Below, piece by piece: positions 1-64,000 of a DNA stretch of 64,000 nucleotides. Below the pieces are notes generated by a model. It saw only the letters and a list, made by a program, of their open reading frames with translations, did not search any database and had not been told where the DNA came from. Origin of the DNA: an uncultured Gemmatimonadaceae bacterium (lineage in GTDB: Bacteria > Gemmatimonadota > Gemmatimonadetes > Gemmatimonadales > Gemmatimonadaceae). Positions within the stretch are counted from its first letter, which is position 1. Each line of letters begins with the position of its first letter. A program made the position numbers and the translations under genes. The DNA lies in the NCBI GenBank assembly GCA_963781585.1, contig CAWAGQ010000002.1, forward strand, positions 32,001 to 96,000. The letters run 5' to 3'.

Positions 1-636
1 CTGCCCGGGCTCTCGAAGTCGGCCCGCACCGCGGTGGACGGTGCGTTCGCCTTCGCCATGCTCTCCCGCGGCACGTACACCGTGCTGGTGCGCGACGTCG
101 GCTACCGGCCGGTGCTGGCGCGGGTGGCGGTCCCCATGCCGGCGGATTCGGTGCGCGAGTTCGTGCTGACGCCGATTGCCCCGGAGCTCCCGGGCGTGGC
201 GATCACGGCGACCGCGGTATCGTCCAAGATGCGGGGCTTCGAAGAGCGGCGCCTGACCAATGCCGGCGGCCGGTTCATCACGCGCGCGGAGCTGGCGAAG
301 CACGAGGAGTGGCCCCTGAGCGACCTGCTGCGTTCGGTGCCCGGCGTGCGCCTGGCGCGGCAGCCGGACAACACGGTTCTTCTGGAGAGCACGCGCTCCG
401 CGATCGCAGCATTGATCCCAGGCAAGGATACGCTCGCGCACTGCTACTACCAGGTATACCTCGATGGAACCGTGATCTTCCAGCCGGGCCGGGGGCTGCC
501 GCCGAATATCGACGACTTCGCGCCAAACGGGATCGAGGCGATCGAGATCTACGCGGGGCCGGCCAGCACGCCCATGCGCTTCGGCGGCATCGGTGCGGCA
601 TGTGGGACGATCGTGTTGTGGACGCGGGCGCCGTGA
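1..636 (+). CDS. Carboxypeptidase-regulatory-like + TonB-plug-like domain protein without beta-barrel (5' partial; paralog A1)
   Basis: Frame is open from base 1. Motifs GFEERR..GGRFIT, LSDLLRSVPGV, CYYQVYLDG, IEAIEIY and terminal CGTIVLWTR. Near-identical to 8012-8644. Confidence 0.75.
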   Translation: MPGLSKSARTAVDGAFAFAMLSRGTYTVLVRDVGYRPVLARVAVPMPADSVREFVLTPIAPELPGVAITATAVSSKMRGFEERRLTNAGGRFITRAELAKHEEWPLSDLLRSVPGVRLARQPDNTVLLESTRSAIAALIPGKDTLAHCYYQVYLDGTVIFQPGRGLPPNIDDFAPNGIEAIEIYAGPASTPMRFGGIGAACGTIVLWTRAP

Positions 637-638
637 GG
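1..638 (+). repeat. Direct repeat, paralogous to 8012-8646
   Basis: Nucleotide near-identity by eye; differences concentrated in 373-441 vs 8384-8449. Confidence 0.95.
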
Positions 639-1098
639 TCACGGATCTCGGCTCGCGCGGCAGCCATACTCCTGGCCCATTCTGCTGCGGCGCAAAGCGG
701 CAGTCTGGTCGGACGCATCTCGTCGGACTCCCTCGGTGGCGCGGCCATTGCGGCGGAAGTCACCCTGCCGGCGCTTCACGCCGTCGCACACACGGACTCC
801 CGCGGCCGCTACCGGCTCACCGGGCTCGTGCCGGGACGGTATCTGGTTGAGGCTCGGGCCGTCGGATTCAAGACTTCGGCCGACAGTGTGGACATTCCCC
901 GATCAGGTGAGGCGGTGCACGACCTCGTCCTGACCAGGCTCGTGCCCGTGCTCGCCCCGGTCGTGACGACGAGTCCGGGAGTCAGGTACCTATCGCCGGG
1001 GCTGCGGGGCTTCGAGGCTCGACGCCATGTCGGCTTCGGCCACTTCATTGTCGAGGACATCCTTCGGAAGTATGACAATGACCGGCTGTCCGATCTGC
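633..1098 (+). pseudogene. 3'-truncated plug-like protein (paralog B1 of 12297-13092)
   Basis: GTG start overlaps the previous stop (GTGA). Signal-like ARAAAILLAHSAAAQ. Matches B2 up to RLSDL, then jumps into the regulator gene. Confidence 0.8.
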
Positions 1099-1099
1099 A

Positions 1100-1686
1100 A
1101 CGGTGCGCCGGCTCCGGGCGCAGAACCTGCACCTTCCGGTGCTGGTGGGCGTGCGCAACGTCCTCGTGCGCGACGTTCCCGTGAAGGCCTACGCCCGCGG
1201 CGGCGTGGATGCCCTGTTCCTGCTGGATTACCCGTTCGAGCGCGAGGAGCTGGTGAAGGAGGTGCACGCGCGGCTGGCGGTTCCCGTGCCTGCGCGCGTG
1301 CTCGACGCGCTGGGTCCACTGCTTGCGCCCGGCGTCGGCAGGACAATCGGGTGTTGGTGCATGCGCAACGCGATGCGGACGTGCCCCGTACGCCGCGTCG
1401 TCGCCTTCTTCCGGATGGACGAGAAGCAGCTCGATGACTCCGTGGAGGCCCTCGGTCTTCCGGCGGTGGGGACGCTCCTCAGGCTCGGGTGTCATCATCG
1501 TGCGCGCGAGCTGGAATCGTGGGGTGGGGTGTCGAAGGGCTGATTGCAGAGCGGCTGGGTTTCCCCGACGCCAAGTCGCTGGCGACGATGCGGCGTCACC
1601 TGCGCGCGTTACCGCGCCTGGCCAAGGTCGCTGCGCCGATTCGGGAGCTTCTGACGATGGGGTTGGAGGCGGGGCGTGCGGATTAG
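1100..1686 (+). pseudogene. 5'-truncated, frameshifted AraC-like regulator (paralog of 14525-15301)
   Basis: RRLRAQNLHLPVLV...GCHHRARELE, then a frameshift near 1535 to IAERLGFPDAKSLATMRRHLR. Aligns to the C-terminal three-quarters of 14525-15301. Confidence 0.8.
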
Positions 1687-1693
1687 CGGCCGC

Positions 1694-1820
1694 CGCAGGG
1701 TGCGGTGTACCAGCCCGGCGGCTCCAGATGTGACGAGCAAGCGTGGCCCCTCTGGGTCCGTGATCTCCAGACGGTCGAATATTCTCCAGAAAGTTGCGCC
1801 ATTTGCCAGAAAGTGAGGTG
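1694..1820 (+). promoter_or_regulatory. Conserved intergenic element with tandem CCAGAAAGT repeats (putative operator/promoter, copy 1)
   Basis: CCAGAAAGT at 1786-1794 and 1806-1814 (20-bp period). The block is conserved at 15310-15430. Confidence 0.6.
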
Positions 1821-1926
1821 GCGCCCCCCGCAAGACCGTCACACTTTCGCATCGCATAGGTACGCGGACGTTCGATCTTCACTTTGTCTCCATCATCGTC
1901 CTACCCTTAATTAACCGGAGGTTGCG

Positions 1927-2202
1927 ATGCGGCCCACCCAGTTGAAGCTTCTCGGAATCGCAGTCATCGCGGCCGGCGGCGGAGTCTTGTTGGTCGAGCC
2001 CGCTGCAGCCCGCGCGATGCCGACCAGTTGTGACACTATTGGCGAGTGCGTGAGCGAGTGCCCGAGTGAAGAAGAGGTAATAGATTGGTGCGCCGACGAA
2101 GCGATTGCGCACGGTTGCATGCTGACGGGAGGCGGTTGCAACAACTGGGAGGGCAACTGCTCGATTGCATACAAGCACTGCCACATGAAGGAGGCCGAGT
2201 AG
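1927..2202 (+). CDS. Small secreted 8-Cys acidic peptide
   Basis: GGAGG RBS, Sec-type signal (MRPTQLKLLGIAVIAAGGGVLLVEPAAARA), 8 cysteines in a mature part of about 60 aa. Confidence 0.8.
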   Translation: MRPTQLKLLGIAVIAAGGGVLLVEPAAARAMPTSCDTIGECVSECPSEEEVIDWCADEAIAHGCMLTGGGCNNWEGNCSIAYKHCHMKEAE

Positions 2203-2475
2203 TGCCGAGCATCCGTCCCAGCCGCAATGCGGCGCTGTGTCTGTGAGCCATAGCTTCGTTGGGTCGGGATGCCACCTTCGCCATGTCGGAGGAGAGCCGC
2301 GTGTTCACAAAGGACGATGGCCGTGGAGTCTTTAGCACGGTGCATTGCCCGCGTCATCCCTTCGGACTTCACGGTTACACACATAGTGCGTCGGCGCGCA
2401 CCGTAATCGTTGGCGTCTGCCCCGTATGGCACTCGCCCTCAAGTACGGGTTCCAACACGCTCTGGGAAGATCTCA

Positions 2476-3162
2476 ATGCCAAAAGGCCCATCACGCTCTC
2501 AGCGAGGCCGGACAGACGTCGCGGGCGCCACGATTGCCGTCTGCGCGGTGCTGATGACACTCTTCGTCGGATATCGGGAACTCGCTCCCACGCCGCAGGA
2601 CATCAGATTGATACCACCGCCGGCCCAACTCGATAATTGGGCGGCGATTGCAACGAACGACCGTCCTCGGCTGGGGCCAGAGCACGCTGCTGTCACCGTG
2701 GTCGAGTTTGGTGATTTCGAGTGCCCGGCTTGTCGAGCGTATGCGGCCACCTTGGACTCCGTCCGTCGCCGCTATCCCGCTGATGTGAAAGTACTGTTTG
2801 CACACTTTCCAATATCCTATCATCGGTTTGCTATCCCCGCCGCAAGGGCCGCCGAGTGCGCGAATGTACAGGGGCGTTTCGAGCAATTCTACTACGCTGT
2901 CTTCGCAAACCAGGACTCGCTCGGCTTGATGCCGTGGTCCAGCTTTGGGGAAGCGGTGGGAATCCCGGATCTCCCAGGTTTCATGAGCTGCGTCGCGGCG
3001 CGCGCGCCGATAGATCGAGTAGGTCGCGATACACTACTTGCGAAAGAGCTTGGCGTACGTGGAACGCCAACAATCCTGGTCAACGGTTGGAAGTGGAGCC
3101 AACCACCCTCGTTCGCGACGCTCGACAGCGTGGTGCAGCATGAGCACAATCGGGCCCCCTAG
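2476..3162 (+). CDS. DsbA-family thiol-disulfide oxidoreductase, membrane anchored
   Basis: VVEFGDFECPAC active site, HFP motif, GVRGTPT cis-Pro loop, N-terminal TM helix. Confidence 0.9.
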   Translation: MPKGPSRSQRGRTDVAGATIAVCAVLMTLFVGYRELAPTPQDIRLIPPPAQLDNWAAIATNDRPRLGPEHAAVTVVEFGDFECPACRAYAATLDSVRRRYPADVKVLFAHFPISYHRFAIPAARAAECANVQGRFEQFYYAVFANQDSLGLMPWSSFGEAVGIPDLPGFMSCVAARAPIDRVGRDTLLAKELGVRGTPTILVNGWKWSQPPSFATLDSVVQHEHNRAP

Positions 3163-3163
3163 C

Positions 3164-4459
3164 ATGCGGATTCGGGCATACGGCATCCACGGACTGCGGA
3201 CTATCGTCGCATGCAGCACCCCTGCGGCGTTGTGGCCGCAGGCGCTGGCGGTAATCAATCCTGCGCCTGACTTCAGTTCGCCGAGTTTTCACGTAGGGCG
3301 CGAATTGACGCGGCTGGACACGGACCTGTTGCATGAGATGTATGGCGTGCGACAGGTGACTTTTTCGGAGCGAGGAAGGCTCTTGGTGGCGATTCCAGAT
3401 GTGATGGAGGTGCGCGAATTCGATATGCAAGGTCGGCTTCTTCGCCGGATCGGGCGGCTTGGCTCGGGGCCCGGCGAAAACCGCTCCATTTCGAGTCTCA
3501 TGCGGTTGGCAGGTGACTCGGTCCTCGTCTACGATCAACTCCAGCGCCGGATCAACATTTTCGGACCCGCGCGTCGTTTCGCACGGAGCGTGACCGTCCG
3601 ATACGCAGTCGATCGATGCTGCAGCCCGACGGGCATATATCTCGGCCAAGTCCCGACGACTCCCCAACCACGGACCACATCAGGCCTCGCGATGACAGCT
3701 GACTATCGCATCGCGTCTTGGCGTGGACCGCCCGTGGTCGGGAGCGACCGCAAGTCGCTCGTCACATCAGACACGGCGCGCATTCGCCTGTTCGCGAGGG
3801 CCCCGAGAATTGTGCTGGACCGCAGTCGCGGCGTTGACGGCGAGTTCAGCTTCGGGCCCGTTTATCAGATCCCGTTCGTGGTTCCTCCAATGATCGCGTT
3901 CACGGAGCACTGCATTGTCAATGCGAGTGGTGCAGAGTACGAGATCCACATTTACTCATCCAACGGCCGTCTGCTGCGGGTCGCGACTGCTCCCGTGGCG
4001 CCCGAGCCCGTTACGCGAACAGATATACGCCGCATGCGAGACTCGCTTTCGGCGACGGTGCCGGACGAGGCCCAGTCGCGCCGGCTGTTGGCAGCCCTGG
4101 ACACGATCCGCCTGCCGTCATCCCATCCAGTCATTGACGCGCTGCTCGCCGACGGTACGTCAATCTGGGTCCGCAGCTGGAGCGCCAAGCCATCCGGGGC
4201 TGAGCGGTGGGCGCGCTTTGACGAAGAGGGCCACCTGCAAGGTAGTCTGGTTACTCCTCCCAATCGTCACGCCGTTGCTTTTTTTCAGGGGCGCATTGCA
4301 CTTTTGGAAGAAGATCCCGCCACAGGTTTGCAGCACTTGAGCGTTTCCTCAATCACACAAAACGCGGTCGGGGGGCAGGAAGGTAGGCCGGTACCGAGCA
4401 TGGTCTCGCGCCGCGACCGGCGGGTCGATGGCCCGACCGTAACTGATCCATGCTCATGA
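3164..4459 (+). CDS. 6-bladed beta-propeller (NHL/TolB-like) exported protein
   Basis: GRLLRRIGRLGSGPGE motif, GDSVLVYD, C-terminal IWVR...FDEEGHLQG. Confidence 0.75.
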   Translation: MRIRAYGIHGLRTIVACSTPAALWPQALAVINPAPDFSSPSFHVGRELTRLDTDLLHEMYGVRQVTFSERGRLLVAIPDVMEVREFDMQGRLLRRIGRLGSGPGENRSISSLMRLAGDSVLVYDQLQRRINIFGPARRFARSVTVRYAVDRCCSPTGIYLGQVPTTPQPRTTSGLAMTADYRIASWRGPPVVGSDRKSLVTSDTARIRLFARAPRIVLDRSRGVDGEFSFGPVYQIPFVVPPMIAFTEHCIVNASGAEYEIHIYSSNGRLLRVATAPVAPEPVTRTDIRRMRDSLSATVPDEAQSRRLLAALDTIRLPSSHPVIDALLADGTSIWVRSWSAKPSGAERWARFDEEGHLQGSLVTPPNRHAVAFFQGRIALLEEDPATGLQHLSVSSITQNAVGGQEGRPVPSMVSRRDRRVDGPTVTDPCS

Positions 4460-5019
4460 CATGTCGCTACCGGGCGGTGGCCTGCGCCCTCTGGTTCAGC
4501 ATAACGACGAGTTGTGCTACGAACCGGCGCACTACGTTTCCGCGTTCGCCGAATCCCATGCGACTGGTGGCGAGCTCGCTGGAAACGCCCGACGGTCAGG
4601 CGTTTACTGTACGAGGCAGGTTTGAAGGAACCGTGCTGGTGCGAGGGGGCTGGATCGATATCATCGTTCCCGCTGCTACCATTGCGTTTCGGCAGTCGGT
4701 GGTGGACATACGGTATCGTTCCCTCCGAGTGCGGGCCGCGCTAGCATCCGGTTCACAACCTCGGCCATGGCGCATTATCTCCGAGAGCAGGGCAATTCCG
4801 CTTCGCCCGCTCCTGGCGAGGGCGCTCACCAGCGCCGACTCCGCGCAGCGCGTGCTCGTCGATACCCTGCGTTTCGAAGTGCCGCTGCCGCGTGAGCTGC
4901 CGGCCGATCGGGTTTGGATTGCATTCGAATTCGAGTTTGTAGACACGAGCGCTAGCGGTTTCTGCCAGCTGGCTTGGACCTACGCGCATGCGGAACCGCC
5001 GCTGCAGGTATCCCGATGA
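4450..5019 (+). CDS. Hypothetical exported protein (possible lipoprotein)
   Basis: Overlaps the previous stop; hydrophobic N-terminus ending ITTSC (weak lipobox); beta-rich sequence. Confidence 0.55.
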   Translation: MLMTCRYRAVACALWFSITTSCATNRRTTFPRSPNPMRLVASSLETPDGQAFTVRGRFEGTVLVRGGWIDIIVPAATIAFRQSVVDIRYRSLRVRAALASGSQPRPWRIISESRAIPLRPLLARALTSADSAQRVLVDTLRFEVPLPRELPADRVWIAFEFEFVDTSASGFCQLAWTYAHAEPPLQVSR

Positions 5020-5312
5020 CCCGAGTGAGCACGGACCGGATGGTGGCCGCAGCAGCGCCCGCCCCCTCCGGTACGTGCTGCGCGTGAGGCAGGATGGCCG
5101 CTGGGTCGAACTTCGACGGAGAAGATCGGCCGCCCGAGTCTGGCCGCGTCAGCCCAGCAGCCGGGCGAAACCGGGAACTGTTCGTCCACCCATCACTGCG
5201 GACGAATGTCGTATCAGTACCTGGTACTGAAATGGCGTCTTCTCAATGCACCGGTTGTCGCGCGCAGGCTCTGGCCAAAGAACGTGGGACGCGCGAGCAG
5301 CGTGCGTCGTGA
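5016..5312 (+). CDS. Small hypothetical ORF, reading frame ambiguous (probably frameshifted)
   Basis: ATGA overlap with the upstream stop and GTGA overlap with the downstream start. Coding-like segments lie in different frames. Confidence 0.3.
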
Positions 5313-6886
5313 GCGCCTATGCGCTGGTGGTGGGCTTTGGTGGAACGAGCGAGTACCGACAGCAACTCAGAGCCCGTTTTGCATCCCACGGCTTGCACTC
5401 CCTTTTCCTCGATAGGTGGGACGAGTGGCACATTTCGCTGTTTCCAAATAGCGCATCGTATCAGCTGCGGTCGGTGGGCGGTCTGCCTACTGTGCGGGCG
5501 CCTGATGTGAGGGTCGTCTTGTTATTCGGTTACCCGTCACCGCCCGAGGTTGACGCAGCGGACACGTACTACCAAGCCGTCGAGTACGAGGCGCTGCTGT
5601 TCGGCCTCTGTGCGCTTGCTACTCCGGTGACTGCATCGAGATGGCAGTTTCTTGCGATGGGGTATTCAGATAGTCGCCAGCGAGTCGGCATGGGCCATGA
5701 TGTCCTCCAGCTCTGGCCGTCAGTAACAGGCCTCTTCGAACTTGGTGCACGTGAGGCTCTGCTATTCGGCGACGGCTGCATCTACCTGACCGCGGAGCGA
5801 CAGGTCGTTTGCCCGTCCATCTGGCCTTGGTCACCTCAGATACCGTTCCCCGTCACGCTTGAGCTCGATGTGGCTCGCAGCGAGTTCGTTCCGCTGGTGG
5901 GCATGCTCCCTGACTGGACTCCACCGAGCAGCACCATCTTGCAGGCTATCATCGCGGCATCGTTGGGCGGTCAACACAGCTGGCGCAGCATCGTCGAGAC
6001 GCCCATTCCCCGCATGATGCCTGCGGGAGTGGGACGTATCGGCATTGTGGCGCATCGCACTGATCAGACGGCAATACATCTGCTGCACCGGTGCAGAATT
6101 CAGGGAAAGCGGTCGACCCTCCTGGACCTGACCTTCCTTTACTCGCGCTCTTGTCCTACCGCCGTATTCGAAGAAAGCCTGGAGCAGCTGCACCATGAAC
6201 CGCTCGTGTTCGCGCGACCGCTGCTTGTAATCCGGGCCGGGGATCCGAACAACACGCTTGCCCCCGAACGCCACATGCGAGTGCTTCGCACTCTACAGCA
6301 GAGGTTCCTCCCCACCATGAATCCTCCCGCCGCAGGTCATACCAATTTCTCGAAATCCGCTCACGCCGCATGCCTGGTCGAGCAGGGCTTGGACGTACCT
6401 GCGACGCTTGCTACCAACGATGCTGCCGCAGCTCGGGATTTCCTCGCTGAATACCGGCATGTGATATACAAGTCGGGCAGCTGGATGAGGAGTCTCGCCG
6501 CCGTACTTCGGCGAGATGATGTCGATCGCCTCGAATCCCTGCATAACTGCCCCTGCCTTTTCCAGGAGCGGATCGTGGGGCCCAGCTGTCGGGTTCACAC
6601 TGTGTTCGACGAGCAGATGTCTCTGCTGATCAATATTCCAGGCGTGGATTATCGCCCACGCGTTAGCGCGCACCACTGTCGGCCGATAGAGCTGCCAGCG
6701 CCGCTTTCACGTTCGCTCTCAGCGGCAGCTATGGCTGCCGGGCTCGCCTTATCCGGCTGCGACGTTATCTGGAGCCCGGATTCCAAGAAGTGGCTCACAC
6801 TTGAAATCAATCGCATGCCGGCGTTTGCCTTCTACGATCACTTGTCGTCGATGTCGGTTGCGGATGCTGTGCTGGATCACGTATGA
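5309..6886 (+). CDS. RimK/MvdD-like ATP-grasp ligase with a degenerate N-terminal second ATP-grasp-like module
   Basis: C-terminal half has NFSK...GLDVPATLATND, VIYKS, CPCLFQERI, RVH, DYR, LEINRMPAF. The N-terminal half has EYEALLFGL, resembling a pre-ATP-grasp helix. Start could be 5246 or 5309. Confidence 0.8.
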   Translation: MSAYALVVGFGGTSEYRQQLRARFASHGLHSLFLDRWDEWHISLFPNSASYQLRSVGGLPTVRAPDVRVVLLFGYPSPPEVDAADTYYQAVEYEALLFGLCALATPVTASRWQFLAMGYSDSRQRVGMGHDVLQLWPSVTGLFELGAREALLFGDGCIYLTAERQVVCPSIWPWSPQIPFPVTLELDVARSEFVPLVGMLPDWTPPSSTILQAIIAASLGGQHSWRSIVETPIPRMMPAGVGRIGIVAHRTDQTAIHLLHRCRIQGKRSTLLDLTFLYSRSCPTAVFEESLEQLHHEPLVFARPLLVIRAGDPNNTLAPERHMRVLRTLQQRFLPTMNPPAAGHTNFSKSAHAACLVEQGLDVPATLATNDAAAARDFLAEYRHVIYKSGSWMRSLAAVLRRDDVDRLESLHNCPCLFQERIVGPSCRVHTVFDEQMSLLINIPGVDYRPRVSAHHCRPIELPAPLSRSLSAAAMAAGLALSGCDVIWSPDSKKWLTLEINRMPAFAFYDHLSSMSVADAVLDHV

Positions 6887-7420
6887 GCGAAACAACTCTC
6901 CAGGTTTCGGCGCGGCGTGTGCTTCGCCGTCCGAGGCCGGAGCGTGGGCGGGGGTGAGTGGGGTACCATCGCGAGGATTCGCCCTGATGACACAGTGGAT
7001 CGATCTACTGGACGGGTGCCAGGCGCGCGGATCGGCACTAGCCTCGCTCCCGGGTACGGGACCGAGGTGATAGCGTGGTCTGCTGGCCATGGGTACTTGG
7101 GGGCGAGTGAAGGAGGATCCTTCCGTTGAATCCGATGCCCGCGTTCGTATCATCCGTGGCCAGAAACGTCGCTGGCCCTACGGTGGCTACTCCAATCGGT
7201 TACCTTACTGCAGTTTCTGGCAGCGCGCCGGAACGAGCATCGGTCCCATGGCGGCCCCTGCCACTTGCCGTCCTTCGCGGACCGTCAGGCGCGTTTCGTC
7301 GTGGAATTGGTCGAATACGGCAAGCCAGTGGTGAGTATCTTTTGTGGTTTGGTTCGCGTGCGCCGGTGGGTGCTCACGCCGACACCTTGATCGTCCTCAG
7401 CTTGTCTGACGGGGTTGTCA
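6883..7420 (+). pseudogene. Frameshifted hypothetical gene following the ATP-grasp gene
   Basis: ATGA overlap at 6883; coding-like pieces in successive frames. Confidence 0.25.
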
Positions 7421-8644
7421 CCGGTTGGATCGCGCCGCTCGAGACCCCGGAGCGCTCGTACATCCGGCTGCCGCGGATGGCGCGAGTGGGCGCCGCGCGC
7501 GTGGGCGCCTTCACCGTGCCTGCCCGGGACAGCCTCCTGGGCTACCGCGAGGAGGGGGGCTGGGCCGCGATGGAGTCCCGGCGGGGCGCTTGGGCGGCCG
7601 GGATGCCGACGCTGACCGGGCTGGTGTTCGCCAGCCTTCACGGCGTGCCGCTCGCGAACGCGCACCTCAACCTGGCCGGGGGCGTGGCCGATGCGGTGAC
7701 CGATAGCACCGGCCGGTACCGGCTCCGGAGCGCGCTGGCGGGGCGCTACCGCCCCTCCACCGTGGAGACGGAATCCGACGCGGCGGGGATCGTGACGTTC
7801 TGCCGGCCGCCGCGGCAGGACGTGGTGCGGCTGCGGGCGGAGCTCGGCGGCGCCCGTGTGGAGCGGAGCCTCGCAGATGACGGACACCGCGAGCGTGGTG
7901 GAGGTGCGGCTGGCCCTGAGCACCGCGGCGGCGGGATCGACCACGTTGCGCGGGCGGGTGCTCATCAGGACCGATTCGGCGACGCGGCCGGCCGCATCAG
8001 CGGAGGTCCTGCTGCCCGGGCTCGCGAAGTCGGCCCGGACAAATGGCGACGGTTCCTTCGCCTTCGTCGCGCTCTCGCGCGGCACGTACACCGTGCTGGT
8101 GCGCGACGTCGGCTACCGGCCGGTGCTGGCGCGGGTGACGGTCCCACTGCCGGCGGACTCGGTGCGCGAGTTCGTGCTGACGCCGATTGCCCCGGAGCTG
8201 CCGGGGGTGGCGGTCACGGCGACCGCGGTGTCGTCCAAGATGCGGGGGTTCGAGGAGCGGCGCCTGACCAATGCCGGCGGCCGGTTCATCACCCGCGCCG
8301 ACCTCGCGAAACACGAGGAGTGGCCCCTGAGCGACGTGCTGCGATCGGTGCCCGGCGTGCGCCTGGCGCGGCAGCCGGACAACTCGGTCTATCTGGTGAG
8401 CACGCGCGCGGCGTTCGCGGCGACCATTTCGAAATCGGGCGCAGACATCTGCTACTACCAGGTGTACCTCGATGGAACCGTGATCTTCCAGCCGGGCCGG
8501 GGGCTGCCGCCGAATATCAACGACTTCGCGCCGAACGGGATCGAGGCGATCGAGATCTACGCGGGGCCGGCCAGCACGCCCATGCGGTTCAGTGGCATCG
8601 GTGCGGCCTGCGGGACGATCGTGCTGTGGACGCGGGCGCCGTGA
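7420..8644 (+). CDS. Carboxypeptidase-regulatory-like + TonB-plug-like protein (paralog A2), upstream part disrupted
   Basis: 7600-7870 encodes GLVFASLHGVPLANA..TDSTGRYRL and ESDAAGIVTFC. After a frameshift near 7870, an intact 7877-8644 segment ends CGTIVLWTRAP. Confidence 0.7.
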
Positions 8645-8666
8645 GGGAGTGAATCTCCTCTCATCG

Positions 8667-9239
8667 TCAGCCGCCGGGCATCTGACGGGCTCGGATCCAC
8701 AGCCCCTCAAGCCCGCGCTCTCGCACCAGCCCTTCGAGCGCGGCCGTATCGATCGCCACGCCACTCACCCGCAGCATCCCGGCGATGTCTCGGAGGTGAC
8801 GATCAGATCCGCTCTCGCCGAAGTACTCCAGCTTCCGCACGATGACGTATTCGAGAGGCGCGAACCAGAGCGTGTCGCCTTTCACATCTTCTGGACGGCG
8901 GCGCGGGAATGCCCACGCGTGCAATGGATCGGATCCCGCGAGGTACACATCGGCCCGAAGTGCGGTCTCACGGTGAACGATGTTGAAGTGGCCGAAGCGA
9001 CTGCGTGCGACTTCCTGTTCGAGTATCTCGGTCGGCGGCACGTAATAGGCCGGCTCGTTGAAGACCGCGAGCAGCCGCTCGGACTGACCGGCGCCCAGCC
9101 ACAGGACCACGTCCACGTCGTTCGTCATTCGGGGCTCGCCGTAGGCGATGGCGGCCACCGAACCGGTGATCATGTAGGGGAGTCCGCTGCGCGACAGCGG
9201 CGAGAGAATCACGCGCCGCAGATCGGCGGTCGCGCTCAC
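8667..9239 (-). CDS. Nucleotidyltransferase-fold protein (AbiEii/DUF6036-like), putative toxin
   Basis: YMITGSVAAIAYGEPRMTNDVDVV signature and KL...RHLRDI. GTG start overlaps the upstream stop. Confidence 0.75.
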   Translation of the reverse strand: MSATADLRRVILSPLSRSGLPYMITGSVAAIAYGEPRMTNDVDVVLWLGAGQSERLLAVFNEPAYYVPPTEILEQEVARSRFGHFNIVHRETALRADVYLAGSDPLHAWAFPRRRPEDVKGDTLWFAPLEYVIVRKLEYFGESGSDRHLRDIAGMLRVSGVAIDTAALEGLVRERGLEGLWIRARQMPGG

Positions 9240-9427
9240 CGAAATGCCGCGCGAACCGCCGTCAGGAGCTCCGTCTCGGACCACTCCGGGTGTTGTCGCG
9301 CCAGCACGGCGCGTTTCAGCTCCCACGCGAATGTTCGCAACGCGTGGGCCGTGGCCAGACGTTGATCGATCGTCATCGCCCGGAGCCTCTCGATCTGCAC
9401 GACCTCGGCCTCGCTGTGCGGATCCAT
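9236..9427 (-). CDS. Small helical protein, putative antitoxin of 8667-9239
   Basis: 63 aa MDPHSEAEVVQIERLRAMTIDQRL...RQHPEWSETEL; translationally coupled. Confidence 0.7.
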   Translation of the reverse strand: MDPHSEAEVVQIERLRAMTIDQRLATAHALRTFAWELKRAVLARQHPEWSETELLTAVRAAFR

Positions 9428-9647
9428 GAAAGGAAAACTGCCGACCATTCCGGGTGGCAACAAGCATCTCGTCACTGCGGGGTGCCTGGCTATCGCGGCG
9501 CGCCTGCGTGACGACGGCTGGCTTGCTCGAGGTTCGAGGATCAGCGGCGTCGTGTCGGTCAGACGCGCATCATCTTTCGCCGCCTCCGGTGCGTTTCGCA
9601 GCGCGACATTCCCTCGCCGGTCACCTCCCGCGCTCCAGCCATAGTCG

Positions 9648-10205
9648 TCAACGAACAATGCCGCTCACCGCTGCCCACTGGGCTTGCAGGCCCAGCACCT
9701 CGACCCAATGTCGTATGTATTCCCGGTCCAGCTCCTCGCCCCGCAGCCGCAGCAGCGCCCGCACGTCGTCCATCTGCCGACTGGAGTCGCCCAGCTTTGC
9801 CCACTCGAGCTTCGAGAGAACTACGTCCTCCAGCGTCGCGATGTCGAGCAGGATGCCCTGGAAGTCAATTGGCTGCCGGCGTTCGAACTCGGTAGCGCTG
9901 AACGGGCGCAATTTCCGCACGATGAAGTCCGCCTTCCAGCCCGACTCCACGTCGACCACGTTGAACAGTGCACGCTGGGTGAGTGCCTCCTGGGCGGCTT
10001 CCGGCGAGACGTATACGCCACTCGCCCGCATGCGCCCGACGAACGACTGGAGCTGGGAGGGAAGCGGGTCGATCACCAAATCGATGTCCATGGTCGCGCG
10101 CCCGGCGCCATGGTACGCGCTCGCCACCGATCCGGTCAGCATGAATGGAATCCCCTCCTCGCGCAGCGCGGTCGCGAGCGCGCGCAGGAGCGCCTCTGCT
10201 GTCAC
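9648..10205 (-). CDS. Second nucleotidyltransferase-fold protein (AbiEii/DUF6036-like)
   Basis: FMLTGSVASAYHGAGRATMDIDLV and SKLEW...RQMDDV; paralog of 8667-9239. Confidence 0.8.
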   Translation of the reverse strand: MTAEALLRALATALREEGIPFMLTGSVASAYHGAGRATMDIDLVIDPLPSQLQSFVGRMRASGVYVSPEAAQEALTQRALFNVVDVESGWKADFIVRKLRPFSATEFERRQPIDFQGILLDIATLEDVVLSKLEWAKLGDSSRQMDDVRALLRLRGEELDREYIRHWVEVLGLQAQWAAVSGIVR

Positions 10206-10426
10206 TCGCGACCGCTGGTCAGACGACCGCGCGTGACCGGCTCGCCCAGCAGCACTTCCACGAGCTCGAGTGTGGAGCGCTCCGGATAGCGCACGCGGAG
10301 GCGCGACAATGCGAGTTCGCGGATCGTCTCGCTGTCGGCCAACGCCCGTCGCAGGCGGTCCACGGGAGGTGTTCGGAGGATCGCCTCACGCGCGACGGCT
10401 GCGGCGTCCGTTGACGTGTCGGTCAT
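10202..10426 (-). CDS. Small helical protein, putative antitoxin of 9648-10205
   Basis: 74 aa MTDTSTDAAAVAREAILRTPPVDRL...RYPERSTLEL; same pattern as 9236-9427; GTGA coupling. Confidence 0.7.
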   Translation of the reverse strand: MTDTSTDAAAVAREAILRTPPVDRLRRALADSETIRELALSRLRVRYPERSTLELVEVLLGEPVTRGRLTSGRE

Positions 10427-10490
10427 GTGCCAGGAGGTTGCTGGTGGCCGGAGGCGCCCCGAGACGCTGGTGCAGCAGGGATCCCGGAGG

Positions 10491-10988
10491 TCATGCGGGA
10501 AAGATACCGCCCGACTCTCGCGCGGCCACTGCGGCCGATCTGTCGTCCGCCACGCCCCGAGACGTCTCCCAGAGGACCGCGCCACGTGGTCGGGCAGGCT
10601 CGTTATCGCCGAGCTGGTCCCGGCAGATGAGGCGGAGTTCCTCGTCATCGACGGCGTGATAGAAGTGCACCATTCGGTTGCGATAGCCTGCAAGCCGAAG
10701 CATGAGTGCGGCGTCGGGCGTATCGAGGACGTGTACGTCCGCCAGCATGTCCGCGATCGCCTTGTACTCAGCCACGCCAGGTCCGAAGCCCTTGGCGAGG
10801 ATGTGGCGACCGAGATCGCGCAGGGCCTCCAGCGCACGGCGCAGGTATGATTCGGCGGCGGCGACCGTTCGAGGATCGGCGCGAAAGTCGGCGGCATCCA
10901 GCGGCAGCGCGCGAATCGCCGCGATCATGCGTCGAATCCATGCCGCCCGGTCGACCACGACGCCCGCGCTGATCGGCGCCGGCGTCAT
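10491..10988 (-). CDS. HEPN (DUF86) ribonuclease toxin, HepT-like
   Basis: RNRMVH (R-X4-H) followed by FY; C-terminus may be frameshifted. Confidence 0.85.
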   Translation of the reverse strand: MTPAPISAGVVVDRAAWIRRMIAAIRALPLDAADFRADPRTVAAAESYLRRALEALRDLGRHILAKGFGPGVAEYKAIADMLADVHVLDTPDAALMLRLAGYRNRMVHFYHAVDDEELRLICRDQLGDNEPARPRGAVLWETSRGVADDRSAAVAARESGGIFPA

Positions 10989-11422
10989 CGTCCGCCGCCG
11001 CGCAACACGAGCTCCCGCCGCTCGCGCTCCAGCGGGGCCAGATCGCCAGCGCGGCGCAGAATGAACAACTCGTACTCCGCATGATCGACCGCATCCGTGC
11101 AGTACAGCAGATTGCCCCGGATGACCGCCAACGCGAGGAACGGGCCCGCCTCCGTCACGACCAGCAGATCCACCTGTTTCACCCCAAGGGCATGCTCGAG
11201 CGCGAGCGTCAACTCGACGCGTTCTGCCGGAGTCAACAGGCGATCGCGCACCGGTCTGACGGCGATATCGACGTCGGAGTCGGCCCGGACCGCGCCATCC
11301 GACCGCGGGGCACCGGTCGCGATCTGGTCGGCGCGGCTGCCGAAGACGTAGATGTCGGCGAGGCCGAACCGCGCGGCGATCGCTTCGAGCCGCACCGGAG
11401 GGCTCTCGTTGGTGGCTGCCAT
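10985..11422 (-). CDS. Minimal nucleotidyltransferase (MNT) antitoxin, MntA-like
   Basis: YVFGSRA...SDVDIAV and VDLLV; coupled to the HEPN gene. Confidence 0.85.
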   Translation of the reverse strand: MAATNESPPVRLEAIAARFGLADIYVFGSRADQIATGAPRSDGAVRADSDVDIAVRPVRDRLLTPAERVELTLALEHALGVKQVDLLVVTEAGPFLALAVIRGNLLYCTDAVDHAEYELFILRRAGDLAPLERERRELVLRGGGR

Positions 11423-11586
11423 GGCGGGAATCCTACCCGACGGCGTGGGCGCCGCCAAGTTGGCTTGTGCGGGAGGCCTTCCTGCGCCGATCGCCGGGGC
11501 CGACGACAGGGACAGCGCCGGCGCCGCGGCTCGATGTCGTCGGTCTCCCTGCCACCGTGGGACTCGCGTTGCAGTCGTCAGGCTCT

Positions 11587-11925
11587 TCAGGTCGCGATGA
11601 TCTCATTGAGTCCGTCGATCACCGACTCGAGGTCCTCGGGTGAGGTGCGGCCCAGACGTCTCCCCAGGCGTTCGACCGAGAGTGTTCGGACCTGACTGAT
11701 CTTGACCCAGGACCGCTTCGGCAGGCCGCGGCTCTGCAGTTCCAGCGTGAGGGGGAAGCCCGCTCGTTGCGGCCGGGACGTGAGTGCCACCGCGATCACT
11801 GTCCCGGAGCGTTCATTGAACACGTCGTGACTGAGGATCAGAACCGGTCGCAGTCCCGCCTGCTCGCGCCCTCCCGTGGGATTCAGATTGGCCCACCGGA
11901 TCTCCCCTCTCAGTATTTGGGCCAT
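11587..11925 (-). CDS. mazF: PemK/MazF family endoribonuclease toxin
   Basis: RGEIRWANLNPTGGREQAGLRPVLILSHDVFN...SQVRTLSVERL. Confidence 0.92.
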   Translation of the reverse strand: MAQILRGEIRWANLNPTGGREQAGLRPVLILSHDVFNERSGTVIAVALTSRPQRAGFPLTLELQSRGLPKRSWVKISQVRTLSVERLGRRLGRTSPEDLESVIDGLNEIIAT

Positions 11926-12152
11926 GCCTGCAGGTCGGCTCCCAACCCTTCGTCCGCGAGGTGCTGCTCGTCCGCGGCGTCCAGTTTCGCACATTCGGCG
12001 GCTAGTCGACGCCGATCCAGCCGTGCCAACATGTCGGTCACCGCAGCTTCGATTGCCCGGCTGCGATTCCGGAACTGTGCCGAGCGCACCAGCCGGTCGA
12101 GCCGTTGGAGGGTGTTGGCGTCGAGTGTGACGGCGACTTTGGCTTTCGGCAT
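11910..12152 (-). CDS. Ribbon-helix-helix antitoxin
   Basis: KVAVTLDANTLQRLDRLV...NRSRAIEAAV; overlaps the toxin start. Confidence 0.88.
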   Translation of the reverse strand: MPKAKVAVTLDANTLQRLDRLVRSAQFRNRSRAIEAAVTDMLARLDRRRLAAECAKLDAADEQHLADEGLGADLQAWPKY

Positions 12153-12161
12153 CAGCACCTG

Positions 12162-12174
12162 ATCATAGTATGAT
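12162..12174. promoter_or_regulatory. Palindromic operator of the RHH-MazF operon
   Basis: ATCATA-G-TATGAT perfect inverted repeat about 10 bp upstream of the antitoxin start. Confidence 0.6.
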
Positions 12175-12296
12175 GTCTCTCCATACTCGTCCGGATGGCC
12201 GCGCTCAACTCGTGGGTGGTCATGCCACTGGTCGGGCGCTGATGTGCGCTGTAACGTCGAAGGGGATCATCATGACCCCCGCCCGACGATGCTGTC

Positions 12297-13092
12297 ATGC
12301 GTGCCAAATGTATGATTTCGGCGAGCGCTGCCGTGACAGCAATGCTTCTGGCCCATGCGGCAGGCGCGCAGAGTCGGCAGCCTGGTTGGGCGCGTCACGT
12401 CGGACTCGCTCGGTGGCGGCGGCATTTCGGCCGAAATCACCGCGCCGGCGCTTCACGCCGTCGCGCACACGGACTCGCGGGGGACCTACCGCCTCACTGG
12501 ACTCGAGCCGGGACGGTATCTGGTCGAGGCACGGGCCGTCGGATTCAAGACCGCGGCGGACAGTGTGGACATTCCTCGGTCACGTGAGGCGGGGCACGAC
12601 TTCGTCCTCACCAGGCTCGTCCCCGTGCTCCCCCCGGTCGTGACGACGAGTCCGGAAGTCAGGTACCTGTCGCCGGGGCTGCGGGGCTTCGAGGCGCGAC
12701 GCCATCACGGCTTCGGACACTTCATTGCCGAGGACATGCTTCGGAAGCATGACGATGACAGTCTGTCTGATCTGCTGAGCACGCGAATCCCGGGGGTCTT
12801 GATAGCCCGTGCAGGTCAGAACGCCGCGTATGTCTCGTCGAGCCGGAAGTCGGAGGGCGGCATCCGGGCCTTCGGCAGCGGTAGCCGGCCAATTCCCTGC
12901 TATACCACGATCTACCTGGACGGTGCGCTCTTCTACGACGCGACGCTTTCCGTGCAGCCACCGCCCGACATCAACCAGTTCACTGTCCATCAGTTGGGCG
13001 GGGTCGAGTTCTACGCAGGTTCGGCCACCACGGCCGAAGGGTTCAGGGTTTCGCCGTGCGGGACGCTCTTGCTGTGGACGCGCGAGCGGTAG
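12297..13092 (+). CDS. Carboxypeptidase-regulatory-like + TonB-plug-like protein without barrel (paralog B2); one frameshift near 12372
   Basis: Signal peptide in the 12297 frame, remainder in the 12355 frame. GFEARR..GFGHFI, CYTTIYLDG, GVEFY, terminal CGTLLLWTRER. Confidence 0.8.
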
Positions 13093-13151
13093 TGCCGGCT
13101 GCGCGACCCGAATGGTATCGGATCTCGGCGGCCGGGGGCGAGCCGGTACGA

Positions 13152-13179
13152 CTTAATGAACTCTTAATCCTCGCGTAAT
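13152..13179 (+). promoter_or_regulatory. Three direct repeats CTTAAT/CTTAAT/CGTAAT at 11-bp period
   Basis: At 13152, 13163 and 13174 in an AT-rich patch upstream of 13330; spacing typical of OmpR/PhoB-type boxes. Confidence 0.4.
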
Positions 13180-13329
13180 GGTCTGATCGGCCTGGGGCCG
13201 CATCTTGGAGCCGGGTTCACGGCGGCGGTGGCGGGACTCTGGCCGGAACGGCTTTGTGCGAGCTCAACGCATCAGGTCGGACAGCCGGGTCATCCCGACG
13301 CACGGGTATGGCAGCCCTGGGAGGATACC

Positions 13330-14190
13330 ATGGCGATGCACGAGCGGACTGTCCGTTGGCTGGTCGCATGCTTCGGCGGCCTAACGATTCTCCCGATGGC
13401 GGCTGCCGCGCAAACCGGCGGCACGCGCGTCCTCTCGGGAGTCGCGGCCGACACGTCCGGCAACCGCGTGCCATACGTCACGGTCTGGTTCGCCGGGACG
13501 CGCCGAACGGTCAGTGACGATTCGGGACGGTTCCGTGTGGAGCTGCCGCGGGAGGCCGGAGTCACCGTGCAGCTGCGCCGGCTGGGTTTCGCCCCGACCG
13601 ATGTTCGCCTCGAGTTCGGCGGCGACACCGCGATGACGATCACGCTGGTACCGGTGGCGGCGAAACTGGCGGCGCTGCGCGTGCAGGCGGAACAGCAGGT
13701 GCTCAGTCTCGAGCTGCACGGGTTCTACGAGCGAATGGCCGAGCAGGAGAAGTGGGGCGGGTCGGGACAGTTCGTCACGCCGGAGGAGATCGAATTCCGC
13801 AAATCGCCGCGAACCACGCAGTTGCTGGACGGCCGGCACGGAGTGGCGCTCAAGGGTGTGGGAAGCTGCAACGTCCAGGTGCAGTGCTTCGTCCCGTTAG
13901 GCACGAACAACTGCATCATGCAGATATACCTCAATGGACAACGCCTGATGCCGACCGGAGGCGCGCGCGCCACCGCCACGGGCGGTATGGTGGCGACGGC
14001 GTTCAGGGCCCTGTCGGGCCAGGCGGCCGTAGCGGGTGGACTGGGTCCGGGCAACGTGGTCTTTCTCGATGATTTCGTGCATCCCTCGGAGCTCGCCGGT
14101 ATCGAGATCTATCAACGGGCGGTTCAGGCACCGCCGCAATACCAGATGCTGAATGGCAATTGCGGTGTGATTCTGGTGTGGACCAAATGA
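13330..14190 (+). CDS. Carboxypeptidase-regulatory-like + TonB-plug-like protein without barrel (paralog C)
   Basis: GGAGG RBS, signal peptide, GFYER..GQFVTPEEI, CIMQIYLNG, AGIEIY, terminal CGVILVWTK. Confidence 0.8.
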   Translation: MAMHERTVRWLVACFGGLTILPMAAAAQTGGTRVLSGVAADTSGNRVPYVTVWFAGTRRTVSDDSGRFRVELPREAGVTVQLRRLGFAPTDVRLEFGGDTAMTITLVPVAAKLAALRVQAEQQVLSLELHGFYERMAEQEKWGGSGQFVTPEEIEFRKSPRTTQLLDGRHGVALKGVGSCNVQVQCFVPLGTNNCIMQIYLNGQRLMPTGGARATATGGMVATAFRALSGQAAVAGGLGPGNVVFLDDFVHPSELAGIEIYQRAVQAPPQYQMLNGNCGVILVWTK

Positions 14191-14269
14191 GAGCCGCGTT
14201 TCCGCTCATCGTCCAAGGACTGGGCGGGGCGGCGTAGGGTCCTGTCGGGGCGCTCGTTCATACTGCGTG

Positions 14270-14430
14270 CTGTCGCGCCGCCACCGCGAACGCCAGAGAG
14301 TACCGCCGCAACCCGTCCGCTGACTCCCACGGGAGACGCAAGAGATCGGATACGCTTGGCACCGGGAAGCGGTACGTCGCAGAGTGTCAGGGAGCGGCTT
14401 CCACGCTTGCGCGACCGCCTCGTCGTCATG
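14270..14430 (-). pseudogene. Degraded copy of the 17383-17781 gene
   Basis: About 50-bp near-identity GCCGCCACCGCGAAYGCCAGARAGTACCGCCGCAACCCGTCCGCTGA with 17459-17508. Confidence 0.6.
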
Positions 14431-14524
14431 CAGGTGAGGTATCGATGTCCACGTCATCGTCGTCGCGGTCAGTGCCTGACACGGGCTCAGCCGGGGGGGG
14501 CACCGCGATTCGCCGGCGCAGCAG

Positions 14525-15301
14525 GTGCACCGGGTGCCTGAGATCCTCGTGGACCTGGAAGCGCGCCCGCTGTGGAACGAGATCGTGGAGGGATTGGGCG
14601 CGATCACGGCGCGATTCATCGACGTGGCCGCAGCAGTACGCAAGGTCGATTCCGGCGAGGTTCGTGCTGCCGCTCTCGTCCTGTTGGGCGACCGCACCGC
14701 GGACGGTGCGCCGAGCGAGCTGACGGCGCGCCGGCTGCGGACGCTGAACGTACACGTGCCCGTGTTGGTCGCCGTGGTCAACGTTCGGATGCGCGACGTT
14801 CCGGTGAAGGCCTACGCCCGCGCCGGCGTCGATGCCCTCTTCCTGATGGACCTTCCGTTCGAACGTCAGGAACTCGGGAAGGACCTGCGCGCGCGACTCA
14901 TGCTTCCCGTCCCTGCACGCCTGCTCGATGCCTTCGGACGACTCCTCAGGCCGGGCGTCGGCAGGACCATCGGGTGCTGGTGCATGCGCAATGCTACGCG
15001 GACGTGTCCCGTGCGTCGCGTGGTCGACTACTTCCGAATCGATGAGAAGCGGCTGGATAAGGAGGTGGAGGCCCTCGGCCTTCCCCCGGTGGGGACGCCT
15101 CTCAGGCTCGGGTGTCACCATCGTGCGCTCGAGCTGGAAGCGAGCGGCGCGCTCTCAATGGAAGGGATTGCGGAGCAACTGGGTTTTCCCGACGCCAAGC
15201 CGCTGGCAGCGATGCGGCGGCACCTGCGAGGGTCACCACGTCTGGCGGCAGTCGCGTCGCCCATTCGGGAGCTTCTGATGATGGGGTTGGAGGAAGTGTA
15301 G
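14525..15301 (+). CDS. AraC-like transcriptional regulator with a receiver-like N-terminal domain
   Basis: C-terminal SMEGIAEQLGFPDAKPLAAMRRHLRG resembles the second AraC HTH. PVLVAV...AYARAGVDALF resembles a receiver fold. Confidence 0.6.
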   Translation: MHRVPEILVDLEARPLWNEIVEGLGAITARFIDVAAAVRKVDSGEVRAAALVLLGDRTADGAPSELTARRLRTLNVHVPVLVAVVNVRMRDVPVKAYARAGVDALFLMDLPFERQELGKDLRARLMLPVPARLLDAFGRLLRPGVGRTIGCWCMRNATRTCPVRRVVDYFRIDEKRLDKEVEALGLPPVGTPLRLGCHHRALELEASGALSMEGIAEQLGFPDAKPLAAMRRHLRGSPRLAAVASPIRELLMMGLEEV

Positions 15302-15309
15302 GGGCCATC

Positions 15310-15430
15310 GCAGGGTGCGGTGTAGCATTTCCGGGATGTGACGACAACGTGGCGCCACGGGACCGGTGACCTCCACGCGCTCCAATATTCTCCAGAAAGT
15401 TGGGGCATTCGCCAGAAAGTGACGTGGTGT
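15310..15430 (+). promoter_or_regulatory. Conserved intergenic element with tandem CCAGAAAGT repeats (copy 2)
   Basis: CCAGAAAGT at 15392-15400 and 15412-15420; homologous to 1694-1820. Confidence 0.6.
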
Positions 15431-15548
15431 GCTGGGGACTGCCAGTCGTAACATGTCACAACATGATGTTATCCGTGAACTCTTGAACGGCATGGAGGAG
15501 TATCATGTCGCAGCATCCCGTGCTCGTGCGCGCTGCGTTAGTGGTATC

Positions 15549-16691
15549 ATGAGTCCAGTTCTACGGCGTCACGGTCCGCCGCGCGACCGTCCGATCCGTT
15601 TCGTTCACGCCCTCGTTCTCGGCGGCTTGCTGTGCGCCAGCCGTCCCCTGCGGGGCCAGGACGTGCGGCTGCCGGAGCGTGGCACCTGCTCTCGATGCCG
15701 AGTCGTGCTGGAGCGGATGGGCACGCTCGGTACGGACACGCTGGACGGGTACCTCACGAACTATCCCATCTGGGCGGCCATGGATGGCGAGGGGCGCGTG
15801 TACGTCACGCTGCAGCCGCCTGGTGATCTTGTGCTCGCCTTCGATTCGCTGGGGAAATTTCTTGGACGTGTTGGCAAGAAAGGTCAGGGTCCGGGCGAGT
15901 TCGCCTTCCCGGTCCTGGTGCTTCCGCGGGCCGACAACTCACTACTCATCTACGATTTCAACGGCTCGAAGCTCTCCACGCTCACGCGCGATTGGAAGTT
16001 CGTCAGCATGGTGCGCCAGACCGCAGCCCCGCTGGGCGTTCTGGCGGACGGTCGGAGGCTGGTCAACAACCCCGCGATTGATCGAGATCTCGTCGGATAT
16101 CCACTGCATCTCGTCGACAGCACGGGCAAGACCGTGGCGTCGTTCGGCGCCGACTCAGGTCGCTTCGAACAAGCAGATCGCTGGAAGCTGACGCGGACGG
16201 TGTCGGTGGGACTGCGTGGCACAATCTGGTCGGCCTATTTCGATCGGTATCGGATCGATGAGTGGTCCCCGGACCTTGACCGCCTGCGCGTCTTTCGGCG
16301 GGCTGTCAGCTGGATGCCAATTGTTGCAGCGCTCTCCGACGGCGGCCTCGGCGAAAGACCGTCGGCACGGGTCGTCGCCCTTCGAGAGGATGAGTTGCAC
16401 AGGCTCTGGATTTTCTCCCGAGTCCCGAGCGAAGAGTGGCGAGCTGCGCTCGGCCCCCCGGTTGCAGCCGGCCGTCGAACAACCTACCCGCAGCTGGACG
16501 AAGGACGACTCTTCGATACGATGATCGACGTGATCGACTTGCGGACCAATCACCTGCTCGTAACACAGCGCGTGCGGGAACACATCAGGTTCTCCCTCGA
16601 CACGCGACACGTCGCGTCGTATCGCGAGGATGAAAAGGGCACTCCACTGCTCGTGCTGTGGAGAGTGTCGCTGGTCGGCGTTCAACGATAG
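15549..16691 (+). CDS. 6-bladed beta-propeller exported protein with N-terminal CxxC
   Basis: Signal peptide, TCSRC, VGKKGQGPGEF, GYPLHLVD, DTMIDVIDL. Confidence 0.8.
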   Translation: MSPVLRRHGPPRDRPIRFVHALVLGGLLCASRPLRGQDVRLPERGTCSRCRVVLERMGTLGTDTLDGYLTNYPIWAAMDGEGRVYVTLQPPGDLVLAFDSLGKFLGRVGKKGQGPGEFAFPVLVLPRADNSLLIYDFNGSKLSTLTRDWKFVSMVRQTAAPLGVLADGRRLVNNPAIDRDLVGYPLHLVDSTGKTVASFGADSGRFEQADRWKLTRTVSVGLRGTIWSAYFDRYRIDEWSPDLDRLRVFRRAVSWMPIVAALSDGGLGERPSARVVALREDELHRLWIFSRVPSEEWRAALGPPVAAGRRTTYPQLDEGRLFDTMIDVIDLRTNHLLVTQRVREHIRFSLDTRHVASYREDEKGTPLLVLWRVSLVGVQR

Positions 16692-16700
16692 GGAGGAACT

Positions 16701-17222
16701 ATGCAGATGCAGATGCATGTTCTCCGCGGAATGATGCTGTGCGGCGTGCTATTCGTGTCAGCCGCCGGCGCGTGATGGCCGCCATCCTCAAATCCTGCTC
16801 GGTGGTCATCAGGGCCCGCGGCCGGTGACCTTTCCGTCATCGCAGTGTCTCGACCCGCGCTCACAGGTTGCTTCGGCTGCTTCCCGGGTGGCTATGGGGA
16901 TCCCGTGATCTGCTCGTCCGGCCAGCATTTCGATCAGACAGGCACCTCCGAATTCTGGCGGGACAACATGGACGCCGGCTGCGTGTGGACGGAGTGTCGT
17001 GATGTTCACAACAGCTGCAACGTCACGCTCGCTCCCGTGATCGATGCCGTGAAGAGTGCGATTGCCGAGAATGACTTCGCGGAAGTCCGGGCGCTGATGA
17101 AGGACGATCCGCACATCGAGTACAATGCGAGACGCTCCGCCATTCAGGTGATCGGATGCGACTCAACTGTGCTCCTGCATGTCCCGCTGAGCAGAGCGAA
17201 ACGAACGAGCCTTCTCCATTGA
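16701..17222 (+). CDS. Secreted Cys-rich protein interrupted by one in-frame TGA (16773-16775)
   Basis: GGGAGG RBS and signal peptide MQMQMHVLRGMMLCGVLFVSAAGA. The same frame continues to CFGC..C..C..C..C and YNARRSAIQVIGCDSTVLLHVPL. Confidence 0.65.
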
Positions 17223-17382
17223 CGCGTTGGCCTGCAGCAACCGTCGTAATAAGGTTGCCGACAGATCGCAGCTTCCAGGCCGGTTCAGCAGCGTAACGGC
17301 ACGAGGCGGAGGAGCGTGCCGGTCCACCAGTACGCTCTTCCGTCCCGGCCTGCAGGGCACATGCAGCGGTGACAGTCAACCG

Positions 17383-17781
17383 TCAGGGTCCCGTCCGCAG
17401 ATCGAGGCCAACAACCTTGTTTGCCTGGGCTGATCCATCGTGCTCGACTTCCCGCCTTGCCGCCACCGCGAATGCCAGAAAGTACCGCCGCAACCCGTCC
17501 GCTGAATCCGGCGGTACTTCCGGATCGAAGAACAGCCGGCAGAACTCCTCGCGCGCCCGCAACACCTCACGACGCCGCGGACCCCTCCACCGCTCGTCAC
17601 CCGCGGTGAAGTCGAACAACTCGAGCGCCCTGGCCAGCGCGTGATCGAATCGACTCCGGTTCCCGGACTCCCACGCGCGGATCGACCGCTCCACCTCGCT
17701 CCCCACGTGGGCCATCTGCTCCACGATCGAAAGCGTGCGCCACCGCGCCGCTCGCTCCGCCTGACGAGTCGTCTCCGTCAT
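17383..17781 (-). CDS. Hypothetical helical protein, partner of DUF5674
   Basis: WRTLSIVEQMAHVGSEVER...RRREVLRAREEF; ATGA-coupled to the upstream gene. Confidence 0.75.
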   Translation of the reverse strand: MTETTRQAERAARWRTLSIVEQMAHVGSEVERSIRAWESGNRSRFDHALARALELFDFTAGDERWRGPRRREVLRAREEFCRLFFDPEVPPDSADGLRRYFLAFAVAARREVEHDGSAQANKVVGLDLRTGP

Positions 17782-18137
17782 GCGTCGCTCACGAGACGTG
17801 ACACGGTATTCCGGACACGCTCGCGCAGCGCGGCATCTTGCACACTCCGGCTCCGATTCCGATCCGCCGGCCGCACGTTGATCATCGAGTCGAACTCGAT
17901 CCACCCCTCGCCGTGCTCATCCGGGTACAGATTGATTCCCCACAGGGATGCCTGTCGCGACCCGTCATCCAGCAGCGCCGCTTCCTCATCCGAATGCAGC
18001 TCCCCTCCGGCCGCCATGACGTCCCGGTCGATATCCACGACGGCCTTCACCATGTCCCCGAACTGACGCTCCGCCATGGTACGGAGCTCCGCACGGGTGA
18101 GCGGACTGCGGACGAGGATGATGTCGGGACGTTCCAT
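17778..18137 (-). CDS. DUF5674 family protein
   Basis: FGDMVKAVVDI...GGELHSDEEAALL..GSRQASLWGINLYP..IEFDSMINVRP. Confidence 0.8.
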   Translation of the reverse strand: MERPDIILVRSPLTRAELRTMAERQFGDMVKAVVDIDRDVMAAGGELHSDEEAALLDDGSRQASLWGINLYPDEHGEGWIEFDSMINVRPADRNRSRSVQDAALRERVRNTVSRLVSDA

Positions 18138-18562
18138 GAGGCAGGGCTACTGTCGGGGTGCCACGGACCGGGGCGCGCAAACTTGCCTCCGTCCCTGGTG
18201 CCGCTCAAGTGCACAGGCCAGCACATCGAGCCCGGAGAGCCGCGACGTCATCAGGTCAGGCAAGCACGTCAGCAGCGCGGTGACCCGCTCTCGAGCACCG
18301 CCGCCCACGTCGCGAGCGGTCGACGGCTCGAGTCCCACGTTGAGTCCCAGGAACGGGCTGGCCAGGAGGCCCACGTACGACGGTGCTGAGGCGCATGGGG
18401 ATTGCCGCGAGTGTGTCCAGAGGGGTACCCTCGCCATTCGTCGTGCAATCCAACGGATGATTCTGAAGCGGTGCGCGCGGCGCGATTCGGGCACCCTTCA
18501 TGTGACGGCGCCGACGGTCACCCCCGTCGTTTCGGCCATCCATCACTATTACCTCGGAGCGC

Positions 18563-19687
18563 ATGATGTCCGCTGCAGCCCGCCACACCCTGCGAATAAC
18601 GCCGATGGTCCTGGCTGCACTGGCGCTCACGGTAACCGCGGTGCCGGCGCAGGAGATGATCATCGCTGATCGTGTCACATGCGCTCGCTGCTCCATTGAG
18701 CTGAACCTTCGGTTGACTCTCAACACGACCGGTACCGGAGGAACCACGGGCGTTCCGCTGCAAGTGGTTCCGTTGAGTGATGGCCGACGTGTGGTCCGGC
18801 TCGCCGGGCAGCTTCCGACTGTCCTGTCCAGCAATGGCCGCGACCTTCGTGAAATCGGTCGCCGCGGCGCGGGCCCCGGGGAATTTCAGGAAGTGGCAGA
18901 TGTAGCGCGACTGCCTGGCGATTCGCTGCTGCTGCTGGATTCCGACCTGAGTCGTGCATCGGTGCTGGGGCCTGACGGCATGTTCGTGCGGTCGGTGACA
19001 CTGCCGTTCTACACCTCCGGCGTCGCTGTTCTGGACTGGCCCCGCAATGTCGTCGTGAATGGAATGAGCCATACCCCTGATGCGGTTGGCTGGCCTCTTC
19101 ACTTGATGGACTTCTCCACTTCGCCGGCTCGCCTCCGGTCATCCTTCGGAGACAACCAGGCGGAACTCCGCGCCGGGCAGGACTTCACTCTAATCCGACG
19201 CTTTTTCGCCGTATCCGGTACGTCCTTCTGGACTCACCAAATCACGAGTTATCAACTCAGCCGATACTCCGCAGACGGACGAATCCAAGGGACGATTCGT
19301 CGTCAACCAGAATGGTTCGCCCGCGAGTCGCCGTGGACCGTAGGCGGTCCGACCATGGCTCCTCCGCCATTCCTTCAGGCGGCGGCTGTACGGAATGACA
19401 CACTCTGGGTTGCCGCCGCTATCCCGCGGCCCGACTGGCAGAGGGTATGGCACTCCGACCGAATCGCAGGGAAACGAGAGCTGACGCGCGCCGAAAGGCC
19501 TGATCTGGTCGAACTCTACAAGACCCGACTCGAAGTGATCGAGTTGCGCAGGGGCGCCCTGGTCGCCCAGCGGGATGTGGACGGACTCGTCGTCACGATT
19601 GATAACCGACTGGGCGCAACGCTGTACACGCTGAACCGCGAGCTGGAGCCCAAGGTCCAGGTGTTCGATCTTCAACTCAAGCGATGA
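18563..19687 (+). CDS. 6-bladed beta-propeller exported protein, paralog of 15549-16691
   Basis: Signal peptide ending VPAQ, TCARC, IGRRGAGPGEF, GWPLHLMD, TRLEVIEL. Confidence 0.8.
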   Translation: MMSAAARHTLRITPMVLAALALTVTAVPAQEMIIADRVTCARCSIELNLRLTLNTTGTGGTTGVPLQVVPLSDGRRVVRLAGQLPTVLSSNGRDLREIGRRGAGPGEFQEVADVARLPGDSLLLLDSDLSRASVLGPDGMFVRSVTLPFYTSGVAVLDWPRNVVVNGMSHTPDAVGWPLHLMDFSTSPARLRSSFGDNQAELRAGQDFTLIRRFFAVSGTSFWTHQITSYQLSRYSADGRIQGTIRRQPEWFARESPWTVGGPTMAPPPFLQAAAVRNDTLWVAAAIPRPDWQRVWHSDRIAGKRELTRAERPDLVELYKTRLEVIELRRGALVAQRDVDGLVVTIDNRLGATLYTLNRELEPKVQVFDLQLKR

Positions 19688-20009
19688 GGGCTGAGGCTCT
19701 GGCGGCAGCCGTTTGCCCGCGCGAACGGCCCGCCCTGCGCGACTTGTGGCGTATGAAACTGCCCCGACGTCCGCAAGCTGGCGCGTGTCGATCGACAACC
19801 AACGCCAGGCGCAGGCGCGTCCCGTAGTCAGCGCCCGCCGCGAATCCTCGCCGAACGCCAGAAAGGAGCGCGGTAGCCCCTCCCCTGACGCAGGGGCTGC
19901 TGCCCCACGGACGCCCGGATGGCCATCCGCTGACCCGCTTTGCGTCACCGTGGCGGTTCCGCCCGTCCGCCCGGTAGCTTAACGGCGCACCACGGAACCC
20001 TGGACAGCC

Positions 20010-21707
20010 GTGACCCATCCACACCTCGCGCTCGCCCCCGCACTCGCTGCAGTGCTCGCCTGCGGCTCAGGTGCGCCACCGAACACCGGCGCGGGCATCG
20101 CCAGCTCGATCCGGCACCCCGGCACCCAGGCCGAACGCACCAACTACCGCGAGACCTCCACCCACGCCCAGGTCGTCGCGTTCATCGATTCGCTGAAGCT
20201 CCTCGGCCGGCCCATGGTCACCGGCAACATCGGCACCACCTTCGAGGGACGCTCGCTCCCCTACGTCGTGGTCTCGCGCCCGCTCTTCGGCACCCCCGAC
20301 GCCGCGCGCCGATCGGGCCGCCCCATCGTCTACGTCCAGGGCAACATCCACGCGGGCGAAGTCGAGGGAAAGGAAGCGCTGCTCGCGCTTGTCCGGGATC
20401 TCCTCCTCGATCCCCGTCCCAACGTCCTCGACTCGATCGTCCTCATTGCCCAGCCTATCTACAACGCCGACGGCAACGATCACTTCGGTCCCCAGGCCCG
20501 CAACCGCGGCTCGCAGAACGGACCGGAAATGGTCGGCACCCGCGCCAATGCCCAGGGCTACAACCTGAATCGCGACTACATGAAGCTCGACGCGCCCGAG
20601 TCGCGCGGCGCGCTCGCGATGTTCAACGCCTGGGACCCGCACGTTTTTGTCGACCTCCACACCACCGACGGCAGCTACCACGGCTACAACCTCACCTACG
20701 CGCCGTCGCTCAGTCCCGCCGCCGAACTTCCGGGCTTCACCAATGGCGGCCTCTGGGCGCATGACTCGCTGCTGCCCGAGCTCCGCCGCCGCCTCAACGC
20801 GCGCGACCACGTCGCCACCTTCGACTACGGCGACTTCCGAGGCGGCAGCGACTCCGCCAGCGTCGCCCGCGGCTGGTACACCTTCGAGCACCTCCCGCGC
20901 TACGGCACCAACTACTACGGGCTCCGCGGCCGCCTCGGCATCCTGAGCGAAGCGTTCTCCCACGACCCCTTCGAGACGCGCGTGCACGCCACTTACGCGT
21001 TCGTGAAAGAACTGCTCTCGCTGGTGGCCGAGCGCGGCGCGACCATCGTCGCCATGGCGCGACAGTCCGATGCCGCACTTCGTGCCGGGCGCGACATTCC
21101 GTCGATTCCCGTGCGCGCCAGGATGACCACGAATCGGAGCGACGACGTGGTGTACGAGGACCTCGAACCTTCCAGCGATACGACCAACCGCGAGATCGGC
21201 GTGCGGCGTGGCATGCGCCGCACGGGCCGCTACCACACGTTGCGCATCCCCATCTACGACCGCTTCACGCCGACCGTCACCCGACCAGCGCCGTGGGGAT
21301 ATGCGCTCGCGCCCGGTGACACCTCGGCCGTGAATCTCCTCCGTCTGCACGGGATCGCCGTCGAGCGGACCGGTCGGCCGTGGTCCGGCGACGCCGGCCC
21401 CCAGTTCCGGGTCGATTCCACCATCACGGACCCGCGTCCGTTCGAGCCCCAGGCTGCGATTCCACGCCTCGAGGTGCGGCTGGTGGGCCGATGGGAATCG
21501 GGGCAGCCGGTCACGCTCGCTCCCGGCACCTGGATCGTGCGGGTGGCCCAGCCGCTCGGCGTACTCGCGATGTACCTGCTGGAGCCGGAGAGCGACGACG
21601 GGATCGTCGCCTGGGACATCGGCGGCCGATCGAAGGGCGGCCCGGGGACTGCGCCGGTGGTTCGCCTGGCGCAACCCGTTCCGGTCCGGCTGGCGCCGGC
21701 GCGATGA
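20010..21707 (+). CDS. M14 family zinc carboxypeptidase (probable lipoprotein)
   Basis: NIHAGEVEGKE (HxxE), NLNRD, DLHTT; lipobox-like VLAC. Confidence 0.88.
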   Translation: MTHPHLALAPALAAVLACGSGAPPNTGAGIASSIRHPGTQAERTNYRETSTHAQVVAFIDSLKLLGRPMVTGNIGTTFEGRSLPYVVVSRPLFGTPDAARRSGRPIVYVQGNIHAGEVEGKEALLALVRDLLLDPRPNVLDSIVLIAQPIYNADGNDHFGPQARNRGSQNGPEMVGTRANAQGYNLNRDYMKLDAPESRGALAMFNAWDPHVFVDLHTTDGSYHGYNLTYAPSLSPAAELPGFTNGGLWAHDSLLPELRRRLNARDHVATFDYGDFRGGSDSASVARGWYTFEHLPRYGTNYYGLRGRLGILSEAFSHDPFETRVHATYAFVKELLSLVAERGATIVAMARQSDAALRAGRDIPSIPVRARMTTNRSDDVVYEDLEPSSDTTNREIGVRRGMRRTGRYHTLRIPIYDRFTPTVTRPAPWGYALAPGDTSAVNLLRLHGIAVERTGRPWSGDAGPQFRVDSTITDPRPFEPQAAIPRLEVRLVGRWESGQPVTLAPGTWIVRVAQPLGVLAMYLLEPESDDGIVAWDIGGRSKGGPGTAPVVRLAQPVPVRLAPAR

Positions 21708-21857
21708 AGCGCCGGAATTCGCGGAATGCGTCGCGGGTGCGGCGCGCCGCCTAACGTGAGTCAGCCGCGGCGCGGCCCAACGCGGGTCAGAGGTGGCGCT
21801 CTGCCTAACGCGCGGCCGTCCCGGTGCGCCCCCGGTCGTTCGTCCGCGATCGGATGG

Positions 21858-23156
21858 CTACTCCGGACGACGCGGCTTGGCGGTCCGTCCCGACCCCGAG
21901 CCCGAAGTGCTCGACGCGCCGCCGCCGGACTGCGATGCCGACCCTCCCGACGACCCCGATTGCGAGGAGCCGGACGCGGTGGATCCGCGAGGGGCAGTGT
22001 AGCCGCGCCCCTTCACCACCCGCCCGTGACGGTCCTGCTCGGAGGTGTTGTCGACTGGACCTTGCTTGACCACAACCACCACCGGCTGGTTTCCGTAATA
22101 CCAGCCGCCGTAGCCGTACCGATACCCGTAGCCGCAGCCGGCTCCATATGGCGCGTAGCCGTATGGCGCGTAGCCGTATGGCGAATAGCCGAATAACGAG
22201 AAGCCAAACGGATCGTAACCCAACGGCTCATAGCAGTCGAAACGGGAGCCCGCGAACGCATTCCCGGCGTAGCCGCGTGTCGTCGGACCGGGCTCCGCAC
22301 TGGCGCTCGGATTGCTCACGACGCTCAACCCCCCAGCCCGTGAGCGGTCCAGCGCGAACACCTTCGGGTAGGAGAGTGCAACCATCACGTCGATCACCGT
22401 CGACGGCACACCAGCCTCCTGCAAGCCGAGGAGCTGCTTCGCGTCGAGCGCGAACCCCTCGCCACGTTCCGCAAGCCACGTCTCGATCACGCCTGCGTCG
22501 AGGAAACGCGATGCCTCCTCGACGTCGTGAGCGGTCAGCGGCGCGGCGGCCGCAATCCTGGCCGCATTCACCGCCAGGGAGCGACCCTGCAACGCCCTAG
22601 CGATCTCCGCTGGGAGAGGGCCGTCGGGAGTCGCCGCTCGGTAGCGTGCCACGCGCACGCCGGTCCCGGTCCCCACGCTCACACCTTCGACCTCGATCCA
22701 CTCACCGGATTGCGACATCGCCATCACGCCGTTCGATTGTCGCGCCAAACCGCCGGTGCAGGTGTAGTTCGATCGCAGGTACACCCGCTCTCCGCCGGAC
22801 GACCACTGCGCCCGGTCCCAACCGGTGCATCCGTCCCTGGACACCTGGCGCTCTTCGCCGGTGGCCTCGACCAGCTGCCGGGTCGCGATACTGTCACCCA
22901 CCACGGTGACGATGTCGACCGACGACGGGCCCGCGGCCGGAATCACGCAGACCCGGGGCGCTCGCATCGTGGCACCCGTCGCCGCCGACGCGGTTGCCAC
23001 CGCTTCCCAGCAGCCAAGCCACGGCTGCCATCGCGGATCGCCGCTGGATTGCGCCCGCGCCGGCGTGGCGTACTGAAGAAACATCACGCCGCCCACCAAT
23101 GCGGTCACGGTCGTGAACCGCCGGGTGATGCTCGCGCGACTGGTCATGATGCCCAT
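21858..23156 (-). CDS. Hypothetical secreted protein with GYAPY repeats and a Ser/Gly-rich tail
   Basis: Signal ending ARAQ, paired Cys, GYSPYGYAPYGYAPYG, low-complexity C-terminus. Confidence 0.75.
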   Translation of the reverse strand: MGIMTSRASITRRFTTVTALVGGVMFLQYATPARAQSSGDPRWQPWLGCWEAVATASAATGATMRAPRVCVIPAAGPSSVDIVTVVGDSIATRQLVEATGEERQVSRDGCTGWDRAQWSSGGERVYLRSNYTCTGGLARQSNGVMAMSQSGEWIEVEGVSVGTGTGVRVARYRAATPDGPLPAEIARALQGRSLAVNAARIAAAAPLTAHDVEEASRFLDAGVIETWLAERGEGFALDAKQLLGLQEAGVPSTVIDVMVALSYPKVFALDRSRAGGLSVVSNPSASAEPGPTTRGYAGNAFAGSRFDCYEPLGYDPFGFSLFGYSPYGYAPYGYAPYGAGCGYGYRYGYGGWYYGNQPVVVVVKQGPVDNTSEQDRHGRVVKGRGYTAPRGSTASGSSQSGSSGGSASQSGGGASSTSGSGSGRTAKPRRPE

Positions 23157-23160
23157 CCTG

Positions 23161-24003
23161 TCAGAACCTGACGTAGAGACCGAGAGAACCGTCGTAGCCG
23201 GAGAGATCGATCCGATGGAAACCAGTGAAGTCACGACTCATGCGCGCTCTCGCCAAGGTATAGACAGCCTCACCGGTGAGTCCGAAGCGGGGCCCGAGCG
23301 AAAGGTCCACGCCGGCGAACCCGGTCGCGGCCGGTGTCCACCCGGAGGATTCGAACTTGTCCGGAAATACGGCGAGCGTGCTCATGTCGATAAAATCGCC
23401 CTGCTGCCGGAACCGGTACCACATGGCGCCGGCGCCCACGCCCACGAACGGCGCGAATTGGGCCGGTATCCAGGCAAATTGGCCGACCGATCGGCCGCGA
23501 TCCATGAGGTACAGCTTCGCGCTTGCCGTCACCGGAAGCCGCTCGAGCTTCGTGGTCTGCTCGATGGGCAGGTCGTTGTTGTCCACGAAATCCCGAAACT
23601 CCGACTGCGCACTTCGGCCGGCGTACGACGTGCTGAACACCAGGTCCAGCCGCGGCCGGAGACGGAACGCCAGCTCCGCACCGAATGAGGGGCTGCCGAA
23701 GTCGCCGTGTCCCAATGTCAGCTCGTCCGTGATGAACGAGAAGATGTCGCTCCCCGCCCGCGCCTGCGCGAACCCGCCGTAGAGGCTGAAGCTTCCCACC
23801 GGTTCCTTGAACAGGAAGCCGTTTCCGGTTCCTTGCGCGTTGGTGGGAGCGGCGAGCATGAGAGCGATCGCGATCCCGGCAACATGGCCGACACGATCGA
23901 GCGGAGCCCAGCGCAGACGAGCGACGAACACGCTGTGTACAGACGGGGTCGGCCTCATCGGCCTCTCCAACGTGCGGGTGATCGACTCACCCATTCCTTC
24001 CAT
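23161..24003 (-). CDS. Outer-membrane beta-barrel protein (OmpA/OmpW-like size)
   Basis: Signal peptide, alternating beta strands, APFVGVGAG, terminal YVRF. Start may be 23958. Confidence 0.75.
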   Translation of the reverse strand: MEGMGESITRTLERPMRPTPSVHSVFVARLRWAPLDRVGHVAGIAIALMLAAPTNAQGTGNGFLFKEPVGSFSLYGGFAQARAGSDIFSFITDELTLGHGDFGSPSFGAELAFRLRPRLDLVFSTSYAGRSAQSEFRDFVDNNDLPIEQTTKLERLPVTASAKLYLMDRGRSVGQFAWIPAQFAPFVGVGAGAMWYRFRQQGDFIDMSTLAVFPDKFESSGWTPAATGFAGVDLSLGPRFGLTGEAVYTLARARMSRDFTGFHRIDLSGYDGSLGLYVRF

Positions 24004-24334
24004 GTGCTAGCATACCACGACGGGGCGGGCATCGGAAGCGAGAGCGTTGCTCGGCACTGGTAGGTGACAGTACCCGCCGCTCCCGAGAGGATCCGCCTTC
24101 TCTTCGCTACTGATTTTCGTGAGTGACGCGCTCGACCCGGGGCGGCGGGCTCCGTAGGTTAACCGCATGGGGGATCGTGCATAACAGCCCTGCAAGACTG
24201 CCTGGCGGGAGACACGTCTTCGGCGACGAAGCGGACGGGGTCACCGCCGTTCTCGAAGGCGCCAGTAGAAGGGTGCGTGACCGGGCGCCTGGCCAATACC
24301 GCATTCCGGGCCGGCGGTCCGACCCGGAAGGCCA

Positions 24335-25276
24335 ATGATCCGGCGCGCCCTTCTCGCCCTCTCCACCCATCCGCGGCTCTTCCGCTACGTGCGCGAGAGC
24401 AGGCTCGCCCGCCGCCTGTCGCTCCGCTTCGTGGCCGGCGAGACGGTCGACGATGCCGTCGCCGCGGTTCGCACACTGAACCAGCGCGGCATCGCCGCCT
24501 CGATGGACCAGCTCGGAGAGAGTGTGGCGAGTGCCCAGGCCGCGCGCACCACCGGCAAACAGTACTCCGCGCTCCTCGAACGCATCGCCACCGAGCGCCT
24601 CGCGGCCAACGTCTCCATCAAGCTCACCGCCCTCGGCCTGGACATCGACGAGGAGCTGTGTGTGACGAACGTGCAGGAGATCCTGGGCCGCGCGCGCGAC
24701 CTTGGCGCGTTCGTGCGCATCGATATGGAGGGCTCGGCGTACACCGAGCGCACCATCACGCTTTTTCACGAGTGCTTCTATCCCGCCTTCCCCGACAATG
24801 TCGGGATGGTGCTGCAGAGCTATCTCTATCGCACGGCCGACGACGTCGAGGGCGCGATCGCGCGTGGGTGCCGGGTGCGGCTCTGCAAGGGCGCGTACCG
24901 CGAGCCGGCGTCGGTGGCCTATCCGCGCAAGCCCGACGTGGACGCGAACTACGTGCGCTGCATGCAGCGCCTGCTGCGCGCTGGCAACTATCCGGGCATC
25001 GCGACCCATGACGAGCGGATCATCAACGAGGCGATTCGGCTGGCGCGCACCGGGGCGATCGTTCCCGAGCGATTCGAGTTCCAGATGCTCTACGGGGTGC
25101 GGCGCGATCTGCAGGAGCGCCTGGTACGCGAAGGGTGGCGGATGCGGGTGTACGTGCCGTTCGGGAGCTACTGGTATCCGTACCTCATGCGCCGTCTCGC
25201 CGAACGTCCCGCGAACGTCTTCTTCATCGTCGGCAACCTGGCGCGCGAGCGCATGCAGGGGCGAAAGGGGCCGTGA
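24335..25276 (+). CDS. Monofunctional proline dehydrogenase
   Basis: RFVAGET, SIKLT, VRIDME, RLCKGAY, IATHD, YLMRRLAERPAN. Confidence 0.95.
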   Translation: MIRRALLALSTHPRLFRYVRESRLARRLSLRFVAGETVDDAVAAVRTLNQRGIAASMDQLGESVASAQAARTTGKQYSALLERIATERLAANVSIKLTALGLDIDEELCVTNVQEILGRARDLGAFVRIDMEGSAYTERTITLFHECFYPAFPDNVGMVLQSYLYRTADDVEGAIARGCRVRLCKGAYREPASVAYPRKPDVDANYVRCMQRLLRAGNYPGIATHDERIINEAIRLARTGAIVPERFEFQMLYGVRRDLQERLVREGWRMRVYVPFGSYWYPYLMRRLAERPANVFFIVGNLARERMQGRKGP

Positions 25277-25411
25277 TCGGGAGAGGATCGCTCAGTGGGA
25301 GTTCACTGCCAACCGTAAGGCACTGGCGATTTCCCGTTTGCTGTTTGCCGTCCTCGGGCTGCCGCCAGCTTTACTTGTGAGCTGCCATCTGTTCACCGTT
25401 CGCTGGTAACG

Positions 25412-25839
25412 ATGCCCGGCCAATTCCTCCCCCCGACCACTCGGCTGGCGACGCCAACACCATCGGCGGCTACATGGCCGTCCATGGACGCCCCGCGGCG
25501 TTCGAGGGATCAGACGGCATGTCGTACAGCGTGGCCATCGAGACGGCGCGCAACGATGACCAGGAGCAGCCGTGGGGAGCGTATTTCCTCTTCCTCCGGT
25601 GGCGGCGCATCGGCCCCCAGGGGGTGGAGGGACACCTCGAGACTGATTTTCTCGCGTTCGGCCAATCGGCCGACGCGGCCTCAGCCGCGTTAGGCGCGAT
25701 GCCGCTCAACAGCGTGCACGAGGAACTGGAGCGGCTCATCGCGGCGCGGCGGCCGTCCCCGGAGCGACGCTGGTGGGATGCCATGCGGGATGAAGGCGAC
25801 GAGGAAGGCGCGCCGGAGCAACCGGACACGCCGCAATGA
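25412..25839 (+). CDS. Conserved hypothetical protein (frameshift in the C-run near 25430)
   Basis: MPGQFLPP joins GDANTIGGYMAVHGRPAAFEGSDG; coupled to rsgA by ATGA. Confidence 0.65.
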
Positions 25840-26792
25840 CGCCTGCAGCCCACGGCGACCCGAAGTCCGGAATCGCCGGAGTGCACGGACGCGTACTCCG
25901 TGGCACCGGAGGTATCTGGCACGTCCGCGGGGCCGACGGCTCGATCTACGAGGCCGCGCTGAAGGGTGGCGTGAAGCACGCCAGCGTCAGAAAGCTCGCG
26001 GTCGGCGACGAGGTCATTCTGCACGGTGAACGCGCGGGCGGTGTGAGCGCCATCGCCGAGATCCTCCCGCGGCGCTCACAGCTCGCGCGCCGCACTCCCG
26101 GAGGCGGCTATGGCGAACGCGTGGTGGTGGCCAACATCGACCAGGTGGTGGTGGTGTTCGCGATGCGGAAGCCGGAACCGCATCCACGCATGCTCGATCG
26201 CTTCCTGGTCATCGCGGAAGCCAACGACCTGCCGGCCCGTATCGTGATCAACAAGGTGGACCTGGCCGGGCTCGAGGACGCGCAGGAACGCTTCGGCTTC
26301 TACTCGACCATCGGCTATCCGGTGCACTACACGAGCGCCAAGTCCGGGCATGGGCTTGCTGAGCTGCACGAGGCGCTGCTCGGGAAGACTTCGGCGCTCA
26401 CCGGCCCGTCGGGTGTGGGGAAGTCGTCGCTCCTGAACGCGATGTACCCGGGCCTCAACCTGCGCGTGGGAGAGATCAGCGAATCCGTGAACAAGGGACG
26501 ACACACCACCGTGGGCGCCTCGATGCATCCGCTCCCGGACGCGGGGTTCGTGGTCGATACCCCCGGCCTGCGCGAGATCGGACTCTGGGGACTCCGGGCG
26601 GACGCGCTGGACGAGTGCTTCCCGGAGATGCGTGAGCGACGTGCCACCTGTCACTTCGCCAACTGCCGTCATCTCACGGAGCCTGGATGCGCCGTGCGCG
26701 GTGCCGTCGAAGCCGGCGAAGTGAGCGGGGAGCGCTATGCCTCATACACGACGCTGATGGAGGAAGTGCGGGAGGCCGAGGGGATGCGGTAA
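25836..26792 (+). CDS. rsgA: Ribosome small subunit-dependent GTPase A
   Basis: Circularly permuted NKVD, GPSGVGKSS, GRHTT, DTPG; C-terminal CHFANCRHLTEPGC zinc finger. Confidence 0.95.
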   Translation: MTPAAHGDPKSGIAGVHGRVLRGTGGIWHVRGADGSIYEAALKGGVKHASVRKLAVGDEVILHGERAGGVSAIAEILPRRSQLARRTPGGGYGERVVVANIDQVVVVFAMRKPEPHPRMLDRFLVIAEANDLPARIVINKVDLAGLEDAQERFGFYSTIGYPVHYTSAKSGHGLAELHEALLGKTSALTGPSGVGKSSLLNAMYPGLNLRVGEISESVNKGRHTTVGASMHPLPDAGFVVDTPGLREIGLWGLRADALDECFPEMRERRATCHFANCRHLTEPGCAVRGAVEAGEVSGERYASYTTLMEEVREAEGMR

Positions 26793-26867
26793 CGGGAGCG
26801 CCCGCCTCGAGCGGGGAATCCCTCGCTCCCTCCCGTCGCTGGACGCGCGGCGATGGAGCCTCGGACG

Positions 26868-27503
26868 TCAGGGAGACAGTCGCTCGATCACCCACCGATC
26901 GCCGTCACGCCGATATCGCACCCGATCGTGCAGGCGGCTCGGCCGCCCCTGCCAGAACTCCAGCTCGTCAGGCGCGAGGCGGAACCCGCCCCAGTGCGGC
27001 GGGAGCGGCACGTCGCCGCCGGGGAATCTCGCGGCGACCTCTGCCACCTGTGCCTCCAGCCACCCGCGTGCCGGGATCACCGCGCTCTGGATCGACGCCC
27101 AGGCGCCCATCCGCGCGCCTAACGGGCGCGACTGGAAGTACGTCGCTGATTCGGTGGAACTGATCCTGGTCACCGTGCCCTCGATGCGCACCTGCCGTTC
27201 GATCTCCTTCCAGAAGAACACCAGCGCGGCCCGGGGATTCGTCTCGAGCTCCGCCGACTTGCGGCTGCGATAGTCGGTGTAGAACACGAAACCATCCTGC
27301 CCCACGTCCTTGAGCAGGACGATCCGCGCCGACGGCTGCCCGTCGGCCGTGCTGGTCGCCAGCGTCATCGCGTTCGGGTCGACCAGCTCGGCGGCCTGCG
27401 CCTGCGCGAACCAGTGGCGGAACTGCGTGATGGGGTCGGGATCGACGTCGGCCACGTCGAGCGACGCCATCGCGTATTCGCGGCGCAGATCGGGAGGGGA
27501 CAT
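26868..27503 (-). CDS. pdxH: Pyridoxamine 5'-phosphate oxidase
   Basis: [39 protein letters not shown]. Confidence 0.95.
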
Positions 27504-27606
27504 GGAGGGCAGGGGGAATTGAGAACGGCGCTGGAAAATAGCAGCCAACAGCTGACAGGTGACAACTACCAGTGGACAAACTCCGCCGATCTCGACCTCC
27601 GACGTA

Positions 27607-27655
27607 TAGCCCATGGCCTATGACCTATGGCCTATGACCTATGGCCTATGACCCG
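27607..27655 (+). repeat. Heptamer tandem repeat (TGGCCTA/TGACCTA)
   Basis: Seven consecutive 7-bp units. Confidence 0.9.
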
Positions 27656-27715
27656 TACTGAATTATTTTCTTCCGGGAACCCACCACCATCCACCTGGCT
27701 TCGTGCGAGAGGGGA

Positions 27716-28318
27716 ATGGCGAACAGCGCCGAAGACAAGAAGAAGAAAGACGAGAGCTTCGCGCGTGAGGCACTCCCCTGGATGGACGACGTCTACCGGT
27801 TCGCGCTGTCCCTGACGCGCGACGCCTCGGACGCCGAGGACACCGTACAGGAGACGTACCTGCGGGCCTACCGCTCGTGGCACACGTTTCAGTCGGGGAG
27901 CGACTGCCGGAGGTGGCTGTTCACGATCTGTCGGAATGCCTTCTTGCGCTCACGGGAGCGCCAACGGTTCGAGGTGGACGCCGAGGATGGTGACGCCGAA
28001 GCCGTGGCCGCAGTGCGGGTGCGTCAACAGATGATGGATGACGGGACCGACCGGCTGCTCGCCAGGCTCGACCTCGGCCCCGCGCTGTCGAAAGCGCTTG
28101 CCGAGCTGGACGAACCGTTCCGCTCCGCGGTGGTCCTCGTAGACGTGGAGGATCAATCGTACGAACACGCATCCGAAGTCCTCGGCGTGCCCATCGGGAC
28201 CGTGCGCTCCCGGCTGTTTCGTGGGCGGCGCCAGCTGCAGGAAAAGCTCGTGCGCTACGCGCGCGATGCCGGTTTCGTCACTGCGGGCGACGCATCGAAG
28301 GCGGTGACCGATGACTGA
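27716..28318 (+). CDS. ECF sigma factor (SigH/SigR-like)
   Basis: DAEDTVQETYLRAYR, WLFTICRN, GVPIGTVRSRLFRGR. Confidence 0.92.
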   Translation: MANSAEDKKKKDESFAREALPWMDDVYRFALSLTRDASDAEDTVQETYLRAYRSWHTFQSGSDCRRWLFTICRNAFLRSRERQRFEVDAEDGDAEAVAAVRVRQQMMDDGTDRLLARLDLGPALSKALAELDEPFRSAVVLVDVEDQSYEHASEVLGVPIGTVRSRLFRGRRQLQEKLVRYARDAGFVTAGDASKAVTDD

Positions 28319-28568
28319 CGAAGTCCCCGACATCGACTGCCCCACGGCGCTCCGCCAGCTCTGGGACTACCTGGACGAGGAACTGACCGAGGACCGGATG
28401 GCGATGATGCGCCAGCATATGGCGAAATGCCGACGCTGCCTGCCGCACCACGACTTCGACAAACAGTTCCTCGCGGCCGTCCGCGCCACCCGCCGGGAAC
28501 AGCTGATGCCCCCCGAAGTCAAAGCGCGGGTGATGGAGCTCCTGGCCGAAGCCGGATACGCTGGTTAG
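28311..28568 (+). CDS. Zinc-binding anti-sigma factor (ZAS, RsrA/RshA-like)
   Basis: C...LWDYLDEEL...HMAKCRRC (HxxxCxxC). Confidence 0.9.
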   Translation: MTDEVPDIDCPTALRQLWDYLDEELTEDRMAMMRQHMAKCRRCLPHHDFDKQFLAAVRATRREQLMPPEVKARVMELLAEAGYAG

Positions 28569-28616
28569 GCGCGATCGGTCGACCGCGAGGAGCGTCGCGA
28601 TCGGTTGTCCGGGTGC

Positions 28617-29013
28617 TCAGCCTGGCGCCTCGAATCCGCCCTCGCGCAGCAGCACGCGGTCGAAGGTGTGGACCGACTCGCATCCCCGCGCCAGGCTCTC
28701 CTCGCGAATGAGATAGTCGGCGAAGTCCCCTTTCCCGGCCGCAAACGCCTCGAGCGCACGCACCAGCTGCTCGGGTGCGCCGAACGCAAGGTGCTTTGCG
28801 CGCATCAGCTCACGCAGGAGCGAGAGAATCTGGGCCTTGGGGACGCGATAGCTGGCCGACAACACCCAGACGAGCTCGCAGATCACGATGCTGGAGACGA
28901 AGAGATCCTCCCGCGCGGCAATCGCGCGGTCGACGACGCGCCGCCGCCGCCGACTGGCGCTCGTCGTCCTCCACGAGGAATCGAACCAGCACGTTGGTGT
29001 CGAGTCCGATCAC
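28617..29013 (-). CDS. PIN-domain (VapC-like) toxin, frameshifted near 28930
   Basis: MIGLDTNVLVRFL in one frame; ICELVWVL..Y..DFADYLI..TFDR in another. Confidence 0.85.
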
Positions 29014-29246
29014 CGACGCGACCCCGCCTTGCGCACGGCCTCATTCATGTCGTCCACGGTCACGTTCCTGATCGCTGGCTTGACGAGCCCCCGCAATGCC
29101 CGGAGGTCCACATTCTCAGCCTCCACCGTCACGACGCCGTCACCCCGAATGTGGAACGCCAGCCGGTCGCCGGGATGCACGCCCAAGGCTTCCCGGACCC
29201 GCATCGGCACCGTGATCTGACCCTTGCTGGTAAGTTTCGCGGCCAT
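29010..29246 (-). CDS. AbrB/MazE-family antitoxin
   Basis: AKLTSKGQITVPMRVREALGVHPGDRL. Upstream are two TTCCTTAC copies and a TTACC-GAT-GGTAA palindrome (29247-29282). Confidence 0.9.
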   Translation of the reverse strand: MAAKLTSKGQITVPMRVREALGVHPGDRLAFHIRGDGVVTVEAENVDLRALRGLVKPAIRNVTVDDMNEAVRKAGSRR

Positions 29247-29349
29247 TTCCTTACTCAGTGAATAGTTCCTTACCGATGGTAATGCGCCTTCCGCGTCGAC
29301 GCAAGACTCTCGCCGGAGAATCCCCCGACCCGGCCCCCTCATTCCCTCA

Positions 29350-29378
29350 TTGACATAGGGGGGAGGGGTATCTAGTCT
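29350..29378 (+). promoter_or_regulatory. Sigma70 promoter with embedded CsoR-type operator
   Basis: TTGACA-N17-TAGTCT. The spacer contains ATAGGGGGGAGGGGTAT, a G-tract flanked by ATA/TAT as in CsoR operators; csoR is in the operon. Confidence 0.75.
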
Positions 29379-29435
29379 GCGCTTCGGAGCGTGGGGATAG
29401 TGTGTCCCCAGCGGGACCATTCGGAGGGAAGCCAC

Positions 29436-29648
29436 ATGAAGCGCGTCAATCTCGCCATCACCGGCATGCATTGTGGCCACTGCGTCCACGCCGTGCGCGA
29501 AGCCCTGGCGGCGGTGCCGGGCGTGCAGGTGGAACAGGTGGAGATCGGGTCGGCCAGCGTGTCGCTGAGCGACGACTCGGCCGGCGTCACTCCGCTGATC
29601 GACGCCGTCTATGAGGCCGGCTACGAAGCGGAGGAAGCGCTGCGATGA
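29436..29648 (+). CDS. copZ: Copper chaperone (HMA domain)
   Basis: GMHCGHCV; GGAGG RBS. Confidence 0.92.
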   Translation: MKRVNLAITGMHCGHCVHAVREALAAVPGVQVEQVEIGSASVSLSDDSAGVTPLIDAVYEAGYEAEEALR

Positions 29649-30022
29649 CGGCCGCGGACTGGTTCGTCGTGCTAGGCGGCCTGGCGGCCATCGGCGCGGT
29701 GAACTGGTGGTTCTTCGTCGCTGGCCGACACGCCGTGGCCGCGAGCGAGCTCGCCTCGGGACTGCAGCAGGTGACCATCACCGTCCGCGGTGGCTATGAA
29801 CCCAGGCGTGTCTACCTGCGGGCGGGACGGCCGGCCAGGCTCGTCTTCGACCGTCAGGAGCGCGCCGGTTGTTCGGAGGAGGTCGTCTTTCCCGCGTTCG
29901 GGCTGCGCCGGTTTCTCCCGCCATTCGAGAAGACGACGATCGACCTCGAGCCGACAGCCCCGGGACGCTACGAGTTCACCTGCGGCATGAGCATGCTGCG
30001 CGGAACGTTGGAGGTCGAGTGA
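29645..30022 (+). CDS. Membrane-anchored cupredoxin-domain protein (CupA-like)
   Basis: N-terminal [23 protein letters not shown]. Confidence 0.85.
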
Positions 30023-32571
30023 AGGACGACGGCAAACGCGGCGCAGCGGGAGTGACCGACCCGCAGGAGGGGAACGCGAAGCCGGCGCCGCCTTCCCGGC
30101 TCATTCGCCACTCGGCGCTCGTCAGGCGGCTGGCGGCGTCCGGTGACCACGCGGCGGTATCCGGCGACCACGCGGGCGCGCCAGGCGCGGCGTGCGAACT
30201 GCCAGACGAAGACGTGAAGCCCGAAGTCGGTCACGGCGTCCCGTCGCGGCTGACCATTCCGGTGACCGGCATGCACTGCGCGGCGTGTCAGGCGCGGGTG
30301 CAGCGCGTGCTCGAACGCACCCCGGGCGTGCAGGCTGCCACCGTGAGTCTCCTGACCGACAGCGCCTCGGTCCGGTTCGACCCCGCCATGGTGGATGGGT
30401 CCGCGCTGGTCGAACGCATCCGTAGCACGGGTTACGGCGCCGAGCTTCCGCTCGAGGAGCGGGGCGCGCTGGAGGAACAGCGCGCGCAGGACGAAGCACG
30501 CGAAGCGGAATTCCGCGACCTGAAGCGGAAAGCCATCGTGGCGCTCGTCGCTGGGGCGGTTGCGATGGTCGTCTCGATGCCCATCATGACGGGGGGCGCA
30601 CACGCCGGCACCGCGGTCACCGATCCGGTGATGCGCTGGGCCACGCAGACGATCGACCCCGTTCTCCGGCGCATCGCGCCGTGGCTGTACGCCGTTCCCC
30701 CGCGGCTCATGGCGTTCCTCCTGCTCGGTATGACCACGGTGGTGATGGCCTGGGCGGGGCGCCACTTCTACACGCGTGCCTGGCTGGGCTTCCGGCACCA
30801 TTCGGCCGACATGAATACGCTGATTGCCGTGGGCACCGGCGCGGCCTACACCTTTTCGCTCGTGGCCACCGTGGCCCCGGGCCTCTTTCTCAGCCGCGGT
30901 CTCGCGCCGGATCTGTATTTCGAGGCGGTGGTCATCCTCATCGGATTCATCCTGCTGGGGAACGCGCTCGAGGCGCGTGCCAAGGGGCGGACGTCCGCCG
31001 CCCTGCGCCGGCTGGTAAACCTGCGGCCGCGTACCGCGCGCGTGGAGCGCGACGGCGAGGAGCAGGACGTGGCGATGGAAGAGGTGAACTCCGGGGACGT
31101 GGTCTCGGTGCGTCCGGGAGAGCGGATTCCGGTGGACGGCGAAGTGACGAGCGGTGCCAGCAGCGTGGACGAATCGATGCTCACGGGCGAGCCGTTGCCG
31201 GTGGAGAAGCAACCCGGCGGTCACGTCATCGGCGGCACCGTGAACGGCCTCGGCGCATTCCGGTACCGGGCCACCACGTTAGGCGCCGACAGCGTGCTGG
31301 CCCAGATCGTCAAGCTGATGCGCGAGGCGCAGGGTTCGCGCGCCCCGATTCAGAATCTCGCCGATCGGGTGAGCGCGGTGTTCGTCCCGGTGGTCATCTC
31401 CATCGCCATTGCAGTATTCGTCGTCTGGTTCGTCGCGGCCGGGAGCGCGCCGCTGCTGCGCGCCGTCGGCGCCTCGGTCGCCGTCCTCGTCATCGCCTGT
31501 CCCTGCGCCATGGGACTCGCGGTGCCCACCGCCGTGATGGTCGCGTCGGGGAAGGGCGCCGAGCTCGGGATCCTCATCAAGGGCGGAGAGGCGCTGGAGC
31601 GCGCCCACCGGATCGACACGGTGGTCCTCGACAAGACCGGAACGCTGACCGAGGGGCGGCCGGTGATGACCGATGTCCTGGCCACGCCGGCCTTCGACGA
31701 AGGCGCGGTGCTGCGGCTCGCCGCGTCGCTCGAGCGGTCATCCGAGCACCCCCTCGCCACGGCCCTGGTGGACGCCGCCCGCGACCGTGGGCTCAGTCTG
31801 ACCGACGCCGAGTCGTTCACGTCGGTCACCGGCCGGGGCGTTGTTGGGAAGGTGGACGGCCGCGACGTGGCCGTCGGCAACGCGGCACTCCTGGGTGACC
31901 GCGGGATCGATCCGACGCCCCTCGACGCACAGGCGAAGACCCTGGCGAATGATGCGCGGACGACGATGTTCGTCGCCGTCGACGGCCGGCTCGCCGGGCT
32001 CGTGGCGGTCGCCGACCCGCTCAAGAAGTCCTCGGTGGAGGCGGTGGCGGAGTTGCGCGCGATGGGCCTCGATGTCGTGCTCCTGACCGGCGATGTGGAG
32101 GCGACAGCCCGCGCGATCGCCGGGCACGCGGGCATCGAACGCATCGTGGCTGGCGTCCTGCCATCGGGGAAGGTGGACGAGATCACCCGGCTGCAGCAGG
32201 AAGGGCGCGTGGTGGCGATGGTGGGCGATGGGATCAATGACGCTCCCGCGCTTGCCCGGGCCGACGTCGGGATCGCGATCGGTACCGGCACCGACATCGC
32301 CATCGACGCCAGCGATATCACCCTCATGCGCGGTGACGTGCGCGGTGTGGCCCAGGCCATCAAACTGGCCCGCCGGACGATGCGCACCATGAAGCAGAAC
32401 CTCTTCTGGGCGTTCGTCTACAACGTGATCGGCATCCCGATCGCGGCGGGGGTTCTGTACCCGGCCTTCGGCCTGATGCTGAGTCCCATTCTCGCCAGTG
32501 CGGCGATGGCCATGAGCTCGGTCAGCGTCGTGTCCAACAGCCTGCGACTGGGCAGGTTCCGTCCTGCCTGA
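30019..32571 (+). CDS. copA: Cu(I)-translocating P1B-type ATPase
   Basis: GMHCAAC HMA, TGE, CPC, DKTGT, SEHP, GDGIND, YN and MAMSS. Confidence 0.95.
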
Positions 32572-32590
32572 CGACCAGGGGAGATCGTCG

Positions 32591-32968
32591 ATGCCGACTC
32601 GTGCCACGAAGCCAGACGGACGCGGTCACGCCGCCGGAGCGTGCGGATGCGCCGTGGACCACGCCGCCGCATCGGGCGGACGCAAGGCGGTTGGCGTCGA
32701 CCCGGGAATCCGCGAACGTAACCTGAAACGGCTGCGGCGCATCGAGGGTCAGGTGCGCGGGCTCCAGAAGATGGTCAGCGAAGACCGCTACTGCGCCGAC
32801 ATCATGACCCAGGTGTCGTCGGTGCACGAGGCGCTGCGCGCCGTGAGCCGGGAACTGATGCGAAACCATCTGCGGCATTGCGCCAGCTCGGCGATCAAGG
32901 CGGGGCCCGATGACGCCGAGGCGATGTACGACGAGCTGATCGCACTCATGTATACGCACCTGCGGTAG
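32591..32968 (+). CDS. csoR: CsoR/RcnR family copper-sensing repressor
   Basis: RLRRIEGQVRGLQKMV, YCAD, HLRHC (C-H-C ligand set). Confidence 0.92.
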   Translation: MPTRATKPDGRGHAAGACGCAVDHAAASGGRKAVGVDPGIRERNLKRLRRIEGQVRGLQKMVSEDRYCADIMTQVSSVHEALRAVSRELMRNHLRHCASSAIKAGPDDAEAMYDELIALMYTHLR

Positions 32969-33084
32969 CGCGCCACCGGCGCAGCCACGACTCTGCCGCC
33001 GGTCATGGTTCTGCGGATCGCGGTTCTCGTCAGGCCGTTCCCAGCAATGTTCCCTGCTCGCTCACCCTCGACACTGCCGCTGTC

Positions 33085-34449
33085 GTGATACGCCTGCTTC
33101 CCCGGTACGGAACTTCGGTGCGGCATTTCGCGGTGCTGCTGCTCGCCTTGCATGCCACGTCGCTCGCCGCGCAGCAGGACGAGATGAAGATGCAGATGCC
33201 GACGGGCGTGCTTGGCATTCCGGAGACGCGCGCCGGGTCGGGCACGTCATGGCTCCCCGACTCGTCGTACATGCACGCGACGCACTTCGCGTGGGCCGGC
33301 TGGTCGGCCATGCTCCACGGCGATGTGACGGCGCAGTACGACCGGCAAGGCTCCCGGCGCGGCGACGGGCAGTTCGGCAGCGTAAACTGGGGGATGCTCA
33401 TGCTCATGAGGCCCCTGGGCGGGGTCCAGCTTCATCTGAATGCGATGGTCAGTCTCGAGCCGGCGACGCTTGGTGGGCGCGGCTATCCGTTGCTCCTGCA
33501 GACTGGCGAGTCCTACGGAGGTCAGCCGCTCCACGACCACCAGCACCCGCATGACGCATTCATGGAGCTTGCAGTGAGGGTCGACGGACCCTTGTCACGC
33601 AGTGTCGCGGTGTCGCTGTACGCCGGTGCGGTCGGTGAGCCCGCGCTTGGCCCGGTGGCCTACATGCACCGTCCGTCGACACAGAACGATCCCTTCGCGC
33701 CTCTGAGTCATCACCAGCAGGACGCCACCCACATCACTTTCGGCGTCGTGACTGCCGGCGTCTACGCCGTTCGATGGAAACTCGAAGGCTCGGTGTTCAA
33801 CGGCCGCGAGCCGGACGACCGTCGCTGGAACTTCGACTACCGCGGACGGAGCCTCGACTCGTACTCCGGCCGCGTCACGGTGAATCCAACCGGACGCATG
33901 AGTCTGTCCGGATGGTACGGATATCTGCGAAGCCCCGAGGTTCTGCATCCGGACGAATCGGTGCATCGGTTCGGTGCCTCGTTGCTATTCGCCGCGCGGG
34001 GCTGGTCCGGCGGCGAGTGGTCGTCGTCGATCATCTGGGGTGCCAACCGGACACATGGCTCAACCCGAGGCAGTCTCCTCGCCGAGTCGAATCTGGAGCT
34101 GGGGAGCAAGACGAGTGTCTTCGGTCGCCTGGAGCTCACCCGGAAAAGCGGAGAAGACCTGGATCTCCCCGCGCAGATTCGCGGTGCCACGTACGGCATC
34201 ACCGTGCTGGCGCTGGGCTCCGTGCGCGAGATCGCCTCGATCGGCGCCGGTACGGTGGGGGTTGGCGTGCGCCCGTCCATCAACTTCATCTCGAGATCGC
34301 TCGCCACCGTATACGGCACGCGGCGTCCGGTTGGCATCGACGTGTTCGTGCGTTTCCGGCCAGGCCGCATGACGATGGGCATGACGATGGATCACGAGTT
34401 GCACGGAGCTGGCGGTCCACGAGCGCGCTCTGCCATGCGAGATGAGTGA
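33085..34449 (+). CDS. Hypothetical Met/His-rich exported protein, probable outer-membrane beta-barrel
   Basis: Signal peptide, MKMQM, GSGTSWLP, HDHQHPHDAFMEL, HHQQDATHI, C-terminal MTMGMTMDH; beta-strand pattern. Confidence 0.7.
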   Translation: MIRLLPRYGTSVRHFAVLLLALHATSLAAQQDEMKMQMPTGVLGIPETRAGSGTSWLPDSSYMHATHFAWAGWSAMLHGDVTAQYDRQGSRRGDGQFGSVNWGMLMLMRPLGGVQLHLNAMVSLEPATLGGRGYPLLLQTGESYGGQPLHDHQHPHDAFMELAVRVDGPLSRSVAVSLYAGAVGEPALGPVAYMHRPSTQNDPFAPLSHHQQDATHITFGVVTAGVYAVRWKLEGSVFNGREPDDRRWNFDYRGRSLDSYSGRVTVNPTGRMSLSGWYGYLRSPEVLHPDESVHRFGASLLFAARGWSGGEWSSSIIWGANRTHGSTRGSLLAESNLELGSKTSVFGRLELTRKSGEDLDLPAQIRGATYGITVLALGSVREIASIGAGTVGVGVRPSINFISRSLATVYGTRRPVGIDVFVRFRPGRMTMGMTMDHELHGAGGPRARSAMRDE

Positions 34450-35914
34450 CTCCCGGCGCATCCTTGCCGCCACCCTGGTGCTCGCCGCGGCGCTGATCGC
34501 GCTCTTCCCCGCGCGGCTGCTGGCGCACCCGGAGCTCAGGCGGTCGGAACCGGGAAATGGTGCACACCTTGGCGTGGCGCCCCGCCAGATCCTGCTGGAG
34601 TTCAGCGAGGGGGTGGAGCTGGCCACGTTTCGTCTCGTGATGCGCCTTCCGTCGGGAGATTCGCTCGTGTTGTCGGCATCGCGCCCTGCGGGAAATGCCA
34701 GGAGGATGGTGACCGCGGCCGTCGAAGCGGCCATGGGCGCGGGTGCGTATCGCGTCGAATGGTCCGGGATCGGCACCGACGGTCATCCGACGCGGGGCAG
34801 CATCGCGTTCGTGGTTGACCTGCCCATGGTCTCGTCGGACTCGATGAGGGCGGCAACGCCCGCCGCCGCGTCCGACACCGCCGAGCCCCCGGCCGGCGCG
34901 ACGGCGTTGCCGCGGGCCCCGCCGAGCCCGCCGCCCGACATCGTGCGGTCGCCGAGCTACACCGCGGTCCGGTTTCTGACCTACGTGGGATTGCTTGCCG
35001 GACTCGGAGCCGTCGCGATGTTGATGATCGTGTTGCCCCGGGCGCTCGGCGATGCCGCGAAACACGCCAGCAACCAGGTTGAGATTGCGGGAACCAGCGA
35101 TCCGTCTGGACCGGCGGACGGCGGCATCGCGGATCGCGTCCGAAGGGCGGGACGGCTCGGTGCCCTGGTATTGCTCCTGGCGGCGCTCGCGCGGCTTCTG
35201 TTGCAGACGTCGATGGTCGCTGTGGGACCGTCCGGCGCCACGATGGACCTCGCTACACGACTCCTCACCCAGACCACGTGGGGGCGCGCATGGCTGCTGC
35301 AGGTGGCGAGCGCGCTACTCCTCTGGAGCGCCCTGCGCGCGTCGCGCGCCCGCGTCGGGCGTCGCAGCTCGGCCGCGCTCGTCGGGTGCATTGGCGTCGC
35401 CGTCTCCGCCTCACTCTCCGGGCATCCCGTCGCTGCCCGCGACGGGCCGTGGATTGCGGTGGTCCTGGACGCCGTGCACGTCCTGGCTGCCGGCGGCTGG
35501 ATGGGGGCGCTGCTGATCCTCACCCTCGCCGCCGTCCCGGGCGTTGCCGCACTCGATTCGTCCAGGAGAGGCTCCATGGTGGCGGCCATGTTCAGGGCAT
35601 TCTCGCCGATGGCGCTCACATGCGGAACAGTGCTCGCACTCACCGGCGCGGCCGGTGCCTGGATCCAGCTCGGTGGCATCGGTCCGCTCTTCTCCAGCGG
35701 CTACGGACGTACCTTGCTGATCAAGATCGCGGCGGTCGCCGCCGTCGCGGTCGTTGGGGCGTACAACTGGCGCTCGGTGCTGCCGCGGCTCGAAGCCGAT
35801 CGTGGCACGACCAATGTTCGCCGCTCTGCCTTTGTCGAGCTCTCGCTGGCGGGGCTCGTCCTGATCGTCACGGCCGTGCTCACCGGCACGTCGCCGCCGA
35901 TGAGCGGCCGCTGA
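34442..35914 (+). CDS. CopC-CopD fusion copper resistance protein
   Basis: Mature N-terminal His (AHPELRRSEP), DGHPTRG, SGHP, HVLAAGGWMG, YGRTLLIK. Confidence 0.88.
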   Translation: MSDSRRILAATLVLAAALIALFPARLLAHPELRRSEPGNGAHLGVAPRQILLEFSEGVELATFRLVMRLPSGDSLVLSASRPAGNARRMVTAAVEAAMGAGAYRVEWSGIGTDGHPTRGSIAFVVDLPMVSSDSMRAATPAAASDTAEPPAGATALPRAPPSPPPDIVRSPSYTAVRFLTYVGLLAGLGAVAMLMIVLPRALGDAAKHASNQVEIAGTSDPSGPADGGIADRVRRAGRLGALVLLLAALARLLLQTSMVAVGPSGATMDLATRLLTQTTWGRAWLLQVASALLLWSALRASRARVGRRSSAALVGCIGVAVSASLSGHPVAARDGPWIAVVLDAVHVLAAGGWMGALLILTLAAVPGVAALDSSRRGSMVAAMFRAFSPMALTCGTVLALTGAAGAWIQLGGIGPLFSSGYGRTLLIKIAAVAAVAVVGAYNWRSVLPRLEADRGTTNVRRSAFVELSLAGLVLIVTAVLTGTSPPMSGR

Positions 35915-36122
35915 TGGAGCGGAGCGTGATCGCGCCCGTGAAGGACCGGGTGGAAAGTCGCAGTCGCCGATGGTAGGGGATCGCCCGACGCCGCACGTCG
36001 GGTCTTCACCCTTGATCCACCTGTTCGCGCGGCGTAGGGTCAATCGTCAGGTTGGTGGAAGTCGCAGTTGCGGTCCTTTGCGAGCACCAGGTTCCTTCTT
36101 GCACTTCTCCTTTTCGCGCTCG

Positions 36123-36527
36123 ATGCCCGGGTTGTGGCGGACGGTTGCTCTCGTCACGTCACTGGCCCTTCTGCAGACGCTGTCGGCTCCCAGCGGCTTC
36201 GCGTGCGGGGCAATGCCGGTGTCCCATGTCGGCGTGCACGCGGGGATGAGTGCGCCGACTCAGGCGACGGTTGAGCGCCACGATTGCGCAGAGGCAACGG
36301 CGAGCGTTCCGGCGTGCCCGCAGTGCACGCAGTCGTCTCACTCGTCGTGCCCGGGACTTCCGGGAACGGGGGCCTGCGGTCTCCTCGCGGGGTGCGGCGT
36401 GGCGGCGTTCGCGCCCGCGACGGCCCTTCCGGTGCTGACAGCCGCACTGCCTGACGAAGTCCCTACCCTCCGACAGCGCGGACTGGTTCGCCCCACCGCC
36501 CCCGAGCCCCCACCTCCCCGGGCGTAG
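36123..36527 (+). CDS. DUF2946-like Cys/His-rich small protein ending in PEPPPPRA
   Basis: N-terminal hydrophobic segment; HDC..CPQC..C..C..C; proline-rich end. Confidence 0.65.
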   Translation: MPGLWRTVALVTSLALLQTLSAPSGFACGAMPVSHVGVHAGMSAPTQATVERHDCAEATASVPACPQCTQSSHSSCPGLPGTGACGLLAGCGVAAFAPATALPVLTAALPDEVPTLRQRGLVRPTAPEPPPPRA

Positions 36528-36643
36528 TCTCCTTCACATCGCGGTAATGGCGTTATGCGCCGGCGGAACATCCCGCCGCGCACGCGACAGTCGCACGATG
36601 GGCCGGTTACGGCCATCGGGCACCAGAGGGAGACCTACAGTCC

Positions 36644-38134
36644 ATGTGTGCACATGCGGGACCGCGTCGAGTCGATGTTGCGCATCGCCTGACGCTCAGC
36701 GGCATACTCTTCGCGGCGGTCATCGCCAGCACCGGCTCGCCGTGGCCGGCCCGGGCGCAATCAGCCACCGGGTCTGTCTCAGGACGGCCCATCGCTGACA
36801 GCGGCTCATCACTCACGCGCGGGTCGCCGAGGCCGTCCCCCATCCGCTCGGCCCCAGGCGTCCCCAGTGCGTCCGCCTCGCGCTCTGCGTCGACGCCTGC
36901 TCCGGACGGTGCCATCCTTCGCCTCGGCGACGTGTACGCCGGCGTGCATGACCGCAACCCCAAGGCGGCCGCCGCACGTTCGCTCGCCGATGCCGCGCGA
37001 GCGCGCGTGCCGGGCGCATCGCTGCCACCGGATCCGCAGCTTCAACTCGCGTTCATGAATTACGGCGTGCCCGATCTGCGGCCGATGGATCCCACCGGCA
37101 TGCCGCAGCTTCAGGTGATGCAGATGGTGCCCCTGGCCGGCAAACTCGGTCTCTCGGGCCGCATCGCGGCGGCGCAGGCCGATGCTGAAGGCGAGCGCGC
37201 TGCGGACGTGCAATGGGAGCTGCGCAGCGCTGCCGCGATGGCCTTCTACGACTTCTACCAGGCTGACCGTTCGATTGCCGTCGCGGTCGAGACGCGCCGC
37301 CTGCTCCAGGACATCGCCGCCGTCGCGGCGGCGATGTACGAAGTTGGCGAGGGTCGCCAGACCGACGTGCTCCGTGCACAGGTCGAAGTCGCGCGCATGA
37401 CGGAGGAGATCACACGGATGGAAGCGACGCGGGCGGCCGCTGGCGCGCGGCTCAACGCACTGCTCGATCGCGAACCCGACGCTGCGGGGGAAACGGTGTC
37501 GCTGCCCCGCTTTCCGGAAGCCCTGCCCACAGCGGATTCGCTCATGAGCATGGCGTCAACGAATCGGTCGATGATCCGTGCTGGCGAACAGGACGTGCGT
37601 GCCGCCGACGCAATGGCGACCCGCGCCAGACGCGAGCTGATCCCCGACCTGACGATCGGGCTTCAGTACGGACAGCGCAGTGCCGCCATGGGGACCGAGC
37701 ACATGGCGAGCCTCATGCTGGGCGCGTCCATCCCCGTGTTCGCGGGGCGGCGGCAGCTGAAGATGCGTGACGAGGCGGACGCGATGCGCGACATGGCGCA
37801 GGCCGACCTCCGCTACATGCGCGCCGACACGCGCGGACGCGTTGGCGAGGCGTACGCCGCACTCACTCAAGCGCGCAACCTGGAGCGCCTCTATGCCGCC
37901 ACCGTGTTGCCGCAGGCCGACGCCACGGTGGCGTCGGCGACGGCAGCGTATCGCGTGGGACAGGTGGACTTCATGACGCTGCTCGACGACCGCATGACCG
38001 TGAATCGCTACCGGCAGGAGTTCATCGCCCTCCAGGCCGCAGAAGGAAAGGCCTGGGCGGATCTGGAGATGCTCACCGGTACGGAACTCTTCAATGCCAG
38101 CACCACCGCGCTCACGAATGGAGACGCACGATGA
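36644..38134 (+). CDS. TolC-family outer-membrane efflux protein (CusC-like)
   Basis: LPPDPQL, YEVGEGRQTDVLRAQVE, AYRVGQVDFMTLLD; Met-rich. Confidence 0.85.
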   Translation: MCAHAGPRRVDVAHRLTLSGILFAAVIASTGSPWPARAQSATGSVSGRPIADSGSSLTRGSPRPSPIRSAPGVPSASASRSASTPAPDGAILRLGDVYAGVHDRNPKAAAARSLADAARARVPGASLPPDPQLQLAFMNYGVPDLRPMDPTGMPQLQVMQMVPLAGKLGLSGRIAAAQADAEGERAADVQWELRSAAAMAFYDFYQADRSIAVAVETRRLLQDIAAVAAAMYEVGEGRQTDVLRAQVEVARMTEEITRMEATRAAAGARLNALLDREPDAAGETVSLPRFPEALPTADSLMSMASTNRSMIRAGEQDVRAADAMATRARRELIPDLTIGLQYGQRSAAMGTEHMASLMLGASIPVFAGRRQLKMRDEADAMRDMAQADLRYMRADTRGRVGEAYAALTQARNLERLYAATVLPQADATVASATAAYRVGQVDFMTLLDDRMTVNRYRQEFIALQAAEGKAWADLEMLTGTELFNASTTALTNGDAR

Positions 38135-39634
38135 TCGACATGCGCAGTGATTCGATGACCGCAACCGCCGTTCCGGCAAATGGAGACAGCTCGGTTGCAG
38201 CTGATGCAGACGGCGCGATCGCCTCGCGGGCACGGGTGGCGGATGCGGCCGCGCTTGCAGAACCGTCGCCTTTCGGCGCGCCGAGTGGCGGTGCCGCACG
38301 GATGGTGGCTCGGATCGCCGTGATCGCCGGACTGCTCGTGGTGGCGACGGGCGCGGCCTTCTATTTCGCCCGCGGGCGAAGCACCAGTGGCACAGCGGCC
38401 GCACACAATCATGGCGCCGCCGCCGCTGCGGACGGGGCCGCTCCCGTCATGCTCGACGCCGGTGCGGCGCGCCGGATCGGAGTGACCTACGCCGGCGCGA
38501 CGATGGGGACGCTCGTGGCCGAGGTGCGGACCGTCGGCCAGATCACGTACGACGAAACGCGCCAGGCCGCGATCGCGCCGAAGATCGAGGGCTGGGTGGA
38601 TCACCTGTTCGTGGACTTCACCGGTCAGCAGGTCGAGGAAGGGCAGCCGCTCCTGAGCATCTACTCTCCGATGCTGGTTGCGGCGCAGGAGGAACTGCTT
38701 CTGGCCGCGCGGCTCGTCCCGTGATGTGGCCGATGGTACGCCGGAGGCCAGGCGCTCGGCAGACGATCTGCTCGCGGCGTCGCGTCGCCGGCTGCTGTAC
38801 TGGGATATCCCGGCGAGTGACGTGGAGCGGATCGAACGGACCGGCGAGGTCACCAAGACCCTGACGCTGCGATCGCCGGTGCGCGGCGTCGTGCTGGAGA
38901 AGTCGGTGGTTGCCGGCCAGCGCATCATGGCGGGCCAGTCGGTCTACCAGGTCGCCGACCTGAGCACGGTGTGGGTGGAAGGCGAGGTATTTGAGCGCGA
39001 CATGTCGTTCATGCGTTCCGGTGCGAGAGTGACCGTGGACGTGCAAGCGTATCCCGGTGAGCACTGGAACGGACGCGTGACGTACGTCTACCCCACCGTG
39101 GATCCCGGGACGCGTGCTGTCCGGATCCGCGTGGCGCTGCCAAACCCGGGACTTCGGCTCAAACCCGGCATGTACGCCACGATCCACGTTGCGGGAGCCC
39201 AGCGCGTGGGCGTGATCTCCATTCCTCGCGCGGCGGTGCTCGCGAGCGGCCGGCGAACCGTCGCGTTCGTGAGACGTCCCGACGGCATGCTGGAGCCTCG
39301 GGAGATCGTGACCGGCGTAGCGAACGACGATCGGGTGGAAATCCTGCGTGGTCTCGCGGCCGGCGACACGGTGGTGGCATCGGCGACGTTCCTGATCGAT
39401 GCAGAATCGAACCTCGGGGCCGCGCTCGGCGCGATGGCGGGGATGCCGGGGATGGAGAAACCCGGAGACCAAAGGCCGGCGGTCGGAGACCAGAGGACGG
39501 GTGCGGCCGGATCCGCCGCGGACGTGAAGAGGGGCACTGGCGCGGAGGTCGATGCGGCGGGTGTGCCGATGGATATGCCCGGCATGACGCAACCCGGACC
39601 CACTAGTCCCGCAGTGAAGAAAGGAAAGGAGTAG
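38131..39634 (+). CDS. RND periplasmic adaptor (CusB-like), frameshift near 38720
   Basis: [27 protein letters not shown] continues in another frame to [16 protein letters not shown]. Confidence 0.88.
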
Positions 39635-39638
39635 CGCC

Positions 39639-42600
39639 ATGCTCAAGCGCATCATCGAATGGTCGGTCGCCAACAAGCTGCTCGTCGTGCTGTTCACGCT
39701 CGCGGCGGCGCTGGGCGGCATCTGGGCGGTACGTCGCACGCCGCTCGAAGCGCTCCCCGACCTCTCCGACGTGCAGGTCATCGTGCAGACCGATTACAAC
39801 GAGCAGGCGCCGCAGATCGTGGAGGATCAGGTCACCTACCCGATCACCGCCGAGATGCTGAAGGTGCCCGGCGCGCGCGTGGTCCGCGGCTACTCGTTCT
39901 TCGGCGTGTCGTTCGTCTACGTGATCTTCCAGGATGGCACCGACCTGTACTGGGCGCGATCACGGGTTCTCGAGTACCTCAACGGACTCGTGGCCAAGCT
40001 GCCCGCAAGCGTCATCACCGCGCCTGGGACCGGACGCCACCGGACTGGGATGGGTCTTCCAGTACGCGCTCGAGGACACGAGCGGACGTCTCGATCTCGC
40101 GCAGCTGCGCAGCCTGCAGGACTGGTACGTGCGTTATGCGTTGACCGCGGTTCCCGGTGTGTCCGAGGTGGCGTCGGTGGGGGGATTCGAGAAGCAGTAC
40201 CAGGTGGACGTGGATCCCGAGAAGCTGCTGGCCTACGGGATTCCGGTCACGCGTGTGATGGAGGCCATCCGTAACGCGAACGCCGACGTCGGCGCGATGG
40301 TGCTCGAGCTGGCCGACCGCGAGTACATGGTGCGCGGGCTGGGGTACCTCGAATCGATTGGCGACATCGAGAACGTGGTGGTGGGCGCCACCGCGTCGGG
40401 TACGCCGATCCGGGTGGCCGAGCTGGGGCGGGTGTCGGTCGGTCCGGCGGTGCGGCGGGGCGTCGCCGACCTCGATGGGCGGGGTGACGCGGTGGGAGGG
40501 ATCGTGGTGATGCGATTCGGGGAGAACGCACTCGCCACCATCGAGCGGGTGAAGGCGAAGCTGGTCGAGGTGGAGAGAGGCCTGCCGCCGGGCGTGGTGA
40601 TCCAGCCGGTCTACGATCGCTCCGACCTCATTCACCGCGCCATTGAAACGCTGCGCGGCAAGCTGTTCGAGGAGAGCCTGATCGTCGCGCTGGTCTGTCT
40701 GGTCTTCCTCTTCCACGCCCGGTCCGCGCTGGTCGCCATTCTCACGCTTCCGTTAGGCGTGCTGATCGCGTTCATCGCCATGCGCTGGGTGGGGGTGGGC
40801 GCGGACATCATGTCGCTGGGCGGCATCGCCATCGCGGTCGGCGCCATGATCGACGCGGCGATCGTGATGGTCGAGAACATGCACAAGCACATCGAGCGGG
40901 CGCAGGGCAACGCCCCGATCGTTCGGGCGGTCCGCCCCGTCAGATTCTCGCTCGCGCGAATCCTCGGGCGCCGCTCTGCCGGAGCGGATTCGCGCGACGC
41001 GGATGTGCGGTGCACGATCCCCGCATCGCGGCGCTGGCAGATCGTCGTCGATTCGTCGAAGGAAGTGGGCCCGGCCCTCTTCTTCTCGCTGCTCATCATC
41101 ACGGTGTCGTTCCTCCCCGTGTTCACGCTGGAGGGACAGGAGGGACGCCTGTTCCGGCCGCTGGCGTTCACCAAGACGTTTGCGATGGCCGGCGCCAGCC
41201 TGCTGTCGGTGACCATCGTGCCGGTGATGATGGGCCTCTTCATCCGCGGACGGATCTACCGGGAGCGGGCCAATCCGGTGAACCGGGCGCTCATCAGGAT
41301 CTACCGCCCGGTCATCGAGTTCGTGCTCCGCCACCGGCTCGGCGTGATCGTGGCAAGCGGAATGGTGCTGATCCTCACCTGGATTCCGTGGAGCCGCATC
41401 GGCAGCGAGTTCATGCCGCCCCTGGAGGAGGGGTCCATTCTCTACATGCCCACCACGCTCCCGGGTGTGAGCGTGGCGCGCGCGCGCGCGATCCTGCAGA
41501 CACAGGACTCGATTCTCAAGTCCTTCCCGGAGGTGGAGCACGTGTGGGGAAAGAGCGGGCGCGCGAACACCGCGACCGATCCGGCCGGGCTCGACATGAT
41601 CGAGACGACGATCACGCTGAAGCCGAAGCAGGAATGGCGGAGCGGAATGACGCTACGATCGTCTCGTCGCGGCGATGGACTCGGCCGTGCGGCTTCCCGG
41701 GGTGTCCAACTCGTGGACCATGCCCATCAAGGGACGCATCGACATGCTCGCGACAGGCATTCGCACTGCCGTCGGCATCAAGATCTTCGGGCCGGACCTG
41801 GGCACACTGGAGCGCCTGGGAAAGGAAGTCGAAGATGCGGTTCGCATGGTTCCCGGAACGCGTACCGCATTCGCCGAGCGCGCCCAGTCGGGATAGTATC
41901 TCGACATCGCGATCGACCGGGCGGCGGCGGCCCGCTACGGGTTGAACGTGGGTGACGTGCAGGCCGTGATCGCCACGGCCATCGGCGGCATGACGATCAC
42001 GCAGACAGTGGAGGGTCGGGAGCGGTACGCGGTCCGCGTGCGCTATCCGCAGGAGCTGCGCGACAGTCCGGAGCGCCTGGCGAGCGTGCTGGTGAGCGTC
42101 CGGATCGGGGCGCCGTCGAAGGGCCGGTGCGCAACCGGGCGGAAATGGGAGGCAGATGAGCGGGATGGGCGCCGCGGCGCCCGCCGCCGCAGCGCGCAGA
42201 TCCCGTTAGGCCAGGTGGCGACGATTCGCGAGGTGCCCGGGCCGATGGTGGTGCGCACCGAGGGCGCAGTACCCACCGCCTGGGTCTACGTCGACATCAT
42301 AGGCCGCGACATCGGGAGCTACGTGCGCGAAGCGCAGGCAGCACGTGGAGGACATGGTGGTGCTGCCGCAAGGATACACGCTCACCTGGAGCGGGCAGTA
42401 CGAGTACATGCAGCGAGCACGCGAACGGATGAAACTGGTGGTGCCCGCCACGCTGGCCATCGTGTTCCTGCTGCTCTACTTCAACTTCAGGAGTGTGGCG
42501 GAAACGGCCATCGTCATGCTTTCGCTTCCGTTCGCGCTGGTTGGCGGCATCTGGTTCCTCTGGGCGTTGCACTACAACTGGTCGGTGGCGGTGGCGATCG

Positions 42601-43064
42601 GCTTCATCGCGCTGGCGGGCGTGGCGGCGGAAACGGGCGTCGTGATGCTGATCTTTCTCGATCTGGCGTGGCGGGCCAGGACGTCACGGGCCGGCCGTCC
42701 CACCCTGGCGGATCTGTACGACGCGGTGATCGAGGGAGCCGTGGAACGCGTGCGCCCGCGAATGATGACGACGGCCGCGATCATGGCCGGCCTCCTCCCC
42801 ATTCTCTGGGGAACGGGCGCGGGCGCGAGCGTCATGAAGCGCATCGCTGCGCCGATGGTGGGCGGCATGATCAGCAGCACGATCCTGACGCTGGTGGTGA
42901 TCCCGGCGATCTACGCGTTCTGGAAGGAACGCGAGGTGCGGGTGGCGCAGCGACGTGCCGCAGAGCGCGCCCCTGCGCTGGGCGCCGCCCTCGCCTTCGC
43001 TGGTGCATCGAACATTCCGCCGACCCCGCGGTCGCCGGGGCACGAATACAAGGAGGAGCCATGA
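39639..43064 (+). CDS. cusA: CusA/CzcA heavy-metal efflux RND permease (several frameshifts and one in-frame TAG)
   Basis: [50 protein letters not shown]. Breaks near 40020, 41655, 41894 (TAG), about 42130-42170 and 42340. Confidence 0.9.
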
Positions 43065-43594
43065 AGCGCCGGAAATCGAAGACCACGCCAGCCGTCCACC
43101 AGGGCGATCGACGATCCGGCCGCGTACTGATGTCGAGGCGCGCCTGGTTCGGCGCCGCCGCAGGCGGAGCGGCCGTGCTGCTGGCCGGAAGGCGGTTCTG
43201 GCCGGCGACTGCAACAGCGCGCCGCGCAGGCCAGGTCACCGTGTACCGGAGCCCGCTGTGCAGCTGCTGCGGCAACTGGATCGGCGACATGCGCAAGGCG
43301 GGATTCAACGTCGATGAGGTGAGCATGGACGACGTGACGCCAATCAAGCGCACGCGCGGCGTGCCGGAGCGTCTGTACGCCTGTCACACGGCCGAGGCGG
43401 AAGGATTCGTGTTCGAGGGGCACGTGCCGCCCGATCTGGTGTCGCGGATGTTGCGTGAGCGTCCCGCGTTCCTCGGACTCGCTGTGCCGGGGATGCCGCA
43501 GAGCGCTCCGGGAATGGATATCGGTCACCAGCCGTACGACGTGATCTCGTTCACCCGGGGTGGCCAGACGGCCGTCTTTGCGAGGAGGTCGTGA
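43061..43594 (+). CDS. DUF411 family metal-binding protein (CopG-like) with Tat-like signal
   Basis: AGGAGG RBS, SRRAWFG, CSCCGNW, ACHTA, EGHVP, GLAVPGMP. Confidence 0.88.
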   Translation: MKRRKSKTTPAVHQGDRRSGRVLMSRRAWFGAAAGGAAVLLAGRRFWPATATARRAGQVTVYRSPLCSCCGNWIGDMRKAGFNVDEVSMDDVTPIKRTRGVPERLYACHTAEAEGFVFEGHVPPDLVSRMLRERPAFLGLAVPGMPQSAPGMDIGHQPYDVISFTRGGQTAVFARRS

Positions 43595-43716
43595 ACGATG
43601 CCGCCCACCGCCCTCGCCAGATACGAGGCGACGAGTGAGCCGGACCGTCCGCCTTGGTGGCGACGTACGCTCCCGCTACGGTGGCGATGATGGGTCCGGG
43701 CTGGCACGGGCCCGCG

Positions 43717-44211
43717 TCACGCGCCGTCTGAATCGGTCGCTCGCACGGATTCCGTGACGTCGCCTCGCTCTCCGTTCAACTCCAGGCTCCACTCGATCGG
43801 AATCGCCGGATCGAGCGAGTCGCGCACCGAGCAGTACTTGTTCACCGCCAGCTCGATCGCGCGCTCGGCGTGCTCTCGCTCGATCGCCTCGCCGGTCACC
43901 TGGAAGTCGAGACGTACACCAGTCACCCGTGCCGGGATGGCGCCGGCGCGGTCGGCATGCACATCGATGTCGAGCGACGCCGCCGGCGTCCGGCGTTTCT
44001 CGAGAATGGAAACCACGTCAATTGCGGAACAGGTCGCCAGCGCGCAGAGCAGCGTCTCGACGGGGCCGGGACCCGACTTCCCGGACCCATCGATACGAAT
44101 CCATGGACGCTCCGGGTGCCCCGCCTCGAACACCTCGTCACCGATCCAGCGCGCATGAACGTGATTGACGCGCTTCTTCCCGGTGGCGATGTACTCTCGT
44201 GTGACGCTCAT
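43717..44211 (-). CDS. OsmC/YhfA family protein
   Basis: PGPVETLLCALATCSAIDVVSIL, KYCSV. Confidence 0.88.
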   Translation of the reverse strand: MSVTREYIATGKKRVNHVHARWIGDEVFEAGHPERPWIRIDGSGKSGPGPVETLLCALATCSAIDVVSILEKRRTPAASLDIDVHADRAGAIPARVTGVRLDFQVTGEAIEREHAERAIELAVNKYCSVRDSLDPAIPIEWSLELNGERGDVTESVRATDSDGA

Positions 44212-44246
44212 GGGCGATGGGATTCGGTGAGGGGAAGGGAATCAAC

Positions 44247-44420
44247 CAGCTATCAGCAAGCAGCTATCAGCAAACAGCTACCAGCTCTCAGCAAACGCGT
44301 CAGGCCATCTCCATCGTGAAAGCCGGTCAGGGACACGGTCACCGCTACCAGCTCTCAGCGGGCAGCGACGAGCAATCAACTGGACTCCGCGCCCCGGCCT
44401 CCGGTCCCCCGGACTCCCCC
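44247..44420 (+). repeat. Mosaic of degenerate heptamer tandem repeats (CAGCNNN; GGNCNCC)
   Basis: Seven CAGCnnn units at 44247-44295, five at 44342-44376, and a further 7-bp tract at 44382-44420. Confidence 0.8.
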
Positions 44421-44421
44421 G

Positions 44422-45324
44422 CTACGGCTTCTCCCCCTTCCGGATGGGAGAGCGCACCGCATTCCCCCACTCGGTCCAGCTCCCGTCGTAGTTCCGCACC
44501 TGCCCGTAGCCGAGGAGATACGTCAGCACGAACCAGGTATGCGACGACCGCTCACCGATGCGGCAGTACGCCACGACGTCATCGTCAGGTCGCAGCCCCT
44601 GCTCCTGTTCGTAGATCGCACGCAGCTCGTCGGCGGTCTTGAACGTTCCGTCCTGGTTCACGGCACGCCCCCACGGAATGCTCTTCGCGCCAGGAATATG
44701 TCCGCCGCGCAGCGTTCCCTCCTGCGGATAGTCAGGCATGTGCGTCCGCTCACCCGAATACTCCTGCGGCGACCGCACGTCCACCAGCGGCCGCTTCGCA
44801 TCCGCGTGCTCACGCACCTGAGCGAAGAAGGCACGTATGCGCGCGTCGGATCGCTCCGGAGCCACATACCGTGTCGGGGCGAACGTGGGGACCTCGGTCG
44901 ACATCGGCCGCTGCTCCAGCTCCCACTTGGTGCGGCCGCCATCGAGCACCTTGGCGTTTGCGAACCCGAACAACTGGAAGACCCAGAAGGCGTAACAAGC
45001 CCACCAGTTGTTCTTGTCGCCGTAGAACACCACCAGCGTGGAGGCGTCGATCCCTTTTCGTCGCAGCAGGTCCTGGAACGTCGCGCGGTCCACGTAGTCG
45101 CGGATGACCGGATCATTCAGGTCCTGGTGCCAATCGACCTTCTGCGCATTCGGGATGTGTCCCATGTCGTAGAGCAGAACGTCTTCGTCACTCTCGATCA
45201 CGCGTACGTTGCTGTCGTTCAGGTGGGCCGCGAGCCAGTCGGTGGTGACGAGGTATTCGGGATGGGCATAGCCCTTGTCGAGAATGGCAGGGCTGGTGAT
45301 CGGCGTCGTGGATGCAGCAGTCAT
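44422..45324 (-). CDS. Thiosulfate sulfurtransferase (two-domain rhodanese, CysA/SseA-like)
   Basis: GHIPNA, GHIPGA, active site [14 protein letters not shown]. Confidence 0.93.
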
Positions 45325-45345
45325 GTGGTCTCCTTGAAACAAGCG

Positions 45346-45372
45346 AATATCCGATAACATTAATCGGGTATT
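45346..45372. promoter_or_regulatory. Inverted-repeat operator upstream of the sulfurtransferase
   Basis: AATATCCGAT-N7-ATCGGGTATT (one mismatch). Confidence 0.55.
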
Positions 45373-45664
45373 TCCGGCGTCGGGAGAGAGGAGCGAACCG
45401 GACAGTAGGCGCAGTGTGCGGCATGGCGTCGCTCGCGTCGAAGTGAGACGACGGCGAGAGCGCAGGCGGCGCGGCATTGCGGCTTCGGTTGTGTTGTTGC
45501 GGCCGATACATCGCCTGCGCGATGCGATCGAGAGCCCATCCATCGCGCCCGCCGTGCTCAACGCGGAAGCGCACGTCGTGCGCGCCGAGACGCCGAAGAA
45601 GACGCTCCTGGTGCCGCTCGCACTGGAATTAGTGCGGTGGGGCGTGCGATGATGCGTGGTGGTA

Positions 45665-45713
45665 TGGCCTATAGCCTATGACCTCTGGCCTATGACCTCT
45701 GGCCTATGACCTC
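45665..45713 (+). repeat. Heptamer tandem repeat (TGGCCTA/TGACCTC)
   Basis: Seven units, same family as 27607-27655. Confidence 0.9.
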
Positions 45714-46098
45714 CTTCCCACCTCCTACGCTCGACGATCGCCGCCCCTTCATGGAGCCCTACGCGCACCACGTGCTGGTGTGCACGGGCCAATTCTGCTC
45801 GCCCAACCGGGAGGGGCGCGTGCTGTACGCGCACCTCGCGGCACTGCTCGAGCGCGAAGACCTCCTCTTCGGCCCGCGCCGCGTCAAACGCGGCGAGACC
45901 CCGTGCCTCGGCGTCTGCGCCGGAGGCCCGATCGTGGTCGTCTACCCGGAAGGCGTCTGGTACGCCGCCGTCACGCCGTCGCTGCTGGAGCGGATCGTGA
46001 TGGAGCATCTGAAGGGAGGGCGGGTCGTCGAGGAGGCGGTGTTCCATCGCCTCCACCAGGACCCGGCAGTCTCTCCACCGCCAAGCCGCTCGCGATAG
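45706..46098 (+). CDS. Thioredoxin-like [2Fe-2S] ferredoxin
   Basis: HVLVCTGQFC, PCLGVCAGGPIVVVYPEGVWY. Start may be 45751. Confidence 0.9.
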   Translation: MTSFPPPTLDDRRPFMEPYAHHVLVCTGQFCSPNREGRVLYAHLAALLEREDLLFGPRRVKRGETPCLGVCAGGPIVVVYPEGVWYAAVTPSLLERIVMEHLKGGRVVEEAVFHRLHQDPAVSPPPSRSR

Positions 46099-46117
46099 CT
46101 GTTAAGTTTGGGCGGCC

Positions 46118-46840
46118 ATGCAACTCACGCTGCGCGAGGCGGCAAAATACCTGGACGTGAGCGAGAGCTCGCTCCGCCGATGGATCACTGAACGGGATCT
46201 TCCCGTTCACACGATGAATGAGCGGCTCTACCTGAATGCCGTGGAGCTGTGGGAATGGGCTGTGGAACACGGCGTCCATGTGTCTCGCCGCCTCATGGAG
46301 CACGCACGGCGCGCTCCCGATCCGGTGCCACCCATCTCGGAATTGCTGCGCGCCGGCGGCGTGTTTCACGACGTGGAAGCCCCTGACAAGCCGGCGCTCC
46401 TCCGGGAGATCGTCGCCCGCCTGGCCCTTCCACCGGAGCAGAACCGCGACGCGCTGCTGAGTGTCCTCGAAGCACGCGAAGCGATGGGCTCCACCGGCAT
46501 CGGCGATGGGATCGCGATTCCGCACGTGCGGAATCCGATCGTTCTTCACGTAGAGCGGCCGTTCGTCGCGCTGTGTCTTCTGCGTCACGCGGTGGAGTTC
46601 GACGCGATCGACGGCCAGCCGGTACATGCGCTCTTCATCGTGGTCAGTCCCACCGTTCCCATGCACCTGCGCATCCTTGGTCAGCTTGGCTTCCTGCTGC
46701 GTGACCAGATGCTGCGACACATGCTCCGCGATCGCCTGACGGCGGACGAGATTCTCGGACGCATCGAGATGGTCGAGGCTACGCACACCACGGGATCGTT
46801 CTCGCTGGGCGCCTCCCCCGGCGCTCGGACCAGCACGTAA
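46118..46840 (+). CDS. Excisionase-type HTH fused to a PTS EIIA(Ntr/Fru)-type domain
   Basis: LTLREAAKYLDVSESSLRRWI; REAMGSTGIGDGIAIPH; HLRILGQL. Confidence 0.9.
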   Translation: MQLTLREAAKYLDVSESSLRRWITERDLPVHTMNERLYLNAVELWEWAVEHGVHVSRRLMEHARRAPDPVPPISELLRAGGVFHDVEAPDKPALLREIVARLALPPEQNRDALLSVLEAREAMGSTGIGDGIAIPHVRNPIVLHVERPFVALCLLRHAVEFDAIDGQPVHALFIVVSPTVPMHLRILGQLGFLLRDQMLRHMLRDRLTADEILGRIEMVEATHTTGSFSLGASPGARTST

Positions 46841-48810
46841 TGGCGCTGTTCTTCGCCGGACTGGGCCTGATCATCGCCGGCGCCATCGTCGCCACGATCC
46901 TCCGGGAATGGGATGGAGCAGACGCGCTCTTTCAGGTGCTGGTCATCACCGGGTGCGTCCTGTCGGGCGCCCAAGCCGTGTCGGTGCTGGTGCAGGGCAC
47001 CCATCCCCAGTTCGTGCTGCACGCGTCTGTGCCCGGGGGCGACTGGGTATTCGGCATCGATGCGCTCTCGGCGGTGTTCCTCCTGGTCGTCCTTGTCGTG
47101 GGCGCCATCACGCTGCGCTTCGGCGTCGTGTATCTCGCGGCGTACCGCGGGCAGCGCCCGATCTGGTTTTCGCACGCGACGTACGCCGTTCTCCTTGTCG
47201 CCCTCGCTCTGGTCGTCGTCGCGCGCGCCGTCGTGCCGTTCCTCTCGGCATGGGAGATCATGGCGGTCGGTTCGTACTTCCTCATCGTCTTCGAGGATGA
47301 GAAACCCGAGGTGCGGCGTGCCGGTCTGGTGTACCTCGTTGCCACGCATGCCGGGACCCTGGCGCTCTTGGCGATGTTTGCGACCTGGGCGATGGGAGCC
47401 CACGCCGCGGACTGGTCGTTCTCGTCGCTCGCGGTCGTCGCGCCTCGGCTGGCGGGCGGCGGGTTCGTGCTGACGCTGGCCGCTGTCGGGTTCGGCGTGA
47501 AGGCCGGCCTCGTCCCACTGCATTTCTGGCTTCCGCCCGCCCACGCCGCCGCGCCCACACACGTGTCCGCAATCCTTTCCGGGGTTGTGATCAAGGCCGG
47601 GATCTATGGTCTGCTGCGGGTGCTCGCGATGCTGGGTGGCGCACCCGCCTGGTGGGGATGGGGCTTGCTGCTGGTGGGCGCCGCCTCTGGTGTGCTGGGT
47701 GTGCTGTGGGCCCTGGCGCAGCACGACCTCAAACGCCTGCTGGCGTACCACAGCGTCGAGAACATCGGCATCATCCTGATGGGAACCGCCGTCGGTGCGT
47801 TAGGCACGCACTACGGGCACCCGGTCGTGGCGACCATCGGCTACGCCGGCGCCGTGCTGCACACCATCAACCATGCGCTCTTCAAGAGCGTCCTCTTCCT
47901 GGCAGGGGGCTCGGTGTATCGGGCGACCGCGACCAGGGAACTGGAGCAGCTCGGCGGACTCGCGCGGGCGCTGCCGTACACCACGATCGCCTTTGTCATC
48001 GGTGCGGTGGCCATCATCGGATTGCCGCCCCTCAACGGTTTCGTGAGCGAATGGCTCGTGTACCAGGCCCTGTTGCGCGCGTCCCAGTCGGCCGAGGTGC
48101 TTCGTCTCGCCGTACTCGGCGTGCCGGCCCTGGCCTTGATCGGCGCGCTGGCCCTCGCGTGTTTCGCCAAGGTCATCGGGGTGGTCTTTCTGGGTACACC
48201 CCGAAGCGCACACGCGCGAGACGTGAGCGAGGTGCCGCTCCGCCCGCTCGTCGCTCCCATGTACGTGCTCGCCGGCCTTTGCGTCGTGCTCGGTGTAGCC
48301 GCGCCTCTCGGAGTGGCACCTTCACTGCGCGCCGGAGCGATCGCCGCGCACGCGTCGGCCGTGGATCTGGGAGACGCCCGTGCGCTGCTCGTGGATGCGC
48401 GCGTGATCGGCACGCTGGCCGTCGCGATGCTCGCACTCATTCTTGTGGTCTGGGTCGGCCGTGGGCTATTGCAGGCGCGCGCACCGCGGCGGACCGGCGT
48501 GACATGGAGCTGCGGATACACTCGTGTCTCCCCGCGCATGCAGTACACCGCCTCGTCGTTCGCGGCGCCTCTGCTCACCGCGTTCGGACGCCTGAGCGGA
48601 GTGCAGACCTCGCGATCACCCACCTCGTTCGCGACGCATCCGTACGATCTGGTGCTCGATCGCCTGGCCGCGCCCGTCTGGGCACGTGTCCGTCGAGCGG
48701 CCCTGCGCCTGCGCCCTCTGCAGCAGGGGCGGCTGTACGCGTACCTCATCTACGTCATGACGGCTCTGCTCGCGCTCCTCGGTTACCTCGCCCTCGCATC
48801 GCGCCCATGA
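46840..48810 (+). CDS. hyfB: HyfB-like antiporter-type membrane subunit
   Basis: PLHFWLPPAHAAAP, DLKRLLAYHSVENIG, PPLNGFVSEW, WSCGY..RMQYTASSF. Confidence 0.88.
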   Translation: MALFFAGLGLIIAGAIVATILREWDGADALFQVLVITGCVLSGAQAVSVLVQGTHPQFVLHASVPGGDWVFGIDALSAVFLLVVLVVGAITLRFGVVYLAAYRGQRPIWFSHATYAVLLVALALVVVARAVVPFLSAWEIMAVGSYFLIVFEDEKPEVRRAGLVYLVATHAGTLALLAMFATWAMGAHAADWSFSSLAVVAPRLAGGGFVLTLAAVGFGVKAGLVPLHFWLPPAHAAAPTHVSAILSGVVIKAGIYGLLRVLAMLGGAPAWWGWGLLLVGAASGVLGVLWALAQHDLKRLLAYHSVENIGIILMGTAVGALGTHYGHPVVATIGYAGAVLHTINHALFKSVLFLAGGSVYRATATRELEQLGGLARALPYTTIAFVIGAVAIIGLPPLNGFVSEWLVYQALLRASQSAEVLRLAVLGVPALALIGALALACFAKVIGVVFLGTPRSAHARDVSEVPLRPLVAPMYVLAGLCVVLGVAAPLGVAPSLRAGAIAAHASAVDLGDARALLVDARVIGTLAVAMLALILVVWVGRGLLQARAPRRTGVTWSCGYTRVSPRMQYTASSFAAPLLTAFGRLSGVQTSRSPTSFATHPYDLVLDRLAAPVWARVRRAALRLRPLQQGRLYAYLIYVMTALLALLGYLALASRP

Positions 48811-49745
48811 ATGCGGACCTGGCAACGCGGCCGGCGCTCGTGTCGGCGTTGGTGGCGTGGGTTGTCCTGCTCCTCACTGCGCCCCTCATCCCCGGCGTGG
48901 CGACGAGGACGAACGCGCTGCTCACCGGCCGTCGTGGCGCACCCGTGTGGCAACTGTACGCGGATCTGTGGAAGCTGCTGCGACGCGGCACGGTCTATAG
49001 CGCCACGGCCACGATGATCTTCCGACTCGTGCCGGTGGTACTCGCGGTGACCACGGTGCTCGCCGCCGCGCTCGTCCCGCTCGATGGCCGGCGGTCGCTC
49101 ATCGGTTTCTCGGGAGACGCGGTCGCCTTTGTGTACCTGCTGGCGCTGGGGCGCCTGCTCCTGGTCCTGGGGGCGTTCGACACGGGGTCCAGCTTCGGAG
49201 GCATGGGTGCGAGTCGGGAAGTGACGCTCGCGAGTCTGGTCGAGCCGGGACTCTTCATCTCGCTGGCGGCCCTGGTGGTGACGACGCATCGTCTGTCGTT
49301 GACCGGCATGCTCGGCGCTCAGCTCTGGAGCCAGCCGCGGCTCGTTGCGCCAACCGTCCTGCTGCTCGCCGGCAGCATTTTCGTGCTGATGCTCTCGGAA
49401 TGCGCGCGTGTGCCCGTGGACGACCCCGCGACCCACCTCGAGCTGACCATGATCCATGAAGTCATGGTGCTCGATCACAGCGGCCCCGATCTGGCGCTGA
49501 TCCTGTACTCCGGCGCCCTCAAGCTCGGCGTGTTCGCCGCGTTGCTGGTGGACCTCGTCGTACGACGGACGACCGTCCCGTCGTGGCTCGCATCGCTCGA
49601 ACTTCTGGGCGGACTGCTGATGGCGGGTATCGCCATTGGCGTCGTGGAAGGGTCCACGGCCCGTCTCCGCCTGCCGAAAGTCCCGCTGTACATCGCCGGC
49701 GGCGCGGCGCTGGCGTTCTTCGGCTTGATCCTGGTCCTCCAGTAG
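48807..49745 (+). CDS. hyfC: HyfC/HycD (NuoH-like) membrane subunit
   Basis: GRRGAPVWQLYADLWKL, GMGASRE, RVPVDDPATHLELTMIHE. Confidence 0.88.
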   Translation: MNADLATRPALVSALVAWVVLLLTAPLIPGVATRTNALLTGRRGAPVWQLYADLWKLLRRGTVYSATATMIFRLVPVVLAVTTVLAAALVPLDGRRSLIGFSGDAVAFVYLLALGRLLLVLGAFDTGSSFGGMGASREVTLASLVEPGLFISLAALVVTTHRLSLTGMLGAQLWSQPRLVAPTVLLLAGSIFVLMLSECARVPVDDPATHLELTMIHEVMVLDHSGPDLALILYSGALKLGVFAALLVDLVVRRTTVPSWLASLELLGGLLMAGIAIGVVEGSTARLRLPKVPLYIAGGAALAFFGLILVLQ

Positions 49746-49756
49746 CCGCCGGTTCC

Positions 49757-50395
49757 ATGGACTCGCTCACGCAGCTCATCCTCTTCCTGGTAGTGCTCAC
49801 GGATTTCGCGGCGCTTGGCATGTCGCGGCTCACGGCCTGCATCCGCGCGGTGGCGTTCCAGGGCCTGTTGCTGGGCGTGTTGCCACTCGCGCTGCACGCG
49901 TCGTATTCGCTGCACACCATCGCACTCGGCGCCGGGACCGTAGTCATCAAGGCGGTCGTGCTCCCCGCGTCGCTGCGCTACGCGATCCGCGAAGCAGCCG
50001 TGCGCCGTGAGGTCGAACCGCTCATCGGCTACTCCGGCTCGGTGCTGCTCGGACTCGGCGCCCTCGCGGTGGCGTTCGTCGTCTCGGGGATGCTCCCGGT
50101 GCGCGCCGCGGAATCGCCGCTGCTCATTCCGGTCGCGCTGTTCACGCTGATGACGGGCCTGGTGATTCTCATTACCCGCATCAAGGCGCTGATGCAGGTC
50201 GTTGGCTATCTGATGCTGGAGAACGGCATCTACCTGTTCGGACTCACCCAGGCGCAGCGCGTCCCGTTCCTCGTGGAGATCGGCGTTCTGCTCGACGTCT
50301 TCGTGGCCGTGTTCATCATGGGCATCGTGGTCTTTCACATCAACCGCGAATTCGATTCCATCTCGGCCGCGCGGTTGACGGATCTTCGCGAGTGA
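49757..50395 (+). CDS. hyfE: HyfE-like membrane subunit
   Basis: QVVGYLMLENGI, VEIGVLLDV. Confidence 0.88.
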   Translation: MDSLTQLILFLVVLTDFAALGMSRLTACIRAVAFQGLLLGVLPLALHASYSLHTIALGAGTVVIKAVVLPASLRYAIREAAVRREVEPLIGYSGSVLLGLGALAVAFVVSGMLPVRAAESPLLIPVALFTLMTGLVILITRIKALMQVVGYLMLENGIYLFGLTQAQRVPFLVEIGVLLDVFVAVFIMGIVVFHINREFDSISAARLTDLRE

Positions 50396-51825
50396 TCCTC
50401 GTCCTTCTCATCCTGCTCCCAGCCGCGGCGGCGGTCGCGGCGTACCGGATTCGCAGCCTCGCGCGCAGCGCGATCCTGTTGTTCAGCGTCAGCGGCCTCC
50501 ATGCGCTCCTGACCGGGGCACTCTGGTTTCGCACCGAGGACAGCGCGCTGAACGGCTGGCTCGCTGCCGATCCCCTGGGCCGGATCGTGATTACCGTGGT
50601 GAGCCTGCTCTTCCTGGCTGTCGCGCACTACTCGATCGGGTTCCTGCGCCGCGCCGTCGCCCCGGGTGGGCGCGCGTTCGCGAGTTGCATGCTCACCTTC
50701 CTGGCGGCGTGCTCACTGGTCGCGCTGAGCCATCACCTGGCCCTTCTCTGGATCGGACTCGAAGCGACCACCCTGGCAGTAGCGCCGCTGATCTTCGACC
50801 GGCACGACCGCCGCTCGCTGGAGGCCGTATGGAAGTACCTCGTACTCTCGTCGGTGGGCATCGCGTTTGCCCTGCTCGGTGTGTTCCTGATGGCCACCGC
50901 GCAGTCCTCCGGCGCGGCCGCAGGACGCCCACTCATTCTCGATGACATGATTGCCCATGCCAGCCTGCTCGACGCCGCGTGGCTGCGCATGGCCTTCGTT
51001 TTCATCGCGATCGGTTTCGGGACCAAGATGGGTCTTGCCCCCATGCACGCGTGGAAGCCCGACACGTACGGCGAGGCGCCGAGCCTGGTGGGCGGCCTGA
51101 TGGCCGGCGCGCTCACGACATGCGCGTTCCTCGGCCTTGCTCGGGCGTGCGCCATCTGCTTCGCCGCCGGGCTCGGCCCCTTCGTACGCCCGGTGCTGAT
51201 CGTGTTCGGGCTGGTTTCGCTGCTCATCGCCGCGGCGTTCATTGTCGGACAGGGTGATGCCAAGCGCCTGCTCGCCTATTCGAGCGTGGAGCACATGGGA
51301 CTCCTCGTGCTCGGACTCGGACTGGGCGGCGTGGGCACCTATGGCGCATTGCTTCATTCGGTCAACAACGGCCTCGTGAAGGGCCTGGCCTTTCTGGCCG
51401 TCGGCAATGTGGTGCTCGTCACCGGCACGTCCAGCGCGAGCGACGTTCGCGGACTCCTGCGAACGTTGCCCGCCACCGGCGCCCTGCTCGTGGTGGCGCT
51501 GTTCGCGCTCACCGGCTCGCCTCCGTTCGGTCTGTTCCTGAGCGAGTTCACGATTCTCGGTGCCGCCTTCGGCGGTCCGCATCCATGGATCGGAATGGTG
51601 ACGATCGCGCTTCTGGCCATCAGCTTCGTCGGAATCGGGGGGATGATGCTCGGGATGGTCCTTGGGCAGCCCGACGCCGCGCCGCGCCGCGCGAATGACC
51701 GGGGCCTGTGGCTTGCACCCCTGGTGCTGGGTGGTCTGGTGCTCATGCTCGGCGTGTACGTTCCGCCGCCGCTGGCGCATGCCCTTTCGCGGGCCGCTAC
51801 AGCGTTAGGCGGCCTGGCACCGTGA
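50392..51825 (+). CDS. hyfF: HyfF-like antiporter-type membrane subunit
   Basis: LEAVWKY, GTKMGLAPMHAWKPDTYGEAP, KRLLAYSSVEHMG, PPFGLFLSE. Confidence 0.88.
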   Translation: MILVLLILLPAAAAVAAYRIRSLARSAILLFSVSGLHALLTGALWFRTEDSALNGWLAADPLGRIVITVVSLLFLAVAHYSIGFLRRAVAPGGRAFASCMLTFLAACSLVALSHHLALLWIGLEATTLAVAPLIFDRHDRRSLEAVWKYLVLSSVGIAFALLGVFLMATAQSSGAAAGRPLILDDMIAHASLLDAAWLRMAFVFIAIGFGTKMGLAPMHAWKPDTYGEAPSLVGGLMAGALTTCAFLGLARACAICFAAGLGPFVRPVLIVFGLVSLLIAAAFIVGQGDAKRLLAYSSVEHMGLLVLGLGLGGVGTYGALLHSVNNGLVKGLAFLAVGNVVLVTGTSSASDVRGLLRTLPATGALLVVALFALTGSPPFGLFLSEFTILGAAFGGPHPWIGMVTIALLAISFVGIGGMMLGMVLGQPDAAPRRANDRGLWLAPLVLGGLVLMLGVYVPPPLAHALSRAATALGGLAP

Positions 51826-53333
51826 GCGACGCGGCGCTCCACCCGATCGGCAACCGGCGCACGGTGCGGCTGAGTGACGTACCGGCGCCGCCCGTGGAGC
51901 GCTTCCGCACCATCGTCAGCGATGCCGTGGCAGACGGCGCGCGAATCGTCGCCCTGTTCGGACTTCCGGAAGATCCGGCACGGCTGCGACTCATCGCCGT
52001 CCTGGCCGACGACGAGCGCAATCAGCTCGGCGTTCTCGGCACCGTGGTCGGCGATCGATACCCCGCGCTCACGCCCGACTGTCCACAAGCGTCGCTCTTC
52101 GAGCGGGAGCTCGCCGAGCAGTGTGGTGTCACGCCCGGCGGACATCCCGCCATGAAGCCGGTGCGACGGCATCCGGCGGACCACGCTCCGCCGTCATGGC
52201 CGGTCGGCGCACACTCTCGTGACGACTACCCTTTCTTCGAGCTGACCGGCGAAGAGGTGCATGAAGTGGCCGTGGGACCGGTACATGCCGGCGTCATCGA
52301 GCCGGGCCACTTCCGCTTCCAGGCGCACGGCGAGCAGGTACTGCACCTGGAGATCGTCCTCGGATATCAGCACCGTGGGGTGGAGCCGCTCCTCGAGAGG
52401 CTCCCGCGTGAGAAGGCCATCCTGGTGGCCGAGTCGATCGCCGGAGACATGGTCATCGCACACTCCAGTGCGTGCTGCGGTGCGCTGGAAGCCCTGGCCC
52501 GGAGTCACAAGAGCCCTCGCGCGCAGAGCATCCGGGGCGTCGCACTGGAACTCGAACGCGTCGCCAATCATCTCGGCGACCTTGGCGCCCTCGCCAGCGA
52601 CGTGGCGTACCAGCCCGCGGCGGCGTATTTCGGGCGTCTCCGCGGCGATTGCCTCAATCTCCTCCTGACCATCTCGGGCAACCGCTATGGCCGGGGGCTC
52701 GTCAGGCCGGGTGGGGCGGCCTTCGACCTGACCGACGAGATGGTCGAGGAAATCGATGGGCGGGTGCGCCGCCTGGAAGCCGAAGTCGAACCCGTGGCCG
52801 AACTGTTCTTCAATGCGTCATCGGTGCAGTCACGCCTGGAAGGAGTGGGCGCGGTGACACCAGACCTCTGCCGCCGGCACGGCTTCGTTGGTCCGGTGGC
52901 GCGTGCCTGCGACGTACCGCGGGACGCCCGCCACGATCATCCCTACGGGGTCTTTCGGTTCGCGCAGATTCCCGTCGCCGGCGCCTGGGGTGGCGACGTG
53001 TTGTCTCGCGCTCTGGTACGGCGCCTCGAGATTCGGCGGTCGCTCGAATTCGTCCGCGAGCAGGTGGCATCGCTGCCGCGCGGCGACGTGCGCGTCCCGT
53101 GCGGTCCGCTCGGTCCGGATGAGATGGCGGTGGCGCTCGAGGAGAGCTGGCGGGGCGAGGTGGTCCATGTCGTGCTCACCGACTCCCACGGTCGCGTGCG
53201 CAGGCACAAGGTGATCGACCCCTCGTTCCACAACTGGAGCGCGCTCGCCCTGGCCATGCCGGGAAACGAAATCTCGGACTTTCCCCTGTGCAACAAGAGC
53301 TTCAACCTGTCGTATGCCGGACACGATCTGTGA
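51822..53333 (+). CDS. HyfG/HycE-like large subunit (NuoC+D-like) lacking NiFe-binding cysteines (EhrL-type)
   Basis: GPVHAGVIEPGHFRF and GYQHRG present. AESIAGD replaces RxCGxC; DFPLCNKSFNLSY replaces DPCxxC. Confidence 0.88.
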   Translation: MSDAALHPIGNRRTVRLSDVPAPPVERFRTIVSDAVADGARIVALFGLPEDPARLRLIAVLADDERNQLGVLGTVVGDRYPALTPDCPQASLFERELAEQCGVTPGGHPAMKPVRRHPADHAPPSWPVGAHSRDDYPFFELTGEEVHEVAVGPVHAGVIEPGHFRFQAHGEQVLHLEIVLGYQHRGVEPLLERLPREKAILVAESIAGDMVIAHSSACCGALEALARSHKSPRAQSIRGVALELERVANHLGDLGALASDVAYQPAAAYFGRLRGDCLNLLLTISGNRYGRGLVRPGGAAFDLTDEMVEEIDGRVRRLEAEVEPVAELFFNASSVQSRLEGVGAVTPDLCRRHGFVGPVARACDVPRDARHDHPYGVFRFAQIPVAGAWGGDVLSRALVRRLEIRRSLEFVREQVASLPRGDVRVPCGPLGPDEMAVALEESWRGEVVHVVLTDSHGRVRRHKVIDPSFHNWSALALAMPGNEISDFPLCNKSFNLSYAGHDL

Positions 53334-53344
53334 GCGAACGCTGA

Positions 53345-54112
53345 ATGCTTGACGCGCTGCGCCTGCGGTTGGCCCAGGGGACACGCACCATTGCGTTTCC
53401 CGATGGCAAGCCATCGCTTCCCGCGCGCTACCGGGGTCGTCCCGTGCTCGAGTGCAAGGGCTGTGATGGTCCGCCCTGTCCCGCGGGCGGCGACGTCGTC
53501 CCGTCGGAGCTCGTTCGGAATGACGGCAGCGGGCGCGCGATGCTCGACCTCGGGGCTTGCCTCTTCTCACCCGAGGAGGCCATCGGAAGCGAAACGTGCG
53601 GAATCCGGTTCAGCGGCGACTATCGCATGGCCAGCCGGACGCGCGACGGCCTCGTCACGCCGGATGGCGAACTAGCACTGGCATCAGCCCTCGACCGGCG
53701 CATGCAGTCGCTGCTCGGCCGATCGCTCCGCCTGCGGTCGGTGGTGGCGGGGAGCTGCAACGGGTGCGAGGGGGAACTCACCGCGCTGGGGAACGTGGTG
53801 TTCGACATGGCTCGTTTCGGTGTGCAATTCGTGGCCTCCCCCCGGCACGCCGACGGCATCGTGATCACCGGCGCGGTGAACATCAACATGCGGGATGCGC
53901 TGGAGCGAACCTACCAGGCGGTGCCGGATCCGCGCCTGGTCATCGCCGTCGGCGCATGCGCGGCCAGCGGCGGCCCATTCCGGGAGAGTCCGGAGGTGGC
54001 GGGCGGCGTGCCCGAGACCATCCCCGTGGACTTGTGGATCCCGGGGTGCCCACCCCATCCGCTGACGATTCTGGACGGGTTGCTGCGGCTGCTGGGGCGG
54101 ATCGGGGCTTGA
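53345..54112 (+). CDS. HyfI/NuoB-like Fe-S small subunit with an N-terminal degenerate ferredoxin part
   Basis: GSCNGCE, SPRHAD, GACA, PGCPPHP. Confidence 0.88.
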   Translation: MLDALRLRLAQGTRTIAFPDGKPSLPARYRGRPVLECKGCDGPPCPAGGDVVPSELVRNDGSGRAMLDLGACLFSPEEAIGSETCGIRFSGDYRMASRTRDGLVTPDGELALASALDRRMQSLLGRSLRLRSVVAGSCNGCEGELTALGNVVFDMARFGVQFVASPRHADGIVITGAVNINMRDALERTYQAVPDPRLVIAVGACAASGGPFRESPEVAGGVPETIPVDLWIPGCPPHPLTILDGLLRLLGRIGA

Positions 54113-54177
54113 ACGGGCGCCTGGCTATCGGAAATTGGGGTCAGACTCGAATTCCCGGACGACGGTCGCGGCCGTTG

Positions 54178-54215
54178 GCAGAAGGCTGATCGCTGACAGC
54201 AGAAGGCTGATCGCT
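54178..54215 (+). repeat. Heptamer tandem repeat (GCWGANN)
   Basis: GCAGAAG GCTGATC GCTGACA GCAGAAG GCTGATC; reverse-complement family of the 44247 tract. Confidence 0.75.
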
Positions 54216-54509
54216 TCAGTGTTTCCCGACCTCGTCCATCAGGGCCCGGAGATGCCGCTTCCAGACGTGGGTGGCATAGCGGCGGAAATTGGCCAGACTC
54301 GCCGGCTCGTCCGCCAGGAACTGCGCAACGCGCCGCCGCCCCTTCCTTAGATTGCAGGCTCTACAGGCCGTCACTAAGTTGCCACCCGATCGGTCGCCAC
54401 CGCGGGAGCGCGGCTGAACATGGTCAACCGACAGCTCCTCGGGCGGCAGGACCCGGCCACAGTACACACACCGGTATTCGTCGCGCGCGAAGATCTCGCC
54501 TCGTGTCAT
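54216..54509 (-). CDS. Small HNH endonuclease (McrA-like)
   Basis: RDEYRCVYCG, VDHVQPRSRGG, NLVTACRACNLRK. Confidence 0.9.
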   Translation of the reverse strand: MTRGEIFARDEYRCVYCGRVLPPEELSVDHVQPRSRGGDRSGGNLVTACRACNLRKGRRRVAQFLADEPASLANFRRYATHVWKRHLRALMDEVGKH

Positions 54510-54645
54510 GGAGAATCCGTTGAGTTCGCGCCGTCTGATGATGGGGGCCGCCAAGCGCTACCTTCTTGATGCCCTCGACAAGGACCGCCCCGTGGCCGAC
54601 GACGAACCGCCCCGCCTCACCGCTCGCGCCATAGAGAGAACTCGC

Positions 54646-54828
54646 ATGCCACGGACACGGGAAAAGATTCTCGGCAATCTGGATGAGATGTATCGCGAAG
54701 CCTTCGAGCGCGCCAAGGTGTCCAGTGACGACGCGCAGATGGCCAGCCTCGATTTCGCCTATCGACGCGAGCAGCTGTACTTCGAGATCCTGCTCGACAT
54801 CCGCGACGCGATGGAGCGGCGCTCGTAA
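54646..54828 (+). CDS. Small hypothetical helical protein
   Basis: MPRTREKILGNLDEMYREAF...EILLDIRD; typical codon usage. Confidence 0.65.
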   Translation: MPRTREKILGNLDEMYREAFERAKVSSDDAQMASLDFAYRREQLYFEILLDIRDAMERRS

Positions 54829-54905
54829 CCGTCCGCGCGCGGCCCGGCCGGATTGAGTCGCAGGTCCTCCATCGTCAGGCGCGTTCCGCCTCCCTCCCTC
54901 AGAAC

Positions 54906-56589
54906 ATGCGCCGCCGCGCGGTCTTCGCCGTTCTCGCCCTCATCGCCTGGAACCCAGCCGTGACTGCGGCCCAATCGCCCAGCATCACCCTGGCCGTGGT
55001 GAACGCCCGCGTCTGGACCGGCGATCCCGCGCCGGCCGTGGGCCGACGGCCGTCGCCATCGCCGGCGACCGCATCGCCGCCGTGGGCTCCTCGGCCGAGA
55101 TCCGGAAGCTCGCCGGTCAGGCGCGAACGATAGATGCCGGCGGCCAGTTCGTGGCCCCCGGGTTCATCGACTCCCACGTCCACTTCCTCGAGGGCGGATT
55201 CCGGCTCTCGTCGGTGCAGCTGCGCGACGCCGGCACGCCCGAGGAGTTCGTTCGACGCATCCGGGAATTCGCCGCCACGGTTCCGAAGGGCGCCTGGATC
55301 ACCGGCGGCGACTGGGATCATCAGCGCTGGGGCGGGGAGCTTCCCGAGCGCTCGTGGATCGACACGGTGACCCCCGACAATCCGGTCTGGGTGAATCGCC
55401 TTGATGGCCACATGGCGCTCGCCAATTCCGCCGCGCTGCGCGCGGCAGGCAGTCACGCGCGCCACCGCCGATATCGCGGGCGGCACGATCGTGCGCGACC
55501 CGACCGGCGAGCCCACCGGCATTCTCAAGGACAACGCGCAGAACCTGGTGGAGCGCGTGGTGCCTGCGCCGCCCGCGTCACTGGAGGACCGCGCCCTCGA
55601 TGCGGCGATGGCGTACGTGGCGGCGCAGGGGGTGACGTCGGTGCACCACATGGGCAGCTGGCACGATCTGGCGGTGTTCGAGCGCGCCCATGCCGCCGGC
55701 CGGTTGCGCACGCGGATCTATGCGGCGGTTCCCCTCGCGACCTGGGCGCGGCTCCGCGACACCGTCGCCGCCCGCGGGCGCGGCGACGAGTGGCTGCGCA
55801 TCGGCGCCCTGAAAGGCTTCGTCGACGGATCGTTAGGCTCGCATACCGCGGCCATGTTCGACCCGTTCACCGATGCGCCCACGGACACGCGGGTTGTTCG
55901 TGAATACGCCCGGCGACCTCTACCAGTGGACATCCGGGGCCGACAAGGCCGGTCTCCACGTCATCGTCCACGCCATCGGGGACCGCGCCATCGCCACGCA
56001 GCTCGACATCTACCAGCGCGTCGAGCGCGAGGACGGTCCCCGCGACCGCCGCTTCCGCATCGAGCACGCCCAGCACATCGCCCCGGCCGATTTTCCGCGC
56101 TTCGCCGCGTTGGGCGTGGTGGCGAGCATGCAACCCTACCACGCCATCGACGACGGACGGTGGGCCGAGAAGGTCATCGGTCCCGAGCGGGCGAAGGGGA
56201 CCTACGCCTTCCGCACCCTGCTCGATCGTGGCGCCACGCTCGCGTTCGGCAGCGACTGGTTCGTGGCGCCGCCCACGCCGCTGGACGGCATCTACGCCGC
56301 AGTCACCCGCCGCACCCTCGACGACGCGCACCCCGATGGATGGATTCCGGAGCAGAAGATCACGGTCGAGGACGCGCTCCGCGCGTACACCGCTGGAGGT
56401 GCCTTCGCATCCTTCGAGGAAGCCGGGAAGGGCGTCCTGGCGCCCGGCAAGCTCGCCGATCTGGTCATGATCGACCGCGACCTCACGCGTATCCCATCGG
56501 TGGAGATTCGGAACGCCCATGTGGTCATGACGGTGGTGGGCGGCAGGATCATCTACGAGCGGCCGAAGCAGCCTCGCGAGTCGAATTGA
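54906..56589 (+). CDS. Amidohydrolase family 3 (YtcJ-like), exported; about three frameshifts
   Basis: [57 protein letters not shown] spread across frames. Confidence 0.88.
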
Positions 56590-56661
56590 CACGACGCGCA
56601 CCGGGCCGTTGAATACGCGGGCGGAGACCGTCCCGACCTCCGCCTTCCGCCCTTCGGCCTG

Positions 56662-57468
56662 ATGTCCTCACGATCTCTTCCCGTACTCGAGCGCCGCGGT
56701 TTCGGCGAAACGCTGCGCCGCGACGCCTGGTGGGCGCCCAACATCCCGCCCCAGATCATCCTCACCGCGTTCCTCATCTACGCCACCTGGGCAGCGTTTC
56801 AGAACGCGGACTACACCTTCGGACCGTACCTCTCCCCGTTCTATTCACCCGAGCTGTTCGGCAGCTCGCCCCATGCGTGGTTCGGGCCAAGGCCGGGCGG
56901 ATGGCCCACGTGGCTCCCGTTTTCTCCGGCGCTGATCATCCTTCCCGTGCCCGCCCTCTTCCGCTTCAGCTGCTACTACTACCGCGGCAGCTACTACAAA
57001 GCGTTCTGGCAGGATCCTCCCGCGTGCGCCGTGGGCGAGCCGCGAAAACACTACCGCGGGGAGCGGACCTTTCCGCTCGTGCTGCAGAATTTCCATCGAT
57101 ACGGCCTGCTGCTCTCCGCGATCTTCCTCGTCATCCTCACCTTCGACGCGGCCCACGCCTTCTGGTTCACCGATCCGGTTACCGGTGCCGGGCACTTCGG
57201 CATCGGACTCGGCACGATCATCATGTTCGTCAACGTGATCCTGCTGGCCGGCTACACGTTCGGATGCCACGCCACCCGCCACATCGTGGGTGGCATTGTC
57301 GATGAGGTCTCCCTGTCGCGACCGCGGTGGCTGCTTTATGCCATCTCCAGCGTGTTCAATCGCGCCCACATGAAATGGGCCTGGGTGAGCCTGTTCTCGG
57401 TGGCGCTCACCGATCTCTACATCCGACTCTGCGCCATGGGTGTCCTGAGCGACCTGAGACTGCTCTGA
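56662..57468 (+). CDS. Succinate dehydrogenase membrane anchor, Rv0249c-like
   Basis: YLSPFYSP, CYYYRGSYY, PPACAV, QNFHRY, GCHATRH; five predicted TM helices. Confidence 0.8.
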   Translation: MSSRSLPVLERRGFGETLRRDAWWAPNIPPQIILTAFLIYATWAAFQNADYTFGPYLSPFYSPELFGSSPHAWFGPRPGGWPTWLPFSPALIILPVPALFRFSCYYYRGSYYKAFWQDPPACAVGEPRKHYRGERTFPLVLQNFHRYGLLLSAIFLVILTFDAAHAFWFTDPVTGAGHFGIGLGTIIMFVNVILLAGYTFGCHATRHIVGGIVDEVSLSRPRWLLYAISSVFNRAHMKWAWVSLFSVALTDLYIRLCAMGVLSDLRLL

Positions 57469-59279
57469 TGCCCGACTTCGAGTCGGTCGAACACGATGTG
57501 CTGGTGATCGGGGCGGGGGGAGCGGGACTGCGTGCCGCCATCGCCGCGGCCTCGCACGGTGCGCGGGTCGGGCTGGTGTCGAAATCGCTCCTGGGCAAGG
57601 CCCACACGGTCATGGCCGAGGGCGGAGCGGCGGCCGCGCTCGCCAACGTCGACGATCGCGACAGCTGGCGCGTGCACTTCGCCGACACCATGCGCGGCGG
57701 GCAGTACGTCAACAACTGGCGCATGGCCGAGCTCCACGCCAGGGAAGCACCCGAGCGCGTGCGCGAGCTGGAAGCGTGGGGCGCTCTGTTCGATCGCACC
57801 CCGGACGGCCGCATCCTCCAGCGGAATTTCGGCGGCCACAAGTATCCGCGGCTGGCGCACGTCGGTGACCGGACGGGTCTGGAGATGATCCGCACGCTGC
57901 AGGATCACGTCATCCATCAGGGCATCGACGTCCATATGGAGTGCACCATCGTGTCGCTCCTGAAGGACGGCGATCGGGTGGCCGGCGCGTTCGGATACGA
58001 GCGCGAGCGCGGCCGGTTTCGCCTCTTTCGTGCGGCCGCCGTGGTGCTCGCGACCGGCGGCATCGGCCGCGCATACCGGATCACCAGCAACAGCTGGGAG
58101 TACACGGGGGACGGTCACTCCCTCGCGTATCACGCCGGCGCCGACCTGAAGGACATGGAATTCGTGCAGTTCCATCCCACCGGGATGATCTGGCCGCCGA
58201 GCGTGCGGGGAATCCTGGTGACGGAAGCGGTGCGCGGCGAGGGCGGCGTGCTGCGCAACAGCCAGGGTCGCCGGTTCATGTTCGACGACGTTCCCGAGCT
58301 CTATCGCGCGCAGACGGCGGACAATGAAGAGGAGGGGTGGCGCTACACCCAGGGCGACCGCGCCGCCCGCCGTCCGCCGGAGCTGCTCACCCGCGACCAC
58401 GTGGCCCGGTGCATCCTGCGCGAGGTCCGGGAAGGGCGGGGGAGTCCCCACGGCGGCGTGTTTCTCGACATTGCCTGGATCCGGGAAAGACTGCCTAACG
58501 CCGCCGAGCATATCCGGAAGAAGCTGCCCAGCATGTACCATCAGTTCAAGCAGCTGGCCGACATCGATATCACCACCACGCCCATGGAGATCGGACCTAC
58601 CACCCACTACGTGATGGGCGGCGTGAGCGTCGATGGCGACACCCAGATGTCCACCGTGCCGGGCCTGTTCGCCTGCGGCGAGTGCGCCGCCGGCCTCCAC
58701 GGCGCCAACCGGCTCGGCGGCAACTCCCTGTCCGATCTGCTCGTCTTCGGCAAGCGGGCCGGCGACTACGCGGCGGAATTCGCGAGTGAGCACGGAACCA
58801 CCAGGGTCGACCAGCACGCGGCGGAGCAGGTTGCCGCGGCATCCCTCGCTCCGTTCGAGCGTTCCGGCGGCGAATCGCCGTTCGCCATCCAGCACGATCT
58901 CCAGGTCATGATGCAGGATCTGGTCGGCATCGTGCGGCGCGAGGAGGAGATGCGCCGGGCGCTCGACGGCCTCGCCGCACTGCGGCGCCGTGCCGAGGCC
59001 GCCGGAGTGCCGGGCAACCGGGAGTACAACCCCGGCTGGCACACCGCCCTCGACCTCGCCAACCTGTTCACCGTCTCCGAGGCGATTACCCGCTCCGCCC
59101 TGGCGCGCAAGGAAAGCCGCGGCGGACACTTCCGAGAGGACCATCCCGCGAAGGATCCGAGCTACGGGGTGTTCAACATCATCGTCCGCCGGACGCCCGG
59201 CGGCGCCATGGAGCTCGAGCGCGTGCCCATCCGCGCCATGCCTGACGAGTTGAAGAAAGTGATCGAAGAGGAGCAGTGA
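57468..59279 (+). CDS. sdhA: Succinate dehydrogenase/fumarate reductase flavoprotein
   Basis: GAGGAG, KAHTVMAEGG, QFHPTG, HYVMGG, HGANRLGGNSL, ESRGGH. Confidence 0.93.
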   Translation: MPDFESVEHDVLVIGAGGAGLRAAIAAASHGARVGLVSKSLLGKAHTVMAEGGAAAALANVDDRDSWRVHFADTMRGGQYVNNWRMAELHAREAPERVRELEAWGALFDRTPDGRILQRNFGGHKYPRLAHVGDRTGLEMIRTLQDHVIHQGIDVHMECTIVSLLKDGDRVAGAFGYERERGRFRLFRAAAVVLATGGIGRAYRITSNSWEYTGDGHSLAYHAGADLKDMEFVQFHPTGMIWPPSVRGILVTEAVRGEGGVLRNSQGRRFMFDDVPELYRAQTADNEEEGWRYTQGDRAARRPPELLTRDHVARCILREVREGRGSPHGGVFLDIAWIRERLPNAAEHIRKKLPSMYHQFKQLADIDITTTPMEIGPTTHYVMGGVSVDGDTQMSTVPGLFACGECAAGLHGANRLGGNSLSDLLVFGKRAGDYAAEFASEHGTTRVDQHAAEQVAAASLAPFERSGGESPFAIQHDLQVMMQDLVGIVRREEEMRRALDGLAALRRRAEAAGVPGNREYNPGWHTALDLANLFTVSEAITRSALARKESRGGHFREDHPAKDPSYGVFNIIVRRTPGGAMELERVPIRAMPDELKKVIEEEQ

Positions 59280-60049
59280 TGCCCACGACCACATTTCGCA
59301 TCTGGCGCGGCACCGACGGGGAAGGCGCCTTCGCGAATTACCCCACCGAAATCACCGAGGGGATGGTCGTGCTCGACGCCGTGCATCAGATCCAGGCCGA
59401 ACAGGCCAACGACCTCGCGGTGCGGTGGAACTGCAAGGCCGGGAAGTGTGGCTCGTGCTCCGCCGAGATCAACGGCATGCCGAAACTGATGTGCATGACG
59501 CGGATGAGCGAGCTTCCCGCGGGCGAGCCCGTCACCATCGAGCCGATGCGCGCCTTTCCGCACGTGAAGGATCTGGTGACCGACGTGTCGTGGAACTTCG
59601 AGGTGAAGAAACGCATCCGGAAGTTCGCCCCCAGGCCCCCCGATGCTCCCGACGGCACCTGGCGGATGTTCCAGAAGGACGTCGATCGGGTGCAGGAATT
59701 CCGCAAGTGCATCGAATGCTTCCTCTGCCAGGACGTCTGCCACGTCCTCCGCGATCACCACCAGCACGACGACTTCATCGGACCGCGACACTTTGTCTAC
59801 TCGGCGGCCCTCGAGATGCACCCGCTGGATACGGAGGACCGCATCGGCGACCTGAAGGGGGAACAGGCCATCGGCTACTGCAACATCACGAAGTGCTGTA
59901 CCCGGGTGTGTCCCGAGAACATCACGATCACCGACAACGCGATCATTCCGCTGAAGGAACGCGTGGTCGACGAGTTCTACGATCCCGTGGTGAAACTGGT
60001 TCGGCTGGTACGCGGTAAAGGGAGACGCTCAACAGGACCGGGCAGGTGA
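59279..60049 (+). CDS. sdhB: Succinate dehydrogenase iron-sulfur subunit
   Basis: CKAGKCGSC, CIECFLCQDVC, CNITKCCTRVCP. Confidence 0.93.
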   Translation: MPTTTFRIWRGTDGEGAFANYPTEITEGMVVLDAVHQIQAEQANDLAVRWNCKAGKCGSCSAEINGMPKLMCMTRMSELPAGEPVTIEPMRAFPHVKDLVTDVSWNFEVKKRIRKFAPRPPDAPDGTWRMFQKDVDRVQEFRKCIECFLCQDVCHVLRDHHQHDDFIGPRHFVYSAALEMHPLDTEDRIGDLKGEQAIGYCNITKCCTRVCPENITITDNAIIPLKERVVDEFYDPVVKLVRLVRGKGRRSTGPGR

Positions 60050-60085
60050 GGAATGCAGGAAAGGACGCATCCCTGGAGCCCGGAC

Positions 60086-60120
60086 CTGCCTCTGACCTTT
60101 GGCCTCTGACCCATGACCTT
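60086..60120 (+). repeat. Heptamer tandem repeat (TGRCCNN family)
   Basis: TGACCTT TGGCCTC TGACCCA TGACCTT; contains the ATG at 60113. Confidence 0.7.
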
Positions 60121-60619
60121 CCCCTCGCTCAAACCCATCACCCTGGCCGGCGTCCCCGCCGCGCTGCAGAAGGCCAACCGCTACCGCCTCCTGAACGATT
60201 CGTCCGCCGCGGAGAGCATCTGCCTCGATATTCTCGCGGTCGATCCGAAGAACGCCGAGGCGTTGGTCGCCCTCATTCTCGCCATAACCGATCAGTTCGA
60301 TCACGGGCATGCCGACCAGCAGCGCCGCGCCCGCGACACCGCCGAGCAATTGCGGGATCCGTATGCGCGGGCGTACTACAGCGGGCTCGTCTGCGAACGG
60401 TGGGCGAAGGCCGTTCTGCGACGCGCTGTACCGGGCGCCGGCGAGCTGGCCTATGGATGGATCGAGAAAGCCATGGCGCTCTACGGGGAAGCGGAAAAGA
60501 TCCGGCCCGTTGGCGACGACGATGCCATCCTGCGCTGGAACAGCTGCGTGCGACTCATCCAGTCGGACGCACGGCTGCAGCCGCACGAGGCGCAGTCGTA
60601 CGAGCCGAGTTTCGAGTAG
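60113..60619 (+). CDS. Hypothetical TPR-like helical protein
   Basis: KANRYRLLNDSSAAESICLDIL...DDAILRWNSCVR. Confidence 0.75.
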   Translation: MTFPSLKPITLAGVPAALQKANRYRLLNDSSAAESICLDILAVDPKNAEALVALILAITDQFDHGHADQQRRARDTAEQLRDPYARAYYSGLVCERWAKAVLRRAVPGAGELAYGWIEKAMALYGEAEKIRPVGDDDAILRWNSCVRLIQSDARLQPHEAQSYEPSFE

Positions 60620-60639
60620 CCTCCGCGGGGGCCGCACAA

Positions 60640-60678
60640 AATGAAGACGCCGGCGTCCACCACGCCGGCGTCTTCATT
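60640..60678. terminator. Hairpin between convergent genes (probable bidirectional terminator)
   Basis: 17-bp perfect stem AATGAAGACGCCGGCGT with a 5-nt loop. Confidence 0.8.
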
Positions 60679-60697
60679 CTCCCGGGCTGACGGATCG

Positions 60698-60877
60698 TCA
60701 GAGCGCGGCGCGCACGGAGACCAGGAGGAAGAGCGCCGCGGCTACGACCGCCGTCCCAAGCAGGACCAGAACCAGTCCCAACCGGCCTGAGCCGGTTGCT
60801 TTCGGCACCTGCGTTTCGGCGGCAAACTCCTTTTGCCAGAGAGGGTGTCGGTGTACTTCGAGGTGACTGATCGTCAT
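60698..60877 (-). CDS. Small membrane protein
   Basis: 59 aa with a C-terminal hydrophobic helix. Confidence 0.45.
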   Translation of the reverse strand: MTISHLEVHRHPLWQKEFAAETQVPKATGSGRLGLVLVLLGTAVVAAALFLLVSVRAAL

Positions 60878-61174
60878 GTGCCTTACGCCGTCAGGGAGCA
60901 ACCAGGGCGGGGTGACAGTCGCCCGCGGCTGTCTTGGAGCAAGCCCCGGACCGTGACGGTTTCCAGCTCTGCCCGGTCACGGAGTGGCACTCACACCGGC
61001 AGGATCGTGGCTGAGGGAACACAGTTGTGGCAGACGTGGGACAACACGAGGGTGAGCCTGGACCAATGAGGGGCAGCGACTCCGGCTGCGGCGCGAGTGT
61101 CGGCGCGGACGTCGTCGCCAGTGTCTGAGCCGACGTCGATTGGGTCGCCAGTGCCGCCCTGCCTGACGCGGGTG

Positions 61175-63284
61175 CTAGAAGCGAACGATCTCCTGATACG
61201 CCGCCACGAAAGTCGTCGACCTGGGGCAGAATCGCGTCCTCCAGCCTGGGCGCGTAGCCGACGAATGTGTCCGCCGACCCGATTCGACGCACCGGGGCGT
61301 CGAGCCAGGGGAAGCACTCGTTCGCGATCCGGCTCGCGATCTCCGATCCGTATCCCCACGACAGTGAATCTTCGTACGCCACGATCACCCGGTTGGTCTT
61401 CTTGACGGAAGCAAACACCGTCTCGCGGTCCCAGGGCGAGAGCGATCGCAGATCGATTACCTCCACCGAGATGCCCTCGTCGGCTACCTTGTTGGCGGCC
61501 GTGAATGCGCGGTGCACGGTGGCGCCGTAGGTCACCAGCGTCACATCCGTCCCTTCGCGCACCACTTTCGCCTTCCCGAACGGGATCATGAAATTCGGTC
61601 CGGGATACGCCGCCTTGTTGTAGGTCTGCCGGTACAGATGCTTGTGCTCGAGGAACATTACCGGGTCGTCGCACCGGATGGCGGTCCGCAGGAGTCCGTT
61701 TGCGTCGAGCGCCGTCGCCGGACAGATCACGCGCAGTCCGGGGCACTGGGTGAATAGCGAGGCGCCGGTCTGTGAATGGTAGATGGCACCGCGGATGTAG
61801 CCGCCGTAGGTCGTCCGCACGACCACCGGCGCGCTGAAGAAATTGTTGGATCGCCAGCGCATCGTGGCCAGCTCGTTGCGGAGCTGCATGTACGCCGGCC
61901 AGATGTAGTCGAAGAACTGAATCTCCACCACCGGCTTGAACCCACGCAGCGCGAGGCCGACCGCGCGCCCGACGATGTTCGCCTCGGCCAGCGGCGAGTT
62001 GTACACGCGATCGGCGCCGAATTCCTTCTGCAAGCCCCACGTCACCTTGAACACCCCGCCTTTCCCCTTGACCTTGCCGAGGTACTGGTCGCGCGACACG
62101 TCGGCCACATCCTGCCCGAAGACGATGATCCTTCCGTCCCGCCGCATCTCGTCGCGCATGCAGGAATTCAGCAGGTCCACCATCGTCGTCTCGTTCCCCG
62201 AGAACTGGGGATCGTCTTCGGTATCGAATTGCTCGCTGGTGGGATCGACGTCCGGGGAATAGACCCCGACGTACACCGATGCCGGCTCCGGCTGTTCCCT
62301 GCCTAACGCGTCGTCGGTCGCGGCCTGCACCACGCCCTCCACATCGCCGCGGATGCGCTCCAGGTCCGCCTCCGATGCGTGCCCCTCCTTCAGCAGCCAC
62401 GCGGGGTAGGTCGTCACCGGGTCGCGCGCCGCGTCGGCACTCCGCTCCTCCGGCGGCCGATAGAGCACCTCGTCGTCGGACAGCGAATGGGAGTAGGGAC
62501 GGATCACGTGCGCGTGCACCAGCGCCGGACCCTGTCCGCTCCGCACGTACTGCACCGCGTCCGCCATCACCGCGTGGCTGGCGACGAAGTCGCAGCCGTC
62601 GACCTCCTGGATGAGCAGCCCCGGGAATCCCGCCACCAGCTTCGAGATCGAGCCCCCCGCGGTCTGCACCTCGACCGGAACGGAGATCGCGTACCCGTTG
62701 TCCTCGACGAGATACAGCACCGGGAGTTTGAGATTGCACGCGGTATTGAGCGATTCCCAGAACTCGCCCTCGCTCGTGGTGCCGTCACCCGCGGACACGT
62801 AGACGACCTCGTCCTCATGCGCCCCGATGTCGAGCCCGAGTCGCCGGGCGCGCATGATGCCCTCCGCGCATCCCACCGCGTGCAGGAACTGCGTCCCCGT
62901 CGGCGACGACGACGACACGATGTTCAGCGCCTTGTGCCCCCAGTGGCTCGGCATCTGCCGCCCACCGGAATTCGGATCGATCGCAGCGCCCACGGCGGAA
63001 TACAGCATCTCTTCCGGCTTCATCCCGAGCTCCAGACAGAGCGCCCGGTCCCGGTAATACGGGAAGAACCAGTCGTACGACGGTCGGAGGAGCATCCCGG
63101 CCGCCGTCAGCACGGCCTCGTGTCCGGCGCCGGAAATCTGAAACCAGATCCGGTTCTGTCGCTTGAGCTGGATCTCCTTGTCGTCCAGGCGGCGCGACAG
63201 GAGCATCGTGCGGTACGCGGACAACAGCTGGTCGCGGCTCAGGTCGGTGGCGGTGGGTCGCTGGGCTTTGAGTCTTGTCGGCAT
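61175..63284 (-). CDS. 2-oxoacid (branched-chain-type) dehydrogenase E1, fused alpha+beta
   Basis: [16 protein letters not shown] (TPP motif), HSLSDD, SPLAEA, EIQFFDY, FLEHK. A frameshift near 61210 precedes the true end [10 protein letters not shown]. Confidence 0.92.
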
Positions 63285-63624
63285 GCGTGTCGATGCGTGA
63301 GTTGGGCGCGCACAGATGGGGAGGAAAATAGTGCGGGCGCGACCGCCGGACATCCGGGATTCCGCCGCTGCCCGGTCCGACAGACCGGCCGCACCGGCGC
63401 GGCGCTCCTAACAACCCGTACGGCATGGTGTTGCGTTGCCACCGCGCCTGCGGCGTTCTCGCCGCGCGCGCGCACTGAGGATCGGGACCTGAGAGCCGCC
63501 TGGCATCCGGGAGACCCGGTCCGCCGCGTCGTTCTCTCGAATCGCATGCCGCGCTCCTCTGCCGACGAATCCGGTGGCATCCGACATGCGCTATACTGAG
63601 AGGAATTCGTACCGGAGGAGCGAC

Positions 63625-64000
63625 ATGTCGGACGGCGTAGCGCACTGCATCTTCTGCGAGATCATCCGTGGCGGCGGCGAGGTCTCCATTTGCTACGAGG
63701 ATTCCGACGCCATCGCCTTCATGGACATTCAGCCGGTGAACCCGGGCCACGTCCTGGTGGTCCCGCGCGAGCATTACGAGTCACTGAACGACGTGCCGCC
63801 GGCCCTGGCCATGCACCTGTTCGAGGTCGCGCTCAAGCTCGGACCGATCATCCGCCGCGTCGGGAATTCCGATGACCTCAACGTGGTGGTCAGCAGCGGC
63901 GAGGCAGCGGGCCAGAACGTCTTCCACTACCACGTCCACGTCATCCCGCGGAAGGCAAACGACGGGTTCGATATCCCGCTGCCGTTCGGCGGTTCGCGAA
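63625..64000 (+). CDS. HIT family protein (3' partial)
   Basis: GGAGG RBS; CIFCEII, PVNPGHVLVVP, AGQNVFHYHVHVIP. Confidence 0.92.
   Translation, partial: MSDGVAHCIFCEIIRGGGEVSICYEDSDAIAFMDIQPVNPGHVLVVPREHYESLNDVPPALAMHLFEVALKLGPIIRRVGNSDDLNVVVSSGEAAGQNVFHYHVHVIPRKANDGFDIPLPFGGSR

Follow-up and report, generated by a model that had tools for sequence, protein, structure and literature searches.

The first 20 kb of a 64-kb window (the whole stretch of DNA analysed, 64,000 nucleotides, from an uncultured Gemmatimonadaceae bacterium) raise the question of whether plug-protein genes, a regulator gene and a conserved element (together, the chassis) form a portable unit with exchangeable downstream genes (the cargo), or whether a simpler history explains why they occur twice. 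With moderate confidence, we read the locus as a tandem duplication, one copy of which is partly deleted, in which a putative common regulator-binding site precedes divergent secreted-protein operons.

Extent and divergence of the duplication

The duplication is real, and its anatomy was seen directly when the window was compared with itself by blastn, as the first-pass annotation had proposed for the first 20 kb. Three collinear blocks, 78-89% identical, relate 1-1821 of copy 1 to 8012-15427 of copy 2 (1-638 vs 8012-8646, 89.2%; 661-1098 vs 12337-12775, 86.3%; 1100-1821 vs 14723-15427, 77.8%; Table 1). The annotated order of plug A, plug B, regulator and element was therefore recovered twice, although copy 1 is a deleted remnant and not a full copy. 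Homology ends at 1821/15427, 7 nt 3' of the second CCAGAAAGT box, which agrees with the earlier claim that it stops just past the element and that different cargo follows.

Two segments of copy 2 are missing in copy 1. The first (8647-12336, 3.7 kb) carries the toxin-antitoxin island, made up of two nucleotidyltransferase-like ORFs, an Rv0078B-like antitoxin, HepT/MntA (NCBIfam, 1.6e-17 and 6.6e-15) and MazF (7e-12) with a MazE-like partner. The second (12776-14722, 1.95 kb) comprises the C-terminal half of plug B, the whole of plug C and ~60 N-terminal regulator residues. The chassis as first annotated was thus incomplete, since copy 2 also holds this third plug gene and four toxin-antitoxin-like pairs. 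A gene remnant also sits inside the copy-2 chassis, besides the island.

Table 1 Features of the duplicated locus, with positions counted from the first nucleotide of the window.
Feature	Position	Strand	Description
Plug A, copy 1	1..636	+	5' end cut by window edge; C-terminal CarboxypepD_reg part, then Plug-like domain
Plug B, copy 1, truncated	600..1184	+	Signal-peptide-like N-terminus and CarboxypepD_reg domain kept
Regulator remnant, copy 1	1100..1678	+	N-terminal ~60 residues deleted
Paired boxes CCAGAAAGT-N11-CCAGAAAGT, copy 1	1786..1814	+	Putative regulator-binding site
8-Cys 91-aa protein (cargo 1)	1927..2202	+	Hydrophobic N-terminal signal-like segment; GGAGG just before ATG
DsbA-like thioredoxin-fold protein (cargo 1), membrane-anchored	2476..3162	+	CPAC motif; ORF open from 2410
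prop1, NHL-like propeller paralogue (cargo 1)	3164..4459	+	Similarity to prop3 and prop2
189-aa protein (cargo 1)	4450..5019	+	Hydrophobic N-terminus; family-less
ATP-grasp protein, 546 aa (cargo 1)	5246..6886	+	NCBIfam and PDB matches
Plug A, copy 2	7126..8644	+	Frame plot, three-frame translation, Pfam
Toxin-antitoxin island	8667..12266	-	Missing in copy 1; Pfam, NCBIfam
Plug B, copy 2	12297..13092	+	Signal peptide 12297-12374; body in other frame from 12376; Pfam
Plug C, third paralogue	13330..14190	+	Signal peptide; missing in copy 1
Regulator, copy 2, full length	14525..15301	+	Predicted aspartate-less receiver-like domain and AraC-type double helix-turn-helix
Paired boxes CCAGAAAGT-N11-CCAGAAAGT, copy 2	15392..15420	+	5' of prop2
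prop2, NHL-type six-bladed propeller (cargo 2)	15549..16691	+	Signal-like N-terminus, CSRC motif; ORF open from 15429
Cys-rich protein (cargo 2)	16701..17222	+	GGGAGG and ATG, 24-aa signal peptide, in-frame TGA, 148-aa body
prop3, third propeller paralogue	18563..19687	+	Signal peptide, CARC motif

At the level of single genes, plug A of copy 1 (Pfam CarboxypepD_reg 8.1e-08, Plug 4.2e-06; GC3 0.90) is 88% identical to copy 2 in amino acids. In the copy-2 gene the coding signal starts at ~7330 in frame 1, with the first CarboxypepD_reg half-domain, and moves near 7850 to frame 2, which contains CarboxypepD_reg and Plug. Truncated plug B spans residues 8-140 of 245 at 84% (tblastn) and ends at about residue 140; its homology to copy 2 stops at 1098, where the frame enters out-of-frame regulator sequence, and it is 91% identical to the orthologue P0127. 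Plug B of copy 2 has one extra base at ~12375, whereas the orthologues P0127 and P0128 have uninterrupted signal peptides. The regulator remnant begins around residue 61-67. Matched against the copy-2 regulator by tblastn, it covers residues ~61-211 in frame 2 and 215-256 in frame 1, with a frame change near 1538 and family HMM matches at +_1082_1540 and +_1438_1683. At least six frameshifts in three unrelated genes of the window indicate an error-prone assembly, so single-base frameshifts prove nothing here, and those of copy-2 plug A, copy-2 plug B and the copy-1 regulator can be taken neither as decay nor as mere error.

Between the copies, dN/dS was 0.24-0.36 (0.24-0.28 in the regulator segments), which shows that both were under constraint during most of their divergence. 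Values of dS were 0.23-0.28 in the plug segments and 0.44-0.56 in the regulator segments, and this two-fold difference suggests a mosaic history of the duplicate.

Plug proteins form a barrel-less family

In the plug proteins a transthyretin-like domain is joined to a TonB-box-like motif and a plug-like domain, and there is no barrel (model pLDDT 90). Their family (98 matches, nearly all 245-310 aa) has signal peptides and an LDSVVVTA-like motif, a putative TonB box when compared by eye with consensus sequences. A homologue 38% identical to the plug protein carries a Gemmatimonadota source name, which makes this phylum probable for the high-GC genome. Its profile matched a TonB-linked receptor (6.2e-15) as well as SusC N-termini; plug C belongs to it (family HMM 3.7e-48; Pfam CarboxypepD_reg 1.8e-08). 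Oar/SusC-type TonB-dependent transporters consist of an N-terminal extension (PF13620), TonB box, plug and 22-strand barrel, and the plug proteins share the order signal peptide, CarboxypepD_reg, TonB-box-like motif (LDSVVVTA) and Plug-like domain. However, they lack the barrel, stop after ~150 plug residues in a conserved CGTLLLWTRER-like tail, and constitute a family of their own and not gene fragments. Passages of PMC6434023 describe the Oar architecture as an N-terminal extension on a TonB-dependent transporter and report that Oar's N-terminal portion binds TonB.

A predicted receiver-AraC regulator and paired boxes

According to its predicted structure, the regulator is a receiver without the phospho-acceptor Asp fused to an AraC-type DNA-binding domain (pLDDT 94.7, pTM 0.91; TM 0.7 and rmsd 3.2-3.7 Å against receiver domains). 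Its annotation as AraC-like held for the family and the predicted fold, but not for the window's own protein (copy 2), which had no Pfam match even at E<=10. The family comprised 122 clusters at E<=1e-3. Pfam HTH_18 was matched in 15/40 members (E<=0.01; best 3.2e-9) and Response_reg in 1/40, and the family profile matched the AdpA DNA-binding domain (5.2e-8) and an AraC regulator (1.5e-5). Past strand 3, G (31/40) and R (31/40) flank a variable position, which is D in only 4/40 members, and Lys is missing after strand 5. The receiver-like fold followed by two helix-turn-helix motifs resembles AraC/XylS-family regulators with an N-terminal receiver, from which the window's protein differs in falling below every Pfam threshold. 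Aspartate-less receivers and pseudo-receivers, which likewise lack the phospho-acceptor Asp, are described in PMC4395418 and PMC12632262, whose searched passages do not mention AraC output. Separately, C150 is conserved in 32/40 family members; as a lead only, this residue points to redox control of the RitR kind.

The conserved element is a pair of direct CCAGAAAGT boxes. This 9-mer occurs five times in the 64 kb against 0.13 expected, a count reached in 0/100 shuffles, and four of the five occurrences form two pairs with 20-bp spacing (1786/1806 and 15392/15412). Allowing <=2 mismatches and a spacing of 19-22 nt, pairs were found in only these two places in the window (30 shuffles: mean 0.3, maximum 3). 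The copy-1 pair lies 113 nt upstream of the ATG of the 8-Cys protein and the copy-2 pair 91 nt past the regulator stop codon; a weaker third box at 1767 in copy 1 is not kept in copy 2. The element named in the first-pass annotation is indeed conserved at both copies. The fifth occurrence (17475) is coding sequence, specifying YFLAF in a minus-strand ORF, and was rejected as an operator.

Conservation of the boxes was observed directly: a 45-nt non-coding core around them (AATATT...GTGG) is identical at 41/45 positions between the copies. Other non-coding blocks 5' of the boxes are equally conserved (one is 16/16 identical), so the boxes are not uniquely conserved, and with two copies only, their conservation could be a mere consequence of how old the duplication is. 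A search beside both pairs revealed no sigma-70-like promoter. The search for element and regulator together in other genomes was negative, with a regulator relative in 0/40 loci, from scattered taxa, returned by the operator scan. The two direct boxes are reminiscent of araI1-araI2, the half-sites of AraC, which are likewise direct repeats spaced by about two helical turns.

Cargo genes differ in content and share classes

The cargo is compositionally lighter than the chassis, as had been noted by eye, with GC3 of 0.64-0.75 vs 0.76-0.91 (18 other window genes: median 0.82, range 0.73-0.87). All five genes listed earlier for cargo 1 were found. The best Pfam match of the 8-Cys protein, Fer4_10, scored 16.8 bits, below the 25.5-bit cut-off; it had zero NCBIfam matches, and its best Atlas score was 0.79. 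The DsbA-like protein (Pfam Thioredoxin_4 9.3e-19, DSBA 4.3e-11) has a hydrophobic segment, and the 189-aa protein had no family in Pfam or NCBIfam. prop1, whose N-terminal IVAC resembles a lipobox by eye, is 46% identical to prop3 over 59 aa (1.5e-10) and locally similar to prop2.

The C-terminal ~280 aa of the ATP-grasp protein are similar to ATP-grasp ligases of ribosomal peptide maturation, and no family was found for its N-terminal ~260 aa. It matched NCBIfam TIGR04187 at 7.4e-19 (68 bits vs a cut-off of 350) and four PDB structures at E<=0.01, namely 7drm (1e-13), 9bou (2.2e-8), 5ig9 and 5ig8; 9bou is MvdD-like according to its depositors, and the other three are presumably peptide-maturing ligases. 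Among 5.8 billion proteins, only the protein itself and one weak match were recovered, and a close relative was absent also from the two contigs with apparent orthologues of the regulator and plug B; cargo 1 is thus not conserved together with the chassis.

The description of cargo 2 held for the CxxC propeller (CSRC), the Cys-rich exported protein and the nearby prop3 (CARC), except that in the Cys-rich gene an in-frame TGA (16773-16775) separates the signal peptide from the 148-aa body, which has 7 Cys. prop2 scores above the DUF5128 cut-off of Pfam (26.0 vs 22.9 bits) and matched NHL domains in the PDB (2.4e-14); prop3 is 28-29% identical to it over 345 aa (E 1.6e-24). prop3 is a separate unit, behind two minus-strand genes. 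As first annotated, each cargo contains a Cys-rich exported protein together with a propeller. The first-pass annotation likened this to Bacteroidota loci that pair small peptides with six-bladed propellers (DUF5128/BF3164-like). The present locus resembles them in prop2 and in the small Cys-rich ORF beside a propeller in both cargos, but prop1 (E 0.02) and prop3 fall below the DUF5128 cut-off and, among solved structures, NHL domains are the nearest relatives. Titles and the opening parts of abstracts yielded no description of Bacteroidetes loci with a peptide and a 6-bladed beta-propeller, and no literature on NVEALA was found.

Alternative explanations

Misassembly, named in the first-pass annotation as a possible refutation, is a highly improbable source of the duplication: error-prone as the assembly is, 11-22% of positions and two large indels distinguish the copies, and their dN/dS indicates divergence under selection and not a duplicated or collapsed repeat. 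A decaying tandem duplication without regulatory meaning, where the homology edge is just a breakpoint of the duplicated segment or of a later gene-conversion tract, the boxes owe their conservation to lying within that tract and the downstream genes are unrelated neighbours, would account for the internal deletion of copy 1, the equally conserved non-coding blocks, the unequal dS, the missing promoter-like site and the failure to find a third instance among window box pairs or in the 40-locus scan. We nevertheless consider it rather unlikely. Two exact 9-mers two helical turns apart are the same in both copies amid 78-81% identity, they lie between the gene of a DNA-binding regulator and the next operon, as is typical of an operator, and both cargos share classes (an exported Cys-rich protein and NHL propeller paralogues), which is unexpected of unrelated neighbours.

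The first-pass annotation favoured a modular, portable chassis of plug, regulator and operator that takes up one set of secreted peptide/propeller effectors after another, with signalling, antagonism or kin recognition as the possible roles. The sharp homology break after the boxes, the low cargo GC3 relative to the median elsewhere, the orphan ATP-grasp gene and the Cys-rich/propeller pairing of both cargos are in keeping with this. We judge it improbable, however, given that more than two instances are needed and just two exist, one a remnant; that scanning the ORFs turned up neither an integrase nor a transposase nor a recombination site, and a tRNA is likewise missing; that the 3.7-kb island and the gene remnant interrupt the copy-2 chassis; and that no operator-scan locus had a regulator relative. 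A similarly low probability attaches to cargo 1 being an independent modified-peptide cluster, only incidentally linked to the chassis, where the ATP-grasp enzyme cross-links a precursor and the DsbA-like protein adds disulfides. Graspetide/microviridin clusters combine an ATP-grasp maturase with a leader-bearing precursor, and in cargo 1 all four solved matches are ATP-grasp proteins, the C-terminal half best matches NCBIfam ribosomal peptide maturase models, and a small Cys-rich, acid-rich ORF and the DsbA-like gene run in the same direction. Yet the family score is far below cut-offs, the ~260-aa N-terminal region is additional, and zero homologous clusters were available for comparison. 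The sole small candidate has 8 Cys and begins with a Sec-type hydrophobic segment, whereas by eye no export signal is seen in the ligase, which would place enzyme and substrate in different compartments. Moreover, 227 nt lie between the ligase and the other cargo-1 genes, and no adjoining precursor-like ORF stands out.

Proposed model

Under the tandem-duplication reading, the full unit (7.1-17.2 kb) would secrete three barrel-less proteins resembling Oar/SusC N-termini and retain a cytoplasmic regulator, with the boxes 91 nt downstream. A regulator dimer may bind the pair of direct CCAGAAAGT boxes, which are spaced by two helical turns, and turn on the promoter of the next genes in response to a signal that would not be phosphorylation. 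The unit upstream of it (1-7 kb) is a remnant: an internal deletion brought half of plug B up against the regulator, which now begins at ~residue 61. The downstream difference may stem from replacement of the downstream DNA, or from gene conversion that re-homogenised the chassis alone; such conversion after an older duplication of the whole unit would fit the unequal dS of plug and regulator segments. Because the boxes are preserved without a single change, trans control of cargo 1 by the second unit's intact regulator is probable.

The two copies of the locus

Two paralogous units stand in tandem at this locus, and the upstream one has lost part of its sequence. Comparison of positions 1-2600 with the whole window by blastn returned three collinear matches between the upstream remnant (copy 1, 1-1821) and the full unit (copy 2, 8012-15427). 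The same blocks were recovered by a repeat search, and neither search found further matches to 1-2600 elsewhere in the window. Both units consist of a chassis, that is, genes for small secreted plug-like proteins, a regulator with receiver-like and AraC-type parts, and paired 9-nt boxes downstream of it, followed by a set of genes termed cargo here. Homology between the copies was lost 7 nt past the second box. Together with the box statistics described below, the blastn blocks and this loss of homology mean that the central observation of the first-pass annotation stands: blastn, motif counts and pairwise alignment agree that the order plug genes, regulator, conserved element is duplicated and that similarity ends just past the element. 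Coordinates of the main features are collected in the table.

Features of the duplicated locus and its surroundings (window positions)
Feature	Position	Strand	Remarks
Copy-1 block, first	1-638		Matches 8012-8646, 89.2% (blastn, 1-2600 vs whole window)
Copy-1 block, second	661-1098		Matches 12337-12775, 86.3% (blastn, 1-2600 vs whole window)
Copy-1 block, third	1100-1821		Matches 14723-15427, 77.8% (blastn, 1-2600 vs whole window)
Box pair, copy 1	1786/1806
Cargo 1 gene	1927-2202		91-aa protein, hydrophobic N-terminus, 8 Cys
Propeller paralogue prop1	3164-4459
Plug family members in the window	7856-8644, 12297-13092, 13330-14190		Barrel-less, tandem paralogues
Toxin-antitoxin island	8667-12266	-	3.7 kb, four toxin-antitoxin-like pairs, between plug A and plug B; copy 1 without it
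Regulator, copy 2	14525-15301
Box pair, copy 2	15392/15412
Propeller paralogue prop2	15549-16691
Cargo-2 Cys-rich ORF	16701-17222		Strong ribosome-binding site, 24-residue signal peptide, TGA at 16773-16775, 148 codons with 7 Cys
ORF at the middle repeat copy	17383-17904	minus
Propeller paralogue prop3	18563-19687		CARC motif; 28-29% identical to prop2
56-nt direct repeat	14277-14332, 17459-17514, 19842-19897		Outer copies vs middle copy 51/56 and 37/56; best of five shuffles 31

Two large stretches of copy 2 are missing from copy 1. One, 8647-12336, sits between plug A and plug B. The other, 12776-14722, holds the C-terminal half of plug B, all of plug C and the start of the regulator, and through its loss the copy-1 plug B frame enters regulator-derived sequence at ~1098. 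By tblastn, copy 1 retained only residues 8-140 of 245 of plug B and only the part of the regulator from about residue 61 (61-211 in frame 2, 215-256 in frame 1). Orthologues elsewhere are all full length, both for the regulator (P0002, 286 aa; P0003, 261 aa) and for plug B (P0127, 260 aa; P0128, 281 aa), so that the long form is taken as ancestral and copy 1 as a deletion derivative. Judged from equal contig sizes (502,083 nt for P0002 and P0128, 40,010 nt for P0003 and P0127), the regulator and plug B orthologues appear to share contigs.

The toxin-antitoxin island of copy 2 gave matches to HepT (1.6e-17), MntA (6.6e-15) and MazF (7e-12), its other ORFs being a MazE-like partner, two nucleotidyltransferase-like ORFs and an Rv0078B-like antitoxin. 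PADLOC found no defence system among the chassis and cargo proteins scanned, its weak matches being confined to two toxin-antitoxin ORFs, HepT and MntA. An additional toxin-antitoxin pair, PIN/MazE-like, was located at 28617-29777.

The copies diverge at 11-22% of positions, with dN/dS values of 0.24-0.36 in all four comparable segments, so the duplication is old, evolved under selection for a long time and is no artefact of assembly. The regulator segments showed about double the synonymous divergence of the plug segments (dS 0.44-0.56 vs 0.23-0.28). Copy-1 plug B was nearest to P0127 (91%; copy-2 plug B, 82%) and the copy-1 regulator was about equidistant (72-83%) from all three intact regulators. 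The history is thus a mosaic one, shaped by recombination or gene conversion.

Several reading frames are also interrupted by single-base changes. These included a frame change near 7850 in copy-2 plug A, one extra base at ~12375 between the signal peptide and body of copy-2 plug B, and the frame change in the copy-1 regulator. Unrelated genes of the window are equally broken, with one split in a CusB-like gene, three in a CusA-like gene and two in an amidohydrolase gene (38101-43064 and 54857-56589), so single-base frame changes are indistinguishable from assembly errors and were not counted as decay. A reading of the copy-1 frameshifts as pseudogenisation was dropped, since these three unrelated genes together carry at least six. 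The two large gaps of copy 1 stand apart from these changes as evidence. The splits in unrelated genes point either to an assembly prone to indels or to pseudogenes being widespread. Downstream of the locus, 29800-43064 carries copper/metal resistance genes, namely those for a P-type ATPase with an HMA domain, a CsoR-like repressor, a CopC/CopD fusion and an outer-membrane efflux protein, besides the CusB-like and CusA-like genes.

Paired boxes downstream of the regulator

The motif CCAGAAAGT occurred five times in 64 kb against an expectation of 0.13, a count reached in 0/100 shuffles. Four of the five occurrences form the two pairs, each spaced 20 nt start to start. Allowing up to two mismatches per box and a spacing of 19-22 nt, paired boxes were found at these two places only in the window; the same search on 30 shuffles averaged 0.3 pairs and gave 3 at most. 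A 45-nt core (AATATT...GTGG) had 41 identical positions in the pairwise alignment of the copies; a weak third box at 1767 in copy 1 is not kept in copy 2. The boxes lie 91 nt past the regulator stop codon and, upstream of the first start codon that follows, 113 nt away in copy 1 and 72-129 nt in copy 2, where the distance varies with the start chosen.

Two further interpretations of these sequences were rejected. The conserved non-coding stretch is not a structured RNA, as it folds no better than shuffles (z = -0.7 and 0.08). Rfam at gathering thresholds gave no match in the whole window. The fifth CCAGAAAGT, at 17475, was considered as a third operator; it is coding sequence, the reverse complement of YFLAF codons near the end of the minus-strand ORF, and falls inside the 56-nt repeat.

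A probable aspartate-less receiver with an AraC-type output

The window regulator had no match in NCBIfam or, down to E<=10, in Pfam, and a word-based search found three near relatives only. Exhaustive searching enlarged the family to 122 clusters at E<=1e-3, mostly 250-290 aa. Among 40 aligned members, HTH_18 was detected in 15 (best 3.2e-9) and HTH_AraC and Response_reg in one each; the family is mostly invisible to standard models. AraC/XylS proteins are recognised by a C-terminal domain of ~100 aa with two helix-turn-helix motifs (PF12833/PF00165), and the family profile matched the AdpA DNA-binding domain (5.2e-8), the AraC regulator 5chh (1.5e-5), and also VirS and XylR. The N-terminal half of the profile matched receiver-like and half-barrel folds weakly. 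In the structural model (pLDDT 94.7, pTM 0.91), seven helices lie past residue 128, and residues 1-125 resembled receiver domains with a TM of about 0.7 and an rmsd of 3.2-3.7 A.

Response regulators of two-component systems have a phospho-acceptor Asp where strand 3 ends and, following strand 5, a Lys. Across the 40 members, strand 3 is followed by G in 31/40, then by a variable residue that is D in 4/40, then by R in 31/40, whilst the column after strand 5 held D in 19/40 and K in none, so the Asp/Lys pair of a two-component receiver is missing from the family. Together with the receiver-like fold and the AraC-type profile matches of the family, this makes the regulator a probable fusion of an aspartate-less (pseudo-)receiver with an AraC-type output. 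Passages of PMC4395418 and PMC12632262 present this class in general terms, and a passage of the latter mentions redox-switched aspartate-less regulators, including RitR. C150 belongs to a W-C-L-R-N motif where the DNA-binding half begins; 32/40 members (alignment A2) share this Cys, which may recall RitR-type redox-switched regulators, a likeness we treat only as a lead. A tblastn search of plasmids found no regulator relatives.

Plug proteins without a barrel

By Pfam, each of the three plug proteins of copy 2 has a CarboxypepD_reg domain, and in plug A of both copies a Plug domain comes next (1.2e-12 and 8.5e-08, respectively, for the two domains of copy-2 plug A). Plug B and plug C were tied to the same architecture through the family alignment and the model. 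A search with plug B returned 98 proteins, most by far measuring 245-310 aa; the source annotation of one names a carboxypeptidase-like regulatory domain protein from a Gemmatimonadaceae bacterium. A signal peptide ending A-x-A-Q opens nearly every one of the 56 aligned family members (alignment A4). Two Cys are nearly invariant, and the C-terminal tail is conserved as a CGTLLLWTRER-like sequence in which CG..LW is invariant. The columns between the domains (L 55/56, D 34, S 31, V 50, V 29, ..., A 38) form an LDSVVVTA-like motif that, by eye, resembles a TonB box.

Structural comparison agreed with this domain order. In Foldseek searches with the AlphaFold model (pLDDT 90.0), the first domain resembled transthyretin-like domains and the whole model weakly resembled the plug-bearing models of FepA and CirA. 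The family profile matched the N-terminus of the TonB-linked receptor 9gbc (6.2e-15), as well as the SusC N-termini 5t3r and 8aa4. The succession of a PF13620 extension, a TonB box (by eye) and a Plug domain (PF07715) is that seen N-terminally in the Oar/SusC subclass. The 22-strand barrel (PF00593) that follows the plug in this subclass is missing: the proteins, at 245-320 aa, end after the Plug-like domain, and no window ORF scanned matched TonB_dep_Rec. Their consistent size, signal peptide, shared motifs and folds mark them as a family of exported proteins in its own right and not as gene fragments. In layout, the plug proteins correspond to the N-terminal third of a transporter of the Oar/SusC type and have no barrel.

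Oar itself, as described in passages of PMC6434023, has the same N-terminal extension and a plug with a TonB box; its N-terminal part binds TonB, and the transporter is required for protease secretion. Our literature search found no account of short plug proteins in Gemmatimonadetes and no described role for a barrel-less transporter plug in tandem paralogues.

Genes downstream of the boxes

Both units end in the same two-box element before differing, compositionally atypical operons for predicted exported Cys-rich proteins and NHL-like propellers. The suggestion in the first-pass annotation that cargo is more A/T-rich than chassis was borne out by GC3, which was 0.64-0.75 for cargo, 0.76-0.91 for chassis and had a median of 0.82 in 18 other window genes. 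Total GC ranged from 0.60 to 0.76 per 500 nt across 1-24 kb.

Besides the 8-Cys peptide, cargo 1 includes a propeller paralogue, a 189-aa protein whose N-terminus is hydrophobic, and a DsbA-like protein. The latter scored well above cut-off for Thioredoxin_4 (9.3e-19; 68.6 bits vs 23.2) and DSBA (43.4 vs 25.6). With a CPAC motif and a hydrophobic N-terminal segment, this membrane-anchored protein combines the thioredoxin fold, CxxC active site and export or anchoring that mark DsbA-like thiol:disulfide oxidoreductases. A 546-aa ATP-grasp protein is separated from the other cargo-1 genes by a 227-nt gap. The best NCBIfam matches of its C-terminal half were peptide-maturing ligases (TIGR04187, 7.4e-19), with scores far below the curated cut-offs of the graspetide-type models TIGR04187, MvdC and MvdD (68.1 bits vs 350, 41.3 vs 425 and 37.6 vs 475). 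Among solved structures it matched four ATP-grasp entries, 7drm (1e-13), 9bou, 5ig9 and 5ig8; 9bou was deposited as MvdD-like, and the other three we take to be graspetide and microviridin ligases. A search of 5.8 billion proteins returned a single weak relative (30% identity over 37% of the length), and with its ATP-grasp protein lacking an orthologue, cargo 1 is not part of a conserved unit. In graspetide clusters the ligase has a precursor gene next to it, and cross-links the precursor's core, which follows a leader and is rich in Thr/Ser/Lys and Asp/Glu. The sole small ORF available as precursor candidate, that of the 8-Cys peptide, carries an export signal, and we found no literature on graspetides with signal peptides. 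Best protein atlas scores for the 8-Cys peptide (0.79) and the N-terminal part of the ATP-grasp protein (0.88) were both below the useful range.

In cargo 2, prop2 carries a CSRC motif and matched DUF5128 (26.0 bits vs a cut-off of 22.9) and the NHL domains of TRIM2/3/71 (2.4e-14); prop1 and prop3 fell under the DUF5128 cut-off (E 0.02 and 0.07), yet are paralogous to prop2. In the Cys-rich ORF, the in-frame TGA occupies the first mature-residue position (lipobox-like AGA|x). Candidate explanations are a nonsense change, an error in the assembly and selenocysteine. The last of these is not supported, since Rfam at E<=1 returned nothing around the TGA, including no SECIS family, and the hairpin that includes it was not significant (z = -1.6).

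The middle copy of the 56-nt repeat encodes the C-terminal ...GLRRYFLAFAVAA of the minus-strand ORF; the outer two copies resemble remnants. The first two copies bracket exactly the regulator, boxes and cargo 2 (3.1 kb), which would be the arrangement expected of an insertion with a duplicated target. No recombinase was seen in connection with the repeat, and the ORFs scanned in 1-64 kb included no integrase or transposase families and the window no tRNA. The pairing of a site-specific recombinase with recombination sites at the cargo boundary, the hallmark of integron-like or island-type exchange, was not found.

Readings of the locus

We give about an even chance to the boxes being the site of the aspartate-less receiver/AraC regulator, with the intact regulator serving both promoters. 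A dimer of the copy-2 regulator would then sit on the putative box pair and control both downstream operons. Directly repeated boxes at a distance of two helical turns would be well matched to a protein with two HTH motifs that binds as a head-to-tail dimer. Its main rival, which we consider unlikely, is that the element marks a plain duplication breakpoint or conversion tract of no regulatory meaning. Other blocks of the same non-coding stretch are conserved as well as the boxes, and scans for sigma-70 promoters and terminators found none near either box pair; the over-representation and regular pairing of the motif are on the side of a regulatory site.

The modular system with swapped cargo proposed in the first-pass annotation is more doubtful, as it has two instances only. 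A scan of genome contigs for exact CCAGAAAGT-N11-CCAGAAAGT returned 40 loci in unrelated taxa from scattered phyla, and tblastn with 125 regulator-family proteins found a regulator relative at none of them (0/40, E<=1e-4), so these two-box matches are attributable to chance. The contig collection scanned thus includes neither the window's own contig nor a relative that carries the exact site. Four of the 40 matches (L005, L010, L013 and L020) lie on four contigs of one Verrucomicrobia MAG, suggesting that in this MAG the pattern belongs to a repeated element; these contigs are unrelated to the window because none holds a regulator relative. Improbable, in our view, is a joint reading of the whole locus. 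Under it, a portable, clade-specific regulator/CCAGAAAGT cassette would stand before fast-turning-over, horizontally acquired disulfide-rich/propeller operons, an orphan graspetide-like ligase would act on the secreted Cys-rich peptide, and the barrel-less plugs would aid outer-membrane crossing, by analogy with Oar-dependent secretion.

Significance

The evidence is that of a partly deleted tandem duplication and does not demonstrate a system of a new kind. Its parts, a probable AraC-type regulator bearing a pseudo-receiver and N-terminal transporter segments that lack the barrel, are novel variants of kinds already known. Two uncharacterised families are nevertheless brought into view, the regulator family (122 clusters) and the barrel-less proteins with an extension, TonB-box-like motif and plug (98 matches), the latter posing the question of what role a transporter plug has without its barrel. 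If the boxes are the regulator's site, one phosphorylation-independent regulator would act at two promoters in front of two differing sets of exported Cys-rich proteins, and the locus would offer a compact regulon open to testing in a phylum that has received little study.

Follow-up and report, generated by a model that had tools for sequence, protein, structure and literature searches.

Genome words such as uptake sequences, Chi and HIP1 give rare insight into the ways in which bacteria discriminate their own DNA from foreign DNA, and to our knowledge the well-understood hyper-abundant words all come from a few cultivated groups. The DUS and USS are contiguous words of about 9-12 nt that occur at about 1 per kb, and inverted pairs forming intergenic terminators are typical of them without being defining. 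Chi of E. coli is composed of common codons and occurs about once per 4.5-5 kb. Three reports describe HIP1 as 15-300x over-represented (PMC5861425), as having one-off deviations biased towards its ends (PMC4390886) and, in a recent proposal, as itself an uptake tag, acting in methylation-dependent transformation (PMC13756078).

We found that the non-palindromic octamer CGTTAGGC (reverse complement GCCTAACG) is a lineage-specific, hyper-abundant DNA word, and no earlier report of it as an abundant word was found in the published literature. The window, a 64 kb stretch from an uncultured Gemmatimonadaceae bacterium, holds 14 exact copies, 8 on the plus and 6 on the minus strand, at precisely the coordinates and strands given in a preliminary description of this DNA, which had also recognised the lack of palindromy and the use of both orientations. 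It is the top over-represented 8-mer of the window: dinucleotide shuffling gives an expectation of 1.00 (100 shuffles, largest 5, none reaching 14) and a second-order Markov model 0.46, so that the 2-3 copies roughly expected beforehand were too high an estimate. A codon- and dipeptide-aware null had been named as the refuting test; across 2000 synonymous-codon shuffles that left the encoded proteins and overall codon usage unchanged, 0.26 copies were expected in coding segments (maximum 3) and none reached the 11 observed there, an excess of about 40-fold. Over-representation amounted to 26-34x overall, at densities from 1 copy per 1.1 kb to 1 per 4.6 kb, the latter being that of the window; these are of the same order as for DUS/USS. 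Twelve of the 14 copies are genic and the other two share one intergenic gap; the sites, together with a one-off variant found where it had been claimed, are as follows.

13379..13386, minus strand: CGTTAGGC, antisense in the plus-strand CarboxypepD_reg gene 13228-14190, read there as GGC-CTA-ACG (G-L-T) in the signal peptide
13895..13902, plus strand: CGTTAGGC, sense CCG-TTA-GGC (P-L-G) in the same CarboxypepD_reg gene, 13228-14190
21749..21756, minus strand: CGTTAGGC, in the convergent intergenic gap 21708-21857
21803..21810, minus strand: CGTTAGGC, in the same gap and orientation as the copy at 21749, 54 nt away (direct repeat)
25688..25695, plus strand: CGTTAGGC, sense GCG-TTA-GGC (A-L-G) in a small gene at about 25447-25818
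27117..27124, minus strand: CGTTAGGC, sense CCG-TTA-GGC (P-L-G) in the minus-strand pyridoxamine-phosphate oxidase gene 26868-27614
28563..28570, plus strand: one-off variant GGTTAGGC, its TAG being the stop codon of a small zf-HC2 (anti-sigma-like) ORF, 28308-28568
31277..31284, plus strand: CGTTAGGC, sense ACG-TTA-GGC (T-L-G) in a P-type (CopA-like) ATPase gene
40751..40758, plus strand: CGTTAGGC, sense CCG-TTA-GGC (P-L-G) in a CusA/AcrB-family gene
42204..42211, plus strand: CGTTAGGC, sense CCG-TTA-GGC (within I-P-L-G-Q-V) in a CusA/AcrB-family gene
47798..47805, plus strand: CGTTAGGC, sense GCG-TTA-GGC (A-L-G) in the Proton_antipo_M (NuoL/Hyf-like) gene 46840-48810
51803..51810, plus strand: CGTTAGGC, sense GCG-TTA-GGC (A-L-G) at the C-terminus of the Proton_antipo_M gene 50392-51825
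55831..55838, plus strand: CGTTAGGC, sense TCG-TTA-GGC (within D-G-S-L-G-S) in an amidohydrolase_3 gene
58493..58500, minus strand: CGTTAGGC, antisense in the plus-strand sdhA, 57327-59279, read there as CTG-CCT-AAC-GCC (L-P-N-A); the relative L002 has the same site
62301..62308, minus strand: CGTTAGGC, sense GCG-TTA-GGC (A-L-G) in the minus-strand fused E1 dehydrogenase gene 60891-63353

The gap with two copies lies between an M14 peptidase gene ending at 21707 and a minus-strand ORF ending at 21858. Both copies are direct, with no inverted pair in the gap, and a search for a terminator-like site there found none; nor was promoter context seen around the copies. The preliminary description had also remarked that the word is missing from the first 13.3 kb. 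Bases 1-13378, an accessory-like stretch of toxin-antitoxin modules and paralogous genes, indeed hold zero copies, but the significance of this absence is weak (P = 0.038 under uniform placement).

In ten of the 14 copies the sense strand of a real gene reads nCG-TTA-GGC, as previously noted; two more are antisense within genes and two intergenic. TTA is otherwise as rare as had been stated: it accounts for 15 of 1879 Leu codons in coding segments, 9 of them within the word (the copy at 51803 falls just beyond a trimmed coding segment and so outside this count), and 9 of the 48 [SPTA]LG tripeptides in these segments use it. Likewise, most TTAG tetramers do lie in the motif, 14 of the 24 on both strands falling in exact copies and 1 in GGTTAGGC. 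The frame preference is largely an effect of opportunity: no other compatible tripeptide is as common as [SPTA]-L-G, and the two Gemmatimonadota sequences with the word have a sense:antisense ratio of 16:4, which fits an opportunity ratio of about 4:1. Coding cost nonetheless shapes placement: the V-R frame is under-used, with none of the window's roughly 51 opportunities taken.

To place the word in a wider context, we compared the window with 80 SdhA loci from other genomes, those of relatives carrying the motif spanning 4-22 kb each. In L002, a syntenic Gemmatimonadaceae MAG, it is again the top over-represented 8-mer, with 8 copies in 13 kb (22 copies vs 0.64 expected together with the window). 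Five loci from Chthoniobacterales/Verrucomicrobiota MAGs contain 40 copies in 81.5 kb, vs 1.54 expected, in the form T-CGTTAGGC; the octamer ranks second in L015, L020 and L024, just after the overlapping TCGTTAGG, and third in L021, where significance is weaker (4 vs 0.22). The pooled window and six relatives' loci thus hold 62 copies in 158 kb vs about 2.2 expected, and the other 73 loci (1.08 Mb) only 5 vs 17.6. The word is therefore present in two phyla and restricted to certain lineages of each: 2 of 27 Gemmatimonadota sequences carry it, 25 loci (354 kb) being without any copy, as do 5 of 9 Verrucomicrobiota loci. In the latter it is independent of frame and strand, occupying each of the four stop-free frames, on either strand (A 18, C 4, a1 6, a2 11 and 1 short or intergenic among 40; 22 sense, 17 antisense) and also lying between genes.

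The flanks and one-off variants differ between the phyla. Among the 40 Verrucomicrobiota copies, T precedes the word at -1 in 37, A follows at +2 in 25 and A stands at -3 in 23, a dialect of T-CGTTAGGC-n-A, whereas the Gemmatimonadota dialect is the bare octamer. Flank information falls almost to zero outside -3 to +2, with no further conserved flanks, in agreement with the unconstrained flanks described previously; this, with 12 of 14 window copies genic, led us to reject a dispersed repeat of REP/MITE type. One-off variants in Gemmatimonadota total about 60 vs 52 expected (hand sum), which is no general enrichment, and only GGTTAGGC (3 vs 0.47) and CGTTATGC (4 vs 0.63) stand out. In Verrucomicrobiota they total about 77 vs 55 (hand sum) and are concentrated at positions 1, 7 and 8, which are enriched 3.5-5x while the centre is not; position 7 has 13 vs 3.2, and TGTTAGGC and CGTTAGGG each occur 8 times vs 0.78 and 0.70, respectively.

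Sites of the word turn over between species yet are retained above ordinary 8-mers. In aligned pairs, 9 of 34 union sites were shared, or about 42% per genome vs 12% for all 8-mers, figures that are approximate since the pairs overlap; at eight further union sites the partner genome has a one-off version. At some sites the encoded amino acids are replaced relative to relatives: L002 and the window differ by F/L and by VV/LG, and in DGHSL[A/G]Y an A has become G. SdhA provides a control, in that for the same peptide the motif-forming codons are chosen only by motif-bearing genomes. The stretch [KR]x[KR]LPNA is encoded by 21 loci, with CCT-AAC only in the window and L002, and DG[HQ]SLGY by five, with TCG-TTA-GGC in L015, L021 and L024 and CTG or CTC in L039 and L045. 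Because the codon null is exceeded, the relatives use all four frames, both strands and intergenic DNA, and SdhA shows this codon choice, the word is a DNA-level signal, and the suggestion that such a signal is held against codon bias is supported.

What reads this signal is a matter of likelihood. By analogy, we tentatively favour a DUS/USS-like uptake or self-recognition tag. The word would arise through point substitutions, in coding as in non-coding DNA, and be kept there by a force whose target is the double-stranded sequence and neither protein, mRNA nor a mobile repeat. Some component that recognises DNA, within a pathway of uptake or recombination, may favour fragments that contain it, as for the DUS of Neisseriaceae and the USS of Pasteurellaceae, and alleles gaining it would then be over-transmitted via transformation and homologous recombination, a molecular drive by which it could build up wherever the peptide tolerates it, mostly at [S/P/T/A]-Leu-Gly, despite the rarest Leu codon. 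We infer that a machine for uptake or self-recognition may be its reader; its sharing across phyla may in turn reflect transfer of this recogniser. Chance convergence in two phyla cannot explain the identical core, because 32,896 strand-collapsed octamers exist; the same eight bases require transfer or deep conservation of the putative recogniser. That a sequence-specific uptake or self-recognition system reading (T)CGTTAGGC passed between uncultivated, soil-dwelling members of Gemmatimonadota and of Chthoniobacterales (Verrucomicrobiota), rewriting hundreds to thousands of codons per recipient genome, is a rather doubtful extension. No uptake, competence or receptor genes (type IV pilus, ComEA/ComEC, DprA) were found in the 64 kb window or the relatives' 4-22 kb loci. 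We know of no experimental competence in Gemmatimonadota or Verrucomicrobiota, and a literature search gave none. Also against this reading stand the direct intergenic pair and the one-off variants, which lack a general enrichment and whose pattern in Verrucomicrobiota suits a HIP1/methyltransferase model as well. In its favour, it has been argued that many abundant soil bacteria are likely to be naturally competent (PMC7305173).

Several other readers could be envisaged. The word may be, or contain, the target of a mobile methyltransferase and be created and maintained by methylation-linked biased repair, as in a HIP1-like drive; the repair may be very-short-patch-like or methyl-directed, and methylation may also mark DNA for transformation. 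We consider this somewhat unlikely, since the word is non-palindromic and its 8-11 contiguous specified positions exceed the usual, shorter specificity of methyltransferases, yet its patchy spread (2/27 and 5/9) is what mobile modification genes might produce. The end-concentrated variants of Verrucomicrobiota resemble the end-biased deviations of HIP1, and the 26-34x excess lies within its range (PMC4390886, PMC5861425). The window, however, lacks a methyltransferase or Vsr gene, and the Gemmatimonadota variant GGTTAGGC is a transversion and not a deamination product. A site for a nucleoid or chromosome-structuring protein, selected for number and distribution, would agree with the retention above background, genome-wide distribution and both orientations; such a role was reportedly proposed for HIP1 by Xu et al. 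in 2018. It is nevertheless improbable: over 13-64 kb the spacing cannot be told from a random one (CV 0.61-0.93, P 0.15-0.57) and shows no periodicity, most sites are species-specific, and exact recognition of 8-9 asymmetric bases is rare among nucleoid proteins.

Orientation bears on a Chi-like recombination-hotspot or self signal read by a RecBCD/AddAB-type helicase-nuclease. A non-palindromic contiguous 8-mer with an excess in core genes, no copy in the accessory stretch and, in the window, a density close to that of E. coli Chi invites this comparison. Orientation splits are 8:6 in the window, 13:6 in L015, 5:4 in L024, 3:4 in L020 and 4:4 in L002, so that the majority orientation per locus takes 34 of 57 copies vs about 35 expected without skew (a hand estimate, counted per locus). 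No replication-like or locus-wide skew was thus seen within loci, although a weak one may exist; a 75% skew would give about 43. Moreover, the excess is much stronger than that of Chi, and the word opposes codon usage where E. coli Chi rides on common codons, so we hold a Chi-like role to be distinctly improbable. The same splits (8:6 in the window, 34/57 pooled, counted per locus) led us to reject KOPS or an architecture-imparting octamer skewed by >80% per replichore. Finally, 10 of 12 genic window copies share one sense frame and the word accounts for 9 of 15 TTA codons, as a bldA-type regulated TTA in CG-UUA-GGC might produce, and many apparent frame changes in the window suggest a noisy assembly. 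Both a codon signal and a sequencing or assembly artefact are hardly credible, and we discarded them given the multi-frame, antisense and intergenic copies, the enrichment across loci and the SdhA codon choice: Verrucomicrobiota use all four frames in 22 sense and 17 antisense copies, with -1 T and +2 A preferences independent of frame, the window itself has antisense and intergenic copies, and the word sits within intact conserved codons, away from frame changes, in MAGs from several independent assemblies (different assemblers, judging from contig names).

The interest of CGTTAGGC lies in an asymmetric octamer that prevails over codon usage in soil lineages which are abundant and mostly uncultivated, and it offers a testable entry to DNA exchange or DNA marking among soil bacteria. 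Should a transferred uptake or self-recognition system be real, a tag of DUS/USS type would for the first time be known beyond Proteobacteria and common to several phyla, and (T)CGTTAGGC would define a cross-phylum DNA exchange community in soil. It could also serve as a marker for binning and for recently acquired DNA, and possibly help make its hosts transformable.

Set against the known systems, CGTTAGGC shares with the Chi of RecBCD/AddAB an asymmetric, lineage-specific 8-mer at E. coli-like density, but lacks orientation skew in the loci, is far more over-represented and runs against codon usage. With HIP1 (GCGATCGC, cyanobacteria) it has in common the octamer length, a comparable fold excess, a place in coding DNA, sites conserved above background and, perhaps, in Verrucomicrobiota only, a bias of the variants to the ends; HIP1, however, is a palindrome and phylum-wide, whereas CGTTAGGC is neither, being patchy in each phylum, aperiodic at the 13-64 kb scale and without a known cognate methyltransferase. 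It differs from DUS/USS in that their hosts are Proteobacteria and its own are uncultivated soil Gemmatimonadota and Verrucomicrobiota, in a core common to two phyla, in an intergenic pair that is direct and not an inverted terminator pair, and in a window density (1 per 4.6 kb) below their 1 per kb or so. Yet, like DUS/USS, it is a specific, hyper-abundant, contiguous and non-palindromic word, here of 8-11 specified bases, tens-fold over-represented in the window and six loci and present in both orientations without replication-like skew; its copies recur every 1-5 kb, within genes in tolerated frames, sometimes forcing amino-acid changes, and it likewise has lineage dialects, species-level turnover of sites and an accessory stretch from which it is absent.

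An exact search of both strands recovered 14 copies of the octamer CGTTAGGC in the window, eight on the plus and six on the minus strand, which are exactly the copies, in both orientations, listed in the preliminary description. Dinucleotide-preserving shuffles of the window contained 1.00 ± 1.06 copies (largest 5) and none of 100 reached 14; under a second-order Markov model, which gave an expectation of 0.46 copies, the octamer stood out more than any other 8-mer in the window. Most TTAG tetramers do lie in the motif, as had been noticed, since 14 of the 24 on both strands fall within CGTTAGGC and one within its one-off variant GGTTAGGC at 28563. Synonymous codons were next exchanged at random across all positions encoding the same amino acid, using a coding map based on codon log-odds trained on Pfam-supported ORFs, a procedure that leaves proteins, dipeptides and global codon usage unchanged. 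The octamer was present 11 times in the coding segments against a shuffle mean of 0.26 and a maximum of 3 (0/2000 codon shuffles reached 11), a wide excess over the codon- and dipeptide-aware null that had been proposed as a refuting check. TTA is indeed rare outside the motif: it accounts for 15 of 1879 Leu codons in the coding segments, nine of them within the octamer, and a tenth octamer TTA, at 51803, lies just beyond the edge of a trimmed coding segment and is hence uncounted. Nine of the 48 [S/P/T/A]-Leu-Gly tripeptides in these segments are spelled with the octamer.

Translation around each site, combined with Pfam matches, placed ten of the 14 copies in the sense frame nCG-TTA-GGC, as first proposed. 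Their hosts encode a CarboxypepD_reg protein, a small ORF, a PNP oxidase, a CopA-like ATPase, CusA (two copies), two Proton_antipo_M subunits, an amidohydrolase and a fused E1 dehydrogenase. The other copies are as follows.

13379: octamer copy, antisense, read G-L-T
58493: octamer copy, antisense within the SdhA gene, read L-P-N-A
21749 and 21803: octamer copies in a convergent intergenic gap

The window offers 48 tripeptide opportunities in the L-G frame, 51 in the V-R frame, 16 in the antisense L-T frame and six in the antisense P-N frame. Over two Gemmatimonadota sequences, the window and L002 (the SdhA locus of a Gemmatimonadaceae metagenome-assembled genome, MAG), the ratio of sense to antisense copies was 16:4, in line with the ratio of opportunities, so that most of the frame bias comes from where the word fits. 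V-R, a frame requiring GTT-AGG, is clearly under-used in the window. The TAG of GGTTAGGC (28563-28570) is the stop codon of a zf-HC2 anti-sigma-like ORF, so that the CGT-TAG frame, closed inside genes, is usable at gene ends. Bases flanking the octamer in the window are not conserved, in agreement with the unconstrained flanks described earlier. The octamer was not found in the accessory stretch formed by the first 13 kb, which is rich in toxin-antitoxin modules: a cluster at 9657-12191 comprises an AbiEii-like nucleotidyltransferase (weak match), HepT with its MNT (Polbeta) partner, and MazF/PemK with an RHH antitoxin. A separate module, PIN with a MazE/AbrB-type antitoxin, lies at 28626-29489.

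Relatives were sampled as 80 SdhA loci with 10 kb flanks (1.17 Mb in total, from one scan of genome contigs). L002 (66% GC), syntenic with 56.7-60.5 kb of the window at ~72-77% nucleotide identity, carries eight copies in 13 kb, so that the window and L002 together hold 22 copies against 0.64 expected. Five loci from Verrucomicrobiota/Chthoniobacterales MAGs (54-60% GC) also bear the word, with 19 copies in L015 (21.8 kb), seven in L020, four in L021, nine in L024 and one in L029, or 40 against 1.54 expected. The other 73 loci pooled have five against 17.6 expected; there were none in 25 other Gemmatimonadota loci (354 kb), nor in the Verrucomicrobiota loci L028 (11 kb) and L067 (15 kb), for which P = 0.005 and 0.0007 at the mean density of the group. 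At this sample size, no other of the 80 loci showed a comparably exceptional 8-mer that might represent the dialect of another lineage. A FastTree phylogeny of SdhA, built from the 61 of 81 sequences of sufficient length, placed the motif-bearing rows in two separate regions, a Verrucomicrobiota clade (word in 5/8 rows) and a poorly resolved Gemmatimonadota group, and motif presence requires three or more state changes. The phylum to which the window belongs is inferred from this phylogeny together with the L002 synteny.

The octamer is read as DNA. At the lower GC of the Verrucomicrobiota the longest ORF is unambiguous, and there the 40 copies comprise 18 nCG-TTA-GGC, four C-GTT-AGG-C, six antisense G-CCT-AAC-G, 11 antisense GC-CTA-ACG and one in a short ORF or intergenic position. 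The proposal of a DNA-level signal is thus upheld by this occupation of all stop-free frames on both strands, together with the codon null exceeded in the window. The Verrucomicrobiota word is also longer, with a preceding T in 37/40 copies, A at +2 in 25/40 and A at -3 in 23/40, independently of reading frame; no such flanking extension was seen in Gemmatimonadota copies. In SdhA, the Pro-Asn of the peptide [KR]x[KR]LPNA, present in 21 loci, is encoded as CCT-AAC only in the window and L002, and DG[HQ]SLGY, present in five loci, is spelled TCG-TTA-GGC in the three motif-bearing ones and with CTG or CTC in the other two. At some sites there is an amino-acid cost as well: L-G in L002 stands opposite F-G or V-V in the window, and at DGHSL[A/G]Y the Ala common to most sequences is Gly in the motif-bearing Verrucomicrobiota.

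Seven pairwise alignments (70-79% identity) contained 34 positions where one or both partners carry the word, of which nine were shared and eight were one base off in the partner. Retention per genome was ~42% (18/43) versus 12% when all 8-mers of these alignments are taken, a comparison that is approximate because pairs have L015 in common. The word is therefore quickly gained and lost, although its copies survive more often than neutral sequence does, exactly the pattern expected under drive or under selection on number. At 12576-12598 in L015, at a point where its alignment with L020 fails, an exact copy lies 14 nt from a one-off copy, CGTTAGGT, of like orientation; this second close direct pair resembles 21749/21803 in the window.

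Several other readings were rejected or gained no support. A sequencing or assembly artefact does not account for a word that is equally enriched in MAGs of several independent assemblies (judged from record titles) and sits in intact conserved codons, the apparent frameshifts of the window lying elsewhere. A translation-level TTA signal is ruled out by the all-frame, both-strand use in Verrucomicrobiota and the SdhA codon comparison, and a dispersed repeat or mobile element by the random, unconserved flanks. CGTT suggested an ECF-type promoter, but GGAAC lay 10-35 nt upstream at only 0/40 and 1/22 sites, and no promoter or terminator context of the octamer was found. Per-locus orientation was near random, against a strand-polar signal. 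Periodic spacing was not supported in the window (CV 0.72, P = 0.15, despite several ~4 kb gaps), where spacing, as in the other loci (P = 0.15-0.57), did not differ significantly from random. The window has no tRNA genes or Rfam matches that would link the word to RNA genes.

The window has other repeats. Tandem arrays of a 14-nt unit (two 7-mers, GGCCTAT and GACCTAT) occupy divergent intergenic regions at 27604-27653, directly upstream of the PNP-oxidase start and adjoining an ECF sigma gene, and at 45648-45711, upstream of a rhodanese gene and adjoining a ferredoxin-like gene, with a weaker copy at 60100-60118. Their 11-mer GGCCTATGACC was missing from all 80 relatives' loci, and these arrays may serve as operator or iteron-like sites. 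Paralogous CarboxypepD_reg-domain gene cassettes (1-1821, 8012-8662, 12375-12715 and 14723-15427; 79-93% nucleotide identity) are also present, with a conserved non-coding 80-mer among them at 1742-1821 and 15348-15427, and a distinct 56-nt repeat is found at 14277, 17459 and 19842. About 15 apparent frame changes fall within genes, among them ~30019, 38740, 40023, 41644, 41892, 42338, 54816, 55046, 55448 and 55891, with Pfam domains resuming in another frame in CusB, CusA (at least four pieces), the amidohydrolase (at least three) and CopA. These sites are outside long homopolymers and do not coincide with the octamer; they are either residual assembly indel errors or pseudogenes.

We found no mention of the octamer, its complement or the 9-mer as a genomic motif in a full-text search; among the matches listed, the string occurred in primers, oligonucleotides and unrelated sequences, and no paper listed for the 9-mer together with these taxa contained it. 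Nor did we find uptake-type or highly iterated words reported for these phyla, the matches being on DUS, USS and HIP1 (the iterated words of Neisseriaceae, Pasteurellaceae and cyanobacteria) and on ecology. The octamer belongs to the known class of hyper-abundant lineage-specific oligomers, and the word itself is apparently unreported. What is unusual is that parts of two phyla have an identical core word in common, which would imply a recogniser that was transferred or is deeply conserved.

Hyper-abundant oligomers have been divided into three classes, namely Chi, uptake sequences and HIPs (PMC4390886). Because the anatomy of the word fits uptake sequences best, our tentative preference is for a DUS/USS-like tag, for uptake or self-recognition, which molecular drive would keep in the genome. 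No competence, methylation or repair genes were found in the 64-kb window. A HIP1-like drive linked to a methyltransferase is a less likely reading, for which the patchy cross-phylum distribution and, in Verrucomicrobiota, the bias of one-off variants to the ends of the word speak. For HIP1 itself, a role as a methylation-dependent transformation tag is now argued in PMC13756078, a study that correlated its abundance with gene families, so that the uptake-tag and HIP1-like readings may converge. Weaker than both are a nucleoid-protein site, which we consider improbable, and a Chi-like site, slightly more improbable still. The uptake tag is favoured on several points of likeness: as in known uptake sequences, the word is an uninterrupted, asymmetric run of 8-11 specified bases, occurs once per 1-5 kb without strand polarity, exists in dialects, is placed according to the tolerance of the encoded peptide and does not occur in the accessory stretch rich in toxin-antitoxin modules.
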